From: Ignavibacteriota bacterium
Lineage (GTDB): Bacteria > Bacteroidota > Ignavibacteria > Palsa-1295
Assembly (NCBI GenBank): GCA_963787835.1
Contig: CAWBEI010000001.1
Span: 1 to 64,000 of the forward strand
Direction: 5' to 3'
Length of the DNA stretch: 64,000 bases
Shown: positions 1 through 64,000 of the stretch, piece after piece
Layout of the letters: every line of letters begins with the position of its first letter
How positions within the stretch are numbered: the first letter of the stretch is position 1
Made by a program: the position numbers and the translations under genes
The notes under the pieces: generated by a model
Seen by the model: only the letters and a program-made list of their open reading frames with translations
Database searches by the model: none
What the model was told of the DNA's origin: nothing

Positions 1-2
1 TT

Positions 3-356
3 CTGGTATGGGGCGGTTGGCGCAAGGAGCCGCTATACTCCATTGTCATCAATACTAATTCTGGAATTCCCGAGGCTGAAGTCTTTTGGCACGAATGGTA
101 TCATCTTTTCCATTCTCCTCATGACATTCAGGGAAGCGAGCGGTTCCAGCATAGTTATTCCACCGATGGGGTTCTACACAATCAGGAAGAACGGCGGGCA
201 GATGAGTTTGCAGCGGCCGTACTTGTTCCTAGTGTCAACGATTGCACAACAATTTTTGACATTGTAGAACGCTTCGGTGTTAGCGAGCGATTAGCGATCA
301 ACGCAATGAAATTTCACACACGATCACACGAGCAGCATGAACAAAACCCGGCTTGA
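3..356 (+). CDS. ImmA/IrrE-family zinc metallopeptidase, 5'-truncated by the window edge (not in ORF track)
   Basis: Frame starting at nt 3 is open to TGA 354-356: ...AEVFWHEWYHLFH...NQEERRADEFAAAVLVP...ERFGVSERLA. HExxH plus E-xxA-xxFAA-xL-xP and FGVS are IrrE/ImmA hallmarks. Confidence 0.85.
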   Translation: MVWGGWRKEPLYSIVINTNSGIPEAEVFWHEWYHLFHSPHDIQGSERFQHSYSTDGVLHNQEERRADEFAAAVLVPSVNDCTTIFDIVERFGVSERLAINAMKFHTRSHEQHEQNPA

Positions 357-930
357 AGCATTTAGTGACGGAGTGCTTGCCATCATCATTACGATCATGG
401 TGCTGGAACTCAAAATTCCGTATGGAACGGATTGGAATTCGGTAAAACCGATCTTACCAACGCTGGGAAGTTACGTACTGAGCTTCGTCTTCGTTGGGAT
501 CTATTGGGCGAATCATCATCATCTTGTTCACACGGTCGAGCGCGTGAATGGCAAGATCATCTGGGCGAACTTGCATCTGCTGTTCTGGCTCTCGCTCTTG
601 CCGGTCGCAACGGGCTGGATGGGCCAGAATGGATTCGATTCGTGGACCGTTGCGGTGTATGGAACTCTTTGCGTTTGCTGTGGGCTTGCCTACACAATAC
701 TGGGGTTAACGATCGCATCGGGCCGGCGAACAGAACATGCCCTTGGTGAAGTGGTATCCAGGCAATTAAGAACGAAAGGTGTTCTATCGACGGTGCTGTA
801 TGTTTCTTCGATCCCACTGGCATTCGTTCATCCTGGGATTTCTTTAGTGATCTTCGCGATTGTCGCTCTGATGTGGATCGTGCCGGATAAAGCCGTCGAG
901 AAGTTGCTTAGCGAATCAAACTCAGCATGA
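337..930 (+). CDS. TMEM175-family (DUF1211) potassium channel
   Basis: RLEAFSDGVLAIIITIMVLEL signature, WxNHH motif, multiple TM helices. Confidence 0.9.
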   Translation: MNKTRLEAFSDGVLAIIITIMVLELKIPYGTDWNSVKPILPTLGSYVLSFVFVGIYWANHHHLVHTVERVNGKIIWANLHLLFWLSLLPVATGWMGQNGFDSWTVAVYGTLCVCCGLAYTILGLTIASGRRTEHALGEVVSRQLRTKGVLSTVLYVSSIPLAFVHPGISLVIFAIVALMWIVPDKAVEKLLSESNSA

Positions 931-1014
931 TCCATCTCGCGAAGGTGGAACTTATTGAATTCGACGCATTGAATTATTCGGAATTGTTCTCTCGAAATTG
1001 CAATTAGAATTAGC

Positions 1015-1377
1015 ATGAAAGAAAAAATCAGCCTTGCCGACATTATCGAAGCCAACAAGAATTAGGGCTTCCGCTACACATGTCCTGTTTGTGGTAATAC
1101 TTTTGGAGCCATAGTAGGCGATGATTCAAAAGTAGTTGAAAAGGGGGAAGTTGGCTCGCAGACTCTTTGCGTGAAGTGTCTTTCCCACTTAGTAATCAGT
1201 GAGGATGGTATTCTGCGCGCAGCGACTACAGATGAGATTGTAGCTCTTTTCGAGGAAGACCCGGATGCATATATGCTTTTACAGGACATGAAGGCTGCAG
1301 TTCGAGGGGATCGCAATGCTATGGATCGCATGGTTTCGATGCTAAAACAATATGACTATGCAAAAATCCAGTATTGA
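1015..1377 (+). pseudogene. Small zinc-ribbon protein (CPVC...CVKC) interrupted by in-frame TAG at 1063-1065
   Basis: ATG 1015 MKEKISLADIIEANKN*GFRYTCPVCGNTF...TLCVKCLSH is in frame with track ORF 1171..1377. Confidence 0.55.
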
Positions 1378-1422
1378 AACTCAATCTGGGAAATCAGCAT
1401 CATCTGCGTAATCCCGGTTCTT

Positions 1423-2829
<1,407 letters not shown>

Positions 2830-2950
2830 CTAAAATGTTGTTCTTGGTGGATACTGTTTTGCTGCAGCGGGGGGTACGCGAAGATCCCCCAACTGTTGCG
2901 CGCGGCTAACGTTTTCGCCATTAGTCCCGTTCGAAAATTCTCGATCCAGA

Positions 2951-3316
2951 TCATCCCCCAACGGCAAGAGGGTCGCGTAAGTATTGCCCGATGTGGATCA
3001 CATTTCTATCTGGATCTTCCAGCGTAAAGAAACGCATGAAGTCCGGAGCCTCGATAATATCCTGAGTGAGGGTAACTCCATTGTTAGTCAAAGTAGCTTT
3101 TGCAGTTTCGATGTCATCGGTTCTTAGAATGATCTCAATATTTCCGCTCGATGCAACTTCATCCGATTGGAACACCGAAATGCGAACATCCCCAGCACGA
3201 ACGGCAAACATCTTTGGCCAGCGGTGTAATACTGAAAGCCCAAGTTTATTAGCGTAGAAGTCGAACGATCGTTCAATGTCCGAACAGCTCACGGAAATAT
3301 GATTGCAAGAAAACAT
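2951..3316 (-). CDS. VOC (glyoxalase/bleomycin resistance) family protein
   Basis: NHISVSCSDIERSFDFY...LGL; FFTLEDPDRNVIHI. Confidence 0.85.
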   Translation of the reverse strand: MFSCNHISVSCSDIERSFDFYANKLGLSVLHRWPKMFAVRAGDVRISVFQSDEVASSGNIEIILRTDDIETAKATLTNNGVTLTQDIIEAPDFMRFFTLEDPDRNVIHIGQYLRDPLAVGG

Positions 3317-3366
3317 ACAGTAATTAAATTATTGAGAGGCTATAACGTGAATAGAGATTCGAAATG

Positions 3367-3927
3367 TTACGATGCGCAGAAAATAAGATTTTCTACTTCC
3401 GCAACGGCGCGTTCGAGGTTATCGTTGATAACAATATGATCGTAGTCTCCGGACATACCCATTTCCATCTGTGCGCGCTGTAGCCTTCGTTCAATGATGT
3501 CGCCGGATTCGGTTCGGCGATCGCGAAGGCGTGTTTCGAGGGTTGTCATATCCGGCGGTGCAATAAAGATCAGCAAGCTTTCATTGGGGAATTTATTTCG
3601 GATTGAGATCCCACCTTTTACATCGATATCGAACAGGAGCCGTTTGCCCATCTGCCGCGCACGTTCGATCTCGCTTTTGGGCGTTCCATAATAATTGCCG
3701 AAGATCTGTTCATGCTCGATAAGGGCATCGGTCGCGATAAGCTCCTCGAATTTCTCGCGACTGACGAAATAGTAATCCACGCCATCCCGCTCGTTCGGGC
3801 GTTGCGCGCGGGTGGTAGCGGATACGCTGAACATCACATCCGCCGTGTGCCGGGCAAGGATCTCGTGAGCAATGGTGGTCTTGCCCGCGCCAGAGGGTGC
3901 GCTTAATACTATGAGTTGTTTGGTCAA
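3367..3927 (-). CDS. gmk: Guanylate kinase
   Basis: SAPSGAGKTT, SVSATTRAQRPNERDGVDYYF, GNYYGT. Confidence 0.97.
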   Translation of the reverse strand: MTKQLIVLSAPSGAGKTTIAHEILARHTADVMFSVSATTRAQRPNERDGVDYYFVSREKFEELIATDALIEHEQIFGNYYGTPKSEIERARQMGKRLLFDIDVKGGISIRNKFPNESLLIFIAPPDMTTLETRLRDRRTESGDIIERRLQRAQMEMGMSGDYDHIVINDNLERAVAEVENLIFCAS

Positions 3928-3988
3928 AGAAGTAAGTGAGAAATAAGATGTAAGAATTACTTTGTTTATCTAAACAACTGAGGCTGGT

Positions 3989-4069
3989 TGTCATTCCCCG
4001 AAAGCGGGAATCCATGCTTGGAGTTATGTCAAAAGCCAGGTCCGAATTCCAGTTTTCACTGGATTGATA
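3989..4069. repeat. Degenerate palindromic intergenic repeat (GTCATTCCC..GGGAATCC type)
   Basis: TGTCATTCCCCGAAAGCGGGAATCCA at left; decayed complementary arm GAATTCCAGTTTTCACTGGATTGATA at right. Confidence 0.55.
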
Positions 4070-4120
4070 TGTTGAATTTTTAGAAGAACGTTTCAAAGAT
4101 TTCCCGCTGTTTTCAAAGCC

Positions 4121-5698
4121 ATGAGAATCCGTCTGACCTTATTATTTTTTGTGTTTCTTACCATCTCACTTTTAGGAGCAAATGTAGCACAATCGCAAAC
4201 ACTTTATCGAGCAAATTCTGGAACGAAGCGAACGCTTAATGCGGTGTGGTTTTGGTCCGACAGCTCGGGGGTTTCTGTTGGGGACTCTGCAATCATTAGT
4301 GTTTCATTCAATGGGGGGAACACGTGGCAGCTCAGGAGCATGCCATTGAGTGAACCTTTTGCCGGTAATTTTTATACCGAGTTCCTAAATGACTCAGCTA
4401 ACGGATCGATAGCGGGTGATAATGGCACAATCTTCACTATCATTCAGTCTGACTATCTTAAAATTACACTCCCCGATACGAACGCAATTTATGGTATGAC
4501 CTTCCCCAGTTACGACACAGGTGTTGTCTGTGGTGCTGCCGGGCTTTTTTACATGACCACCGATAGCGGCAAAACCTGGAACAAGAAAACGCTTCCGGTA
4601 GCCGCCCAGAAATATGATTATCACGGCACCGATTATTTCGACGATGACACGTATTGGTTGGTCGGACAAAAGGGAATTGTGCTTTACACTGAAGATGATG
4701 GCAAGAATTGGCAGCAAATCACTGTTCCAACCACGAAAGATCTTTACTCTATTTACTTCCCCGATGATGGAAGCAGTACCGGCTGGATCGTTGGAGACTC
4801 GACCCTGCTAATTACAATCGATGGAGGCGACAATTGGGCAAGCATTGGTTCTCCGGACAGCCTCCGCTCTGTTGCAGGATGGGATAGTACAGATGCCTAT
4901 GCGGTTGGCCTAAATGGTAAGATAATCTACACATCCAATCGCAGCAACTGGAATACATTACCCACCGGAACCTCTGCTAATCTTTATGGCTTCGATTATA
5001 CTGACGATTGGCTTTATTTTGCTGGCGATAGCGGGATCATTCTTACTACGCTGCCACCAGTAGTTCAGCCACCCATTCCAAATTTTGTTCTTGAAGGAGA
5101 TGATACCGTGCCGGGGTCGGAACTAACGTTCGGCAATATCCTCGATGGGACTAATTCCGAGGACAACGCCAGCCTCTACAACGTATCGGCCGCACCCATA
5201 ACGATCACAAGAATATCGAGTGATAGTTCAGATTTTATCATTGATACCGCGTCGTATTTGGATATCAATACGCCATTTATCCTCGATTCTGGATCCGCAC
5301 GTCTGATTGGCATTATATTTACGCCTCCCACAACTTCAACGATCCAAACGTTTCACTCGACGTTACGAGTCGTTTCTTCGAATGCAGGGGAACGAGATAT
5401 TCCCCTCACGGCTGTTGGGGTTCCTAATCAGGGAAGTGTTGCGATCACCAAGGATGCGGGGCAGCTAAATATTCTTTTGAGTAGTGGAATGCGCAGTACC
5501 TTCATCCAATGCCCCAATACTTGGATCGGTCCAATTCGATTGGAAGTATTTAATCTTATAGGAATTTCAGTTTATTCAACAAACGATGTTCTCACAAGTG
5601 GCGCGAATGTGCTGCCATCATCGCTTCCACCGGGAGCATATATGTATCGGCTGAGCAGTTCGACAGGTTCGCAGGTCGGGAAGTGTTCGATAGAATAA
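4121..5698 (+). CDS. Secreted YCF48/BNR-repeat beta-propeller protein with Ig-like domain and probable T9SS C-terminal sorting domain
   Basis: Signal peptide ending AQS|Q; repeated TxDGGxTW Asp-boxes; LTFGNI...FTPP Ig-like segment; C-terminal LEVFNLIG...LPPGAYMYRL. Confidence 0.75.
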   Translation: MRIRLTLLFFVFLTISLLGANVAQSQTLYRANSGTKRTLNAVWFWSDSSGVSVGDSAIISVSFNGGNTWQLRSMPLSEPFAGNFYTEFLNDSANGSIAGDNGTIFTIIQSDYLKITLPDTNAIYGMTFPSYDTGVVCGAAGLFYMTTDSGKTWNKKTLPVAAQKYDYHGTDYFDDDTYWLVGQKGIVLYTEDDGKNWQQITVPTTKDLYSIYFPDDGSSTGWIVGDSTLLITIDGGDNWASIGSPDSLRSVAGWDSTDAYAVGLNGKIIYTSNRSNWNTLPTGTSANLYGFDYTDDWLYFAGDSGIILTTLPPVVQPPIPNFVLEGDDTVPGSELTFGNILDGTNSEDNASLYNVSAAPITITRISSDSSDFIIDTASYLDINTPFILDSGSARLIGIIFTPPTTSTIQTFHSTLRVVSSNAGERDIPLTAVGVPNQGSVAITKDAGQLNILLSSGMRSTFIQCPNTWIGPIRLEVFNLIGISVYSTNDVLTSGANVLPSSLPPGAYMYRLSSSTGSQVGKCSIE

Positions 5699-5852
5699 AA
5701 CCACGATTTTCAGGATTTTGCGGATTTCACAGGATGGATTTGAAGATTTAAGACTCATCTTGATGGAACAGTCGCCCTTCATCACCCTCGTTGCGATTAT
5801 CATTCCTGACATCCATCCTGTGAAATCCGCAAAATCCTGAAAATCGTGGTTT
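5698..5852. repeat. Perfect 42-bp inverted repeat with 71-bp spacer (MITE-like) between convergent genes
   Basis: 5698-5739 AAACCACGATTTTCAGGATTTTGCGGATTTCACAGGATGGAT is the exact reverse complement of 5811-5852. Confidence 0.9.
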
Positions 5853-7386
5853 AGAAAGCCGCCTCTCCACCTGTAACAGCTTCGGGCATGGCTTCAAACT
5901 CCGGCCAGTTTGTATAATTCTCGAATCTGCCGAATTGTTTTTGGAAGGTTGCGGCAACTTCGCCGATGGGGCCGTTTCGCTGCTTTCCTACGATGATCTC
6001 GGCCACGCCTTCGGCGGGAACGGTTTCGCCCTTTACGACGGTGCTTTCAAGACCGTACGTTTCAGCACGGTAGATGAACATGACCACGTCGGCATCTTGC
6101 TCGATCGCGCCGGACTCGCGGAGATCGCTCAGTAACGGACGCCGATCGTTGCGGCTCTCGACACTTCTATTCAATTGAGAGAGCGCCATTACAGGAATAT
6201 TTAGTTCCTTCGCTAAGGCTTTGAGCGATCGGGAGATCATGGAGATTTCCCGCTCGCGCGATTCCATGGATTTACCAGCACTCATAAGTTGCAAGTAATC
6301 TACGATCACAAGGCCAATATTATGCCGCGCCTTTAACCTCCGTGCCTTTGCGCGAATTTCAAGCGGTGTGATGGCGGGGGTGTCGTCGATAAAGATCGGC
6401 GCTTCGGATAATCGGCCAATGGTCATGGACATGCGGCGCCATTCTTCGTCGTTCATTTGTCCTTTGCGAGCGCGCTGCATATCTACTTTTGCTTCGGCGC
6501 ACAACATACGGAGAACAAGCTGCATCGCGCCCATTTCAAGTGAAAATACCGCAACCGGAACTTTCGGCATGGGGTGGAGATGATCCCCGGTATGCGTTGG
6601 CATAGCCGCATTACGAGCAAAGCTGAGCGCCAGAGCAGTTTTACCTTGAGAGGGTCTCGCAGCAAGCACGATAAGGTCGGAATTTTGCCAACCGCTGGTA
6701 ATTTGATCGAGATCGAGCAAGCCGGTTGTAACACCCGTGAGGCCATTGTGCTGGTCCTTGATCTTATCCAGCATTTTCATGGTATCGAAGGCAAGCTGCT
6801 TGATCGGCTGCGCGCTCTTTCGGTGGCGGGTTTCCGAAAGCTCGAACAGGAACGATTCTGCTTCATCGAGCAAATTGAACGTATCGAGTTCACCTTCGAA
6901 TGCGCGAAGCTTTATCTCTTCACAAATACGAATGAGTTCCCGCGCGATATATTTTTCGAGAATGATACGCGCATAACTTTCTACGTTTACCGTGGTAACT
7001 ACTTTGGAGGTCAGCTCGACAAGATATGCCGGCCCTCCCATTTCCTCGAGCTTGCCATCGAGCGAAAGCTGATTCTTTACCGTGAGCAAGTCGATCGGCT
7101 CAGAGCGGTTATCGAGCGCGATCATCGCACGGTAGATGAGCGTGTGTGCGTCACGGTAGAACGGGGAGTCATCGATGGACCGATCTCCCAGGATCTCGAC
7201 GGCGCGGTTGGCGGATGATTTATCGATCATCATGGCACCAAGCAGCGATTCTTCGAGATCGATCGCCTGCGGCGGCACAAGCCCTTTGGGCGAGAGCTTC
7301 TCATAAAGTTCCGAAAAGCTCTTGAGGTAAAGCCGGGCACTGCGCGCGCCGGGAACAACGTTGGTTTGGATAGGCTGGAGGCTCAC
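5851..7386 (-). CDS. dnaB: Replicative DNA helicase
   Basis: PPQAIDLEESLLG, AARPSQGKT, FSLEM, VDYLQLM, LSQLNR, DLRESGAIEQDAD, KQRNGP; no intein. Confidence 0.98.
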   Translation of the reverse strand: MSLQPIQTNVVPGARSARLYLKSFSELYEKLSPKGLVPPQAIDLEESLLGAMMIDKSSANRAVEILGDRSIDDSPFYRDAHTLIYRAMIALDNRSEPIDLLTVKNQLSLDGKLEEMGGPAYLVELTSKVVTTVNVESYARIILEKYIARELIRICEEIKLRAFEGELDTFNLLDEAESFLFELSETRHRKSAQPIKQLAFDTMKMLDKIKDQHNGLTGVTTGLLDLDQITSGWQNSDLIVLAARPSQGKTALALSFARNAAMPTHTGDHLHPMPKVPVAVFSLEMGAMQLVLRMLCAEAKVDMQRARKGQMNDEEWRRMSMTIGRLSEAPIFIDDTPAITPLEIRAKARRLKARHNIGLVIVDYLQLMSAGKSMESREREISMISRSLKALAKELNIPVMALSQLNRSVESRNDRRPLLSDLRESGAIEQDADVVMFIYRAETYGLESTVVKGETVPAEGVAEIIVGKQRNGPIGEVAATFQKQFGRFENYTNWPEFEAMPEAVTGGEAAF

Positions 7387-7444
7387 AAAGGTGTAACTTT
7401 AGAATAGGCGAGAGTATTCCAAGTCACAGCAGTGAATTATATGT

Positions 7445-7453
7445 TGTGGATAA
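7445..7453 (-). promoter_or_regulatory. Consensus DnaA box upstream of dnaB
   Basis: TGTGGATAA (=TTATCCACA); a 1-mismatch copy TAATCCACA at 7565-7573. Confidence 0.45.
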
Positions 7454-7603
7454 GTAGAACGGAATAATATAATAAGGCACGAGGAGAGGGATAAACATTC
7501 GATTTAACAATTTCGCCATATACAATTCGAAATTCTTTTCTTCCATTAGGCTGTTCAAACCTTATAATCCACAAATTTTCTAACTAACTCTCAAACTACT
7601 ATT

Positions 7604-8386
7604 ATGCCAACGATGACCACGTACAAACCTGGCACCTTCTGCTGGGTTGATTACGCTTCTCAAGATCAAGAAGCTTCTAAGAATTTTTATAGCGAGATTT
7701 TCGGATGGACCGCCAACGACATGACCATGCAACAGGGCGGAGTTTATAGCATGATGCAAAAAAATGGCCAGAATGTCGGAGCAATCATGCAAATGCCTCC
7801 GGGGCATGATGGTGTTCCAGCTCATTGGAATTCCTATATTTCAGTGGAGAATGTCGATTCGACCTTAAATAAAGCAGCGTCGCTCGGTGCAAATGTAGCA
7901 ATGCCCCCGATGGATGTTCCGGAAGCTGGCCGCATGGCTGCCGTACAGGATCCCTCTGGCGCATCGATCTTCTTCTGGCAGCCAGGCAAACATATTGGCG
8001 CAGATGTGATCGGTGATTCCGGTGCGGTATGCTGGAATGAACTTCTTACGAAAGATACCGCAGCCGCTCAAGCATTTTATTCAGGATTGTTCGGCTGGAA
8101 TGCCAACCAAATGCCCATGCCCGGAATGGAATACACCATTTTCAATAATGGCGATACTCAAGCTGGCGGTATGTTTGCGATCGATCCAGCCTGGGGGCCC
8201 GTGCCTTCGAACTGGATGGTCTATTTTGCAGTCGATAATTGCGATGCTACGCTCGAGCACGTTAAATCGCTTGGTGGCAAAGTTCTCATGGGACCGAATG
8301 ATGTTCCCACCGTAGGGCGCTTTGCTACGTGCCAGGATTCTCAGGGTGGGGCATTCGCTATTCTTCAGCCTGAGCCAAGAGCATAA
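7604..8386 (+). CDS. Two-domain VOC family protein (CFP32/glyoxalase-like)
   Basis: PGTFCWVDY...FYSEIFGW; WNELLTKD...FYSGLFGW; GRFATCQDSQGGAF. Confidence 0.9.
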   Translation: MPTMTTYKPGTFCWVDYASQDQEASKNFYSEIFGWTANDMTMQQGGVYSMMQKNGQNVGAIMQMPPGHDGVPAHWNSYISVENVDSTLNKAASLGANVAMPPMDVPEAGRMAAVQDPSGASIFFWQPGKHIGADVIGDSGAVCWNELLTKDTAAAQAFYSGLFGWNANQMPMPGMEYTIFNNGDTQAGGMFAIDPAWGPVPSNWMVYFAVDNCDATLEHVKSLGGKVLMGPNDVPTVGRFATCQDSQGGAFAILQPEPRA

Positions 8387-8400
8387 TTCTTCTCTCAATT

Positions 8401-8470
8401 ACTGAGAGGTTAAAAACTGAGAGGTTAAAAAATGGGACTTATAGGTCAGTTCACCTATAAGTCCCATTTT
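8401..8470. terminator. Bidirectional terminator hairpin preceded by a 15-bp tandem duplication
   Basis: ACTGAGAGGTTAAAA x2 (8401-8430); stem AAAATGGGACTTATAGGT / ACCTATAAGTCCCATTTT between convergent genes. Confidence 0.75.
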
Positions 8471-8492
8471 CAAATTTTAATTGACTTCTTAT

Positions 8493-9143
8493 TTAGCTTG
8501 CTGCTTTGGCGATCGCGTCAAGATTCATGGAGTTGACGACAGCGCGAAGATCATCGAGCGACGGCCCTCCGTTGCCTTCGACGATAAGATAGATGCGGTC
8601 ATTGATGATGACTCCAACCTGTCCATCGTTCGTTTTCTTGTGCCATTGTACCCATCCCGGATAAGATCCGAATTTCTCGCCACGCTGAAGTTGGTTCTCA
8701 TCCTCGGAACTGAAATTCGCGAGCATGGAGTATGCAGCCGTGAGTCCCGCTGCATAATTGTAATCGGCCAGAGTGATTTTAATGTGTTGATTGCCATTAT
8801 CAAACTGGCGTTCCGCGAGCGACCACTCGATGCCATTGAAATTGGCACTGGAGGTGCTTGGCTCGTGACCGGTGTACCCGCTCGGACTTGGAAGGAAGCT
8901 CGCCAATGTCGATGAAGGAACCGAATGTGTGGCCGATTGATGTGCCCCGTTTCCGCCTGCGCCGCCCATCGCCTGGCTGAGTGCATTGGCAGCATTATTT
9001 GCTGCGTTATTTGCGCTATTGCCAGTCGTTTGGTTATTTTGGTTGTTCTGATTGTCCGCCGTATCGCTCTTTTTGCCGCAGCCGTTCGCAAGGGCAAATG
9101 TAGCGATGAGAAATGCTATATTGATGATGGATGCTCGTTTCAT
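8493..9143 (-). CDS. Lipoprotein of unknown function
   Basis: Lipobox-like ALANGC, N/Q-rich linker, globular C-terminal domain. Confidence 0.75.
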   Translation of the reverse strand: MKRASIINIAFLIATFALANGCGKKSDTADNQNNQNNQTTGNSANNAANNAANALSQAMGGAGGNGAHQSATHSVPSSTLASFLPSPSGYTGHEPSTSSANFNGIEWSLAERQFDNGNQHIKITLADYNYAAGLTAAYSMLANFSSEDENQLQRGEKFGSYPGWVQWHKKTNDGQVGVIINDRIYLIVEGNGGPSLDDLRAVVNSMNLDAIAKAAS

Positions 9144-9335
9144 GGTCTGAATGGTATTAATGTAAGTTGTGTGATGGAAAACTTTTGCAATTTACGAAAA
9201 TTTTTGACAAGAGCGATAAATTGTGATAAGCTGATCCAGCCATCATCCATCAGATGGGATTTTTTGTGTCTAACGAAACCCTATGTCGTTTATGTGCGTT
9301 CAATGACCCTCAAACTAAATTCAGAGATAATCTTA

Positions 9336-9671
9336 ATGAAATCATCCAAGCAAATAGACAAGCTCCACGCAAGCATTAACCCGGTCGATCTGGAAATGAT
9401 GGCTCGCATGGGGGAATCGTTGTATCAGGCGGTTTCCATCACTGCCCGACGGGCGCGTCAGATCAATGATGAGATCAAGACGGAATACCAGGCGCGCGTA
9501 TCCACGCTGGTTCCGGTAGAGCTTGACGAGGATGAGGAATTCGAGGCGCCGAACTTCGACCAAATGAAGATCTCCCTTGAAATGGATAAGCTCGGAAAAC
9601 CTACTCTGGAAGCACTTTCTGAATTTACTCACAACAAGCTGGATTACCGATTCCGCGATAGCCAGATGTAG
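9336..9671 (+). CDS. rpoZ: RNA polymerase subunit omega (Bacteroidota/Chlorobi type); start reassigned to ATG 9336
   Basis: SLYQAVSITARRARQINDEIK...ISLEMDKLGKPTLEALSEF...LDYRF. Confidence 0.85.
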   Translation: MKSSKQIDKLHASINPVDLEMMARMGESLYQAVSITARRARQINDEIKTEYQARVSTLVPVELDEDEEFEAPNFDQMKISLEMDKLGKPTLEALSEFTHNKLDYRFRDSQM

Positions 9672-9808
9672 CCTTTTAGCCCTTTCGCAGAAGTGTGGGA
9701 GGGTCCTTTGCCCCTTTGCTTTTTGCCCTTTGGAATGTATTGAGACGCAATGATTGCTTAATATTGACGTCTTGACTATTACAGTCTCGACAAGTGATTA
9801 TGAAAATA

Positions 9809-9840
9809 CTTGACTTGCCGATTTTTTTGACGTATATTTG
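9809..9840 (+). promoter_or_regulatory. Bacteroidota-type sigma70 promoter for fibre gene 1
   Basis: CTTG-N20-TATATTTG (-33/-7 consensus TTTG...TAnnTTTG). Confidence 0.65.
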
Positions 9841-10002
9841 TATTGGCTATAAATTCAATTTCTGCTGCTCGGCATGAATTAATATCCTTTTGCCTTTTTC
9901 CGAGCGTCGGATGTCAATGTGTAGTCTATGGGCTCGTCACCCGAACCTAATTTTTGGGGTGCCATAATTGTTTTTTTAATTTAATATAGATTTCATACCA
10001 GT

Positions 10003-13000
10003 ATGAAACGATTTCTGTCATTGCTCGCGACCGGAGCGCTAACGCTTGGTCTTACCGTTTCTGCATCAGCCCAACGTCGTGGGTTAAGTGGGGCAGCCCT
10101 CGTGCTCGACGATTATCATGGGCATACCATTACTATGGAGACCCCACAATTGACGTCTCCACCAAATGCAGAATATTTGGCATGGGAAAATGCTGGTTTC
10201 CCCCCGCTTACTTGGACCGCACCCGTGCCGCCAATTACCGGTGCACAGGCAGGATTCGTTTTTTCCGGTCCGTTGACCCCGGCTTCGATCACCCCGTACC
10301 TTTCCTATTGGCTCCCACCGGGAGTTACTAGCCCCTATACTGGCAATAAGGGCGGTTACGCCGGCGCGTGGGATTATGCCACGACGAATCAGCTCGGCCT
10401 TCTTACCACGGGTTCACCCCTTGGCGATCAAGAAAATGTCGTTACAGATGCCTCTGGCCATCTCATCACGCAAGCGAATGGCGGCAACAATACGGTATTG
10501 CATGGCACGACCCCTCCGAGTTGGGGCGCAGTGGTAGATGGCGACATTACCGCAGCTACCATCACCAGCGACCGATTGGCAAATACTGCTGTATCGGCAG
10601 GTAGCTATGGGGATGCGACGCACACCGGTACTTTCACTGTAAATGCCGAAGGACAACTTACTGCTGCTTCGAGTACACTTATTACACTTTCCGGCGATGT
10701 AACAGGCAACGCAGGTGCTACGACGATCGCGAACACCTCAATCGGTGGCGGTCATATTATCGCCGCCTTGACGACGAATGGCGGTACATTGACCAATAGC
10801 ACGACAGGCAATGCATCCACGGCAACTAACGCGACGAACGCCGCGAACTTATCCGGTTCGAATTTAACGGGTGACGTGACGAACGTTGGCGACGCAACCA
10901 CGATCGCGAACACGTCGGTTGGTGGTGGTCATATTATCGCCGCGCTGACGACGAACGGCGGCACGCTTACGAATAGCACGACAGGCAATGCTGCTACGGC
11001 AACAAACGCAACGAATGCTGCTAACCTTACGGGCTCGAACCTGACAGGTGATGTTACGAATGTAGGCGATGCAACAACGATCGCGAACACCTCTGTTGGC
11101 GGCGGCCACATCATCGCAGCATTGACAACGAACGGTGGCACGCTCACGAACAGCACGACAGGTAATGCTGCAACGGCCACGAGTGCAGCCAACCTTACGA
11201 GCTCGAACCTGACAGGTGACGTCACAAACGTTGGTGATGCAACCACGATCGCGAACACCTCAATCGGCGGCGGCCACATTATAGCTGCTTTGACGACGAA
11301 CGGCGGTACACTCACGAATAGCACGACAGGTAATGCTGCAACGGCCACGAGTGCAGCCAACCTTACGGGCTCGAACCTTACGGGCGACGTGACGAATGTT
11401 GGCGACGCAACGACGATCGCGAACACCTCAATCGGTGGCGGTCATATTATAGCTGCTTTGACGACGAACGGCGGTACACTCACGAATAGCACGACAGGTA
11501 ATGCTGCAACGGCCACGAGTGCAGCCAACCTTACGGGCTCGAACCTTACGGGTGACGTGACGAACGTAGGTGACGCAACAACGATCGCGAACACCTCAAT
11601 CGGTGGCGGTCATATTATCGCCGCCTTGACGACGAATGGCGGTACATTGACCAATAGCACGACAGGCAATGCCTCCACGGCAACAAATGCGACGAACGCC
11701 GCGAATTTATCCGGTTCGAATTTAACGGGTGACGTGACGAATGTTGGCGACGCAACGACGATCGCGAACACCTCTGTCGGTGGCGGTCATATTATCTCCG
11801 CCTTGACGACGAATGGCGGTACGCTTACGAATAGCACGACTGGCAATGCATCCACGGCAACAAACGCGACGAATGCCGCGAATTTATCCGGTTCGAATTT
11901 AACTGGTGACGTGACGAATGTTGGCGACGCAACGACGATCGCGAACACGTCGGTTGGTGGTGGTCACATCATTGCCGCGTTGACGACGAACGGCGGTACG
12001 CTCACGAACAGCACGACAGGCAATGCCTCCACGGCAACAAACGCAACAAGCGCCGCGAACTTATCCGGTTCGAACTTAACGGGTGACATGACGAACGTTG
12101 GTGACGCGACAACGATCGCGAACACCTCGACAGGCGGCGGCCACATCATCGCAGCCTTGACGACAAACGGCGGTACGCTGACGAACAACACCAGTGGCAC
12201 TGCGTCATCGGCAACGTCCGCTGCAAATCTCACTGGCTCGAACCTTACGGGCGACGTGACGAACATAGGTGACGCAACGACGATCGCGAACACGTCGGTT
12301 GGTGGTGGTCACATCATCGCCGCGTTGACAACGAACGGCGGCACGCTTACGAATAGCACGACTGGCAATGCCTCCACGGCAACAAACGCGACGAATTCTG
12401 CGAACTTATCCGGTTCGAACCTTACGGGCGACGTTACGAACGTAGGTGATGCCACCACGATCGCGAACACCTCCGTCGGTGGCGGTCATATTATCGCCGC
12501 CTTGACGACGAACGGCGGTACGCTGACGAACAATACCTCTGGTAGCGCGGCATCAGCAGCCAATCTTACTGGCTCGAACCTTACAGGTGACGTGACGAAC
12601 GTAGGTGACGCAACGACGATCGCGAACACCTCCGTCGGTGGCGGTCATATTATCGCAGCCTTGACAACGAACGGTGGAACGCTCACGAACAGTACGACGG
12701 GTAATGCCGCGACTGCTACGAGTGCAGCCAACCTTACGGGCTCGAACCTTACTGGTGACGTGACGAATGTTGGCGACGCAACAACGATCGCGAACACCTC
12801 AGTTGGCGGCGGCCACATCATCGCCGCCTTGACGACGAATGGCGGTACACTGACGAATAACACCTCGGGCAGTGCAGCATCAGCAGCCAATCTTACAGGT
12901 TCGAACTTAACGGGTGACGTGACGAATGTTGGCGACGCAACAACGATCGCGAACACCTCTGTCGGTGGCGGTCATATTATCTCCGCCTTGACGACGAATG

Positions 13001-16000
13001 GCGGTACATTAACCAATAGCACGACAGGCAATGCCTCCACGGCAACAAATGCGACGAACGCCGCGAACTTATCCGGTTCGAATTTAACGGGTGACGTGAC
13101 GAACGTAGGTGACGCAACGACGATCGCGAACACCTCAGTTGGTGGCGGCCACATTATAGCTGCTTTGACGACGAACGGCGGTACACTCACGAATAGCACG
13201 ACAGGTAATGCTGCAACGGCCACGAGTGCAGCCAACCTTACGGGCTCGAACCTTACGGGTGACGTGACGAACGTAGGTGACGCGACAACGATCGCGAACA
13301 CCTCAGTTGGTGGCGGCCACATTATAGCTGCTTTGACGACGAACGGCGGTACGCTCACGAACAACACCTCGGGTAGCGCGGGATCGGCAACGAATGCGGC
13401 AAACCTGACCGGCTCGAATTTGACGGGTGACGTGACGAACGTAGGTGACGCTACGACGATCGCGAACACCTCTGTCGGCGGGGGTCACATTATCGCCGCC
13501 TTGACGACGAACGGCGGTACGCTCACGAACAGCACGACAGGCAATGCCTCCACGGCAACAAACGCGACGAACGCCGCGAACTTATCCGGTTCGAACTTAA
13601 CGGGTGACGTGACGAATGTTGGCGACGCAACAACGATCGCGAACACCTCAGTTGGCGGCGGCCACATCATCGCCGCCTTGACGACGAATGGCGGTACACT
13701 GACGAATAACACCTCGGGCAGTGCAGCATCAGCAGCCAATCTTACAGGTTCGAACTTAACGGGTGACGTGACGAATGTTGGCGACGCAACAACGATCGCG
13801 AACACCTCAGTTGGTGGCGGCCACATTATAGCTGCTTTGACGACGAACGGCGGTACACTCACGAATAGCACGACAGGTAATGCTGCAACGGCCACGAGTG
13901 CAGCCAACCTTACGGGCTCGAACCTTACGGGTGACGTGACGAACGTAGGTGACGCGACAACGATTGCGAACACGTCCACTAGCGGCGCTGACATTATAGC
14001 CGCTTTGACGACGAACGGCAGTACGCTCACGAACAACACCTCGGGTAGCGCGGGATCGGCAACGAGTGCAGCAAACCTGACCGGTTCTAATCTAACCGGT
14101 GATATTACGAACGTAGGTGACGCAACGACGATCGCGAACACCTCCGTCGGTGGCGGTCATATTATCGCCGCCTTGACGACGAACGGCGGTACGCTCACGA
14201 ACAGCACGACAGGCAATGCTGCCACGGCAACAAGCGCCGCGAACTTATCCGGTTCGAACTTAACGGGTGACGTGACGAACGTAGGTGACGCAACGACGAT
14301 CGCGAACACCTCAGTCGGTGGCGGCCACATCATCGCCGCGTTGACAACGAACGGCGGCACGCTTACGAATAGCACGACAGGCAATGCTGCCACGGCAACA
14401 AGCGCGACGAACGCCGCGAACTTATCCGGTTCGAACTTAACGGGTGACGTGACGAACGTTGGCGACGCTACGACGATCGCGAATACCTCAATCGGTGGCG
14501 GTCATATTATCGCCGCCTTGACGACGAATGGCGGTACATTGACCAACAGCACGACAGGCAATGCCTCCACGGCAACAAATGCGACGAACGCCGCGAACTT
14601 ATCTGGTTCGAACCTTACGGGCGACGTTACGAACGTAGGTGATGCCACCACGATCGCGAACACCTCGACAGGCGGCGGTCATATTATCGCCGCGTTGACG
14701 ACGAACGGCGGTACGCTCACGAACAACACATCGGGAACTGCCTTGAATGTGACTGGCATCGTAGGTGTAGCCAACGGCGGTACAGGTGCAAATCTTTCGT
14801 CGACAGGCGGTACTTCGAATGTTTTATTGCAATCGAGCACTGGTGCTCCCATCACAGTGGGCCAGCTTTCATCGAGCGATCTATCCGATGGTGGTTCACT
14901 TGCGACAACGAGCTATGTAGATAACGCGGTTAATAACGCACTGTCATCCGCCAATTCCTATACGGATAACGCAGTCAGCAACGCGATCACGCTCACCGAG
15001 GGCTACACGGATAACGCAGTCAGCAACGCGGTCACGCTCACCGAGGGCTATACGAACACCGCAGTTAGCAACGCGATCACGCTCACCGAGGGCTATACGA
15101 ACACCGCAGTTAGTAACGCGATCACCACATCTGAGAGCTATACTGATTCAAAGGTCGCTAATTATCTTCCACTTGCCGGTGGCATTATGACGGGTGCGAT
15201 CGACATGGGAACCCCGAACAATCAGATCAATGATCTGAAGGACCCGACATCGCCACAGGATGCGGCGACGAAGAATTATGTCGATAACGCGATCGGTTCT
15301 TACACCCCGACGCCTTCGTTTAGCGCCATCGCGACGGGTGTTAATGCTACGGCCACTATGACTGTAAATACTGGCGCCTCGCTCACGTATGAGAACGACG
15401 GCACCATCAATGCGTCAAGCCTTGAAAGCGCAACATGGGAAGCACCGGGAACCATCGGGAGTGGCACGCCGAATACCGGTGCATTCACTACGTTAAGCGC
15501 GGCACCCACAAGCGATGTTGTTGCCGTTCAGATCACTGGATTTAGCGGAGGTACCTCCGCTGACGTGAACGCGAACAATTGGAGCGTTTCCCATGCGGGT
15601 GCCGGTACCTTCAATGGAGGTCTCTCCTTAAACGGTGCCGCAACACCCGTTGCGAACGAGATCCAGTTCTACAATGGAACCTCCACCTCGCAGGGTACAC
15701 TTGCTTCGGCTGCCTCGGCCAATACTCCGACCTGGACGCTTCCCGACGAAACCGGTACCATCGCGCTTGTAAGCCAGCTCCCAACGGCTACTAATTTCAT
15801 TGTGAATTCCGGTTCCGTTCAGTCCGGTGCGCAATTTAATATTAGCGGCAATGGCACGATAGGCGGTGTCCTTTATACCACCGACATTGAAGATCCGCCC
15901 ACAGGATTGCATGTCAACACGTCCAGCGGAGGTAGTACCTCTATTGGTAACTCGAGCGGAGGGACTTCTATCACTGGTAAGAACTGGAGCGTGAACGATG

Positions 16001-16356
16001 CTACGGGTGCTGTTACGACCACGGGCAACATCTCGACAACGTCTTCCGGTACGATCACATCGGCGGGAACACTGACCGCTTCCGGTAACCTTGTTGGAGG
16101 TGGAAGCGTGCAGTTCCATACCATCACGACGATGGCTACTCCGTTCTACCAGGCACAGCCTTCCGATTATTACATTATCGTGAACACGGGCGGCACTGGC
16201 GTGAAAATGCCGGCCGGGGCCGTTGCAGGACAGAAGCTTATTATCACGAACGCCACGGCTACGGCGTTCACGGCAGCCAACAGCGACTTCGCTGTTCCGC
16301 CGGGAACCACTTGGAACCTCATTTTCGATGGCTCCAACTGGCAACTTGTCTTTTAA
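10003..16356 (+). CDS. Giant secreted repetitive fibre protein 1 (2117 aa), trimeric tail-fibre/adhesin-like
   Basis: Signal peptide ...SASA|Q; N-domain shared with 27236 and 30217; 24 tandem repeats; 15-residue YTD repeats; YLPLAGGIMTG; DAATKNYVD; C-terminal MP..G.KL.I.N...FDGSNW knob. Confidence 0.85.
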   Translation: MKRFLSLLATGALTLGLTVSASAQRRGLSGAALVLDDYHGHTITMETPQLTSPPNAEYLAWENAGFPPLTWTAPVPPITGAQAGFVFSGPLTPASITPYLSYWLPPGVTSPYTGNKGGYAGAWDYATTNQLGLLTTGSPLGDQENVVTDASGHLITQANGGNNTVLHGTTPPSWGAVVDGDITAATITSDRLANTAVSAGSYGDATHTGTFTVNAEGQLTAASSTLITLSGDVTGNAGATTIANTSIGGGHIIAALTTNGGTLTNSTTGNASTATNATNAANLSGSNLTGDVTNVGDATTIANTSVGGGHIIAALTTNGGTLTNSTTGNAATATNATNAANLTGSNLTGDVTNVGDATTIANTSVGGGHIIAALTTNGGTLTNSTTGNAATATSAANLTSSNLTGDVTNVGDATTIANTSIGGGHIIAALTTNGGTLTNSTTGNAATATSAANLTGSNLTGDVTNVGDATTIANTSIGGGHIIAALTTNGGTLTNSTTGNAATATSAANLTGSNLTGDVTNVGDATTIANTSIGGGHIIAALTTNGGTLTNSTTGNASTATNATNAANLSGSNLTGDVTNVGDATTIANTSVGGGHIISALTTNGGTLTNSTTGNASTATNATNAANLSGSNLTGDVTNVGDATTIANTSVGGGHIIAALTTNGGTLTNSTTGNASTATNATSAANLSGSNLTGDMTNVGDATTIANTSTGGGHIIAALTTNGGTLTNNTSGTASSATSAANLTGSNLTGDVTNIGDATTIANTSVGGGHIIAALTTNGGTLTNSTTGNASTATNATNSANLSGSNLTGDVTNVGDATTIANTSVGGGHIIAALTTNGGTLTNNTSGSAASAANLTGSNLTGDVTNVGDATTIANTSVGGGHIIAALTTNGGTLTNSTTGNAATATSAANLTGSNLTGDVTNVGDATTIANTSVGGGHIIAALTTNGGTLTNNTSGSAASAANLTGSNLTGDVTNVGDATTIANTSVGGGHIISALTTNGGTLTNSTTGNASTATNATNAANLSGSNLTGDVTNVGDATTIANTSVGGGHIIAALTTNGGTLTNSTTGNAATATSAANLTGSNLTGDVTNVGDATTIANTSVGGGHIIAALTTNGGTLTNNTSGSAGSATNAANLTGSNLTGDVTNVGDATTIANTSVGGGHIIAALTTNGGTLTNSTTGNASTATNATNAANLSGSNLTGDVTNVGDATTIANTSVGGGHIIAALTTNGGTLTNNTSGSAASAANLTGSNLTGDVTNVGDATTIANTSVGGGHIIAALTTNGGTLTNSTTGNAATATSAANLTGSNLTGDVTNVGDATTIANTSTSGADIIAALTTNGSTLTNNTSGSAGSATSAANLTGSNLTGDITNVGDATTIANTSVGGGHIIAALTTNGGTLTNSTTGNAATATSAANLSGSNLTGDVTNVGDATTIANTSVGGGHIIAALTTNGGTLTNSTTGNAATATSATNAANLSGSNLTGDVTNVGDATTIANTSIGGGHIIAALTTNGGTLTNSTTGNASTATNATNAANLSGSNLTGDVTNVGDATTIANTSTGGGHIIAALTTNGGTLTNNTSGTALNVTGIVGVANGGTGANLSSTGGTSNVLLQSSTGAPITVGQLSSSDLSDGGSLATTSYVDNAVNNALSSANSYTDNAVSNAITLTEGYTDNAVSNAVTLTEGYTNTAVSNAITLTEGYTNTAVSNAITTSESYTDSKVANYLPLAGGIMTGAIDMGTPNNQINDLKDPTSPQDAATKNYVDNAIGSYTPTPSFSAIATGVNATATMTVNTGASLTYENDGTINASSLESATWEAPGTIGSGTPNTGAFTTLSAAPTSDVVAVQITGFSGGTSADVNANNWSVSHAGAGTFNGGLSLNGAATPVANEIQFYNGTSTSQGTLASAASANTPTWTLPDETGTIALVSQLPTATNFIVNSGSVQSGAQFNISGNGTIGGVLYTTDIEDPPTGLHVNTSSGGSTSIGNSSGGTSITGKNWSVNDATGAVTTTGNISTTSSGTITSAGTLTASGNLVGGGSVQFHTITTMATPFYQAQPSDYYIIVNTGGTGVKMPAGAVAGQKLIITNATATAFTAANSDFAVPPGTTWNLIFDGSNWQLVF
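10693..14739 (+). repeat. 24 intragenic tandem repeats of 53/56/59 aa (159/168/177 bp)
   Basis: Unit GDVTNVGDATTIANTSVGGGHIIAALTTNGGTLTNSTTGNA(ATA/TNA)nANLTGSNLT, counted in the translation. Confidence 0.95.
14914..15147 (+). repeat. 45-bp (15-residue) Y-T-D/N coiled-coil repeats, six Y positions
   Basis: YVDNAVNNALSSANS YTDNAVSNAITLTEG YTDNAVSNAVTLTEG YTNTAVSNAITLTEG YTNTAVSNAITTSES YTD. Confidence 0.9.
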
Positions 16357-16458
16357 TTCATTTTTTACACACAGAACGATCCCGAAAACATTCGATCCTT
16401 CGGCGGTTTTCGAGTTCGATACCAAACGCCTTACACACATACAACTCTTAAAATCATT

Positions 16459-19400
16459 ATGACTTCCATTCGCAGATTCCTATCCCGCGCGGCCCTTGGC
16501 GCATTTGCCGCTTCGCTGTTCTTCGCCTCCGCGTCCCACGCACAAGTGCGTCAGACGAACATCTATATTGACAACGGTTCCGGAGCGTTCACCGACCTTA
16601 AGGGCGGCGGCACCGGAACGATCACGTTTCCGGCTGTAACCGGAACCGCCATCACCACCGGTAACCTTTCGGCTATTACCGGGCTCGGAACCATCAGCAG
16701 CGGCGTTTGGAACGGCACTGCGATCGGCCTGCAATATGGGGGCACCGGAGTCGATGGCACCAACATCGCCACCAATCTCTTCTTTGCCGGTCCGAATGGA
16801 TCGACCGGTTCGGCCACGTTCCGCGCGATCGCACCGGCTGATCTTCCTATCGCAACGACCACAACGTTAGGCGCAGTCGAAGCCGACGGAACTACTATCA
16901 CCATTACAGGTGGTGGCGTGATCAGCGCCGTTGCTGCAGCGCCGAGCGGTGCTGCCGGTGGGGATCTTGGTAGTACCTATCCGAACCCAACGGTTGTCAG
17001 CGTTGCGGATGTAACAACGGGTGTGCTCAAGATTGCGAATGGTGGTACGGGCGCAGCGACGGTTGGGTCTAACAACTTAGTCTTTGCGGGACCGTCCACG
17101 AGCGCACCGGGCGCACCCTCCTTCCGATCGTTGGTGGCCTCGGATATTCCTTCCCTCAGTGGTACCTATCTTCCGCTTGCGGGTGGTACCATGACGGGAA
17201 CGGAGACCTTCACCGTGTCTTCCGGCAATGACATTACCGGCGACTCGTGGAGTGTCGATAATGCTGGTAACGTAACGGCAACGAGCTTCTCCGGTGCAGG
17301 CACGGGTTTTACAGGAACTGCGACCAGCTTAAATATTGGCGGCAATGCAGCAACGGCAACCACTGCAGCGGCACTTTCACCGGGCGCGACGATCAACGGT
17401 GTGAACTTTACAGGCGCTGCTCCGATCACGGTGACAGCAGCGATGAATACGCTCACGGGTACCAACTACGCAGCAGGCAACGGCTCTGCAATTACGAATC
17501 TTTCCGGCGGTAATATCACCACAGGTACAGTTCCGTATGCTGCCATTCAGCAAGAGTCGGCTAACACGTTGCTCGGTAACCCGACAGCTGGGTCTCAAGC
17601 TCCGGAAGAGATCACGATCGGCACTGGAATCACGGTTACTGGAACGACGATCAGTGTCACCGGTGCACCGCCGACGGGTACAGCAGGGGGCGATCTTACG
17701 GGAAGCTATCCCGGCCCAACCATTGTGGGGACTGCCGGCAATGACATCGTGGATGCTATCAACAATGCAGCAACCACGCATAATATTAACAACACCGCTA
17801 TCAGCATAACGGCAGGCGCAGCAAACTTATCGAACATTACGGTAGCGCCGACGAGCGGTACCGCAATACAGATTAATAATGCAACCGTATCAACCTTTGA
17901 CATCTCGGCCAATAACTGGAATGTTCAACAAAGCGGTAATGCTAATTTTACCGGCGGTATAGGGGTTGGCTCGAACATTACCCACGTCGCGGGAACAGTT
18001 ACTATCTTGGATGGCACTGGAGGTTATGGCACATTGCAAGCCGCAGCTGCGATTCCCACCAACCCAGTTTGGACGCTACCCAATGCGACAGGTACTATCG
18101 CCCTTACAAGCCAGCTTCCAGCAGCCAACAGCTTTATCAACAATAGCGCAACGCAGCAAACAAGCGCAAACTTCAATATTGATGGCAGCGGCACCATTGG
18201 CGGTACGCTGAATGTCGATAATATCGAAGATGCTGTCGTGCTTCAGATCAACACCGGCGCTGGAAAGAACACAGAGATCGGTAATGCGTCGGGAACCACG
18301 ACAATTACGACAAGCAATTGGGGCGTCGATAATCTTGGTAACGTAACTGCAACGAGCTTCTCTGGAACCGGCTCTGCGCTCACGAGTCTTTCTGGCGCCA
18401 ATATTACCGCTGGCTCGATTCCGTATTCTGCCATTACTAATGAGACTGCAAGCACGCTGCTTGGTAATCCGACGGCAGGATCGGCTGCTCCGAGCGAGAT
18501 CACGCTTGGTGCTGGCCTCAGCTTCTCTGGAAATACGCTGGTGGGCACAGGCGGAACGGTAACCTCGGTTTCGGTGACGACGGCGAACGGCGTATCGGGT
18601 TCGGTAGCGAATCCGACGACGACGCCAGCGATTTCGCTGACGCTTGGTGACATCACCCCGACTTCGGTTGCGGCGACAGGCACGGTAACGGGTTCGAATC
18701 TTTCGGGTACAAACACTGGCGATCAGACGATCACGCTGACGGGTCCGGTAACGGGCTCCGGCACAGGAACCTTCGCGACGACGATCACGCCTTCGGCGGT
18801 GACGTATGGTGATATTCAGAACGAATCGACAGTCACGCTTCTCGGTAATCCGACGGCCGGATCGGCTGCTCCGAGCGAGATCACACTTGGTGCTGGCCTC
18901 AGCTTCTCTGGAAATACGCTGGTGGGCACAGGCGGAACGGTAACCTCGGTTTCGGTGACGACGGCGAACGGCGTATCGGGTTCGGTAGCGAATCCGACGA
19001 CGACGCCAGCGATCTCGCTGACCCTTGGTGACATCACACCAACTTCGGTTGCGGCGACAGGCACGGTAACGGGTTCGAATCTTTCGGGTACAAACACTGG
19101 CGATCAGACGATCACGCTGACGGGTCCGGTAACGGGCTCCGGCACAGGAACCTTCGCGACGACGATCACGCCTTCGGCGGTGACGTATGGCGATATTCAG
19201 AACGAATCGACAGTCACGCTTCTCGGTAATCCGACAGCCGGATCGGCTGCTCCCAGCGAGATCACGCTTGGTGCTGGCCTCAGCTTCTCTGGAAATACGC
19301 TGGTGGGCACAGGCGGAACGGTAACCTCGGTTTCGGTGACGACGGCGAATGGCGTCTCTGGTTCGGTAGCGAATCCGACGACGACGCCAGCGATCTCGCT

Positions 19401-20856
19401 GACCCTTGGTGACATCACACCAACTTCGGTTGCGGCGACAGGCACGGTAACGGGTTCGAATCTTTCGGGTACAAACACTGGCGATCAGACGATCACGCTG
19501 ACGGGTCCGGTAACGGGCTCCGGCACAGGAACCTTCGCGACGACGATCACGCCTTCGGCGGTGACGTATGGCGATATTCAGAACGAATCGACAGTCACGC
19601 TTCTCGGTAATCCGACAGCCGGATCGGCTGCTCCCAGCGAGATCACGCTTGGTGCTGGCCTCAGCTTCTCTGGAAATACGCTGGTGGGCACAGGCGGAAC
19701 GGTAACCTCGGTTTCGGTGACGACGGCGAATGGCGTCTCTGGTTCGGTAGCGAATCCGACGACGACGCCAGCGATCTCGCTGACCCTTGGTGACATCACA
19801 CCAACTTCGGTTGCGGCGACAGGCACGGTAACGGGTTCGAATCTTTCGGGTACAAACACTGGCGATCAGACGATCACGCTGACGGGTCCGGTAACGGGCT
19901 CCGGCACAGGAACCTTCGCGACGACGATCACGCCTTCGGCGGTGACGTATGGCGATATTCAGAACGAATCGACAGTCACGCTTCTCGGTAATCCGACAGC
20001 CGGATCGGCTGCTCCCAGCGAGATCACGCTTGGTGCTGGCCTCAGCTTCTCTGGAAATACGCTGGTGGGCACAGGCGGAACGGTAACCTCGGTTTCGGTG
20101 ACGACGGCGAATGGCGTCTCTGGTTCGGTAGCGAATCCGACGACGACGCCAGCGATTTCGCTGACGCTTGGTGACATCACACCGACTTCGGTCACAGCGA
20201 CAGGTGCCGGTTCGTTCGGTTCACTCGCAGTTGGAAGCACTGGACAATTCACCGTTGATGCAAGTGGCAACACCGCAACGACTGGTACGCTTGGTGCTGC
20301 TGCTACGACGGTCACAGTGGCGTCAGGAGCTGCGCTTACCATTTCAAATGGTACCGTTAGCTCATCGAACTACGATATTTCTGGAGACAGCTGGAGTGTG
20401 GCAAGCACTGGCGCTGGAAACTTCAATGGCGGACTTTCGCTCTCGAACAGCGTACCTGCTGTTGCGAATCAGATCCAGTTCGATCATGGTGCCGTTGGAA
20501 CCCTTGCTTCAGCTTCGCTCGGTAGTGCACAAACCTGGACGCTTCCGGCAACCGGTGGCACGCTTGCAACGGTAGGCGCACCCATCACTACGCTGGTTTA
20601 CTCCACGGAGAGTGAAGATGGAACCTCGAATTCCGTAACGGTATCAGGTAGCAATACCTTTGCACAGATCACGGGCACGCCGACGGCCAACGTAGCAGTC
20701 TCTGTTACAGCGACGCCAGTTAATGGACAGGTAATTCTCCTGTTCAATAACACGAGCACGTATCCGTTGGTACTCAACGGGCAGTTTGTATTCCCGCAGT
20801 ACACCGGCAAGTTTATCTACTTGACGGGTCCGGGATGGACATTGATGCAGTATTAA
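16459..20856 (+). CDS. Secreted fibre protein 2 (1465 aa)
   Basis: Signal peptide ...ASHA|Q; GAAGGDLGSTYPNP, ANGGTG, YLPLAGGTMTG, GNAATAT fibre motifs; 127-aa repeats; knob-like C-terminus. Confidence 0.85.
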   Translation: MTSIRRFLSRAALGAFAASLFFASASHAQVRQTNIYIDNGSGAFTDLKGGGTGTITFPAVTGTAITTGNLSAITGLGTISSGVWNGTAIGLQYGGTGVDGTNIATNLFFAGPNGSTGSATFRAIAPADLPIATTTTLGAVEADGTTITITGGGVISAVAAAPSGAAGGDLGSTYPNPTVVSVADVTTGVLKIANGGTGAATVGSNNLVFAGPSTSAPGAPSFRSLVASDIPSLSGTYLPLAGGTMTGTETFTVSSGNDITGDSWSVDNAGNVTATSFSGAGTGFTGTATSLNIGGNAATATTAAALSPGATINGVNFTGAAPITVTAAMNTLTGTNYAAGNGSAITNLSGGNITTGTVPYAAIQQESANTLLGNPTAGSQAPEEITIGTGITVTGTTISVTGAPPTGTAGGDLTGSYPGPTIVGTAGNDIVDAINNAATTHNINNTAISITAGAANLSNITVAPTSGTAIQINNATVSTFDISANNWNVQQSGNANFTGGIGVGSNITHVAGTVTILDGTGGYGTLQAAAAIPTNPVWTLPNATGTIALTSQLPAANSFINNSATQQTSANFNIDGSGTIGGTLNVDNIEDAVVLQINTGAGKNTEIGNASGTTTITTSNWGVDNLGNVTATSFSGTGSALTSLSGANITAGSIPYSAITNETASTLLGNPTAGSAAPSEITLGAGLSFSGNTLVGTGGTVTSVSVTTANGVSGSVANPTTTPAISLTLGDITPTSVAATGTVTGSNLSGTNTGDQTITLTGPVTGSGTGTFATTITPSAVTYGDIQNESTVTLLGNPTAGSAAPSEITLGAGLSFSGNTLVGTGGTVTSVSVTTANGVSGSVANPTTTPAISLTLGDITPTSVAATGTVTGSNLSGTNTGDQTITLTGPVTGSGTGTFATTITPSAVTYGDIQNESTVTLLGNPTAGSAAPSEITLGAGLSFSGNTLVGTGGTVTSVSVTTANGVSGSVANPTTTPAISLTLGDITPTSVAATGTVTGSNLSGTNTGDQTITLTGPVTGSGTGTFATTITPSAVTYGDIQNESTVTLLGNPTAGSAAPSEITLGAGLSFSGNTLVGTGGTVTSVSVTTANGVSGSVANPTTTPAISLTLGDITPTSVAATGTVTGSNLSGTNTGDQTITLTGPVTGSGTGTFATTITPSAVTYGDIQNESTVTLLGNPTAGSAAPSEITLGAGLSFSGNTLVGTGGTVTSVSVTTANGVSGSVANPTTTPAISLTLGDITPTSVTATGAGSFGSLAVGSTGQFTVDASGNTATTGTLGAAATTVTVASGAALTISNGTVSSSNYDISGDSWSVASTGAGNFNGGLSLSNSVPAVANQIQFDHGAVGTLASASLGSAQTWTLPATGGTLATVGAPITTLVYSTESEDGTSNSVTVSGSNTFAQITGTPTANVAVSVTATPVNGQVILLFNNTSTYPLVLNGQFVFPQYTGKFIYLTGPGWTLMQY
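18454..20192 (+). repeat. Four complete plus one partial near-identical 381-bp (127-aa) tandem repeats
   Basis: Units start at about 18454, 18835, 19216, 19597 and 19978; the shadow ORFs show the same 381-bp period. Confidence 0.95.
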
Positions 20857-20866
20857 TCCATCGAAT

Positions 20867-20947
20867 TTTTCATCCTCCGCCGTGGGGCGCAACTTGAGAG
20901 CGCACGCGGCGGGGGAATTGAAAATCCCGATCAAAAAAAGTTTTTTT
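20867..20947 (+). terminator. Long GC-rich hairpin between fibre genes 2 and 3
   Basis: TTTTCATCCTCCGCCGTG...GCGGCGGGGGAATTGAAAA followed by A7-G-T8. Confidence 0.5.
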
Positions 20948-21050
20948 CAGTCATCCTATTAGGCATTCATTAGTACGGTTTCAAACGGTCGCAAGACTAT
21001 TTTTCGGATATAAGTTTAATTTCGGTTTTCGTTTAATTCTAAACATCGCC

Positions 21051-24000
21051 ATGAATATCAAAACGCTTTTGGGTCGTGCTGCGACGCTCGCAGTAGGTTC
21101 CTTATTGCTTTTCACGTCCGTTTCTCGCGCACAGGTCCCGCAGACCAAGATCTACCTTTCGGATGGATCTGGCAATATACTCACACTCTCCGCGCTCGGC
21201 AGCGGCGGTGGAACCCTCACGCTTCCCAGCGGCGGCGGTACGCTGCTGACGATGGTGGGCGGGAACTCCTCGCTCGGCACCGTTACCAGCGGTACATGGC
21301 AAGGCACGATGATCGGTTCCGCTTACGGCGGGACGGGCCTGACCTCGTACGCCACGGGAGACATTCTCTATGCCTCGGCTACGAATACGCTATCGGCGCT
21401 GCCTATTGGCGGTCCTGGGCAGGTGCTCGAAGTCGTCAGCGGGGTTCCATCATGGCAGACGGTTGGAGGAACCGGAACGGTGACCAACTTTACGAGCGGT
21501 AACCTTTCGCCGGTCTTCACGACTTCGGTCGCAACATCCACGACCACCCCGGCGCTTACCTTCGCACTTTCTAACGCGGGGCCGCATACCTTCTTAGGGA
21601 ATTCCACCGGCACGTCGGCGGCGCCAACGTATAGCGCGGTCGATCTTTCGGCGGACGTCACCGGGCTGCTGCCGATCAGCGCACTCAACACGACGGGAAC
21701 CGCATCGAGCACCACGTATCTCCGTGGCGATGGCGCGTGGACGACGCTGCCCGCGGCACCCGTCACCAGCGTATCGAACTCCGATGGCAGCCTGACCATC
21801 TCGCCCACGACGGGTGATGTCGTTGCTTCGCTGAATGTCGCAAATCCGAACACGTGGACCGGCGCACAATCCATCATACCAGGCGCGAACGACGTCGTTG
21901 GCCTGACCATCAAGCCGGCTACTGCGTTCGACAAGGATGCCTTCGATGTGCTCTCGCTCGATGGGAGTACCACCTATCTCGGAGTGTTTCCCGGTGGCAC
22001 GGTCGGTATCACCACCATTGCTGTGAAGGGCGGAGATATTAATGGAGCCACGATCGGCGATCTCCTTCCGGAGGCAGGAACGTTCTCCGCGCTTACGTCG
22101 ACAACCGGCCTGACGCTTGGCTCCGGCGCGAACGCCACCACGCTTTCGAGCGCGGCGACGGGTTCTGCCAAGTCGGTGAACCTGCCGAACGCCAACGGTA
22201 ATCTTGCCCTCGTGGCAAGCACGACGGGTCAGATCATGGAAAGCGATGTTTCAGGTCTCGTCAGCGACCTTGCGAGCAAGGGTTCGGGAACGGTTACTTC
22301 TGTGAATGTGGCGATACCCGGTATGACCTCCTCCGGAGCTGTTACCACAAGCGGTACTATTTCTATGAGCGGCGCACTTGCGGTCGCCAATGGCGGAACG
22401 AACTCCTCCGCTGCGCTCACGAACAATAAAGTAATGATCTCCAGCAGTGGCGCCATCGTCGAAGGTCCGGCGTGGGCGGCTGGCTCGCCAGGCACGCTTA
22501 CGGCGAACATCACCGGCAGTGCGGCCTCCGCGACTACCGCAGCGGGACTATCCTCCACGCTGGCGGTGACGAGCGGCGGAACGGGAACTGGAACCGCACC
22601 TACGAGCGCGCAAATTCTTGTCGCGCAGTCCGGAACGGCATACGCGCCGGAAACGGTCGGCGGCGATGCTACGATCACTACAGGTGGGAACCTGGTCGTT
22701 ACCAAAACGAATGGAGTAGCATTTGGATCGGCTGCTACAGCGAACACTTCCGCATTCGATGCCAGCGGTGCGGCAACGACTGCCGTCAATACTGCCGTCA
22801 GCGGGACATCGGGGAAACTGGCCGTCTTTAACGGAACGAATTCCGTTACGAGCGGACCTGCGTATTCCAGCGGCGCACTCACGCTCGGCACAGGATCTTC
22901 CGTTCCAGGGACGATAGCCCTTGCCAATACCACCAACTCGAATTTAACAACTATCGAGGCCGGTGCGCCTGGTGCTGCTATTACCTATATGTTGCCAACG
23001 ACGGCACCGACGGCTAACCAAGTATTACAGTCATCGGCACCTGTTTCTAACGTGGCTACGCTCAGTTGGACGAGCGCAGCTTCGGGAACGGTAACTGGCA
23101 GCAGTTTCACCACCGAGGGCGTGATGTATGCCACAAGCGGAACGGGAATTGCGAGCACGGCAGCGTTGGCGAATGGACAGATCCTTGTTGGCGCGGGTAG
23201 CAGCACAGCACCTTCACCAGCCACGCTGGGCACGAGCAACGGCGTTACGACAGCGGTCGGTGCGGGTACGCTTTCCATCGGACTGGGTGCGATCACGCCG
23301 ACATCGGTTGCTTCGGCTGGAGCAGTCTCTGGAACCACACTCACGGCATCAACTGCCGCCAGCGGACTTGTACTTGGTTCCGGTGTGAATGCGACAACCT
23401 TTTCGAGTGGAGCTACAGCTGCGAGAGCCATCAGCTTCCCGGATGCGGCAGGTACGGTTGCACTGACGACCAGTAACGTTGCAAGTGCCACCAATATTGC
23501 AACGACATTGAATAGCGCCACTGCTACCGCAATGTACCCCACGTTTGTAGCCTCCAATACAACAAGCAACTCACAGGCAGCCAACGTCGCGACTGCACTG
23601 AGCTTCGTACCCTCGACTGGTGTGCTTTCGGCGACGACTTTCTCCGGAAGTGGTGCTTCGTTGACAAGCATTCCGAACTCGGCGCTGACGAACAATTCCA
23701 TCACCATTCAGGGAACCGCCGTCGCGCTCGGCGGGACAACGCTTGCGACGACAAGCACGCCTACGTTTGGGGGAATGACCCTTACTCCTACTGGCTCTAC
23801 GGTTGGTCTTACGATCAACGGTTCCTCATCTGGTAATGATATTACTGGCACGAACTGGTCGGTGACTCACGCAGGTGCGGGAACATTCGTTGGTTTAACC
23901 AATGCAGGTGCAGCAGTTAGTTTGAACAATAGTTCAAATTTTTCAACCAGCATCAACACCGGAACATCAACCGCAGCAGTGCATATTGCAGATGGAACAA

Positions 24001-25172
24001 CGGGCGGCAATGCAATCACTATCGGTAATGCTGTGAGCACAACCGCTGTCACAGTTCTTGCTGGCAGCGGTAATATCAATATCGGTACAGGAACCACGGC
24101 TCAGACGGTGCACATTGCTGACGGCGCGGCAGCGAACGCTGTAACACTCGGTTCCACGACTACTACTTCTACCACAACCATAGCGTCAGGTTCCGGCGGA
24201 GTGCTAATCAACAATGCCAACAACCAACCGACGAGCCTGAACACGGGAACCTCAACCGGCGCATTGCATCTTGCTGATGGGGGTACAGGAGGTAATGCCA
24301 TCACAATGGGTAATGCTAATGGCGCTACCGGTATTACGGCAAAGGTCGGAACAGGTAATTTTAGCCTCGATGGAGCTGCAACCTCAACGTACGCTATTGG
24401 TGCCTCCACCACGTCCGGCACAATTACCATTGGCGGTACGGGGGAAACCGGCAATTTGACACTCGGTTCAAGCACTGGCACGAACACAGAAATTATTGCT
24501 GGTGGATCGGGTGCAACCACGCTACAAATTGCTAATGCACAGACTGGCGGTTCGGTCGCGATTGGAACCGCTATGACGTCCGGCACGATCACAATCGGAG
24601 GTGCGGTTGCACAAACGGGAACCATCATTTTAGGCCAGTCCACTGGCACGAATACCATTGATGTTGGAACGGGAACTGGCGCGACCACGGTAGATATTGC
24701 CACCGGCGCAACGAATGCCAAGACCGTTGCTATTGCGAATGGAGCCGTTGCCAATACTGTTACCATCGGCTCGACAACTGGCGCCGCTACTACTACTCTT
24801 CAAGCTGGCACAGGCGGCAACGTCATCGTTGGACATCTTGTTGACGGGAACTCGTCAAATATTGCGTATACTAGTACCGGAAGTACGGATGTCACCTCTA
24901 CTGTTGTAACTGCTACTTCCGATCTTTCCGGAAACATTTCAGTTACACCCTCGGCAACCCATGCTATTACAGCTGCATTTACGTTCGCAAAAACTTTTGC
25001 GAATGCTCCAATAATAGTTATTACCCCCACAAATACTAATTTCGCCACCGGATTTAATACTCCTGCAGCTCCGATAATTTCTGCAACCTCAACTTCTGGC
25101 TTCAGTGTAGAATTTTATTCGACTGGGAGCGGTAATGCATTCACCTTCAATTATATAATCATGGGCCAGTAA
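21051..25172 (+). CDS. Secreted fibre protein 3 (1373 aa) with H-type-lectin/gp53-like C-terminal tip
   Basis: Signal peptide ...VSRA|Q; YATGDILYASATNTLSALPIG, TTYLRGDGAW and GTITIG repeats; C-terminus FAKTFANAPIIVITP...STSGF...FNYIIMG. Confidence 0.8.
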   Translation: MNIKTLLGRAATLAVGSLLLFTSVSRAQVPQTKIYLSDGSGNILTLSALGSGGGTLTLPSGGGTLLTMVGGNSSLGTVTSGTWQGTMIGSAYGGTGLTSYATGDILYASATNTLSALPIGGPGQVLEVVSGVPSWQTVGGTGTVTNFTSGNLSPVFTTSVATSTTTPALTFALSNAGPHTFLGNSTGTSAAPTYSAVDLSADVTGLLPISALNTTGTASSTTYLRGDGAWTTLPAAPVTSVSNSDGSLTISPTTGDVVASLNVANPNTWTGAQSIIPGANDVVGLTIKPATAFDKDAFDVLSLDGSTTYLGVFPGGTVGITTIAVKGGDINGATIGDLLPEAGTFSALTSTTGLTLGSGANATTLSSAATGSAKSVNLPNANGNLALVASTTGQIMESDVSGLVSDLASKGSGTVTSVNVAIPGMTSSGAVTTSGTISMSGALAVANGGTNSSAALTNNKVMISSSGAIVEGPAWAAGSPGTLTANITGSAASATTAAGLSSTLAVTSGGTGTGTAPTSAQILVAQSGTAYAPETVGGDATITTGGNLVVTKTNGVAFGSAATANTSAFDASGAATTAVNTAVSGTSGKLAVFNGTNSVTSGPAYSSGALTLGTGSSVPGTIALANTTNSNLTTIEAGAPGAAITYMLPTTAPTANQVLQSSAPVSNVATLSWTSAASGTVTGSSFTTEGVMYATSGTGIASTAALANGQILVGAGSSTAPSPATLGTSNGVTTAVGAGTLSIGLGAITPTSVASAGAVSGTTLTASTAASGLVLGSGVNATTFSSGATAARAISFPDAAGTVALTTSNVASATNIATTLNSATATAMYPTFVASNTTSNSQAANVATALSFVPSTGVLSATTFSGSGASLTSIPNSALTNNSITIQGTAVALGGTTLATTSTPTFGGMTLTPTGSTVGLTINGSSSGNDITGTNWSVTHAGAGTFVGLTNAGAAVSLNNSSNFSTSINTGTSTAAVHIADGTTGGNAITIGNAVSTTAVTVLAGSGNINIGTGTTAQTVHIADGAAANAVTLGSTTTTSTTTIASGSGGVLINNANNQPTSLNTGTSTGALHLADGGTGGNAITMGNANGATGITAKVGTGNFSLDGAATSTYAIGASTTSGTITIGGTGETGNLTLGSSTGTNTEIIAGGSGATTLQIANAQTGGSVAIGTAMTSGTITIGGAVAQTGTIILGQSTGTNTIDVGTGTGATTVDIATGATNAKTVAIANGAVANTVTIGSTTGAATTTLQAGTGGNVIVGHLVDGNSSNIAYTSTGSTDVTSTVVTATSDLSGNISVTPSATHAITAAFTFAKTFANAPIIVITPTNTNFATGFNTPAAPIISATSTSGFSVEFYSTGSGNAFTFNYIIMGQ

Positions 25173-25227
25173 TCCACATGTTTTTATAAGTGAGGAAGAG
25201 TTGCCAACGCAGCTAATATTTTTTTCC

Positions 25228-25256
25228 AAACCCCGCTCTTCGGAGCGGGGTTTTTT
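25228..25256 (+). terminator. Intrinsic terminator after fibre gene 3
   Basis: AAACCCCGCTC-TTCG-GAGCGGGGTTTTTT. Confidence 0.85.
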
Positions 25257-25358
25257 AAGAGGCACCCCGAATGCGGTAGGCAGGGTAATTACCTTTCCTG
25301 GCAAAAAGCAAGCCGCAGCACTTTGGCCTGTTATTGCAAAAGTGGGGATAGCGGAACT

Positions 25359-25505
25359 CGCTTCCGGACACAAAGTATATAAAAGCGGAGGTTGTCTGGG
25401 AGAACGTGGCAGCATTTCATGTTACGCCTGCGGCATGTCCCCGGAACCAGCGTTCCCCGCGCGCTTCCGGACACAAAGTATATAAAAGCGGAGGTTGTCT
25501 GGGAG
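25359..25505. repeat. Two identical 44-bp direct repeats separated by 59 bp
   Basis: CGCTTCCGGACACAAAGTATATAAAAGCGGAGGTTGTCTGGGAG at 25359-25402 and 25462-25505. Confidence 0.9.
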
Positions 25506-25579
25506 GCAGTGCCGCAAACAGGGTGGAATCAAGGTTGTGGCTTTGCTCAACCCCGCTTCATCGGAGCGGGTTTGGGGAA

Positions 25580-25607
25580 AAGTATGAAGTATGAAGTATG
25601 AAGTATG
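25580..25607. repeat. Heptamer tandem repeat (AAGTATG)x4
   Basis: Read directly; followed by degenerate GGTAAGA heptamers. Confidence 0.9.
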
Positions 25608-25690
25608 AAAGGAGAGGGTTGGTAAGGTAAGAGGTAAGAAGCAAGAGGTGGGGGTGCGAACCAAAGGGGAATATAGAGGATTTAATATGT

Positions 25691-25999
25691 ATGGCAGATG
25701 ATTTTGAACAGAGAATAAGTAAACTCGAACACAATTTCGAGGATTACATGGCGATCATGGTTCAGTGGCTCGATGAGCTACGAGCGGATCACGAGGTATC
25801 GAAGGCTCGTATTGAACAGAATGAAAAGCGAATGGAGCAGAACGAATGGATTATAGCATCACTCGCCGACACCCAGCGGAGCATGATTCATACCCAGGAT
25901 ACTCTGGTTGAAACGCAGGGGATGATCCTCAAGCTTTTGGACCGTATGGATCAGAAGCTTGACAATCTTGGCAAACCTGGTGCGAACGGTCATTCGTAG
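25691..25999 (+). CDS. Small coiled-coil protein, paralogue of 39587..39829
   Basis: MADDFEQRISKLE...RIEQNEKRMEQNE...LLDRMDQKLDNL. Confidence 0.75.
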   Translation: MADDFEQRISKLEHNFEDYMAIMVQWLDELRADHEVSKARIEQNEKRMEQNEWIIASLADTQRSMIHTQDTLVETQGMILKLLDRMDQKLDNLGKPGANGHS

Positions 26000-26035
26000 T
26001 AACGTTCGTTGAATGTTCTTTGAGGCAGTGATTCT

Positions 26036-26245
26036 GTGACTGAAGATTTTGAAGAGTACCAGAATGAGCGGATACGTCTTTCTAAAGAGACGTTACTTCG
26101 CATTGAAGCGGGTCTTCGGGATTCGCGGGAGCTTATCCGCGCCCAACAATTGATGCATGGCGACCTGCTGCGCCTGCTCAGCGACTTTCGCCGGCGTCAG
26201 GATGACCACGGTGACCGTCTGACGGCGATGGAACCAAGTCATTGA
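26036..26245 (+). CDS. Small coiled-coil hypothetical protein
   Basis: Charged helical 69-aa ORF directly after 25691..25999. Confidence 0.55.
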   Translation: MTEDFEEYQNERIRLSKETLLRIEAGLRDSRELIRAQQLMHGDLLRLLSDFRRRQDDHGDRLTAMEPSH

Positions 26246-26350
26246 CCTGTTTTTTTCCTGAGCGGGGTATAGCACAGAGTTTCTCTCTTACCCCATTCCG
26301 TTTTATCTCAATTCACGGAATGGTTCACAAGTGAAAACATATTGAACTAT

Positions 26351-26389
26351 AAACCCGCCTCACGGTAACGTGGGGTGGGTTTTCTTTTT
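26351..26389 (+). terminator. Intrinsic terminator
   Basis: AAACCCGCCTCACG-GTAA-CGTGGGGTGGGTTTTCTTTTT. Confidence 0.75.
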
Positions 26390-26447
26390 GGGAGGGGAAC
26401 TGCACAGTCCAAATTGATGTGGCACGATTCTTCGTCATCAAATCAGG

Positions 26448-26642
26448 ATGGATCCGTGCAATCAAGCGATCAGTATTGAATTATCACTTGAAAGTGTTAG
26501 AATTCAAGCGTTTCAGGCGTTTGCAACCTCGAGTGTGGAGAAGTTCGTATCATATTGCAAGGAAAAGAATCTTTCACCATCGTATTATAATTTTACGGCC
26601 TGGCTCGCCGTGATATCAGAGCTTAATGCGATAGAGTTATAG
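26448..26642 (+). CDS. Small hypothetical protein
   Basis: 64-aa ATG ORF followed by its own terminator-like hairpin (26679-26718). Confidence 0.4.
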   Translation: MDPCNQAISIELSLESVRIQAFQAFATSSVEKFVSYCKEKNLSPSYYNFTAWLAVISELNAIEL

Positions 26643-26751
26643 TTGTTTGCCACGATATCGCAACTAAGGTCCGCCAATAGAAGACTCCTCACACGATCGC
26701 AACGTGTGGGGTTTTTCTATAAATGGGAACCAGGAACGGAAGTATCCCAAG

Positions 26752-26848
26752 AAAAAAGGCTTGCACCATCTAATAAGTGCAAGCCCCTATGAATGTTGTT
26801 GCCGATCTCCCACACATATAGAGAACGACCGGCTCATTCATCTCCGCA
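26752..26848 (-). ncRNA. Candidate ECF-sigma-driven small RNA
   Basis: Minus strand: GGAAC-N16-CGTT (26879-26855), long G-U-containing hairpin (26841-26789), terminator GGCTTGCAC...GTGCAAGCC-T6. Confidence 0.5.
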
Positions 26849-27092
26849 AATAGCAACGTTCAATCCCTTTGCAAGTTCCATGAAAACGGTGCCGTGAAAA
26901 CTGAAAATGCCCAAAACATAGTTGTCTTTTCAAATATTTTAAGAAAACGTTTTCTTATAGACGTATTGTGTGGTTCCCCCTCATTTAGGTAGAACTAAGA
27001 TTACCCATGATTGTTTTCAGAGCCGCAACCCGATTCAGGCGGACCGTCAGTAATGGGGAGACGTTTTTATCAGGTTGTTTGGTTGCGAATAT

Positions 27093-27121
27093 AAAACCCC
27101 GTTATCGCAAGCGGGGTTTTT
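27093..27121 (+). terminator. Terminator-like hairpin ~115 nt upstream of fibre gene 4
   Basis: AAAACCCCGTTATCGCAAGCGGGGTTTTT. Confidence 0.65.
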
Positions 27122-27235
27122 ATAGCGTGAATGATCCGCCTTCACTTTCGTAATCACTATTAGTCTTTGCTTCGAATATTTGAAAAACTTCCCAGTTTTT
27201 TGTTCTTTCAACGCTCGTAAACGAAACAAAATAGT

Positions 27236-29827
27236 ATGAAACGCACAGTACAGTTCCTGGTAGCAAGTGTATTAGTACTCGGTCTCACAACATTCGCTTC
27301 GGCACAGACCCGAGGTATTTCCGGTGGGGCGCTCGTGCTCGATGATCTTCACGGTGACTTCATGACGCTGACGACGCCACTCTATGGCTCGCCAGAGTGG
27401 GAAGCCTGGGCGTTCGAGGGTTTTCCGAACGTGTGGTATGCTCCGGTTCCACCGGCAAACGGCGCGCAAGATGCGTTCATCTATTCGGGACCGATCCCTG
27501 CGTATGGTACGGGTTCCATCAACCCGCCATTGATCGCGTATTGGGTTCCACCGGGAGTGCAGGGTGTCAATAATATCGGCGGCGCAGCCGGTGCGTGGGA
27601 TTACGCTACTGCCGGTCAGCTTGGGATCAGCGGAGCGGGTGATAACCTCGCACAATACGTCATCCCAATGAGCGATGGTGCCGGTGACTGGATTGCTTCC
27701 AGCCTCACCGATAATGGCACGACGGTTAACACACCTGAGGATATATCGCCGAACACCCTTACCTTGCCGAATCTTTACACATTTAGCTCACCGTCGCAAA
27801 ACGACCTTAGCTTGACGAGTATCGATAACACGTTCAATCTTCATTTGAATACAGATGCCACAGATGGCCCGGGTGCAGGCCAATTCAATATTTATTTTTC
27901 CGGCAATGGAAGCCCGACCTTTTCTGTGCTTGACGATGCTGTCCAGCTTGATGGCGGCGGCGAAGAGCTTGATCTTAATGGCGACGCTGGTACTGGGGGT
28001 GAATTCCTCGAAAGCCAGGGTGGTGGTTTTACCCCGATCTGGGCGACTGCTGTTACCGAGGTTGATGCAGGAACCGGTTTGACCGGCGGTCCGATCACCA
28101 CGTCGGGTACTCTTTCGATCGCGAATTCAGGCGTAGAAGCCGGTACGTACGGTGATGCGACGGATGTTGGGCAATTTACGGTCAATGCCCAAGGCCAAAT
28201 TACCAGTGCGAGTGACGTGAGCATTCTGCTTCCGAACGCGAATCTTGTTAATCCAGGCTTAACGATCAATACAGGCGCTGGGCTTACTGGCGGTGGTGCG
28301 GTTGCGCTCGGTGGTTCGCTCACGCTTTCGATACCTGCGGACGGCGTGACGAATGCAATGCTTCAACATTCGAGCTTAACGGTGACATCGGGCACGGGTC
28401 TTTCCGGTGGCGGCGCGATCTCACTTGGCGGTTCGGGAACCTTGAACATTGCCAATACCGGTGTGAGTGCTAACACATACGGCGATGCAACGCATGTTGG
28501 TTCGTTCACGGTCAATGCACAGGGACAGCTTACGAACGCGGCTAGCACAAGCATTCTGCTTCCGAATGCGAATCTCGTAAACTCCAGCTTAACGGTAGGA
28601 ACAGCGGCAGGTAGCGGGCTTTCAGGCGGAGGCGCCGTATCGCTCGGTGGTTCGCTTGCACTTTCGATCCCAGCAGGCGGTGTAACGAATGCCATGCTTG
28701 CAAACAACAGTTTAACGGTAACGGCAGGAACGGGATTGTCAGGTGGCGGTGTGGTTGCTTTAGGTGGCTCGACGACGCTTAACATTGCGCCAGGCTATAT
28801 CGGTCAATCCTCGATCACAACGCTTGGCACGATTACGACCGGCACGTGGCAGGGAACACCGATCGCCAACGCATATCTTGCAAATTCCAGCCTGACGGTT
28901 GGTACTGCGGCAGGCAGCGGTTTTACCGGCGGTGGTGTTGTATCGCTCGGTGGTTCACTCGCACTTTCGATCCCAGCAGGCGGTGTAACGAATGCGATGC
29001 TTGCAAACTCTGGCATAACGGTCACTGCGGGCTCTGGCTTGGGTGGTGGTGGCGCTGTTTCGCTTGGTGGAACAGTTACACTCACCAATGCCGGTGTGAC
29101 CTCGATCGCGGGCACTGCAAATCAGATCACTGCTTCAGCTTCGACTGGGGCAGTAACACTTTCCCTGCCGAACACCGTGAATATCGGTGCAGCAACACCC
29201 ACAGCGGGCCAGATCGGACTTTACAATGGTACCAATGCAAACCTTACCTCGATCAAGGCAGGCACGCCGGCGGCTGCGATCACGTACGTTCTTCCAACGA
29301 CCGCCCCAACGGCAGGCCAGGTGCTTTCATCGAGCGCTCCCTCTGGTGGTGTTGCGACGACGTCATGGACTACGCCGGCGAGTTCTGGCTTATGGGATGG
29401 AGATGTGTTGTTAGGAGCCGATTACACCAACACGACAACAACTCAATCGTCTATTCTTTCCTTCGCGTGTTCGGCATCGACGACCTATGAACTTGAGGGC
29501 TGGCTCGATGTCTCCTCCAATGCTTCACAGACTGGGGTGGGCCTTGCGCTCACTTCCGACGGCACGGGGTCTGTGGTTTCGCTTTTCACGAACGGCCCGC
29601 AAGATCTCACCGCATATGGAGGCAATGGTGCTACCGGAAGCGGTTCCTTGACACAAACTAATAATAATTATTTCAAAGTTTCAATGGAAGGCTTTCTCCA
29701 TTTTTGGGCACTCGTCAAATCTGGTACAGGAGCTACGACGATCAATTTGATGGGGGCTAATACCGGAACTCCTAATACTATGACGGTCTTTGCCGGGAGT
29801 CATATGTTCTATAGAGTGCAGCCATAA
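27236..29827 (+). CDS. Secreted fibre protein 4 (863 aa)
   Basis: Signal peptide ...FASA|Q; shared N-domain RGISGGALVLDD...GAWDYAT; six LANSSLTVTAGTGLSGGGxVxLGG-type units; beta-sandwich-like tip. Confidence 0.85.
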   Translation: MKRTVQFLVASVLVLGLTTFASAQTRGISGGALVLDDLHGDFMTLTTPLYGSPEWEAWAFEGFPNVWYAPVPPANGAQDAFIYSGPIPAYGTGSINPPLIAYWVPPGVQGVNNIGGAAGAWDYATAGQLGISGAGDNLAQYVIPMSDGAGDWIASSLTDNGTTVNTPEDISPNTLTLPNLYTFSSPSQNDLSLTSIDNTFNLHLNTDATDGPGAGQFNIYFSGNGSPTFSVLDDAVQLDGGGEELDLNGDAGTGGEFLESQGGGFTPIWATAVTEVDAGTGLTGGPITTSGTLSIANSGVEAGTYGDATDVGQFTVNAQGQITSASDVSILLPNANLVNPGLTINTGAGLTGGGAVALGGSLTLSIPADGVTNAMLQHSSLTVTSGTGLSGGGAISLGGSGTLNIANTGVSANTYGDATHVGSFTVNAQGQLTNAASTSILLPNANLVNSSLTVGTAAGSGLSGGGAVSLGGSLALSIPAGGVTNAMLANNSLTVTAGTGLSGGGVVALGGSTTLNIAPGYIGQSSITTLGTITTGTWQGTPIANAYLANSSLTVGTAAGSGFTGGGVVSLGGSLALSIPAGGVTNAMLANSGITVTAGSGLGGGGAVSLGGTVTLTNAGVTSIAGTANQITASASTGAVTLSLPNTVNIGAATPTAGQIGLYNGTNANLTSIKAGTPAAAITYVLPTTAPTAGQVLSSSAPSGGVATTSWTTPASSGLWDGDVLLGADYTNTTTTQSSILSFACSASTTYELEGWLDVSSNASQTGVGLALTSDGTGSVVSLFTNGPQDLTAYGGNGATGSGSLTQTNNNYFKVSMEGFLHFWALVKSGTGATTINLMGANTGTPNTMTVFAGSHMFYRVQP

Positions 29828-29850
29828 GAAGTAAATCGGAATTTTCATAT

Positions 29851-29878
29851 AGAGAGAGTGCTTTATAGCACTCTCTCT
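29851..29878 (+). terminator. Hairpin terminator after fibre gene 4
   Basis: AGAGAGAGTGCT-TTAT-AGCACTCTCTCT. Confidence 0.65.
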
Positions 29879-29939
29879 TCAGTTTACAGCATGTTGATAG
29901 TAAAAAGGAGTTCATAGAGGGTCTGGGTCTGCTCACAGG

Positions 29940-29994
29940 TTATCCACATAATTAGCGATTTTCTTGCACTCGCGAAAAAATTGTCGTATATTTG
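29940..29994 (+). promoter_or_regulatory. Bacteroidota-type promoter for fibre gene 5 with an adjacent perfect DnaA box
   Basis: TTATCCACA 29940-29948; CTTG (29963)-N20-TATATTTG (29987-29994). Confidence 0.6.
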
Positions 29995-30216
29995 TATCTA
30001 AGAAGGCTGACAATGGCTTTCTTGGCGACGGTCCGGAGTAGTATTTACGTCTTTCGGATCGTTATTCATCGAAATTGGTTTCGATTGCGGAAGCGGTTGA
30101 ACGGTTGCCTGACAGGGTCAGACCTTGGAAATCATGGTTTAGCTCTATTAGTATAAAAGTTTTTGGTTTTGGTTTTGAATTTGTTTTTTAACATTCATAA
30201 AGGACTACACACTCGT

Positions 30217-32730
30217 ATGAAACGCTCTTTGTTAATCCTCGTGGCCGGCGTATTCGCGCTCGGCCTGTCAACCACTGCTTCGGCTCAGCTCCGAGGCATT
30301 TCCGGCGGGGCTCTCGTCCTCGACGATTATCATGGTAACAGCATGACGCTGACCACCCCTCCGTATGGTTCCCCAGAATGGGAAGCGTGGGCGCTTGAGG
30401 GTTTCCCGAATACGTGGTATTCGCCGGTGCCGCCGCAAAACGGAGCCCAAGATGCCTTCATCTATTCTGGACCGATTCCGACCTACGGCACGGGTTCCAT
30501 CAATCCACCCTTAATTGCTTATTGGGTTCCACCGGGAATCACGGGCATTAATAATGTCGGCGGCGCAGCCGGAGCGTGGGATTACGCCACTGCGGGCCAA
30601 CTCGGTATCGGCGGGGCTGGTGATAACCTTGCACAATACGTCATCCCAATGAGCGATGGTGCCGGTGACTGGGTTGCTTCCAGCCTCACTGATAATGGCT
30701 CGGTGCAGACTCCTGAGGACTTTTATGCGAATTCGCTCAATCTGCCAAATTCGTATTCACTCTATACCCCTGGGATTGATAACCTTACACTTGGCAGCAT
30801 CGATAATACGTTCAACCTTGTGCTGAATACCGATAACGATGCACCGGGTGCTGGTCAGTTCAATGTCTATCTTGATGGCAACGGCACAGCCGCCATGTCC
30901 GTTACGACTGCTCAAACAACTATTAGCAGCCTCGGCACTGGCGTGGTACACTCGGATGCTTTCGGAGACCTCTCCTCGAGCCTGATCGTTAATGGCGATA
31001 TTACTAATGGCACGATCGCTAATAACAAGCTTGCGAACTCCAGCTTAACGGTAACGGCAGGAACAGGATTGTCCGGCGGCGGTGTGGTTGCCTTAGGTGG
31101 CTCGACGACGCTTAACATTTCGCCTTCTTATGCTGGTCAAACCTCGATCACAACGCTCGGCACGATCACAACGGGTACATGGCATGGGACACCAATCGCA
31201 AACGCATATCTTGCGAACTCCAGCCTTACGGTCGGAACAGCGGTAGGCAGCGGTTTTTCGGGCGGCGGCTTAGTATCGCTTGGCGGTTCCCTCGCGCTTT
31301 CGATCCCAGCGGGCGGTGTAACGAATGCCATGCTTGCAAACAACAGTTTAACGGTAACGGCAGGAACGGGATTGTCCGGCGGTGGTGTGGTTGCCTTAGG
31401 TGGCTCGACGACGCTTAACATTGCACCAGGGTATGCTGGTCAAACCTCGATCTCCACGCTCGGAACGATCACAACCGGCACCTGGGATGCTACGCCCATT
31501 GCCAACTCCGAGCTTGCAAACTCCAGCTTGACGATCGGCACAGCGGCAGGCAGTGGACTGAGCGGCGGCGGCTTAGTATCGCTTGGCGGTTCCCTCGCGC
31601 TTTCGATCCCTGCAGGCGGCGTAACGAATGCCATGCTTGCAAACAACAGTATAACGGTAACGGCAGGAACGGGATTGTCAGGCGGTGGTCTGGTTGCTTT
31701 AGGCGGCTCGACAACGCTTACTAATGCCGGTGTGACCTCGATCGCTGGCACTGCAAATCAGATCACGGCTTCTGCTGCTACCGGCGCCGTAACGCTTTCT
31801 CTGCCTGCGACGATCAATGTTAATACGAGTGGCAATGCTGCAACCGTAACTAATGGTGTTTATACAACTGGTAGCTATTCAGATCCAACATGGATCACCT
31901 CTATCAGCGGAAGTATCGTTTCTGGTACGGTTGCGAGTGCGACCACTGCTACGAACGCGAATAACGTGGCAACCACGGCAGTAACAACAAATGCGACCTT
32001 TTACCCGCTCTTTGTAGCTTCCTCAGCAAATGGCAATCAGGCCGTCGATCTTGATGCAAGCGGTTATGGGTATAATCCTTCAACCAATACACTCACACTT
32101 GGTGCGGCTGGCACGGCCACTGGCAACCTTTCATTGGGTAATGGCACAGGAGCGAACTATACGACGATTCAGGCTGGTGCTTCTGCACCTGCAGTAACCT
32201 ACATTCTGCCGACAGCGTTGCCCGGTGCGGCGAACGATGTACTTCAGGCTAACGGGACGACGAGTCCGGTGCAGCTTTCATGGGTAGCTCCTTCGGGAGG
32301 TGGAGGTTCACCATTATACAGCCAAACCTCATCAGTTAACACGGCTGCATATAACTACACGACAACGGCGCACATGGCTGGAGTAGGTGCCACGTTTAAG
32401 CCGAACTCCACAGGCCATATGCTTCTCACTATTACTGGTGATCTTACATGCACTGAGTCTTCATCCGGCCCGAGTATCACTGGGCAGGCTTACTATGGGA
32501 CAGGAACAGCCCCTGCTCAGGGTGCAACGGTTTCAGGCACAGCCATTGGCAGCTTGTGCGTTGTTTCTCCAATCGGAGGAGGCCACTCAGAAGAGGCGCC
32601 TTTCACGGTCTCGTATTATGGCACGTTTACGGTCGGCACTACCTACTGGGTTGATCTCGCTTGCACCGTTACGAACGCATCTACAGGCACCGTCAATAAT
32701 GTCGAGCTTACGGCTATCGAATTGCCGTAA
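30217..32730 (+). CDS. Secreted fibre protein 5 (start reassigned to ATG 30217), close paralogue of fibre 4 with a different tip
   Basis: MKRSLLILVAGVFALGLSTTASA|Q; N-terminal region nearly identical to fibre 4; five stalk units; C-terminus ...GTTYWVDL...LTAIELP. Confidence 0.85.
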   Translation: MKRSLLILVAGVFALGLSTTASAQLRGISGGALVLDDYHGNSMTLTTPPYGSPEWEAWALEGFPNTWYSPVPPQNGAQDAFIYSGPIPTYGTGSINPPLIAYWVPPGITGINNVGGAAGAWDYATAGQLGIGGAGDNLAQYVIPMSDGAGDWVASSLTDNGSVQTPEDFYANSLNLPNSYSLYTPGIDNLTLGSIDNTFNLVLNTDNDAPGAGQFNVYLDGNGTAAMSVTTAQTTISSLGTGVVHSDAFGDLSSSLIVNGDITNGTIANNKLANSSLTVTAGTGLSGGGVVALGGSTTLNISPSYAGQTSITTLGTITTGTWHGTPIANAYLANSSLTVGTAVGSGFSGGGLVSLGGSLALSIPAGGVTNAMLANNSLTVTAGTGLSGGGVVALGGSTTLNIAPGYAGQTSISTLGTITTGTWDATPIANSELANSSLTIGTAAGSGLSGGGLVSLGGSLALSIPAGGVTNAMLANNSITVTAGTGLSGGGLVALGGSTTLTNAGVTSIAGTANQITASAATGAVTLSLPATINVNTSGNAATVTNGVYTTGSYSDPTWITSISGSIVSGTVASATTATNANNVATTAVTTNATFYPLFVASSANGNQAVDLDASGYGYNPSTNTLTLGAAGTATGNLSLGNGTGANYTTIQAGASAPAVTYILPTALPGAANDVLQANGTTSPVQLSWVAPSGGGGSPLYSQTSSVNTAAYNYTTTAHMAGVGATFKPNSTGHMLLTITGDLTCTESSSGPSITGQAYYGTGTAPAQGATVSGTAIGSLCVVSPIGGGHSEEAPFTVSYYGTFTVGTTYWVDLACTVTNASTGTVNNVELTAIELP

Positions 32731-33200
32731 TGGTTCCGGATAGATTTGTAGTGAAACGGGTGCTCATAGCACCCGTTTTGCATTTTTGCTTGATTGTTTG
32801 CGTCCTCCTCGCTTGGGGTGGGATGCTGGCTTTGTTCAATGGTTGCTCGAGTTCACAGCCGATCGTAACACCAACTCAAGGTGCTATTAAGGCCCCGTTG
32901 GTACTTATGTCCGAAACGGATACGATACAGTCCGATAAAGAACTCGATGCATATCCGACGGTGCAGCATTTTATCAATCCCAGATCAGACACGGTCTTCT
33001 CTGTATTTCTTCCGTCGAAACAGGTTGCACCGGGAACCCTCCTCATTCTGATGTGTGATAATAAAACGATCACAACACCATACGTTAAAGTTCACTTCGA
33101 TCACGAAGATAGTATCCCTGCACTGCTTCTTTCCGGAGAGCAGACAAATATCTTCCTGTATGGGAGCGATAAGCGCTGGCGCTTGTTCGATCTGGAATAA
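32730..33200 (+). CDS. Probable lipoprotein with fibre-knob-like domain, coupled to fibre gene 5
   Basis: TAATG overlap; LALFNGC lipobox-like; VFLPSKQVAPGTLLILM...IFLYGSDKRW pattern. Confidence 0.6.
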   Translation: MVPDRFVVKRVLIAPVLHFCLIVCVLLAWGGMLALFNGCSSSQPIVTPTQGAIKAPLVLMSETDTIQSDKELDAYPTVQHFINPRSDTVFSVFLPSKQVAPGTLLILMCDNKTITTPYVKVHFDHEDSIPALLLSGEQTNIFLYGSDKRWRLFDLE

Positions 33201-33246
33201 TTGGCATTGCTGAAATTCGGTACTTCAGTAGATTTCCACATTAGTC

Positions 33247-36175
33247 TTAATGCGCCTCAAACCAGGTAGGGCCAATACCTGCTTCGACTTCGATGGGAAC
33301 CACCATCGGCATCGCATTTGACATGAGTGTCGGGATGATCTCCATCATTGTGTCGGCTTCATCAGGTACCACGTCGAACACGAGTTCATCATGAACCTGC
33401 ATGATCATGATAGATCGGAGCTTGCGGGATTCCATTGCGCCGTGAACGTCGATCATGGCGAGCTTCATCATATCGGCCGCGGTTCCCTGAATGGGCGCAT
33501 TGATGGCAGCTCGTTCGTCCGCGCTTCGCACCGCCTGATTGGATTCCGCAATATGTAGCATGTATCTCCGGCGGCCTAACAGGGTTTCCACATAACCATT
33601 CTGGCGCGCGAACTGAATGGTGTCATCCATATATTTCCGAATGTTTGGGAACGCGATGAAATATCGCTGAATGATCTCACTGGCTTCCTTCTGCGGAATG
33701 CCAATATTGCGAGCCAGCCCGAAAGCGCCAATGCCATACATGATGCCATAATTCACGCCCTTGGCTCTGCTTCGCATGTCTCTTGTTACCTCCTCGAGCG
33801 GTACACCATAAACACCTGCGGCCGTTCTTGTGTGAATATCTACGCCATTGGCAAATGCCTCTATGAGTCCCGGGTCGCGGGTCACGTGCGCCATGATGCG
33901 CAGCTCGATCTGGGAATAATCTGCCGATAGAATTTGCCCGCCTTTGAACCGGGAGACGAATGCTTTGCGAATGTCTCGCCCCATCTCCGTACGAATGGGA
34001 ATGTTCTGTAGATTCGGATCGGTCGATGAAATGCGTCCTGTTGCGACGACCGCCTGATTGTAGCTTGTGTGTACCATCCCTGTTTTAGGATTTACCAGCT
34101 TTGGCAGAGCATCGACGTACGTTCCACGCAGCTTTTGATATTGCCTGTACGCGAGCAGCGCTTCAGCGATGGGATGCTCGTGGCGAAGGTCTTCCAGCAC
34201 GGCAGCATTCGTGGAAAATCCAGTCTTCGTTTTCCTTCCGGATTTTAGTCCAAGTTTTACGAAGAGGATCTCCTGTAACTGCTTCGGGGAGTCGATATTG
34301 AATGGGCCACCGGCATGCTCGTAGATCTGCCGGCACAGGTTATCGGCTTCGCGCTCCATTTCCTTGCTTGCAAGTGCGAGGCGTTCGGAATCGATCTTCA
34401 CCCCACTATATTCCATTTTCGTCAGCACTTCGACGAGCGGGAACTCAACTCGTTCACACAGTTCCCATATTCTTTCAGTTTCTTTCAGTTTAGGTTCGAG
34501 CGCATGTTTCAGTCGAAGCGTGACGTCGGCATCTTCGGCACCGTATTCCGCAAGTTTTAGTGTTGAGGCAACAGCCATTGAGCGCCGAGCGGAGCCATCT
34601 TTCAGCGCCCCTACCACCTCGCTCAGCGCAACGGGGTTGTACTTCAAATGTTCGATCGAGAGTGCATCCATAGAGTGGGGGCCATCGAAGCGATAGAGAT
34701 AGGACGCGATCATCGTATCGAATGTCATCGGGTGAAGAGTGACGCCAAGATGCTGAAATATCAATGCATCGTATTTGATATTCTGTCCAACTTTTGCTAT
34801 GTTCGGGTTTTCGAGGATCGGTCGAAGGACTGATATAACTTCTTGCGCTTCGAGGCCCATGGTCATTGCATTCTCCGTGGCGGCTGTTTGCGCGAAGAGG
34901 GAAGTGGCATCGGCGTCCGAGCCTATGTCCGGCAGGCGAATGGGAATGTAAAAAGCCTCGTATGGCTTGACTGCGAAGCTGATACCAATAAGCTCGGCGG
35001 AGTTTGCATCTAGTCCGGTCGTTTCTGTGTCGAGGCAGAATTCCGTCACGGATCCGAGTAGCTTTGATAACTCTCGAACGCCTTCGATGGTCTTGACCAA
35101 CACATAGGCGTGAGGTGTAGAATGGATATCCTGAAATTCACCTGCAGGGCCTTCCGCAAAATCGAAAGATTCGAGTTCTTCTTCCTCTGTTCGCTCGGCT
35201 GGTGCGGAGGCTTCCTTCGGTGCAAGTGCTGCTTCGAGTGCTTCCGGGGATTCAGCTTTCAGCAGATTCTCTTTTTCTTTATGGACTCTGTTCGCAAGGG
35301 ATTTCAAACCCAAGATCGAGCGTAAGGCTTCCAAGAGCGTCAAAATCGGGCAGCACGCCGTAGGATAATTCTTCTATAGAAATGGGTAGCGGTACGTTGC
35401 AATCGATCGTTGCAAGCTCATAGGAAAGGAATGCGTTGTCACGCTCGTTCGATAATTTTTCACGGACGCCCTTCTTTTCCACCTCATTGAGATGATTATA
35501 CAGTTCCTCAAGGGAGCCAAACTTCTGTAGCAAGGGCGCAGCAGTTTTTTCGCCGATGCCGCGGACTCCGGGAATGTTATCGCTGGTATCTCCTACAAGC
35601 GCAAGATAGTCGATGATCTGATTCGGTTCGAGGCCATATTTTGCGCGAACAGCTTCGATATCGAATATCTCCATCGCATTGCCATCACGGGATGGGCGCA
35701 GAAGCTTCACATTCTCATTGACGAGCTGGCAGAAGTCCTTATCTGGTGTGACGATCAGGGATTCAATGTGGTGTTCTGTTGCTGAGCGAGCAAGCGTGCC
35801 GATAATATCGTCAGCCTCGTACCCTGGAAATTCGATGAGTGGAATGCGAAAGGCTCGGACCAGCTCCTTGATCTTGTCGATCTGCGGAATAAGATCCTCC
35901 GGCATTGCCTGACGGGTTGCTTTGTAGGCTTCGAATTTCTCATGTCGGAACGTCGGCTGAGGCGTATCGAAACACACAGCGGCATGCGTAGGCGTGTGGT
36001 GATCCAAGAATTGGAAAATAGAACTCATGAAGCCATAGACGGCGCTCGTGTTCTCCCCGCGGGCGTTGGTCAGTGGATGCGCGACAAAAGCAAAATACGA
36101 CCGATAGGCGAGCGCCATCGCATCGAACAGCACGATCAGTGGCTTGCCGTTGGAATCATATTTTGGTAATTTCAT
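33247..36175 (-). CDS. polA: DNA polymerase I, split by a single-base frameshift near 35305-35308
   Basis: 35279..36175 is the 5'-3' exonuclease (EADDIIG, DKD, GDTSDNIPGVRGIGEKTA); 33247..35343 is the 3'-5' exonuclease (LDTETTG) plus polymerase (SADYSQIELR, VHDEL). Confidence 0.93.
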
Positions 36176-36861
36176 AATAATGCTTTCTCTGGAGTAACAG
36201 TAGGAACTTCAACGAACTTGAATCGTGCATCGAACTTGCCACCAGCATATTTCATGCAGCATGGCCGGCAGGCATAACGTAAAGCGCGGCGGGTCCGATA
36301 GCGATATTCTTTGTTGCAATGTGGGCAACGTACCCGGACTCGATAATGCTCCGCAAGAAACTTCTCCCGTTTCGCGCGCAACAGGATCGTCATCGGAGCT
36401 TTTCTGCCGGATCCTCCGATCGTTTTCAATACTTTGTAAAAACGCGGCGCGTGCGATTGCACCACAATGTGCGCGATCTCATGAAGCAGAGTTTCAAAAA
36501 ATTCCAGTTCGCCATGCTCGACGGTCATTGCGAGCGAGATGCCAATAGTATGTCTGGTCTTGTTGTAATACCCTCCGGTCGAGCGGTTGCAAAAGAGGAT
36601 CTTCGGACGAATAAGTGTATCGAAGAAATGCTTCTTATTTATTTCATCGAATTTCTGGTAGCCTTTTGCAAGAAGCCCACTTAGCCGGAAATGCCAGTAA
36701 AAATCGTTATCGAGATCGAGTGTGGATGCTTCAATTCCGTGTTTGGCCAACGCTCGGCGGTAGGAGTGCAGCAATTCCAGCTCCGATCGCTCCGTTTGCG
36801 AACGAGGGGATTTCTTTTTGACCTGTTTTCGGGGAGCCAGCAGTCTTTTTAGAGCGTTCAT
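36172..36861 (-). CDS. SprT-like zinc metalloprotease
   Basis: ETLLHEIAH...H...F and C-terminal CPHC/CRPC zinc ribbon; overlaps the polA start by 4 nt. Confidence 0.8.
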   Translation of the reverse strand: MNALKRLLAPRKQVKKKSPRSQTERSELELLHSYRRALAKHGIEASTLDLDNDFYWHFRLSGLLAKGYQKFDEINKKHFFDTLIRPKILFCNRSTGGYYNKTRHTIGISLAMTVEHGELEFFETLLHEIAHIVVQSHAPRFYKVLKTIGGSGRKAPMTILLRAKREKFLAEHYRVRVRCPHCNKEYRYRTRRALRYACRPCCMKYAGGKFDARFKFVEVPTVTPEKALL

Positions 36862-36899
36862 AGTCTATACTATCTTAAAACTATACTTTCTCTTTTGTA

Positions 36900-37931
36900 G
36901 TGCGCCGCACAGGAATTAGCATTCTTCTATTCACATCGTTGGCCATGCCGCTTCGGGCGCAAACGGTCGAGGATTACGCCGGCGAGTTTCTCCAGCTTGG
37001 TGTGGGCGCCCGCTCACTAGCGCTGGGTGGAGCAGGTATCGCCATCAGCGAGGATGCCACAGCAGGATATTGGAATCCCGCTGGCCTTAATGCGCTGAAA
37101 TATCCGATGGTTACAGCGATGCACGAATCCCGTTTCGATGGAACGGTTCAATATGATTATGGAGCGTTCGCAATGCCGTTGAATTCGAATTCATCTGCCG
37201 CACTCTCGATACTTCATATCGGGGTTAATAATATATTGGATACACGCGATGCACTCGTAGATCTCAATAACGACGGCCAGCTTGATCCCGGGGATTACTT
37301 AGACTACAGCAAAGTGTCGAGCTTTTCTAATTATGATTGGGTCGCTATTCTGTCGTATGCGAAGACGGTAAATCCTCAACTCTCCTGGGGGGTGAATGCA
37401 AAGCTGGTCGATATTCGACTCGATCCGCAAACGACTGGCTCGGGCTTGGGCTTCGATTTCGGCGCGAGATATAAACCCACCGAGTCGCTAACGCTCGCAG
37501 CCGTTGCGGAGGATATTACTACTACACTGCTATCCTACACCACAGGAACGAAAGAACTCGTATCACCAACGGTGATACTGGGTGGAGCATACACCTGGAA
37601 TATTACTGCAAATGGGGATCACCGTCTGATGCCAACAGCGGATATTGATCTTCGGTTTGAAAATCGCGGTCAGGATGCGCAGTTATACGCTGGCCCCGCT
37701 TCCGCAGATTTTCATGAAGGGCTGGAGTATCAATATAAAGATCTTTTCGCGATACGCGGAGGATATAACGATATGCAAATGTGGAGTGTTGGCGTTGGCA
37801 TTACGATCTCGAAACTGCATATCGATTACGCATACGTTGGCGCAAATGCGCAGGATCAGCTTGGCTCGACGAACCGGATCAGCGTTTCTTTCCTGCTCGA
37901 CAATCCGAAGTGGAAGCGTAGCGGGGAATAA
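36900..37931 (+). CDS. PorV/PorQ-family (UPF0164) outer-membrane protein
   Basis: EFLQLGVGARSLALGGA...DATAGYWNPAGL; beta-barrel pattern. Confidence 0.85.
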   Translation: MRRTGISILLFTSLAMPLRAQTVEDYAGEFLQLGVGARSLALGGAGIAISEDATAGYWNPAGLNALKYPMVTAMHESRFDGTVQYDYGAFAMPLNSNSSAALSILHIGVNNILDTRDALVDLNNDGQLDPGDYLDYSKVSSFSNYDWVAILSYAKTVNPQLSWGVNAKLVDIRLDPQTTGSGLGFDFGARYKPTESLTLAAVAEDITTTLLSYTTGTKELVSPTVILGGAYTWNITANGDHRLMPTADIDLRFENRGQDAQLYAGPASADFHEGLEYQYKDLFAIRGGYNDMQMWSVGVGITISKLHIDYAYVGANAQDQLGSTNRISVSFLLDNPKWKRSGE

Positions 37932-37991
37932 CTCCGATCTTGTCTTCGCACCTATCCTTACTTCTTTTGCGTTTAGGGGATTGCTGAACGC

Positions 37992-39089
37992 ATGACCATT
38001 TTCCAACCCATTCATCAATTTTTGTCAGACCAGCTTGGCCCGGGCGTGTTATCAACGCTGCTCACGATGATTGCCTATGCCGCGATTCCGCTTATCTTTA
38101 TTCTGGCGTATGGGCTTGTCGCGATCTTAGGGGAGATGAAGATCTCGGCATGGGTGCAGGACCGGCTTGGCCCGATGCGGACAGGTCCCAAAGGAATGCT
38201 TCAGCCTATTGCAGATATTCTGAAGCTATTACAGAAAGAAGATACCACGCCTCACTCTGCAGATAAACCGCTCTACACGCTGGCACCGTATGTCGTCTTC
38301 ATTGGAAGCTATTCCATCTTTGCGGCGCTGCCGTTCTCAGCGGTCTATATCGGAGCACGACTAAATACCGGGATCTTTTATGTGCTAAGCATGGGGGCGC
38401 TAACGGTGGTCTCTATTTTGCTCGCAGGATGGGGGTCGAATAACAAGTATTCTATGATCGGGGCGATGCGTTCGGTTGCACAGATCATTTCATACGAAAT
38501 TCCCGTTGCGCTGGCCGTGCTGACCGTCGTGGTGATTGCCGGCTCAATGGACTTGCAGACCATCACAAACCTGCAAGGCGGGGGGATTCAAAATTGGTTT
38601 CTTTTCGGTGGCCCAAAACACATTCCTGGTTTTGGAGGGCAGCTGAATCTGGTGCTCATTCCGGTCATGCTCATTGCATTCGGAACGTATTTCGTCGGCA
38701 CACTTGCTGAGACGAACCGTGTGCCCTTCGATGCACCGGAAGCAGAGTCGGAACTTGTGGCAGGATATCACACGGAATATAGTGGAATGAAATTCGCACT
38801 GTTTTTCCTTGCGGAATATGCAAGCATGTTTGCAGTTGGGTCCATTGCTTCCGTGCTGTTCCTGGGAGGGTGGCAATCCCCATTTGGGAATGTTCTGAAC
38901 GGGGCAGGGATGGGGTTCGTCTGGTTCATCCTGAAAGGTCTCTCGTTCGTATTCGTGCAAATATGGATCCGTTGGACGCTGCCGCGCCTGCGCGTCGATC
39001 AGGTGATGCGCGTATGCTGGAAAGTGCTCATTCCGTTTGGCCTTACCGCCGTGGCGGCAGCGAGCGTGTTAGCGGTTGCTCTCAAATAA
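37992..39089 (+). CDS. nuoH: NADH-quinone oxidoreductase subunit H
   Basis: [45 protein letters not shown]. Confidence 0.97.
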
Positions 39090-39107
39090 GTTATCGACAA
39101 ACACTGC

Positions 39108-39323
39108 ATGCCAGACCGTTTCCGCAAACGCCAGATCATCTTTGCTTTTATATTCGTACTGGGATCATTCCTTGCACCCGTCGGCTGGTACGCAGAGTGG
39201 AAGCAGGTAGAGCCGATTAGCGATTACGCCACGATCATCATGATCGTTGGACATACCTTGCAAGTAATCGGCGCATTTGGCAGCCTGCTTACACCGGATT
39301 ATGTGGAGGAGGATGAAAGATAA
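39108..39323 (+). CDS. Small two-TM membrane protein
   Basis: Two hydrophobic segments; its 3' end recurs with synonymous changes at 39918-39974, supporting coding status. Confidence 0.7.
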   Translation: MPDRFRKRQIIFAFIFVLGSFLAPVGWYAEWKQVEPISDYATIIMIVGHTLQVIGAFGSLLTPDYVEEDER

Positions 39324-39574
39324 TCAGCTTTTCGTTCTGCCAAAAGCTTTGCAATGACAGCTTGGGACTCCTCAATAGAACGAAAGATCGCCCGCTTTTT
39401 TTGACTCCGCTCCATCAGCCTTCGATGGAATTCTTCGCGTTGTTTTCGACGGGTTTCGTCTGCTTTCTCACGCTCGACCCTGTCGCGCTCCATTTGCTCT
39501 ATCTTTTCAGCGAGATGTGCACTCATTTCTTCAAGCGACTTGCCATTGCCCTCGGTTTTTAGTTTTTCAGCCAT
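39299..39574 (-). CDS. Small charged coiled-coil protein
   Basis: E/R/K-rich helical ORF downstream of 39587..39829. Confidence 0.6.
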   Translation of the reverse strand: MAEKLKTEGNGKSLEEMSAHLAEKIEQMERDRVEREKADETRRKQREEFHRRLMERSQKKRAIFRSIEESQAVIAKLLAERKADYLSSSST

Positions 39575-39586
39575 TTCTTTTTATTG

Positions 39587-39829
39587 TCATGAAGCTGGCC
39601 CGAGCCGATCCTCCAGCTTATCAACCTTCAAATCCATTGCATCGATAAGAAGCAGGACATTGGTGTTCATGCGAACGATCTCCTCGATCATCATTTCGTT
39701 TTGGAGCATTCTCCTATCATTCTGATCGAGCCTGTGATTCAGTTTATCAATGTAGGAGTGAAGCACATCGAGATGCTGATCCAGCCGTTCTTCAAATTTT
39801 CCTACCCGCCGTTCTAATTCGTCTGCCAT
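39587..39829 (-). CDS. Small coiled-coil protein, paralogue of 25691..25999
   Basis: MADELERRVGKFE...RLDQNDRRMLQNE...LIDAMDLKVDKL. Confidence 0.75.
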   Translation of the reverse strand: MADELERRVGKFEERLDQHLDVLHSYIDKLNHRLDQNDRRMLQNEMMIEEIVRMNTNVLLLIDAMDLKVDKLEDRLGPAS

Positions 39830-39917
39830 AGAAATTTAAGCCATTCGTTCACCCTTTAGTTCATTACCACCGCGCCTACCCGCCGCAGCGGGACGGGTGG
39901 CGGTAAGTTTGGTGATG

Positions 39918-39974
39918 GGCGCATTCGGGAGTTTGCTTACTCCGGATTATGTGGAGGAGGATGATGACGCGTAG
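39918..39974 (+). pseudogene. Orphan 3'-end fragment homologous to gene 39108..39323
   Basis: GAFGSLLTPDYVEED encoded at both 39270 and 39918; five differences, all synonymous. Confidence 0.8.
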
Positions 39975-40186
39975 GAAGGTGGTTCCAGCCCGACCGAATG
40001 TTGAGCTTGTTCGAGTACCGCTAAAGCGATTTCACCCGGAACCGTCGGAAAAAACTCCAAAAATTCCGTAAGCGAATAATCGTCTTCCAGATAATCGAAA
40101 AGCGTCTTAACCGGCACACGAGTACCTGCAAAAACGCGGACACCGCCGAGAATGTCGGGGTCTGAAATGGTAAGAGGGTAGATCAT
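39947..40186 (-). CDS. DUF433 family putative antitoxin (orphan)
   Basis: DPDILGGVRVFAGTRVPVKTLFDYL...EFLEFFPTV. Confidence 0.88.
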   Translation of the reverse strand: MIYPLTISDPDILGGVRVFAGTRVPVKTLFDYLEDDYSLTEFLEFFPTVPGEIALAVLEQAQHSVGLEPPSYASSSSST

Positions 40187-40282
40187 AACAATAAAAGCGT
40201 GGTAACTACCTGTTTAGTTCACCATGTGCACCACCGCAACAGGCCGGGTGGCCGTATGTTTGGTTCTCGGGGGAATGGTAAG

Positions 40283-40531
40283 TTATCGGATGTTATCTAC
40301 ATGAACATCAATATCGGGCCCGGATGTCTTAATGGGAACTACTGCCTCTTGGGTTTTATATGGCCATCCGGGTGTAAAAGCGTTTACATCCACCTCCTTA
40401 ATTCTAACGTTCATCAAATCATCCGAGCTTGCATGTGCTCTTGGTATGATATCGTAGTCTTTTAGCAGGATGCCGCTCAAAACGACGGCGATGATGGTTA
40501 GGATGATCTTAGTGTATAGGTCTGGTTTCAT
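40283..40531 (-). CDS. Small membrane-anchored/secreted hypothetical protein
   Basis: MKPDLYTKIILTIIAVVL N-terminal helix. Confidence 0.7.
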   Translation of the reverse strand: MKPDLYTKIILTIIAVVLSGILLKDYDIIPRAHASSDDLMNVRIKEVDVNAFTPGWPYKTQEAVVPIKTSGPDIDVHVDNIR

Positions 40532-41100
40532 AGTGTGGTTTTCCTTCTTCCATGTGGCGATGGGTCAGAATCTATTACAATCCGAATTGGTAATAAGGTT
40601 CGTTTTTCTTGAGGTACGTCAAATGGTTCTGAGTCTGAATAATGGATGTCGCCTTTGTTATCCTGAACTGCGAGTCCAATAAGTTCGTCTCCCGGAAGAT
40701 CGGTCATAATCAATAAATCTGCTTCATTAGATTCGGGAGTTAATATTACGGAACGCATGTCTACTAGACTTGCCTCAATCCAGCCAGCTTTTTCATAAAG
40801 CGCTCGTGGATGAATGAAGCTTATTGTCGCTTTTCCGGTAAGGTACCGGAGATGGACGCTTAAGTGGCCCATGCTGGTATCTGCATAAGAAATTTTGGGA
40901 GTTAATTCTACGCGAGGATTTTCTTCTACTTTGAGACGCTCTTCGATTTTGACCTCATGAAGCCATTGGCGTAGCAACGTCAGAATTGCGACGACCAGCG
41001 ATCCAATCGAGATACGTAATGCCCAATCTGTTGCATCTGCAACAGCATGGGAAGGCCCATGAAAAATCGCAGATGAGTTATTTATTACCTTGTCAAGCAT
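40528..41100 (-). CDS. Hypothetical single-TM protein (start uncertain, likely 41100/41106)
   Basis: TM segment ISIGSLVVAILTLL; 4-nt overlap with the downstream gene; a longer start would overlap nuoI. Confidence 0.55.
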   Translation of the reverse strand: MLDKVINNSSAIFHGPSHAVADATDWALRISIGSLVVAILTLLRQWLHEVKIEERLKVEENPRVELTPKISYADTSMGHLSVHLRYLTGKATISFIHPRALYEKAGWIEASLVDMRSVILTPESNEADLLIMTDLPGDELIGLAVQDNKGDIHYSDSEPFDVPQEKRTLLPIRIVIDSDPSPHGRRKTTL

Positions 41101-41223
41101 AAACATTACACAAAAATACGCATAAATTCCTATCGGGTATGATGAAGTCATCTGTACGCTTTCATTGTAACACTTTCGAATCACATGGATTGCTCCACCC
41201 CTCTCGCGTGTTAGACATCCCAA

Positions 41224-41772
41224 GTGGGAAAATACTTCGCTGACATTCTGCGCGCAATCGGGACGGCCTTTCAGGGGCTGACCATCGTTATTCGCCATCT
41301 CGGGCGGAAAAAGGTTACGCGGCAATATCCGGAGCCAAAGAACGAGTACATTCTGCCTGAACGGGCGCGCAATCGGCTATATGTCAATATGGATGATTGC
41401 ATCGGCTGCGATAAATGCGCGCGCGCATGTCCGGTGGATTGCATTACGATCGACACGGTGAAGTCTGTTCCGGGTGAAGACCTCGGCGTAACGATGCGCT
41501 TTGATAAAAAGAAAGCGCTGTGGGTGACGAAATTCGACATTGACATGGCCAAATGCTGCTATTGCTCGCTTTGCGTTTGGCCCTGCCCGACGGAGTGTAT
41601 CGTGATGTCCGAAGTGTTTGAATTCTCCGAGCCCAAACGCGAGAATCTGATCTACCACTTTGCAACCATGGATGAAACGGAAGCGGCAGTGCACATCGAG
41701 AACAGAGCGAAGTATGAAGCCGAAGCGAATGTTCAGCGGGCAAAGCAGGCAGCGGAGAGGGCACAATCATGA
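41224..41772 (+). CDS. nuoI: NADH-quinone oxidoreductase subunit I
   Basis: VTRQYPE; CIGCDKCARACP and CCYCSLCVWPCP 4Fe-4S motifs. Confidence 0.95.
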   Translation: MGKYFADILRAIGTAFQGLTIVIRHLGRKKVTRQYPEPKNEYILPERARNRLYVNMDDCIGCDKCARACPVDCITIDTVKSVPGEDLGVTMRFDKKKALWVTKFDIDMAKCCYCSLCVWPCPTECIVMSEVFEFSEPKRENLIYHFATMDETEAAVHIENRAKYEAEANVQRAKQAAERAQS

Positions 41773-41782
41773 TTAATTTACT

Positions 41783-41930
41783 TGTCATCCTGAGCGGAGT
41801 TCTTCTCGACGCAGGAGAGAAGAACGGAGTCGAAGGATCTCGTGTAGTTTACCTCACTGCCAAACTACATGAGATCCTTCGACTCCGCAAAACTCCGCTT
41901 TCGCTCCGTTTTGCTACGCTCAGGATGACA
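41783..41930. repeat. 148-bp palindromic repeat element (GTCATCCTGAGCG type)
   Basis: Terminal IR TGTCATCCTGAGCG / CGCTCAGGATGACA; inner IR CGGAGTCGAAGGATCTC / GAGATCCTTCGACTCCG. Confidence 0.9.
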
Positions 41931-41940
41931 GCATAATTAA

Positions 41941-42549
41941 ATGTCACTATTCGATTGCTTCTTCTACCTCTTCGCTGCCGCTATAGTGGCTTCAGCAGGA
42001 TTGGTATGCTTTTCGCGGAATATCGTTCACGCGGCATTTGCGTTGCTCGTGACGTTCTTCGGTGTGGCGGGAATTTATGTGTTGCTGAGCGCGGATTTTC
42101 TTGCGATAAGTCAGATACTGATCTACGTTGGCGGAATTTTGGTGCTTTTGGTTTTTGGTGTCATGCTGACAAACCGAGTCACAAATATTGATCTTCGGTC
42201 GGCTCTTTCAGCAAGGATTCCCGCATTTATTATTTGCGGAGCATTGCTGGTCTTGCTCATTTCATTTCTCACGTCGGCACATTGGATCAAGTACGATGAA
42301 ATGCCCTGGAAGAAAAGTCCGTGGAATAAAAGCGCCATCGAGCAAACGACCGTTCCATTGCAAGGGGCACCGACCGAACTCATGAATCAAGAGGGAAGCC
42401 AGGGAACGTCTCAGGAAATTGGAACGCTGTTAATGAGCGATTATCTGCTGCCCTTTGAAGTTATTTCTCTTGTTCTGTTGGTGGCATTAATAGGAGCGGT
42501 CATGATGGTGCGGCGCGATCCCAAGGTTCCACGGGAGGGGGTCGTATGA
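41941..42549 (+). CDS. nuoJ: NADH-quinone oxidoreductase subunit J
   Basis: NIVHAA, ADFLAISQILIYVGGILVL, YLLPFEVISLVLL. Confidence 0.95.
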   Translation: MSLFDCFFYLFAAAIVASAGLVCFSRNIVHAAFALLVTFFGVAGIYVLLSADFLAISQILIYVGGILVLLVFGVMLTNRVTNIDLRSALSARIPAFIICGALLVLLISFLTSAHWIKYDEMPWKKSPWNKSAIEQTTVPLQGAPTELMNQEGSQGTSQEIGTLLMSDYLLPFEVISLVLLVALIGAVMMVRRDPKVPREGVV

Positions 42550-42863
42550 ACTTCTTTCCGGTCGGCTTGCCACATTTCCTGATCCTATCGGCAATACTGT
42601 TGGTATTGGGAATCTTCACGATGCTTACGCGCAGGAATGCGATCGCGGTGCTGATGGGGATCGAACTGATTTTGAATGCGGCGAACATTAACTTTGTAGC
42701 ATTCACGCGCTATGGCGCGATCAATCTTGGAGGGCAGGTGATAGCCTTGTTCGTGATTGTGATGGCTGCAAGCGAGGCGGCTGTCGCGCTGGCGATCGTA
42801 TTGAATTTATACAAGCGGCAGGGTTCCGTCAATGTTCGCGAGGCGAATAAACTGAGGGACTGA
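42546..42863 (+). CDS. nuoK: NADH-quinone oxidoreductase subunit K
   Basis: RRNAIAVLMGIELILNAANINF, AASEAAVALA. Confidence 0.96.
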   Translation: MNFFPVGLPHFLILSAILLVLGIFTMLTRRNAIAVLMGIELILNAANINFVAFTRYGAINLGGQVIALFVIVMAASEAAVALAIVLNLYKRQGSVNVREANKLRD

Positions 42864-42864
42864 T

Positions 42865-45027
42865 ATGGACCAACTGATAATGATCTCCCTCCTCGTGCTT
42901 GGGCTGCCGCTCCTGAGCTTTGTACTTGTGATCTTCAATCAGAAGCAATTGGGGCAGCATGCCTATCTTATTGCAACGCCGGCCATTGCGTTTTCAGCAA
43001 CGCTTGCCGGTTACGTCGCTTGGGAGCGATTGCACGCTTCATCCTCGCCTGCGATCCAATGGGGATTTGATTGGATAAATATTGGAACCGTTCCTGGCCT
43101 GGGGCCGCTCGTCATTCGCCAGACCGTGATGCTGGATAACATGACCGCGATCCTCATGGTCGTTGTCACGGGGATCAGTCTGCTGGTGCATGTTTTTTCT
43201 ATCGAGTATATGAAGCGCGATGTGCGCTTTGCCCGCTATTTTGCATTCCTCGGACTTTTCACCTTTGCAATGCTGGGCGTTATTCTGTCTGGAAATTTTC
43301 TTTTACTTTACATATTCTGGGAATTAGTTGGATTTTCAAGCTATGTTCTGATCGCGCATTGGTACGAGAAACCTGGTCCGCAGAATGCATCTCGAAAGGC
43401 ATTTATCACAAATCGGATTGGTGACGTACTTCTCTGGATCGGTATTTTGCTTCTTTTTAGTGAATTCCGAACCTTTGATTTGAAAGAAATTTTCGGTTAT
43501 ATCTATCAGGGTTTGCCGATCTCGTTCAGCTTGCTTGGGCTCTCGCCGGAAACGACGCTTACTATAACTGGCTTGCTTATTTTTGGTGGGGCTGTCGCGA
43601 AAAGCGCGCAATTCCCTCTGCATGTTTGGCTTCCCGATGCTATGGAAGGCCCAACGCCGGTTTCCGCACTCATTCATGCGGCGACAATGGTTGCGGCGGG
43701 CGTGTATCTAATGGCTCGTGTATTTCCGCTCCTGACGAGCGATGCGATGCTTATTGTTGCATGCACCGGTGCATTTACCAGCTTCATGGCAGCGACGATT
43801 GCAATCACGCAGCGGGATATTAAAAAGGTGCTTGCGTATTCCACGATCTCTCAGCTTGGGCTGATGATGATGTCGATCGGTTCAGGCGCTGTGGCAGCCG
43901 GAGTATTTCATCTTGTTACACATGCGGCATTCAAGGGTTTACTATTTATGGGGGCAGGATCTGTAATTTATGCGATTCACCGGGCGATGGATGAAGTGGG
44001 CGACCACGAAACCGATGCGCAAGATATTCATACTATGGGTGGCCTCTTGCGTAAAATGCCTTTAACCGGCTGGACCTATCTTATTGCCACACTTGCAATT
44101 ACGGGATTGCCGCTCACGGCGGGTTTTATGTCGAAGGATGAGATACTGAAAGGGGCGATGGCGTACGGGCAATTACAAATGGGGATAGCCTCAGCAATAC
44201 CGTGGGTAGGATTCGGTGTTACTCTTATGACAGCGCTCTACATGTGGCGTCAGGTTTTTCTTGTCTTTTTCGGAAGGCCTGCCCGGGCAACACTACATGA
44301 AAAGGTGAGGGAATCATCGTTGGTAATGACTATTCCACTTATCCTGCTTGCGGTATGCACACTTTGGTTTTGGTATGGCAAGAACCCATTTGATCCAGAA
44401 ACGGGGCGGTTCCTCAGTAAGTGGATCGTCACGCCGGCGCAGGTTATTCCTCCGCAGACTGCGCCAGCGTTCGTGCCGGCAAACTATGCTCCAGACATGG
44501 AATCTGCAACGGTAATGCCAATGCCTCATCAGATCGCTTTAGATCAAGGACGAGCGGTCAATGCCTGGTTTGCAGAGATCGCTGCACTCCTATCGGCGGG
44601 TTTCGGTTTTGTGCTTGCACTCGGTTTTTATGTCTTGCGGCCAGCGTGGGCAGGCGGGTTGCGGAAGAATGCATCATCACTTTACCGGTTCAGCCAGAAC
44701 GGATGGTATCTCGATCCTCTTTACAACTATGTTATCGTCGATACCGTCACATTCTGCTCGAAATTATTGGCGTGGTTCGATCGTCAGATAGTCGATGGCG
44801 CTGTGAATTTAGCGGGACGTTTGACTGTTATTCTCGCACGAATTACCGGAGCCTTTGACAAATTTGTGGTCGATGGTCTGGTGACATTCGTTGGTGCCAC
44901 CGTACAATTTTTTGGGCTGATGGCGAGGTCGGTGCAGACGGGCCGCATACAAACCTACCTGACGTGGGTTGTTGCTGCGGTTGTAGTAATGTTAGTTATC
45001 CTTCGCTTCTCGCTGTTCCATTTCTGA
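42865..45027 (+). CDS. nuoL: NADH-quinone oxidoreductase subunit L
   Basis: KSAQFPLHVWLPDAMEGPTPVSALIHAATMVAAG, DIKKVLAYST. Confidence 0.97.
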   Translation: MDQLIMISLLVLGLPLLSFVLVIFNQKQLGQHAYLIATPAIAFSATLAGYVAWERLHASSSPAIQWGFDWINIGTVPGLGPLVIRQTVMLDNMTAILMVVVTGISLLVHVFSIEYMKRDVRFARYFAFLGLFTFAMLGVILSGNFLLLYIFWELVGFSSYVLIAHWYEKPGPQNASRKAFITNRIGDVLLWIGILLLFSEFRTFDLKEIFGYIYQGLPISFSLLGLSPETTLTITGLLIFGGAVAKSAQFPLHVWLPDAMEGPTPVSALIHAATMVAAGVYLMARVFPLLTSDAMLIVACTGAFTSFMAATIAITQRDIKKVLAYSTISQLGLMMMSIGSGAVAAGVFHLVTHAAFKGLLFMGAGSVIYAIHRAMDEVGDHETDAQDIHTMGGLLRKMPLTGWTYLIATLAITGLPLTAGFMSKDEILKGAMAYGQLQMGIASAIPWVGFGVTLMTALYMWRQVFLVFFGRPARATLHEKVRESSLVMTIPLILLAVCTLWFWYGKNPFDPETGRFLSKWIVTPAQVIPPQTAPAFVPANYAPDMESATVMPMPHQIALDQGRAVNAWFAEIAALLSAGFGFVLALGFYVLRPAWAGGLRKNASSLYRFSQNGWYLDPLYNYVIVDTVTFCSKLLAWFDRQIVDGAVNLAGRLTVILARITGAFDKFVVDGLVTFVGATVQFFGLMARSVQTGRIQTYLTWVVAAVVVMLVILRFSLFHF

Positions 45028-45070
45028 ACGAAATTTCATTCCTGAAAATATATCCCCATAAGCGATCAAA

Positions 45071-48000
45071 ATGAAACGAATACTGATTCTGATTCTTCTT
45101 CTCCTTTCGTGCGAACAATTGTCCGTTACATCTCGCGCAGACAATAGAAACAAAGGCCTTCGGCCACCATCGACGGTCAAGATCACTCCATGCGCTCCGG
45201 GCGTTGTCTATGTAAAAATGAAGGCTGGCAGTCCGATCGGTCGGACCATTGGCTCAAACGGGAATGTAACACTCTCAATTGGCCCATCGAGCGCCTTTGC
45301 TAAAGTTGCGAGCACACTTGGTATTCGCCTGACGGTCGCGGTCGATGCCCATGCCGCAAAAGATTCCATAAGCCGCGTGTTCGGGATTGACCGGATGTAT
45401 TCAGTCTACTATTCAAATACCAAGATCGACCCTCATACTGCATTGGCTATGTTGATGACGACCGGTGAAGTTGAGTGTGGAAGCGTTCGGTATCTTTTCC
45501 CCGTTTCGAAGACCACGAACGATCCTCTCTTGTCGGATGAATATGCACTTACGAACATGAACGTGTTCGACGCATGGGACTCGACGTTCGGCGATACCTC
45601 TATTGTTATTGCCGATGTAGATTGCGCGATCAATATAGACCATCAGGACCTTACGGGTGAGATCAAATATAACTGGGGCGAGATCGGAACGGATAAGAAT
45701 GGTCACAATAAGGAGACCAATGGAATTGATGACGATAGCGATGGATATATCGATAATTGGGAAGGTTGGGATTTTTGTGGCGATGTCGATGTCGAGTCAG
45801 GTGCTGCTCTCCAACCGAATAATAACCCTCGCCCGCGTGAAGATGGATCGAGCCACGGGACGCACACTGCTGGCTGTATTCTGGCGACTGGAAATAACCA
45901 TGTTGGAATTGCCGGTGTAGCCTTTGGTTGCAGATTAATCCCTATCAAAGCGGCAGGATCGGATTATGATAATATTTCCGCCGGTTATGAAGGAATTCAT
46001 TACGCGGCCACGCATGGCGCTAAGATCGTTAATTGCTCATGGGGAGGATTTGTCAGCGCTGCCGATACCGCTTATGAAAATGCTTTTTTGAATGAGGCCA
46101 TAGCGCGGAATATGCTCGTTGTCGCTGCTGCCGGTAATAATTCCACGACGAATGATGGAACTCTGGAGTATCCGGCGGACGGCCCCGGTGTTCTAAGTGT
46201 TGGAGCGAGCGATCAGAATGACCAACCGGCCGATTTTTCCGATTTCGGAACGTCCGTCAGCGTATGGGCTCCTGGTGTGAATATTGAAAGCTGTGATTAC
46301 CCAGGTAATTCGGCATATAGCGCTGAGGATGGAACCAGCTTTGCATCGCCGCTCACCGCAGGCGCTGCCGGATTGTTGTGGTCGTTACATCCGGATTGGC
46401 TCCCGAAGTTTATTGCGGCGCAGCTTATTGCAACATGCGATGACGTTGTTGACCCCAGCGATCAGCCAGATTACTGGGGACGCATTAATGTTGGCAACGC
46501 GTTAACAACAGCTCCATCTGAGCCAGGCCTTGTTATCTCCGGGTATGCACTCGATGGTGTTGCTTCCGATTCGCTTGGGGTGAACCACACCTACGATCTG
46601 AAGGTAACCTTTACCAATGTATTAGGCGCGGGTAGTAATCTTACTGCCACGCCGATCGTAAGCTTAGGAGCTGCTCTTTCGACGAGTGCAGTTTCTTTAG
46701 GTTCCATGCAGGAATCGGCCTCGGCAAACGGAGATTTCCAGATCACGCGCACTGGAGTGTATAGTCAGGGCAACTTACCAGTTAGATTCGCGGTGACCGA
46801 TGGCAATTTGTATTCCGATACACTGACGCTTTATCTTCCCTTGACCGTTCAGCCTGGATTTATTTTCGAGCAAGGTGGAGTATATGGGACGAGCATTTGC
46901 CGTGTTTCTAATACTTGCGCATGGGCCGCATTCGGGGAAGCATCCACGGACCCAAATACTGGAACTGCGGTTGTAAATAATGCACAATTTGCTCTGGAGA
47001 CAGGCGGTGTTTGGGGCGATACGGTAACTCTTGCGGATGGATCGAATCCTCCTTATGATGTAACTGCGCTTGATTCGAATACTGCCTATTTCGGAAGTGG
47101 ACCGGCAACAAGTGGCGCGACCACCGGCGGTACAGCCTCCGTGATCCATACGGCCAATGGCGGCAAGACGTTTGACACTGTGAGTGTTGCATCGTTTGCG
47201 GCGTTTGTAAACACGATCCACTTTTTCGATCCGCTGAATGGAATTTTGATCGGTGACCCAGTATCGAGCAAATGGGGAATAGGCACTACCTCCGATGGTG
47301 GCAAGACCTGGCACACATTGTCGAAGACCGTGGTCGCCTCCGGAAGCATCGCAAGCTGGAACAACGCAACGTCATGGGTTGGAGATAATGGCTGGTTTGG
47401 AACGAATAGCCGGCAGATCCTTCGAACAACGAATCGTGGTCAATCCTGGGCAGCTATTAAGACCGGCACGAACCAAAATTCCCTTAGTGTGTCATTTGCT
47501 GTTGATGCTACACATGGTTTAGCCTGTTATCAACCTGTTTCCGGTAATGGGAATAATGCCATGACGATCTCCAGCGATAGTGGCGCGTCATGGCAGCAAC
47601 TCACAACGCTGCCTGTGGCGAATATGATGCCTGCTTCCGTCCAATTCATTCCGAATTCCACCATTGCGATTCTCACCTCAAATGTAGGTGTGTATCGCAC
47701 TACGGATTATGGCACAACCTGGACTCCCATCGGGATTCCTGTTTCCTTTCTGGCTGACGGAGCCGACCTTAGTATCTCGCGCGGAAATGGGGAATTTGTA
47801 GTAAGTGTGAACTCCCCGAATAACGGCATTGCCTCGTACCACGAAGCTATGGCGGATACTATTCTGCAAGCAGTTACACCGGAAGTGAATGCGCCAGTGT
47901 CGGTGGAAGTATATCCAAATCCTGTTCATGGCAGTGCAATGGTTGCACTTAACTTACCTGCAAGCGGGTACACTCGAATGGTGCTTTATGATGCATTAGG

Positions 48001-48154
48001 CCGAAATGTATTAACGCCATTTGACGGTGAGCTTAGTTCAGGATCTCACCAGGTTATGCTCGATACAAAGGCATTGGCTCCGGGAGCTTATTATCTCGAC
48101 ATCATGAGTGGTGGGGAGGCACATGTTACACGGACCATCACCATCCTACCCTGA
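45071..48154 (+). CDS. Secreted S8 (subtilase) serine peptidase with BNR repeats and T9SS C-terminal domain
   Basis: Triad IADVD / HGTHTAG / GTSFASP; AAAGN; TSDGGKTW repeats; VEVYPNP...LYDALGR...LAPGAYY. Confidence 0.92.
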   Translation: MKRILILILLLLSCEQLSVTSRADNRNKGLRPPSTVKITPCAPGVVYVKMKAGSPIGRTIGSNGNVTLSIGPSSAFAKVASTLGIRLTVAVDAHAAKDSISRVFGIDRMYSVYYSNTKIDPHTALAMLMTTGEVECGSVRYLFPVSKTTNDPLLSDEYALTNMNVFDAWDSTFGDTSIVIADVDCAINIDHQDLTGEIKYNWGEIGTDKNGHNKETNGIDDDSDGYIDNWEGWDFCGDVDVESGAALQPNNNPRPREDGSSHGTHTAGCILATGNNHVGIAGVAFGCRLIPIKAAGSDYDNISAGYEGIHYAATHGAKIVNCSWGGFVSAADTAYENAFLNEAIARNMLVVAAAGNNSTTNDGTLEYPADGPGVLSVGASDQNDQPADFSDFGTSVSVWAPGVNIESCDYPGNSAYSAEDGTSFASPLTAGAAGLLWSLHPDWLPKFIAAQLIATCDDVVDPSDQPDYWGRINVGNALTTAPSEPGLVISGYALDGVASDSLGVNHTYDLKVTFTNVLGAGSNLTATPIVSLGAALSTSAVSLGSMQESASANGDFQITRTGVYSQGNLPVRFAVTDGNLYSDTLTLYLPLTVQPGFIFEQGGVYGTSICRVSNTCAWAAFGEASTDPNTGTAVVNNAQFALETGGVWGDTVTLADGSNPPYDVTALDSNTAYFGSGPATSGATTGGTASVIHTANGGKTFDTVSVASFAAFVNTIHFFDPLNGILIGDPVSSKWGIGTTSDGGKTWHTLSKTVVASGSIASWNNATSWVGDNGWFGTNSRQILRTTNRGQSWAAIKTGTNQNSLSVSFAVDATHGLACYQPVSGNGNNAMTISSDSGASWQQLTTLPVANMMPASVQFIPNSTIAILTSNVGVYRTTDYGTTWTPIGIPVSFLADGADLSISRGNGEFVVSVNSPNNGIASYHEAMADTILQAVTPEVNAPVSVEVYPNPVHGSAMVALNLPASGYTRMVLYDALGRNVLTPFDGELSSGSHQVMLDTKALAPGAYYLDIMSGGEAHVTRTITILP

Positions 48155-48197
48155 GTAATGACGGGAACTTGTCGCTTCATCGCCGTCATCCGAATGA

Positions 48198-49838
48198 ATG
48201 ATCGCTGATATACCGGTTTTAAGCATTATTACATTCCTGCCGCTCGTGGGAATGTTTATTACCTCCTTTGTTCCTCGCGCACATGTTCGAATGTTGCGCG
48301 GGGTGACGCTTGCCATCGCGGTACTTCAGCTCGCCATCGCGATCCTGATCTGCCTGAATTTTAATCACTCACTTTCAGGGATCAACGATGCGAAGAGCTT
48401 CCAATTCGTTGAGCGCATGCCGTGGATTAGGTTGTCGGGTCTGGGAATCTTCGGCAATCTTGCGATCGATTATTTCATGGGGTTGGATGGCCTTTCCGTG
48501 ACAATGATCTTGCTGACGGCGATCGTCACGCTGATCGGCGCTATTGCAAGCTTCTCCATTGAGCGCAACGTCAAAGGGTACTTCCTAATGTATCTGTTGC
48601 TGGATATTGGGATGATGGGTACGTTTTGTTCGCTCAACTTTTTCCTGTTCTACATCTTTTGGGAGCTGATGCTTCTGCCGATGTATTTTCTGATCGGCAT
48701 CTGGGGTGGTGCCCGCCGGGAATATGCGGCGATGAAGTTCTTTCTTTACACACTGCTGGGTTCGCTCTCGATGTTGCTCGTGATGATCGGCCTCTTTTTT
48801 TCCAATCAGGTCATGCTGTTCGTTCCGGGTACGCATCAGGTTGTGATGAGTGCGCTGACCCACAAACCAGAGCTATATCATTCGTTCAGTATGCTCCGTA
48901 TGATGGACCCAACTGCGATGAATCACGGTGGTATTTTTAGCGGCCTTGCTACGAGTTGGCGGTATATTGGATTTTTGGGACTATTCTTCGCCTTTGCAGT
49001 GAAGATCCCGATGGTGCCGTTCCATACCTGGCTTCCGGATGCGCACGTCGAAGCACCGACTGCGATCTCTGTAATCTTAGCTGGCGTTTTGCTTAAAATG
49101 GGAGGATATGGCATCCTGCGTTTATCGCTGGGTATCTTTCCCGAAATTGCTGTTTCGCTCTCATGGTATATGGCGCTTTTTGGCGTCATCAATATTATCT
49201 ACGGTGCACTCTGTGCGATGGCACAGACCGATTTTAAGCGGTTGATCGCCTATAGCTCCGTCAGCCACATGGGATTTATTTTGCTCGGCATTGCCTCGCT
49301 GAATGCTCAGGGAATGATCGGTGCGGTACTGCAAATGTTCAATCATGGCATCGTTACCGCCATGTTGTTCCTCATTGTCGGCGTGCTTTACGATCGAACC
49401 CAGACGCGTGGGATATTGGAGTTTGGCGGCCTTGCGAATCAAATGCCGAAGTACTTCGCGATCGTTGTCATCGCTTTTTTCGCGGCGCTTGGGCTTCCGG
49501 CACTTTCGATGTTCATCTCTGAAGCGCTCGTTTTTATCGGTTCCTTCCAGACGTGGCAAACCTTTACCATCATCGCTACACTCGGAATTATTCTGACTGC
49601 AGCCTATTTCCTGACAACGCTCCAAAAGATGTTTTATGGCACGATCCCGGAAAAATGGAACACGCTTACCGATCTGACTGCGCGTGAAATGATCTCCCTT
49701 GTTCCACTTGCCGCGCTCGTCATTGCACTTGGTATCTATCCAGGCCCGGTCATCGATCTCACGACGACGAGCGTGAATGCGCTGGTCTCGTTCGTCCATG
49801 CTTATGCGCCCATTCGCGGGGCAGCCATACTTCCGTAG
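48198..49838 (+). CDS. nuoM: NADH-quinone oxidoreductase subunit M
   Basis: FWELMLLPMY, HTWLPDAHVEAP, LLKMGGYG, LIAYSSVSHMG. Confidence 0.97.
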   Translation: MIADIPVLSIITFLPLVGMFITSFVPRAHVRMLRGVTLAIAVLQLAIAILICLNFNHSLSGINDAKSFQFVERMPWIRLSGLGIFGNLAIDYFMGLDGLSVTMILLTAIVTLIGAIASFSIERNVKGYFLMYLLLDIGMMGTFCSLNFFLFYIFWELMLLPMYFLIGIWGGARREYAAMKFFLYTLLGSLSMLLVMIGLFFSNQVMLFVPGTHQVVMSALTHKPELYHSFSMLRMMDPTAMNHGGIFSGLATSWRYIGFLGLFFAFAVKIPMVPFHTWLPDAHVEAPTAISVILAGVLLKMGGYGILRLSLGIFPEIAVSLSWYMALFGVINIIYGALCAMAQTDFKRLIAYSSVSHMGFILLGIASLNAQGMIGAVLQMFNHGIVTAMLFLIVGVLYDRTQTRGILEFGGLANQMPKYFAIVVIAFFAALGLPALSMFISEALVFIGSFQTWQTFTIIATLGIILTAAYFLTTLQKMFYGTIPEKWNTLTDLTAREMISLVPLAALVIALGIYPGPVIDLTTTSVNALVSFVHAYAPIRGAAILP

Positions 49839-49846
49839 CGCGCACT

Positions 49847-51541
49847 ATGCCTCCGAAACTCGATACATTGGAGCGCATTGCTCATGCCGTTCAAGGGTAT
49901 GCTGCGATCAGTGTTAATGGCTTTGCTCCTGAACTAATTCTCGGTCTGGGATTTTTGTGCGCGATACTCTTAGATGCACTTACGAAACATGCTTCTTCGA
50001 AACGATTTTCAGTACTCTTTGCCGCGATAGTTCTCGCCATTGCAGGAGGGTTTGCCTGCGCCCAGTGGCATCCCTTCGACCCACTCCACCTCCGCGACTG
50101 GCAACCGGGGTTCCTTGCATTTCCATATTCGCAAACGCTCTTCGGGCCAGCCGTGCAGAATGCACATCTCGTGCATGGGTACGCCATGGGTGTTGTCGAT
50201 AATTTCAGCGTGTTCTTTAAACTATTTGTATCGGTAGCGGGAATTCTTGCGCTGCTCATGTCTTTAGCGTCTCAAAAACTGAATGAGGAGCCACGAAGAT
50301 TTGGGGAATATTCGTCGCTCATTCTCGGAATGTCCATCGGGCTGTACCTTATGCCTGCTTCGACCGATCTTATCATGATGTACGTCTCACTGGAACTTGC
50401 TTCGATCGGGGGATATATTCTTTCGGGATTTTTTCGACAGACCGAGCACGGAGCGGAAGCCTCATTGAAATATATTCTCTTCGGAGCGCTTTCATCGGGA
50501 TTGATGATCTACGGGTTTTCGCTTTTCTTTGGACTTACGGGGAGCACAAATATTATTGCGATACGTCAGGTGCTGGCCTTGAATCCAGATTTGCATTCTG
50601 CTGCAAATGTGTCTGTGCTATGGTTTGCTACTATACTTGTACTGGTTGGGATGGGTTACAAGATCAGCGCTGTGCCATTTCATTTTTGGACGCCGGATGT
50701 CTATGAGGGGGCGCCGGTGCCGGTGACCGGGTTTCTTTCCGTTGCATCGAAGGCGGCTGGATTTGGTATGCTGATCCGATTTCTATTCTTTATTTTTCCT
50801 GAAAGCGCAAAAAATGGAGCTCAACTGATTGACTGGCACACCGGGATCGCGATCCTTGCGGTGCTGACGATGACGTTTGGGAACCTTGCCGCGCTGCTTC
50901 AATCGAATGTGCGGCGAATGTTGGCCTATAGTACGATAGCGCATTCCGGATACATGCTGGCGGTATTAGCTACCGGCACTGTTTCGGGTATTGTTGCGGT
51001 CATGATCTATCTTGCGGGGTATCTCTTCATGCAGCTTGGCGCATTTTTCGCAGTGATGCTGATCGAGAATAAGATCGGCTCCGAAGAGATCGACGATTAT
51101 CGTGGCCTGATGCTCCGCGCTCCAATTGTTTGCTCGGCATTGGTTATTTTTCTTGTATCGCTGACCGGCATACCTCTTACTGTGGGTTTTGTGGGAAAGT
51201 TTTATCTCCTAAGCACGTTGCTGAGGCCGGATGCAACAACACACGCGATGCCCTGGCTGTGGCTCGGCGTGGCGCTGATCTTGAACTCGGTCCTGTCGCT
51301 CTATTATTATCTTCGCGTGGCAGCCTCGATGTTCTTAAAGCGGCCGATCGGGACTTCCACGCTCGAGCGCATTTCCGAAACATTGGTGAAGTCACAGAGT
51401 ATTCATTACTCGATACCTGTTATGGTATTGCTGCTTGTTATGGTCATTCCGGTGATAGGGCTGGGAGTCTATTTTCAGCCGCTCGTAGATTTTGCGAGCA
51501 ATGTCGTTCGATTTTTTAATTTCGATAATTTTCGCTATTAA
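49847..51541 (+). CDS. nuoN: NADH-quinone oxidoreductase subunit N
   Basis: EASLKY, PFHFWTPDVYEGAP, RMLAYSTIAHSGY. Confidence 0.97.
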   Translation: MPPKLDTLERIAHAVQGYAAISVNGFAPELILGLGFLCAILLDALTKHASSKRFSVLFAAIVLAIAGGFACAQWHPFDPLHLRDWQPGFLAFPYSQTLFGPAVQNAHLVHGYAMGVVDNFSVFFKLFVSVAGILALLMSLASQKLNEEPRRFGEYSSLILGMSIGLYLMPASTDLIMMYVSLELASIGGYILSGFFRQTEHGAEASLKYILFGALSSGLMIYGFSLFFGLTGSTNIIAIRQVLALNPDLHSAANVSVLWFATILVLVGMGYKISAVPFHFWTPDVYEGAPVPVTGFLSVASKAAGFGMLIRFLFFIFPESAKNGAQLIDWHTGIAILAVLTMTFGNLAALLQSNVRRMLAYSTIAHSGYMLAVLATGTVSGIVAVMIYLAGYLFMQLGAFFAVMLIENKIGSEEIDDYRGLMLRAPIVCSALVIFLVSLTGIPLTVGFVGKFYLLSTLLRPDATTHAMPWLWLGVALILNSVLSLYYYLRVAASMFLKRPIGTSTLERISETLVKSQSIHYSIPVMVLLLVMVIPVIGLGVYFQPLVDFASNVVRFFNFDNFRY

Positions 51542-51557
51542 TGTGTTAAGGTAAAAT

Positions 51558-51887
51558 ATGGCACTAGAAATTCCTTTTGAAATATCCGTTCAAGAATTAA
51601 AAGAATGGATGGACACCGGTAAAGAATTTGTTCTTATTGACGTCCGCGAACCGAGCGAGTACGCGATCGCGAACATCGGCGGCAAGCTGATACCGTTGAA
51701 TACCATTCCCGAACATCTCTCCGAGTTCGATCCGGAAGCCGAGATCGTGGTTCAATGTAAAGTTGGCGGACGTAGCGGTATGGCTGTGGAATTCATGCGG
51801 CGTAACGGCCTTCCGAAGGCGAGAAATCTTCGTGGCGGCATCCTCGCATGGAGCAAGGAAATAGATCCTTCGGTGCCGCAATATTAA
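51558..51887 (+). CDS. Rhodanese-like domain protein
   Basis: LIDVREPSEY, CKVGGRS, NLRGGILAW; resembles the MoeB/MoeZ C-terminus. Confidence 0.9.
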   Translation: MALEIPFEISVQELKEWMDTGKEFVLIDVREPSEYAIANIGGKLIPLNTIPEHLSEFDPEAEIVVQCKVGGRSGMAVEFMRRNGLPKARNLRGGILAWSKEIDPSVPQY

Positions 51888-51894
51888 ATTTGAG

Positions 51895-52953
51895 ATGAAT
51901 ATCAAAGCATTAGCGGAGCAAGTAGGCGCAGTTTCCATCGAATTATCGCGCGGAGACGAGGAGATCACTTGCGCGACCGGTATCGAGGACGGAGTTCCCG
52001 GTGCGGTAACCTTCATCGGCAATCCACTCTACGAGCGCTTTCTTTCTTCGACAAAGGCGACGGCCGTTATCGTCAGCGAGTACCAGAGCGCATCCTATTC
52101 TTTGGGTTCCGGCCCAGCTCTTTTGCGCGTAAAGAATCCCTATGAAGGCTTTGCTCGCGCGCTGGAGATCTTCAGCCCGAAACGGGAAATGCCGCCTGTC
52201 GGCATTCACCCGAGCGCCGTTGTTTCCGATACGGCACACGTTCATGCAAACGCTCACGTTGGGCCACATGTATTTGTCGGACCACGCGCCTCCATTGGTG
52301 CGAACACGATCTTGCGTCATGGTTCCTACATTGGCGTAGATGCGGTGATCGGGGAGGACTGTGAAATTCATCCCCATGCTGTGATCTATGACCGGATGCG
52401 GCTTGGGAACCGAGTCGTTGTTGGGGCAGGCAGCGTTATCGGATTCGACGGGTTCGGTTATGTGCCGATGGGCGATGGAAGTTACCGTAAGATTCCCCAG
52501 ATCGGAATTGTTGTGTTAGAAGACGATGTCGAGATCGGCGCGAATACCACGATCGATCGCGCAACGGTCGCTGAAACAAGAATCCGTAAAGGCGTCAAGC
52601 TTGATAATCTTGTGCAGATCGCACATAATGTCGATGTTGGCGAGAACACTGTGATGGCTTCGCAGACGGGTATTGCCGGTTCGACGAAGATCGGGCGGCA
52701 AAATATCCTCGGTGGTCAGTCCGGCGTGACGGGCCATATCGAAACCGTAGCCGGCGTGATCGTTGGCGCGCAATCGGGTCTCTCGAAAAACACGACAAAA
52801 GCCGGACTGTATATGGGAAGCCCCGCCAGAGCCAGCCGCGAAATGCTGAAGCAGGAAGGAGCCATGCGGTCGTTGCCAGAACTTATTGAACGGGTCAAGC
52901 AGCTTGAGGAAAAACTCGCCGCAATGACAGAGGTGGATCATACCGGCCGGTGA
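51895..52953 (+). CDS. lpxD: UDP-3-O-acylglucosamine N-acyltransferase
   Basis: Hexapeptide repeats, DGFGY, DDVEIGANTTIDRA, DNLVQIAHNV. Confidence 0.96.
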   Translation: MNIKALAEQVGAVSIELSRGDEEITCATGIEDGVPGAVTFIGNPLYERFLSSTKATAVIVSEYQSASYSLGSGPALLRVKNPYEGFARALEIFSPKREMPPVGIHPSAVVSDTAHVHANAHVGPHVFVGPRASIGANTILRHGSYIGVDAVIGEDCEIHPHAVIYDRMRLGNRVVVGAGSVIGFDGFGYVPMGDGSYRKIPQIGIVVLEDDVEIGANTTIDRATVAETRIRKGVKLDNLVQIAHNVDVGENTVMASQTGIAGSTKIGRQNILGGQSGVTGHIETVAGVIVGAQSGLSKNTTKAGLYMGSPARASREMLKQEGAMRSLPELIERVKQLEEKLAAMTEVDHTGR

Positions 52954-52995
52954 ACTGCCCCGTAGCCCAATCACATACATTTTGTCCCTACATTT

Positions 52996-54117
52996 TTGGA
53001 GCGATCTGAACTAACGCACTATCTCGCGCTGCACTTCACGAGCGGAATTGGCTCGCGGAGGCTGCTTGCGCTGATGCAATATTTTTCTTCTGCGGAGCGT
53101 GCGTTTGCCGCAAGTCCGCATGAAATCATGAATGTGCCGGGATTTGGGAAGGACACCACCGCCGCGATCATCTCCGGGCGAGCCGAAGCGCTGGAATACG
53201 CCAGTTCCCAGCTCGCGAACATTCCGGAGGATACCACCATCCTGACCTATTTCGATGATGGTTATCCGAACGACTTGAAGGCAACGTATGCTCCGCCTCC
53301 ACTCCTGTACGTTAGGGGAAATGCCGATCTGCTGAGTAGTGAGCGAATGGTTGCCATCGTGGGATCTCGGAAGACGAGCGATTACGGGCGCATCACCGCC
53401 AAAGCGTTTGCGGAGGGTTTTGTCGCGGATCAGGTGACGTTGGTCAGTGGTTTTGCGAAGGGCATCGACACAGCGGCGCATGTTGCGACCTACGAGGCCG
53501 GTGGAAACACTATTGCTGTGCTGGGGTCGGGTGTGGATGTTATTTATCCCTATTCGAACAAATCGTTCTCGGAGGCATTGATCGAAAGCGGCAGGGGAGC
53601 GATCGTTTCAGAGTTACCGCTTGGCACAAAGCCGGACGCTCGCAATTTTCCGTGGCGTAATCGCATTGTGTGCGGGATGTCACGGGCAACCATTATCATC
53701 GAGAGCGAAGTGTCGGGAGGGTCGATGATCACCGCTTCGCTGGCGCTGGATGAAAGCAGGGATGTCTTCGCAGTTCCCGGGGACATCACGCGCCCATCGA
53801 GCGGAGGGCCGAACCAGCTTATTCGCGAGAGCCGCGCCAAACTTGCGGAATCTGCCGAGCAAGTGCTGGAAGAATTGGGATGGTCCAGCAAAGCCGGAGC
53901 CCGGAAGGAACGAAAGCCAGTCGAGCGAACGGGACTTTCCATGTTCGAAACGAAGATCGTCGATGTGCTCGAAGAGGCGGGTGGGCCGCTCCAGATCGAC
54001 GCGCTGGCCGAACGCGCTGGGCTCGATGTGCAGGATATTCTCGTACAGCTTCTCAATCTCGAATTCAAATCCATCGTCCGCCAAATGGCGGGGAAGCAAT
54101 TTATGCTGGTGGGGTAG
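52996..54117 (+). CDS. dprA: DNA-processing protein DprA
   Basis: VAIVGSR, VSGFAKGIDTAAH, FPWRNRIV, SGGSMITA, VFAVPG. Confidence 0.96.
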   Translation: MERSELTHYLALHFTSGIGSRRLLALMQYFSSAERAFAASPHEIMNVPGFGKDTTAAIISGRAEALEYASSQLANIPEDTTILTYFDDGYPNDLKATYAPPPLLYVRGNADLLSSERMVAIVGSRKTSDYGRITAKAFAEGFVADQVTLVSGFAKGIDTAAHVATYEAGGNTIAVLGSGVDVIYPYSNKSFSEALIESGRGAIVSELPLGTKPDARNFPWRNRIVCGMSRATIIIESEVSGGSMITASLALDESRDVFAVPGDITRPSSGGPNQLIRESRAKLAESAEQVLEELGWSSKAGARKERKPVERTGLSMFETKIVDVLEEAGGPLQIDALAERAGLDVQDILVQLLNLEFKSIVRQMAGKQFMLVG

Positions 54118-54154
54118 AGGTGAGTTGCGGTGTGCCTGGTGGCGAACTTTTTCT

Positions 54155-54388
54155 TTAATCTTCCTGATGATTCTCCGGGAGAAGTAATAGATGTGGAGGA
54201 ATCTTCAGCGCTTTGGCGATTTTCTCTAAACTTACAATGGAAATGTTTTCTTCGCCGCGCTCCAAACGGCTTAGATAATCGGAAGATAGCTTAGACTTCA
54301 TCCCAAGGGCTTCTTGGGTAAGATTAGCTGATTTTCGAAAATATCTAATATTGGTCGAGACTATTTCGAGCAACTTCACAAGACCCAA
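54155..54388 (-). CDS. XRE-family HTH regulator (C-protein-like)
   Basis: NIRYFRKSANLTQEAL...YLSRLERGEENISIVSLEKIAKAL. Confidence 0.9.
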   Translation of the reverse strand: MGLVKLLEIVSTNIRYFRKSANLTQEALGMKSKLSSDYLSRLERGEENISIVSLEKIAKALKIPPHLLLLPENHQED

Positions 54389-54398
54389 TTTACCCGAT

Positions 54399-54456
54399 TA
54401 GACCTATAAAGCCTTAGACGTTTGCGTCTATCAATGATTTTTTTATCGTATCTTTG
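54399..54456. promoter_or_regulatory. Putative tandem XRE operator and divergent Bacteroidota-type promoter
   Basis: TAGAC (54399), TAGAC-N6-GTCTA (54415-54430), -7 box TATCTTTG (54449-54456). Confidence 0.55.
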
Positions 54457-54515
54457 TACCGGTAGTTTGTAACAAAACGTGTTTCACGAAGTTATTTATT
54501 AAAAGAGGTGTATTT

Positions 54516-55913
54516 ATGAGACGTTGGAGTTTGTTAGCAATCGTGTTTTTGGGATTGGTTTTCAGTTCAAGCCGTGCTTATTCGCAGGCGAATACTTTCC
54601 CTGCGACGGGGAACGCCGGAATAGGTACGCTGACAGCAACTGGTGCGATCCAAAGTGCGCTCCAGATTCTTTATAGTGGCTCGACAACGGACACGGCAAT
54701 GCTCCGTTTTACTGATGGGAGCACGACCACGAGCACTACTTTTGGGACGATCGGGTTAATGCCCACCACCGGCTCTCATACCTATTCCTCGTTTTCAAAT
54801 GAAGCTGATCTGGTGATTCACGAGCATAGTCAGGGAGATCTCATCCTGACAAATTTCCAGTCCTACAGCCTGTCACATCCATACGGTGCGATAAGGATGG
54901 CTACAACGCCCAGTGCGGCTTCACTTCCCACGTCGTTGCCAACGGTGCATGATTTCGAACGAATTTCCGTCATGCCCAATGGGAATGTGGGCATTAATAT
55001 TCCACCGAATACATCGGGGAGTAGCGCCGGGCTTGACTCCGTCGTGGATCAACTGCAGATCGGAGGAGGCACTGTTATATTGCCGGGTGAGGTTGATCCA
55101 CTCCCAGGGCTGACACTTTATGGAGGAAACCGGTTTGAAGGATTACCTACAAGCAGCAATTTGTACCCGGCCGATTGGCGATATATCTCGTTCAATAACT
55201 ATCTCGATCATTCCGATAGCTCCATTAATCATATCAAACGTCCTGCACACACGGCTTCTGCGGGTATCTCGTTTTCGGATTTCCAGCAGGGAACGTTGCA
55301 ACTCTGGGCAGAACCTTATGACGCTGGACACTCGAATAACAGATATCATAGCATGACTTTGAATCTGACCGGTCAAAATGGCCTCTCTTTGTGGCAATAC
55401 AATGACAGCAGCGCTACCGTCTATCATCACTTGTTCGATGTCCTGCCGCCCGGAGACACCGCCTGGCCACTTCTTCGAAATCCCAACGGTGCGTTCATTC
55501 ATCACACTCCCGTTTATATCACGTCGGATAGTACATCAACGCCTTCTGCTAATTTCATGAATTTTTCAGTACATCCCTCGTATGGGGATGACTCCACTTG
55601 GATGCTTGCCGTAAACGGGCCAATGCTTGCGAAGGAATTTTACATGAGCATTGATTTTCCCGATTATGTGTTCGACCCAGAATACAAGCTCATGTCGCTT
55701 GGCGATCTCAAAGAATTTATTAACGAGAACCATCATTTGCCGGATGTTCCGTCAGCCAAACAAATTGATTCGACCGGCATGCCGGTTGGTAAGACCGAAG
55801 CGAAGATGATGCAAAAGATAGAGGAACTAACTCGGTACATTCTGCAGCAACAGGACGAGATTGAACAACTGAACTCGAAGGTTCTGGAACTTGAGAACAA
55901 GGAGGAAAAATGA
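54516..55913 (+). CDS. Secreted tail-fibre-like protein with C-terminal PDYVF...HLP..PSA...KIEELT (S74/chaperone-like) coiled-coil domain
   Basis: Signal peptide ...AYS|Q; GNAGIGT and NGNVGI motifs; FPDYVFDPEYKLMSL...HHLPDVPSA...MQKIEELTRYI. Confidence 0.8.
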   Translation: MRRWSLLAIVFLGLVFSSSRAYSQANTFPATGNAGIGTLTATGAIQSALQILYSGSTTDTAMLRFTDGSTTTSTTFGTIGLMPTTGSHTYSSFSNEADLVIHEHSQGDLILTNFQSYSLSHPYGAIRMATTPSAASLPTSLPTVHDFERISVMPNGNVGINIPPNTSGSSAGLDSVVDQLQIGGGTVILPGEVDPLPGLTLYGGNRFEGLPTSSNLYPADWRYISFNNYLDHSDSSINHIKRPAHTASAGISFSDFQQGTLQLWAEPYDAGHSNNRYHSMTLNLTGQNGLSLWQYNDSSATVYHHLFDVLPPGDTAWPLLRNPNGAFIHHTPVYITSDSTSTPSANFMNFSVHPSYGDDSTWMLAVNGPMLAKEFYMSIDFPDYVFDPEYKLMSLGDLKEFINENHHLPDVPSAKQIDSTGMPVGKTEAKMMQKIEELTRYILQQQDEIEQLNSKVLELENKEEK

Positions 55914-57094
55914 AACGCATACTCATTACCATCATCATTCTAACGGCTGCATGGCCTATTGCTGCCCAATGGAAAACAGTTTCATTAAATGGCTCTGTTC
56001 TTGCCTTTGGCGTGGTCTACGACACGATTCTCTTCGCAAGCGTCGGGCCCGATAGATTATCCAGCGATGTCGCATTGGCCCGCTATACACCCGGAAGTCC
56101 CAGTGGCGACTGGACGGGATGGGATAATGGGATCAACCTCAAAGATGATGGCCCCATCTATTCCTTCGCGTATTTGGGATCTAAAATATTTGCTGGTCCG
56201 CGAGGGGAAGGTGTTGTAGTTTGGGTTTCTTCAAACAATGGTGACACCTGGGGAATGTCCCTTGCCGGAAGTCCGATTGCATCGAATGGGCGGTATCTTT
56301 TTGGAGGTTATACCAATCCATTTGCATTGCTTCGATCGAAAGATACGGGCAAAACATGGGATTCCGTTGCAGCTATTGGAGCAAGCAGCTTTGGGACGTT
56401 TGGTTCGCTCATCTTAGCCGGCACTGCGAATGGCGTATGGCGCTCCACCGATAACGGGCTTACATGGGACTCAACCTCAGCACCCTTTGGGAACGTGGAA
56501 TTTGCCAAAGTAGGAACCGATATTATTGCGGCCAATGACTCGATGATTGAATCCACCGATTCCGGTTTGCATTGGCAAAGGGTTCCCTTTAGCCGTCCTT
56601 TCTATAAAATTGCCAGCGACAGCACCTACCTTTTTGCCGGAACGGATTCCGGCGTGTATGTTTCATTAGACAAAGGCATGCATTGGTTCCAAAAGAATCA
56701 GGGGCTTCCACCCTTCTATATGGTTTCAGCATTGTGCGTATTCGATACCTTTCTGTTCGTGAATGCGGAAGCTTCGGATGGGGAGTATTACACGGCGAAG
56801 TGTCCGATATCGTTCCTTGTCGATACAACGACCGCTGCGGTACGTGAACTCCCGGTGAGCGATTCCGTCGAGATTTATCCCAATCCGACATCTGGAATGG
56901 TTACCATTATGAGCGGCAGTTCCATTCTTGGGGTGGTGGTAACAGATGTATTGGGAACGGACGTCTATTCGATTTCTAAGCTGGATCAGCAGAGTGCGAC
57001 GCTCGATCTGTCTCATATTGTTCCTGGAGCGTACTTCATTCGCATCCGGTCGGCGGCAGCGATAACGCTTAAGAAACTAAGCATTGTGAGGTGA
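55910..57094 (+). CDS. Secreted BNR-repeat protein with T9SS C-terminal domain
   Basis: RSKDTGKTW and RSTDNGLTW repeats; VEIYPNPTSG...PGAYFIRI. Confidence 0.85.
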   Translation: MKRILITIIILTAAWPIAAQWKTVSLNGSVLAFGVVYDTILFASVGPDRLSSDVALARYTPGSPSGDWTGWDNGINLKDDGPIYSFAYLGSKIFAGPRGEGVVVWVSSNNGDTWGMSLAGSPIASNGRYLFGGYTNPFALLRSKDTGKTWDSVAAIGASSFGTFGSLILAGTANGVWRSTDNGLTWDSTSAPFGNVEFAKVGTDIIAANDSMIESTDSGLHWQRVPFSRPFYKIASDSTYLFAGTDSGVYVSLDKGMHWFQKNQGLPPFYMVSALCVFDTFLFVNAEASDGEYYTAKCPISFLVDTTTAAVRELPVSDSVEIYPNPTSGMVTIMSGSSILGVVVTDVLGTDVYSISKLDQQSATLDLSHIVPGAYFIRIRSAAAITLKKLSIVR

Positions 57095-59259
57095 AAATGA
57101 AAACGATCGTTTTATTTATACTGATTTTCCTTGCAAATGTAGCAAATGCACAAGACTCGATCAACCCGTACGTGATCCAGCAAAAGTGCAACATTGTTCT
57201 ACAAAAAACGGACGTCTATTATCGCCCGATGGCGCCACCGTGGCCAACCGATACAAGAACAGCTCTTTCGAGTCAGGGAAATCGAATACTCGATTCGAAT
57301 GGCGTTTGGCAAGACCAGTGGGATTACAAACCTGTCTATCATGATACCACGCTGGATTCCACAAGGCCCTGTGGGATCGTGCTTGGAACGTATGCGTATT
57401 GGCAACGGCTTTTTCAGGCCATGAACAAGCCGGATGGCTCCCCGTCGGATATTGTCGCAGGGGATACGATACCGAATGATACATACTTTAGAGATACCGG
57501 CAGCGTGATCATCAGCAAGAACGAAGACGTCGATTTTCGCGCGACTGGAACGATAAGGTTCGAGCCGGGAGTGCATGGCATGCCAGGAGCTTTCGTTCAT
57601 GCGTATATCGAGCCGAAATACGATTCCATCGTTTTTAGCGACGAGTTCAATGGCGCTGCCATCGATACAACTAATTGGTATGTATCCAACAAACGCTGGG
57701 GTGACGGTTATACCCTCGGTGAAGAATGCTATTACGATACAAATGTGCGCACCGTCGCCGATCCTGACGCACACGATGGCCATGCCCTCGATATCTTCTG
57801 CTACGAGGATACGAATTACTGCTTTACGCAAGGGTTCAGCCTTGCCGATACTTGTTATGGCTCACCGCTCATTCTCAAAGATGGCAATCACAAATTTCTC
57901 TTTCATTCGGCGGAAGGCAGAACATGCCCGTTTCCATATACTTCAAGGGAGGCTCCGCTTGGGCAGCCATGGTACAATGAGGCTCCGTATGGCAAATTCG
58001 AAGTGCGCGAAAAGATCCCGCATATTCCCCATCATACCAATTTTTGGGGAGGCGGCGCGTACGAATGGGATGCCAGCGAAACGGACAACGGAGATGGTAA
58101 CCAGCGGCAGGAGCATCCTAACATTGGTCATCACTTTCGGTTTGGGCCGTACCTGGGAATATTTCGAAAAAGCGGGAGTAACGTGTACTTCATCAGCCCA
58201 TCGGCTCAGTGGTCAACTGTCAACAATCCAACACAACTCCTGATCGGTAATTTCTGTTACAACGTGCAGATGATCGGCAGTTCCCACGCAACAGATACTG
58301 TTGTGCCAACCTGGGATCAGAACCACAACTTCAGTGGGTTCCCGCCATCTGTAGTTGCCGACTCGATTGATTCCATACCCTTTTACTACCAGCGTTCCTC
58401 GCAAAACGTTGCGTATTCCATGCCGTCCAAAGTTGCGACCGATGCGTATGGCAGATGGAGAATTTTGAAGGTCCCATATCGCATTGTGGGAACCGATACG
58501 TCTTGGTTTTGGAAAGGTTATCAGCCAACCTCAATCACGTTTACAACATTACCGCATCCATATAATCAACAAACGTTCAACTGCTTTTGGGATTCCTCGT
58601 TAAATAATTCAGGAGACACTGGCCGCTTGTGGCTTGAGGATACGCTTATTCCTCCCGATACGGTAAGCACTACCGACTCAATATCATATTCAATCCCAGA
58701 CCTTTATGCTGGCGGTTTTAGCTATCTGATCCCGCCGATGAACGTCAATATTGACTTAGACACCGGACTCGCAGAAACGGACACAACGCCTTATCAGTAT
58801 CATACGTTTGGGATGGAAATTTTCCCAAGCGAGATACGTTTCTTGGTCGATAGCGTTGTGGTTCGCCGGATTCCAGACCGCCTCATCCCTCGCGGCGACC
58901 CATATTACGACTGGGCATGGACAACCCCACGCAGCCCGATCGATATTCATCTTCCAGAGCTCGATCTGGACTTCAGCACATATACGAACGCCTCCGGGGC
59001 TACCGTCACGGATACATTGGGTCAAGATTCCTCAACTTCGACATACAAAGGAGTAACATATTACAATTCGATCGCCTACGCTATCAGGAGTTACTTTGAA
59101 CACCATGGCGACTCCTGCGAGGGCTGCTGGGATGTGGAAGAGCCGCCCGGAAGCGGGCGGTGGCTTCATGCTGCTCACCATTTAGTTGACTACATCAAGG
59201 TGTGGGATGTTCCTGCGGATGTGCAAATTCCGAAATATCCGGCTACGGGCGGTCCCTAA
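57091..59259 (+). CDS. Secreted GH16/concanavalin-like protein with a large insertion
   Basis: VFSDEFNG..IDTTNW, YGKFEVR, EWDASE, YHTFGME...IRFLVD, VDYIKVW. Confidence 0.65.
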   Translation: MKMKTIVLFILIFLANVANAQDSINPYVIQQKCNIVLQKTDVYYRPMAPPWPTDTRTALSSQGNRILDSNGVWQDQWDYKPVYHDTTLDSTRPCGIVLGTYAYWQRLFQAMNKPDGSPSDIVAGDTIPNDTYFRDTGSVIISKNEDVDFRATGTIRFEPGVHGMPGAFVHAYIEPKYDSIVFSDEFNGAAIDTTNWYVSNKRWGDGYTLGEECYYDTNVRTVADPDAHDGHALDIFCYEDTNYCFTQGFSLADTCYGSPLILKDGNHKFLFHSAEGRTCPFPYTSREAPLGQPWYNEAPYGKFEVREKIPHIPHHTNFWGGGAYEWDASETDNGDGNQRQEHPNIGHHFRFGPYLGIFRKSGSNVYFISPSAQWSTVNNPTQLLIGNFCYNVQMIGSSHATDTVVPTWDQNHNFSGFPPSVVADSIDSIPFYYQRSSQNVAYSMPSKVATDAYGRWRILKVPYRIVGTDTSWFWKGYQPTSITFTTLPHPYNQQTFNCFWDSSLNNSGDTGRLWLEDTLIPPDTVSTTDSISYSIPDLYAGGFSYLIPPMNVNIDLDTGLAETDTTPYQYHTFGMEIFPSEIRFLVDSVVVRRIPDRLIPRGDPYYDWAWTTPRSPIDIHLPELDLDFSTYTNASGATVTDTLGQDSSTSTYKGVTYYNSIAYAIRSYFEHHGDSCEGCWDVEEPPGSGRWLHAAHHLVDYIKVWDVPADVQIPKYPATGGP

Positions 59260-59391
59260 TACTGCCCCTTCACCTCCTCATTAATGCGGATGTGAAAATA
59301 CCGCCATTTCCAAATTAAGAATCCTGAATTCAGGGTTGGCTGAAAAATTGTCGTATATTAGGTAGTGACATGATAGGCACCTATCCGGGGA

Positions 59392-59433
59392 AAAGATGAA
59401 ATATGAAAGATGAAAGATGAAAGATGAAAAATG
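59392..59433. repeat. Heptamer tandem repeat (AAAGATG)x6, two units variant
   Basis: Read directly. Confidence 0.85.
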
Positions 59434-59643
59434 AGGGAGGGTGCGGGTTCATTGAAAATTGAGAGAGGCGGTAGGTTTCGTTATGAACGAGTCCTTTGAG
59501 AAAATGGATTTTGCTGTTCTTCCAGAACAAATGGCGAAAACAGCTCGGAAAGGAAGGTACATCGGGAACTCACAAGAAAAAGAAATGGCACCTATTTCTT
59601 TCGGAAATTGGAATGAACCTTCCGCTGGAGTATCGCGTAATGT

Positions 59644-60324
59644 GTGCCAATGTATCTGTTAGAATTTCATATCAAGGCGTTTCACGACTCGTTGGTGAAC
59701 CTTGGGTGGCCCTATTGGTGGATGGCGTGGAATCTTGCGCTGGCCCTCATTCCGGTGGGGCTGAGTATGCTTTTCTTCAAGCGGCAGGATCAGCCGCGGC
59801 ATGTTATTCGCGATATTACCTTCGTCTTCGAAATGGGGCTGGTGCTGCTGATCTTGCCGAATGCTCCGTATGTGGCAACGGATCTCGTGCATTTCCTCGA
59901 AACGGTACGGACGGGGGATACATCACTTTGGAAATTGCTGGGAACCGAGTTTCCGATCTATGTTATCTATGTGCTCATCGGCCTGGTGTGCTACTGCTTC
60001 ACGGTGGATCGCTTGCTATATGCGTTGCAAATGCGGCTTGGCCGAGCGTGGGCATGGATCGGGCTTTTTGGAATTCCGTTGCTTTCATCGATCGGGATCT
60101 ATGTTGGACGCGTGGCGCGGTACAATAGCTGGAATGTGCTGACCGATCCGGAGGGAATTATCCATTCCAGCCGAACGGGGATCGACCAACTGAAGATCGC
60201 CAAAGTGCTCATCGGTATGTGGTTCGGTTTGATATTCATTCATCAGGTCTATCGGACGTTCCATGATGGGATCCGAGCCCGAATGAGTGAATTTTCGAGA
60301 AACGACCCGGGAAGTACCGAATAA
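59644..60324 (+). CDS. DUF1361 family membrane protein
   Basis: WNLALALIP, LPNAPYVATDLVH, GIYVGRVARYNSWNV. Confidence 0.88.
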   Translation: MPMYLLEFHIKAFHDSLVNLGWPYWWMAWNLALALIPVGLSMLFFKRQDQPRHVIRDITFVFEMGLVLLILPNAPYVATDLVHFLETVRTGDTSLWKLLGTEFPIYVIYVLIGLVCYCFTVDRLLYALQMRLGRAWAWIGLFGIPLLSSIGIYVGRVARYNSWNVLTDPEGIIHSSRTGIDQLKIAKVLIGMWFGLIFIHQVYRTFHDGIRARMSEFSRNDPGSTE

Positions 60325-60367
60325 TTTCTTCGTATTATTTCTCGATTAGCTGTTGTTTAGAAAACGC

Positions 60368-61267
60368 ATGAAATCTAAGAAAGCAGAATCAGTGAAAGGC
60401 TCAGTGAAGCAAGAACCGACTTCGGAGCAACGGCAGGGCGCGAGCATGGCTGGTCATCCTCCCGAAACTCGCCGGGTGACGACTCGCACTATTCGCGAAA
60501 TGAAGACCCGAGGCGAGAAGGTCACGATGATAACGGCGTACGACTACACCTTTGCACGCCTGTTCGATCAGGCTGGCGCCGATGTGCTGCTCGTTGGTGA
60601 CTCGCTCTCAAATGTGATTCAAGGTAATGAGACGACGATACCGGTTACGCTGGAAGAAATGATCTACCACGCACGATTGGTGGTGCGTGGCGTTCACGAG
60701 CATGCGATGGTGATCTGCGATATGCCCTTTATGAGCTTTCAGGTATCGGTTGAGGAAGGATTCCGTAATGCCGGACGCATTATGAAAGAGACCGGTGCTG
60801 GTGGAGTGAAGATCGAAGGCGGCCAGCGCGTAGCAGACCACGTTCGCCGCATGAGTGAGGCCGGAATTCCTGTAATGGGGCATTTGGGGCTTACGCCACA
60901 ATCGATCCATCAATTTGGAAGTTACCGGACACGCGGTATCACAAAAGAAGAATCGGATCGTATGAAAAAGGATGCGAAAGCTTTGCAAGATGCCGGAGTG
61001 TTCGCATTAGTGTTGGAAAAAATCCCATCCGGTCTCGCAAAAGAAATTACAGATTCGCTGAAAGTTTCAACGATCGGAATTGGCGCCGGCCCGCACTGCG
61101 ATGGGCAAGTGCTTGTAATGCACGATATGCTGGGATTAACAGAAGAATTTCATCCACGTTTTGTCCGCAAATATGCCACGCTTGCCGAAACAGTGCGCGG
61201 AGCCGTTCGGAACTATGATTCAGATATTAAGAATGGCACGTTTCCGAGTGATTCGGAATCGTATTAG
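60368..61267 (+). CDS. panB: 3-methyl-2-oxobutanoate hydroxymethyltransferase
   Basis: TAYDY, LVGDSL, DMPFMS, VKIEGG, MGHLGLTPQS, TIGIGAG..CDGQVLV. Confidence 0.98.
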   Translation: MKSKKAESVKGSVKQEPTSEQRQGASMAGHPPETRRVTTRTIREMKTRGEKVTMITAYDYTFARLFDQAGADVLLVGDSLSNVIQGNETTIPVTLEEMIYHARLVVRGVHEHAMVICDMPFMSFQVSVEEGFRNAGRIMKETGAGGVKIEGGQRVADHVRRMSEAGIPVMGHLGLTPQSIHQFGSYRTRGITKEESDRMKKDAKALQDAGVFALVLEKIPSGLAKEITDSLKVSTIGIGAGPHCDGQVLVMHDMLGLTEEFHPRFVRKYATLAETVRGAVRNYDSDIKNGTFPSDSESY

Positions 61268-61270
61268 GAA

Positions 61271-63016
61271 TTATGTTGTGGCAACTCCTTCCAATCGCTC
61301 ACGCAGCGCGGCGTATCCGGGATGCGCAAAGAAGGGGGCGAATCCCGGTCCGGCAATGAAGAAATGTCGGGCAACACCGAGATCGGTCGAATGAGTAGCG
61401 AATTCGATGGCTTCATCTATTTTTCCCAGCATATTCAGAAGTATGATCATGTGAGCCGTTGCTAGATTATCGTATGAAGGGCGATGTTTAAGGCGATCCA
61501 GCATTTCAAGCGCTGCGGTTTCCTCGCCGAGGTAATGGAATACAGCAGTACACAAAGCTAACGCGGTAAAGTTCTCTGGTTCTATGGCCGCTCTTCGTTC
61601 AAAGTAAGGTTTCAGGCCAGCCGAAACGCGCCGAAGTACGTCCTCTTCACCCATCATGAATGCTACGACCAGAAGTTGGCCGGAGTTGATGGCATTTTCG
61701 GGGTCTAACTGGAAGCCAAGTTCAAGTTGGTGTAATGCTTCCGGAAGTTTTCGCGCGCCCATTAGGATCGAGCCGTACCGCATGTGGATGTAGCTATCGC
61801 CGCCTATTGCCAGGGCTTGTGTGATGGCATCGCCACATTCCTCCGGTTTTTGTTGCAAGGCATATGAAAAAGCAAGTTCCGCAAAGGCACGCGCATTAAG
61901 CGGGTCATGCGTTAGCGCCAGCAATGCACTTTCGCGAGCCTCGGTGCAATTCGACGCAGGATAACCATGAAATGCGACAAGGCCGTTCAGCGCACGAGCA
62001 CGAATAAACCACGCTATCGAAATCGTTCGGTCGAGACGCAACGCACCATCGGCGTACTCCAAAGCTTTTTGATAATCCAGGAGGGATAACGCATCGACGA
62101 GTTGAGCTTCTGCTTTAGTAAGCAATTCGAGCGCTTCTAAATTCTCGGTCGATCGTTTTGCAATATTCGGCCGCTCTTCCGCGCTGAGAGAAAGTTTGAG
62201 TGCGTCCGCCATGTCAAGCGCAAATCGCTCCTGCGCCGCGAACATATCCTCTGCTGCTCCCTTAAATGTGTTGCTCCAGATATGTTCCTCCGCATAGACA
62301 TCGATAAGTTCTACGGACGCACGAACCGTGGGGCCATGCTTTCTAATCGTTCCCTCTAACAGAAATTCGACTCCCAGTTCGTCGCCGATACGGGCAACCG
62401 ATTTGCCGTCCGGGTTGTAGTTCATCACCGAGCGTCGGTCCTTAACACGAAGCGATTTAATGTGAGCAAGCACATTGATGATCTCTTGTGTCAGGCCATC
62501 GGCAAACCACGCGTCATCGGCATCGCTACTCAAGTTTTCGAATGGAAGGACGGCCAGCGATTTTCGCCCTAATGCATCAGGCGGAAGGGGAGTGAATGGC
62601 GATCCAGCCACGCCATTTGTGGTCGAGCCTGCTCCGATCCCAAGCTTTGTCAGCGCACGTGCGATCGCATTGTGCTCGTCAAACCTGATCCGCTGAAGCC
62701 CAGCAAGGGGATAGGCTAAAGATGTTGGCAATTCGACATGATCGATGTCGATGGGAAGGATAGGCTTTCCGCGCTCGGAAGCGATGGAGACTTCACGTGC
62801 TACATTGACCGATTCGATCGACTGTCTGGAGATAAGAATGATAAAGACGCTGCAACCAAAAATGGCCTCTGCAATTTCCTGAGACCAGTTGGAGGCTCCC
62901 TCGATCTTATGCTGATCCATCCACACCGAATGACCAGATTGGCGAAGAGTTTCCGCCAATTCGTTCGCGTGTTCTGTATTCTTGCGAGAATACGAGATGA
63001 ATAGATCGGGGATCAT
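61271..63016 (-). CDS. TIR-domain protein with TolB-N-like (LAVLPF) domain and TPR repeats
   Basis: LFISYSR...VWMD...SVNVAREV; LAVLPFENLS...FADGLTQEII; helical C-terminus. Confidence 0.88.
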   Translation of the reverse strand: MIPDLFISYSRKNTEHANELAETLRQSGHSVWMDQHKIEGASNWSQEIAEAIFGCSVFIILISRQSIESVNVAREVSIASERGKPILPIDIDHVELPTSLAYPLAGLQRIRFDEHNAIARALTKLGIGAGSTTNGVAGSPFTPLPPDALGRKSLAVLPFENLSSDADDAWFADGLTQEIINVLAHIKSLRVKDRRSVMNYNPDGKSVARIGDELGVEFLLEGTIRKHGPTVRASVELIDVYAEEHIWSNTFKGAAEDMFAAQERFALDMADALKLSLSAEERPNIAKRSTENLEALELLTKAEAQLVDALSLLDYQKALEYADGALRLDRTISIAWFIRARALNGLVAFHGYPASNCTEARESALLALTHDPLNARAFAELAFSYALQQKPEECGDAITQALAIGGDSYIHMRYGSILMGARKLPEALHQLELGFQLDPENAINSGQLLVVAFMMGEEDVLRRVSAGLKPYFERRAAIEPENFTALALCTAVFHYLGEETAALEMLDRLKHRPSYDNLATAHMIILLNMLGKIDEAIEFATHSTDLGVARHFFIAGPGFAPFFAHPGYAALRERLEGVATT

Positions 63017-63037
63017 AAAAGCATTCCGGGAACAAAA

Positions 63038-63889
63038 CTAATATTTATAAAATCCTTCCCCACTTTTTTTGCCTAATCGTCCGGCGGCTACCATTTTCTT
63101 GAGTAATGGGCATGCACGATACTTCGTATCGCCGAGCCCATCGTGAAGGACGTTCATAATGGCAAGGCAAACATCCAATCCAATAAAATCCGCAAGCGCA
63201 AGCGGCCCCATCGGGTGTGCCATGCCGAGTTTCATGACGGTGTCGATATCTTCCGGTTTTGCGACGCCTTCCATCACACAATAAATGGCTTCGTTGATCA
63301 TCGGCATGAGAATGCGGTTGGAGACGAAACCGGGTGAGTCGTTCACTTCTACCGGAGTCTTCCCAAGATTTTCCGATAATGTTTTAACGGTCGAATAAAC
63401 CTCATCCGTCGTTGCAAGCCCGCGTATGATCTCGACAAGCTTCATCACTGGAACCGGATTGAAAAAGTGCATTCCAATTACATGCGATGCACGTTTTGTT
63501 GTTGCCGCAAGTTCCGTGACGGAAATAGAACTGGTATTGGTGGCAAGTATGACGCCTTCAGGGGCATGTTCGTCGAGCGTCTTAAAGATCTCCTTTTTGA
63601 GATCATATCGTTCCGTAGCAGCTTCCACTACAAAATCGGCATTCTTAACGGGAGTAGCGAGATGGACGCTAGTATCGATCCTGCCAAGCGTTGTGACTTG
63701 ATCCTCTTCAGTTATTGTTGCCTTTTTTACTTGCCGTGCAAGATTATTAGAGATCGTAGCGATCGCTTTATCGAGCGCCTCGCGGGAAACATCGACAAGC
63801 GTTACATTATATCCACTTTGTGCGAAGATGTGAGCGATGCCATTGCCCATGGTTCCTGCGCCGATTACTGTTACATTTTTAATGGTCAT
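63038..63889 (-). CDS. hbd: 3-hydroxybutyryl-CoA dehydrogenase
   Basis: VIGAGTMGNGIA, ATNTSSIS, GMHFFNPVP, HPMGPLALADFIGLD. Confidence 0.95.
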   Translation of the reverse strand: MTIKNVTVIGAGTMGNGIAHIFAQSGYNVTLVDVSREALDKAIATISNNLARQVKKATITEEDQVTTLGRIDTSVHLATPVKNADFVVEAATERYDLKKEIFKTLDEHAPEGVILATNTSSISVTELAATTKRASHVIGMHFFNPVPVMKLVEIIRGLATTDEVYSTVKTLSENLGKTPVEVNDSPGFVSNRILMPMINEAIYCVMEGVAKPEDIDTVMKLGMAHPMGPLALADFIGLDVCLAIMNVLHDGLGDTKYRACPLLKKMVAAGRLGKKSGEGFYKY

Positions 63890-64000
63890 GATCGGATGTA
63901 GAATCTAAAAGGTGTAATATGACAAAAATTGTGATCCTCAACCCAAAACGCGAGCGGTAAGGTCAGTGGGCTGTGAGGCGAAATGTTTTTGGGTAATATG

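Follow-up and report, generated by a model that had tools for sequence, protein, structure and literature searches.

Chromosomal fibre genes of an Ignavibacteriota bacterium encode Sec-exported, MAT-like proteins predicted to join end to end

The analysed window, a stretch of 64,000 nucleotides from the genome of an Ignavibacteriota bacterium (G000), carries a chromosomal array of fibre genes. Their Sec-exported, likely trimeric products resemble the mosaic adhesive trimer (MAT) fibres of Bdellovibrio and are predicted, with somewhat better than even confidence, to join end to end. What is new here is a strict order of socket and then plug in relatives of this bacterium, where ends of the C-terminal subtype T1a stand ahead of genes with a D1 start.

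Five co-oriented genes of the sizes claimed in the initial annotation were present on the forward strand, all as intact open reading frames. A 2-kb spacer parts them into two blocks. Gene 1 (10003..16356, 2117 aa) encodes a signal peptide, a genus-conserved N-domain termed C-long (10072..10401), a stalk, six Tyr repeats and a T1 tip (16051..16353), a gp9/XD1-like beta-sandwich that we propose as socket for gene 2. The C-long domain falls outside known families and also starts genes 4 and 5. Gene 2 (16459..20856, 1465 aa) has a signal peptide, a short, conserved Cq N-peptide (16543-16722) as the proposed plug, 127-aa repeats (DUF5907) and a second T1 tip (20533-20853). Gene 3 (21051..25172, 1373 aa) combines a signal peptide, a Cq N-peptide (21132-21311), a stalk and an H-type lectin-like tip (24840-25169). 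In the spacer behind it (25173-27235) lie hairpins that look like terminators, a direct repeat and an ORF of 102 aa (25691-25999); short ORFs of this kind also occur inside the syntenic array of the relative G009. In the second block, gene 4 (27236..29827, 863 aa) and gene 5 (30217..32730, 837 aa from ATG) both consist of a C-long N-domain, a stalk and a tip (29405-29824 and, TNF-like, 32338-32727). A sixth ORF on the same strand, gene 6 (32730..33200, 156 aa), lies within the stretch previously assigned to the five and encodes a predicted lipoprotein with a lipobox-like Cys and a single T1 domain.

The biased composition reported earlier was confirmed: G, T, S, A and N together make up 58-70% of the five proteins and K, R, D and E 4-6%, and among the genome's ORFs of at least 300 aa gene 1 ranks first, gene 3 second and gene 2 seventh in this respect. 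The stalk motifs named there were found as well, though unevenly distributed. Among the five, YLPLAGGxMTG and ANGGTG occurred in genes 1 and 2 only, and DAATKNYVD and the six Tyr repeats of 15 residues were limited to gene 1, which also holds 17 copies of GNAxTAT. The gene 1 stalk comprises 23 repeats of 53-59 aa; that of gene 2 shows five motif starts spaced 127 aa and matches DUF5907. Besides this match, whole-protein scans of the five returned a weak H_lectin match for gene 3 and one NCBIfam match below cut-off.

The flanks are housekeeping genes, rpoZ upstream (9300..9671, forward strand, a weak match to PF01192), which marks the array boundary, and polA downstream. None of the five matched a PHROG at E 0.001, and the window gave no match to tRNA or Rfam families. 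Fibre genes, of differing content, occupy the rpoZ-adjacent site also in G001, G003 and G009. The polA gene itself appears as two overlapping ORFs (33247-36175; 5'-3' exonuclease, then proofreading and polymerase), probably owing to a sequencing indel, and several fibre paralogues on contigs C2 and C4 are split likewise. Elsewhere in the window, the gene of a T9SS-tailed subtilase containing BNR repeats (45071-48154) is inserted between NADH dehydrogenase subunit genes, and a TIR + TPR protein is encoded at 61271-63016, TIR-like starts being found also at C2:884627-888227.

Each of the five carries a signal peptide ending in A-x-A before Gln, as judged by pattern and by eye, as had been noted. 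Gln at this position is ordinary in this genome, where it follows the signal peptide of 82/125 CTD-like ORFs. Such a Q-rule for signal peptides has reportedly been the subject of published work. The five were without match to Por_Secre_tail, TIGR04183, TIGR04131 or YadA, which bears out the stated lack of a T9SS CTD and of a YadA barrel, and Peptidase_S74 gave zero matches on them. The T9SS is encoded elsewhere in the genome (3.57 Mb, 98% complete), which has SprA and no fewer than 148 matches to type A CTDs above the cut-off; searches of it for a YadA anchor or an autotransporter barrel gave nothing. Gene 6 is a possible membrane-held socket. As a general anchor this lipoprotein was ruled out, being encoded in only 2/41 genomes.

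About 40 fibre-like ORFs, some of them pieces of split genes, were counted in this genome, and their N-termini fall into the classes TYQG, C-long, Cq, D and others. TYQG, which none of the five carries, had 11 matches and D-class starts 10; C-long is shared by genes 1, 4 and 5 with two more genes, and Cq by genes 2 and 3 with one more. The C-long domains of genes 4 and 5 are 87% identical. All 8 tested TYQG domains matched NF053851 (Bdello_MAT_N) at 16-40 bits, below the cut-off of 60. This MAT base, a beta-rich domain of ~130 aa after the signal peptide, matched 0/5 N-termini of the window at E 1. The C-long domain, too, could be ruled out as a MAT base, with no NF053851 match and E 0.61 against the TYQG profile. 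One TYQG paralogue ends in S74 and another has the tip of gene 5. As the five lack MAT_N and have tips in common with TYQG paralogues, they consist of MAT-like parts without the defining base.

In taxonomic terms, TYQG occurred in 24/24 family genomes with 3-27 copies each, and C-long in 14/14 genomes of the genus, 17/24 of the family and 0/16 outside the family. Searched against 1.84 billion proteins, the C-long profile hit 99 clusters, in 98 of them within the first 70 residues. An Atlas search with this domain gave leads only, all below 0.9. Tip and base profiles, run against the sequences of solved structures, yielded nothing convincing. Close homologues found in the analysis were labelled Bacteroidota or Candidatus Kapabacteria, which suggests a Kapabacteria-like lineage. 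On viral contigs, 0/27 pattern hits were confirmed for the C-long domain and 0/18 for T1a; a genome-collection scan returned one locus. In G002, G006 and G014, C-long heads proteins of 612-721 aa whose C-terminal parts are not fibre-like (GTSAN ~0.42; L039:17197-19038, L040:7837-9783, L041:13155-16842, L042:481-2643 and L045:9056-11182), so that the domain may display other cargo.

Distinct C-terminal domains had been proposed for all five proteins, but genes 1 and 2 have tips of one family, T1. The gene 5 tip was modelled (pLDDT 86) with a TNF-like fold, matching PLTL lectin (Z 12.2, rmsd 2.6, 123 aligned), Pgp3 (Z 11.1) and the MAT Bd2734 (Z 10.3, rmsd 2.5, 114 aligned), and is common to one MAT-base paralogue and four other paralogues. 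The gene 3 tip matched H_lectin at E 3.6e-5, with 24.2 bits against a cut-off of 24. That of gene 4 resembles phage proteins and, weakly, TNF/C1q-like lectins; the Atlas placed it at 0.96 with tailed-phage clusters, and this likeness is a lead because its recognition of 2172 stays under the mark of 2300. The folds of the gene 5 and gene 3 tips are typical of homotrimers, and from such fold relatives, together with the complex model presented below, we infer that the five are likely trimeric. The tips shared with MAT-base paralogues, the TNF-like fold as in Bd2734 and the conserved site after rpoZ in three relatives support the proposal of host-encoded, MAT-analogous fibres with variable tips outward.

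The gene 1 T1 tip (pLDDT 72.5) gave as best fold matches the glycan-binding modules of CpaA (6O38, Z 10.2, rmsd 3.9, 100 aligned) and StcE (Z 8.6), then a depolymerase C-domain (Z 7.9), and it matched TSP4 80-176 with Z 6.7 (rmsd 2.5, 77 aligned). According to the cited passages of PMC8825819, TSP4 80-176 is XD1, of one fold with the CpaA module and T4 gp9. With the match being to XD1 by the same source, T1 is probably not a phage XD2/XD3 branching domain; XD2/XD3 ranges were absent among the listed T1 fold matches. By sequence, the gene 1 tip matched PF25692 at E 6.9e-5, a family that matches 31/46 T1 members at E 0.05. A T1 profile built without rows from the window scored the gene 1 tip at 28 bits and the gene 2 tip at 24, the best non-fibre end at 11 and the best of 400 shuffles at 8.7. 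Against the T1a profile alone, the two tips matched weakly in a profile-profile comparison (E 0.024 and 6e-4). The receptor-binding role assigned to all tips probably does not apply to genes 1 and 2. At L011:7862-11347, L046, L122 and L137, fibres contain T1 three times internally, and these copies may act as branch points or spacers.

Gene order was compared across relatives, in loci picked for their nearness to D or T1 hits; loci of related genomes are not independent, and the counts are raw. A recurring order was a T1a-ended head gene, then a gene with a D1 start and another T1 end, then D2-start genes with variable tips. Over all loci, 22/22 ORF ends scoring at least 126 bits with the T1a profile were followed by a D1-type start; 21 of these ends had built the profile and L157 was fetched later by another search. 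Ends with 46-110 bits were followed by such a start in 0/30 cases, two of the 30 having short downstream sequence. The 22 junctions are spread over 19 genomes belonging to 4 genera, and their upstream heads were TYQG (MAT-like) in five cases, C-long in five and other or open in 12. A T1 end preceded 24/34 D2 starts, 3/20 C-short, 1/6 C-long and 0/2 TYQG starts. Directly 5' of D2 genes, a T1 lipoprotein was encoded on contig C2 of this genome and in G006. Many T1-ended genes had no fibre gene behind them, and across the phylum T1a was detected in 2/200 sampled genomes, weakly. At L107 and L110, T1 ends with an RTF-type motif preceded genes starting QH-x-x-Q. As socket and plug adjoin on the DNA, linkage alone can keep a pair together, and linkage and shared descent can account for part of the gene-order pattern.

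From a sister pair of adjacent genes on contig C4, outside the window, three T1a domains and three D1 N-termini were modelled together, with alignments of 21 rows. The 3+3 complex scored 0.92, 0.91 and 0.92, the best of three controls 0.00; contact agreement between runs was at least 91% and partner pLDDT at least 84. The score mark is reached by 116/157 solved complexes and 2/215 mismatched pairs, counts that are only rough for this job. Close cousins can pass, the controls include zero non-cognate socket-plug pairs, and Gln1 stood unmodified in the model. The T1 trimer is predicted to meet the N-peptides head-to-tail across the three-fold axis, socket residues 89-103 and 119-120 facing plug residues 1-5, 7, 9, 14 and 17-20 (1-9 as summary range). 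Interface columns conserved in 90-100% of rows were L89, P90, G91, L97, G101 and N120 in the socket and Q1, K4 and T9 in the plug; conservation at the interface was only modestly higher than in the rest (0.66 vs 0.59; 0.72 vs 0.56). In gp9, gp10 and TSP4, XD1 does not bind trimers across the axis, owing to linkers on both faces, as stated in the cited passages of PMC8825819. Here the docking face would be free because T1 is C-terminal. The model supports socket-plug binding without showing it, and we consider docking within the T1a/D1 family highly probable.

How far does this carry over to the window? Read in order, genes 1, 2 and 3 present a T1 end, a Cq start, a T1 end, a Cq start and a lectin tip. 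Junctions 1-2 and 2-3 both recur in G014, in unchanged order and with identities of 59/79% and 58/65%; the G014 genes are in pieces. A T1 end stood upstream of 6/12 Cq starts with an upstream neighbour; 12/24 Cq genes had no such neighbour at all. The N-peptides of the window did not score with the D1 profile, and profile-profile comparison with D1 was weak (C-long E 6e-4 at a probability of 28%, Cq E 0.03). For the window pairs gene order alone, and for the sister pair a predicted complex, points to an N-terminal docking peptide. From both together, docking at the junctions 1-2 and 2-3 appears moderately probable. Gene 1 is then likely the first chain segment, gene 2 likely a middle one and gene 3 likely the terminal, binding segment. 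The five had been described as lacking a recognisable anchor. This holds for known families, but the fixed gene order and the sister-pair model point to a protein anchor that was not considered there: a second fibre, through its tip, likely takes the role of the missing anchor.

T9SS-tagged adaptors are a plausible root of such chains, and export may depend on them as well. A protein of ~175 aa that pairs a short N-domain with a CTD-like end was present in 26/30 family genomes, mostly as one copy, which did not adjoin fibre arrays in loci of +/-1.5 kb. A second adaptor type lay directly 3' of a TYQG fibre in 4/4 loci fetched; in this genome, a TYQG protein of 348 aa is followed by a T9SS-tagged CTD protein of 147 aa (C2:717492-718986, L166). 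The C-part of the former may be a phage tail-collar domain, and a 1125-aa ORF at the end of L165 (C2:1212089-1215466) has a possibly Cas9-like start. Plug-only segments may cross the outer membrane through the T9SS while bound to a partner, which we offer as a guess. The TYQG base was also seen in proteins labelled Armatimonadota, Elusimicrobia, Chloroflexi and Uhrbacteria, which suggests that its holder cannot always be T9SS-linked. C-long takes the place of TYQG at chain heads and would be either a second kind of base or the plug for an unlinked socket.

The fibres could instead act as independent MAT-like adhesins, each held by its own N-terminus on a surface receptor and with every tip, T1 included, binding glycans; the fixed junctions would then stem from recombination of a block made of a gene end and the next start. 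The likeness of T1 to the CpaA and StcE glycan-binding modules and the depolymerase C-domain fits this account, as do the Cq genes that have no fibre gene upstream (12/24) and the linkage of the gene 5 tip to gene 6, which recurs in a paralogous pair on contig C2. We regard it as rather unlikely, however, since it fails to account for the complex model, which scored high while its controls were negative and in which the interface is formed by the conserved start of the downstream protein. Nor does it account for the strict pairing of subtypes across 4 genera or for the T1 lipoproteins ahead of D2 genes in two genomes.

Chained fibres might also be released or shed, as filaments of the extracellular matrix, of vesicles or as decoys, or be retained in the periplasm, and so not be anchored to the cell. 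The lack of an anchor or export tag on the five would agree with this, as would the restriction of gene 6 to 2/41 genomes. Yet a root is on offer in the MAT-base paralogues, which share tips with the five and head 5/22 chains, and possibly in the conserved T9SS adaptor, and Bdellovibrio MATs are surface-located according to the cited passages of PMC10769870; we therefore judge this to be improbable. Phage-like motifs and tip folds recall a prophage, tailocin or contractile-injection remnant, or a non-trimeric S-layer or beta-helix family. The signal peptides on all five, the housekeeping flanks, the site conserved in relatives, the lack of confirmed C-long (0/27) or T1a (0/18) relatives on viral contigs and the tip folds typical of homotrimers make such an origin very improbable.

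We thus return to chains that join end to end. T1, as a C-terminal gp9/XD1-like socket, would hold the N-terminal residues of the fibre that follows, so that genes 1, 2 and 3 would yield a single filament with a lectin-like tip, near 300 nm long for 4,877 residues by extrapolation from the Bd3182 model of 550 A given in the cited part of PMC10769870. Genes 4 and 5 would each supply a lone segment whose tip serves in binding. As the root of a chain we envisage either a T1 lipoprotein or a MAT-base fibre that a small adaptor with a T9SS tag holds in place, and the chain would presumably serve in binding surface glycans. Tentatively, and with some doubt, we propose a new class of appendage: a socket-plug kit of separately exported trimeric fibres that join outside the cell in set order, long and possibly branched where T1 is internal, rooted on a MAT-type base with its T9SS adaptor and ending in exchangeable lectin tips.

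The cited part of PMC10769870 leaves open by what means MAT-like fibres are attached to cells, and that of PMC8825819 describes the function of XD1 as not understood. A socket-plug rule, if true, would partly answer both questions: the XD1/gp9 fold would gain a docking role, and the display of anchorless fibres would be explained. Hypothetical proteins would become a testable assembly pathway, and cells would have a means of reaching further and exchanging specificities that needs no pilus machinery. In addition, orthogonal connectors between trimers would be useful protein building parts. A literature search, with most subscription papers outside its scope, returned no report of cell-encoded fibres chained end to end.

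Separate trimeric fibre proteins in series, with genes in assembly order, are known from the long tail fibre of phage T4 (gp34-gp35-gp36-gp37). It differs in being part of a virion, in its cytoplasmic assembly and in its fixed composition. The tip fibrilla of Bacillus ENA is reportedly a trimer with a C1q/TNF-like head, whose short N-terminal connector docks to another filament; these are Gram-positive spore pili with collagen stalks, and the socket is unrelated. Trimeric autotransporter adhesins (type Vc) share the trimeric stalk motifs and the N-terminal signal peptide, whereas here the polarity is reversed and no YadA anchor or barrel was found in the genome. The Bdellovibrio MAT fibres (PMC10769870, cited in part; NF053851) are alike in their large chromosomal set, signal peptide, mosaic stalk and swappable tips, in the TNF-like fold of Bd2734, and through paralogues here with a MAT_N-like base, one with S74. 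The analogy drawn in the initial annotation therefore stood for tips and repertoire, but did not extend to membership: the window's five lack the invariant MAT base (0/5) and S74, and their host has a T9SS. The cited part of PMC10769870 does not describe MATs as joining end to end, which is predicted here from genes and model. In branched phage receptor-binding complexes (CBA120 TSP1-4, KP32 gp37/gp38, G7C), docking is by XD2/XD3 jelly rolls near the N-terminus, as described in the cited parts of PMC13352976, PMC11414711 and PMC8825819. The putative socket here is XD1-like and C-terminal, and would build linear chains on a cell, in a host context with signal peptides and not on a virion. The array, as proposed, works like a MAT repertoire combined with branched phage receptor-binding complexes and is a member of neither.

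What the first reader, a model, noticed from the sequence alone, without database searches (positions are those of the whole stretch)
10072..10400. Conserved ~110-aa Trp/Pro-rich N-terminal domain shared by fibres 1, 4 and 5: candidate docking/secretion module
Seen: after the signal peptide all three have RG(L/I)SG.ALVLDD.HG...T..TP....E..AW...GFP...W..PVPP..GAQ..F..SGP.....SI.P...YW.PPG......GG.AGAWDYAT..QLG (also at ~27305-27625 and ~30286-30606), whereas their tips are unrelated. Fibres 2 and 3 share a shorter start, QV.QT.IY(I/L)..GSG, which echoes the LxLDDxxG strand. Inference: two classes of mount domain that plug interchangeable fibres into a common surface base or act as an N-terminal export signal.
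Basis: partly seen in the sequence, partly recalled or inferred. Interest (0 to 1): 0.75.

Follow-up and report, generated by a model that had tools for sequence, protein, structure and literature searches.

The report
Trimeric base cap of secreted fibres
Three secreted fibre-like proteins of an uncultured Kapabacteria-like bacterium start with the same undescribed 110-residue domain, which is predicted to form an intertwined trimer, likely arose from a phage tail-fibre module and likely caps the cell-facing end of the fibre; no export or docking partner for it was found.

Summary
The domain is real. It is 55-56% identical between fibre 1 and fibres 4/5, has five copies in the genome and occurs in 13 of 14 same-genus genomes but 0 of 300 sampled phylum genomes. 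All 68 database relatives carry it at the start of the protein, none internally. It has no Pfam, NCBIfam, PHROG or PDB match and is not the Bdellovibrio MAT base domain, which other fibres of this genome resemble. It is predicted to form an intertwined homotrimer (0.91, best control 0.00). A chain of shorter forms links it to a module found inside fibre stalks and in a cyanophage fibre, so it is best read as an enlarged first node and cap of the fibre. The fibre 2/3 start is a distant short form of the same family, not a separate class. An Arg/Asp-Asp hairpin found only at the mature N-terminus is the candidate docking or export signal. No partner gene is linked to it (1 of 51 genes in relatives has a small T9SS protein beside it), and binding to a partner was not tested. 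The scan had no look-alike of this domain, but reported MAT-like fibre arrays in this and other genomes.

The parts
10072..10401 (+). Long N-terminal domain of fibre 1 (residues 24-133); predicted intertwined homotrimer
10072..10143 (+). N-terminal Arg/Asp-Asp beta-hairpin (first 24 mature residues), shared with the short forms and found only at mature N-termini
10003..16356 (+). Fibre 1 gene, 2117 aa: signal-peptide-like start ending Ala-Gln (10003-10071, read by eye), domain, tandem-repeat stalk (23 copies of one 10-residue repeat word), own tip
16459..20856 (+). Fibre 2 gene, 1465 aa, DUF5907 repeats; short-form start at 16543-16584
21051..25172 (+). Fibre 3 gene, 1373 aa; short-form start at 21132-21173; internal stalk node from 22917; weak H-type lectin tip (below cut-off)
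27305..27631 (+). Long N-terminal domain of fibre 4
27236..29827 (+). Fibre 4 gene, 863 aa; internal stalk node from 29216
30286..30612 (+). Long N-terminal domain of fibre 5 (86-87% identical to that of fibre 4)
30217..32730 (+). Fibre 5 gene (837 aa from the ATG used in the database record; ORF open from 30163); internal stalk node from 32131
32308..32727 (+). Fibre 5 tip, predicted TNF-like beta-sandwich resembling phage fibre tips and lectins; shared with five fibres that have other bases

Best explanation
The domain is likely the first structural node and end cap of a secreted fibre: it sits right after the signal peptide, three copies are predicted to intertwine into a trimer, and it likely forms the cell-facing base on which stalks and adhesive tips are swapped. 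Shown: position, distribution, lack of a family match, purifying selection, and tip shuffling across bases. Predicted: the homotrimer. Inferred: after Sec export the chains zip into a trimer. The module descends from a phage tail-fibre node that also recurs inside stalks. At the terminus it gained an Arg/Asp-Asp hairpin that closes the free end, and in one genus it gained a Trp helix and a second Trp/Gly lobe, giving the 110-residue form. How the fibre crosses and is held on the outer membrane is not shown; if the base takes part, the short hairpin is the likely contact.
For: Three-copy fold: score 0.91 against best control 0.00. The mark was reached by 20 of 30 solved pairs and 1 of 23 single chains (rough here: three copies, own alignment); runs agree in at least 88% of contacts; pLDDT at least 82; contacts span residues 3-115 with same-residue pairs 10-10, 63-63, 77-77, 78-78, 110-110. 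No like structure by sequence. The monomer folds poorly (pLDDT 68, pTM 0.40). 23 of 25 positions conserved in at least 90% of rows lie in predicted inter-chain contacts. Homology chain: long to medium 99.9%, medium to short 98.5%, long to short 97.2%; long to a bridging short form 96.4% over 28 columns; bridging form to internal stalk nodes 88.8%, against at most 0.86 in 30 column shuffles; bridging form to cyanophage P-SCSP1u fibre gp28 residues 720-764, E 0.0014; its nearest Atlas clusters are tailed-phage proteins, 0.92-0.93. dN/dS between fibres 4 and 5 is about 0.10 in the domain and about 0.19-0.21 in two stalk stretches. The fibre 5 tip model (pLDDT 87) matches a cyanophage fibre binding domain and TNF-like lectins, and relatives carry BclA_C, H-lectin or weak Peptidase_G2 ends.
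Against: The long domain does not align directly with internal nodes (0.1-0.15%), so the link is transitive. 89 of 113 positions are in predicted contact anyway, so 23 of 25 is only a mild excess (mean conservation 0.63 versus 0.54). The Arg/Asp-Asp signature is kept across two families and never internal, which fits a recognition signal equally well. One relative (P0053) carries Kelch repeats, not a typical trimeric tip. The trimer is a model; I had no coordinates to measure exposed surface.
Confidence: 0.55

Rival explanations
1. The N-terminal module, chiefly its Arg/Asp-Asp hairpin, is a dedicated docking or export signal read by an outer-membrane or type IX secretion (T9SS) partner, letting fibres with neither a T9SS tail nor a MAT base reach and stay on the surface.
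For: The signature occurs 97 times in the first 100 residues, plus once just after an Ala-Gln site in an over-long ORF, and nowhere else in 120,550 internal residues of 202 fibre-like proteins (redundant set). R and DD are invariant in the bridging alignment. 0 of 68 relatives have a T9SS tail or MAT-like base, and the genome has no YadA anchor but has SprA, PorV and at least 148 T9SS tails over cut-off. By my hand count, 22 of 33 fibre starts in the genome are of this node type and 8 are MAT-like. The same tip family sits on node-type and MAT-like bases. For MATs an invariant N-terminal domain is presumed to bind a surface element (PMC10769870, Discussion).
Against: No partner gene travels with it: no small T9SS-tail protein lies within 30 kb of any node-type fibre gene in this genome, while one lies 5 bases from a MAT-like fibre; 1 of 51 such genes in 31 loci of relatives has one within 1.5 kb. 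The neighbouring lipoprotein is in only 2 of 35 family genomes. The long form is limited to one genus, whereas the stand-alone mini T9SS protein is family-wide, so the extra 60 or so residues cannot be a general signal.
Confidence: 0.3
2. The domain is shared only because the 5' ends of these genes were duplicated locally; it is ordinary shaft with no special terminal role.
For: Fibres 4 and 5 are paralogues over most of their length. The signal peptides of the three genes look alike. The module is a shaft node by descent.
Against: Synonymous sites between fibre 1 and fibres 4/5 are near saturation while 57% of residues are kept. The domain never occurs internally and is kept on unrelated bodies at three loci of this genome.
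Confidence: 0.1
3. The domain is the distal, target-binding end, or the fibres are released or stay periplasmic and are not mounted at all.
For: It is rich in Trp and Pro, as glycan-binding surfaces can be (general knowledge). No anchor or export partner is known, and localisation is untested.
Against: The C-termini carry the variable lectin-like tips while the N-terminus is the constant end, the polarity proposed for MATs.
Confidence: 0.05

Closest known systems
Mosaic adhesive trimer (MAT) fibres of Bdellovibrio bacteriovorus (Caulton et al. 2024, PMC10769870; NCBIfam NF053851 Bdello_MAT_N)
   Same: Signal peptide, then a constant N-terminal domain, mosaic phage-like stalk and swapped adhesive tips including TNF-like ones; many paralogues per genome; the surface element holding the base is unknown.
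   Different: The constant domain is not MAT_N (no NF053851 match; 0.19% to this genome's MAT-like domain). It is an enlarged shaft node. Other fibres of the same genome do carry a MAT_N-like domain (below cut-off). No evidence that this organism is a predator.
Tail-fibre node of cyanophage P-SCSP1u gp28 (PDB 8I4M; PMC10575957) and related tailed-phage fibre modules
   Same: The bridging short form matches gp28 residues 720-764 (E 0.0014); gp28 is a trimeric fibre (passages).
   Different: In the phage the node is internal and the fibre docks through a jelly-roll N-terminus; here it starts a Sec-exported chromosomal protein. The long form itself does not match gp28 or viral contigs. I did not check whether residues 720-764 are modelled in 8I4M.
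Mtd N-terminal domain (PF18454) of Bordetella phage BPP-1 (role as trimeric attachment end recalled, not from a call)
   Same: Weak Atlas lead for the bridging form (0.88; TM 0.45).
   Different: No PF18454 match in the genome at E<=10 or among 11 short forms; a lead only.

Membership tests
MAT fibres | Conserved ~130-residue beta-rich MAT_N domain right after the signal peptide | tested here: not met
   No NF053851 match for the starts of fibres 1-4 at E<=0.1; the genome-wide search hits four other genes only
MAT fibres | Signal peptide, constant N-terminus, variable adhesive C-terminal tips | tested here: met
   signal peptides read by eye, no predictor run
MAT fibres | Homotrimeric fibre | tested here: inconclusive
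   Predicted trimer of the first 131 mature residues only; no experiment
MAT fibres | Surface exposure and target binding | not testable with these tools
   needs localisation and binding assays
MAT fibres, S74 subgroup | C-terminal S74 chaperone-protease | tested here: not met
   No Pfam S74 match in the five window fibres; some relatives have weak Peptidase_G2 ends below cut-off
T9SS cargo | C-terminal sorting domain (PF18962) | tested here: not met
   none in the five window fibres; 0 of 68 relatives with a genome-built tail profile
Trimeric autotransporter adhesins | C-terminal YadA-type membrane anchor | tested here: not met
   no PF03895 in the genome; control rang in E. coli
Phage tail-fibre node | Sequence homology to a module of a phage fibre | tested here: inconclusive
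   met by the bridging short form; only transitively by the long domain

The most novel reading that the evidence does not exclude
The Arg/Asp-Asp hairpin at the mature N-terminus, shown three times on the end of the trimer, is an undescribed export or docking signal. It would let most fibres of these bacteria, which have no T9SS tail, no autotransporter anchor and no MAT base, be carried out or moored by a shared T9SS-linked or outer-membrane receptor encoded elsewhere in the genome.
Probability: 0.27. Interest if true: 0.72.

Novelty: new variant of a known kind. Interest (0 to 1): 0.42.

Why it matters
How MAT-like fibres are exported and held on the cell is an open question (PMC10769870, Discussion). 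This genome shows that a second, unrelated base can carry the same tips, and that about two thirds of its fibre genes lack the MAT base. Either the base is not what gets them out, or a second signal exists. The finding narrows that candidate signal to about 24 residues with three testable charged positions. The 110-residue form itself is a genus-level elaboration and, if only structural, is a modest addition: an uncatalogued small trimerisation cap.

Tried and rejected
Family match for the domain: none in Pfam, NCBIfam, PHROGs (first member none; two single-member weak hits among 22), PDB sequences or the Atlas (first hit 0.90, unnamed, low recognition). Foldseek of the monomer against viral and PDB libraries: nothing at E<=0.001; the model is poor (pTM 0.40), so this says little, and the wide VIA search did not complete. 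Identity with MAT_N: rejected. A fused or mimicked copy of the mini T9SS protein's N-domain: rejected, at most 0.43%. The lipoprotein after fibre 5 as partner: rejected, 2 of 35 genomes and tied to a tip type. A conserved neighbouring barrel or T9SS mini gene: not found by listing the fetched loci (partly cut; 113, 137); neighbours were housekeeping genes read by eye, with no systematic barrel scan. Mtd_N: not supported. Phage origin of the long form: no relative in viral contigs with a narrow pattern search. A Streptomyces hit (E 8e-5) was not followed up. Titin hits of the bridging profile are sums of weak repeats, none passing alone. Slam-type export: no hit, but the control rang nowhere; ShlB one weak hit below cut-off. 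One mis-picked row was dropped from the internal-node alignment. The single complex job went to the homotrimer, so no partner co-fold was run.

Full report
Observation. The window holds five co-directional Gly/Thr/Ser-rich ORFs of 855-2117 residues between an rpoZ-like gene and polA. My literal regex of the pattern failed on gap lengths, which does not affect the alignment. The fibre 2/3 motif is at 16543 and 21132. The three tips do not match each other, but fibres 4 and 5 are paralogues over most of their length; fibre 1 shares only residues 1-155.

Distribution and position. The genome has two more copies, on contigs C2 and C4. A three-copy profile finds it in 13 of 14 same-genus genomes, weakly in 1 of 10 other genomes of the family and in 0 of 16 genomes of other families. 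A 22-row profile finds 0 of 300 sampled genomes of the phylum. Related loci are titled Candidatus Kapaibacterium, Ignavibacteriota and Bacteroidetes MAGs. Among 1.84 billion representatives there are 68 hits: 63 start at residues 14-57 and 5 are fragments starting at 1-2. None has an internal copy, a T9SS tail or a MAT-like base. In 20 of 20 fetched loci it follows a signal-peptide-like stretch. Bodies vary from 260 residues with a BclA_C tip to over 2000; one relative carries Kelch repeats.

Known families. There is no match in Pfam, NCBIfam, PHROGs, PDB sequences or, usefully, the Atlas. Other fibres of the same genome match Bdello_MAT_N below its cut-off, and their domain is unrelated to this one.

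Structure. The monomer model is weak (pLDDT 68, pTM 0.40): a hairpin at 10-22, a helix at 33-40 and two later strands. Three copies give a score of 0.91 against a best control of 0.00. The mark was reached by 20 of 30 solved pairs and 1 of 23 single chains, roughly applicable here; runs agree in at least 88% of contacts, pLDDT is at least 82, and contacts run from residue 3 to 115 with same-residue pairs that suggest a three-fold axis. This supports, but does not show, an intertwined trimer. 23 of the 25 most conserved positions are in predicted contacts, against 89 of 113 overall.

Origin. By hand count the genome has about 33 fibre starts, picked by a composition filter plus additions: 8 MAT-like, 22 of a node type in long, medium and short forms, and 3 others. 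Profile comparisons link long to medium (99.9%), medium to short (98.5%) and long to short (97.2%). The short profile is found in 18 of 23 genomes of the family, 6 of 21 of a second family and 1 of 12 of a third, 26 of 201 in all; 27 of 27 inspected hits are N-terminal. A bridging form matches the first 28 columns of the long domain (96.4%), internal stalk nodes (88.8%; 30 shuffles at most 0.86), and the fibre 2/3 type (86.6%). It also matches residues 720-764 of cyanophage P-SCSP1u fibre gp28 (E 0.0014), and its nearest Atlas clusters are tailed-phage proteins. The long domain does not align with internal nodes directly, nor convincingly with the fibre 2/3 type (6%), so these links are transitive. 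What is unique to the terminus is an Arg and an Asp-Asp pair: 97 N-terminal matches, one more after an Ala-Gln site in an over-long ORF, and none elsewhere in 120,550 internal residues of 202 partly redundant proteins. Between fibres 4 and 5, dN/dS is about 0.10 in the domain and 0.19-0.21 in two stalk stretches.

Tips. The fibre 5 tip is shared with four short-base fibres and one MAT-like fibre. Its model (pLDDT 87) matches a cyanophage fibre binding domain and TNF-like lectins. The bases therefore look interchangeable under one tip, which favours a mount role in the broad sense.

Partner search. The genome has SprA, PorV and at least 148 T9SS tails over cut-off among 150 scored, and no YadA anchor. 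Earlier scan notes (AI notes, unchecked) suggested small T9SS-tail proteins as fibre adaptors, so I looked for them. One sits beside a MAT-like fibre, but none lies within 30 kb of a node-type fibre gene in this genome. In relatives, 1 of 51 such genes in 31 loci has one within 1.5 kb. A stand-alone mini protein is conserved across the family and is not homologous to the domain. The lipoprotein after fibre 5 follows a tip type and is rare. No partner co-fold was run.

Literature. PMC10769870 (passages and the Discussion section) describes MATs with an invariant ~130-residue N-terminal domain presumed to bind an unidentified surface element. PMC13689555, PMC13721041, PMC10575957 and PMC5445135 were seen as passages only. 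Eight searches of the held library showed no description of this domain or of Kapabacteria fibres in their listings; subscription papers and supplements were not seen, and the MAT paper's supplementary tables on other bacteria may bear on this.

Verdict. The most likely reading (0.55) is a trimeric first node and cap at the cell-facing end of MAT-like but not MAT-member fibres, enlarged in one genus. A dedicated docking or export signal, most plausibly the short hairpin, remains open (0.3) and can coexist with it. Novelty: new variant of a known kind. Interest 0.42.

Noticed in passing
window 32730-33200 +; paralogue G000:C2:258018-258407 -: A small lipoprotein-like gene follows each of two fibres that share the TNF-like tip family but have different bases; found in only 2 of 35 family genomes. 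Possibly a tip-specific chaperone or cap.
   Followed up: partly
G000:C2:717492-718986 (L059:5493-6987 -): A MAT_N-like short fibre gene is followed after 5 bases by a 147-residue T9SS-tail mini protein, the pairing that earlier scan notes describe in other genomes.
   Followed up: partly
G000:C2:1206821-1207348 (L058:8822-9349 -): Stand-alone 175-residue T9SS-tail mini protein with a strongly conserved N-terminal motif, full length in most of 35 family genomes, with varied neighbours. Candidate shared fibre adaptor.
   Followed up: partly
L021:7153-14632 and L022:4195-16781; proteins P0005, P0010, P0014, P0028, P0057: Same-genus proteins with this domain, a short stalk, a hydrophobic stretch and a weak Peptidase_G2 autocleaving chaperone match followed by a charged tail. 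The tip after cleavage may be membrane-active.
   Followed up: no
window 45071-48154 +: A subtilase with a T9SS tail lies between NADH dehydrogenase membrane-subunit genes.
   Followed up: no
window 33247-36175 -: DNA polymerase I is split into two overlapping ORFs, 5'-3' exonuclease and polymerase; frameshift or assembly error.
   Followed up: no
G000:C1, C2:253740-274982, C4:4240-17452; L023, L025, L036: In several fibre arrays the gene with the long or medium domain comes first, followed by short-form fibres; co-assembly is possible but untested.
   Followed up: no
L128:9902-10928 and L131:7543-8067: Phage tail-collar-like small genes (recognised by eye) lie beside short-form fibre genes in two related genomes.
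   Followed up: no
window 61271-63016 -: TIR-domain plus TPR protein.
   Followed up: no
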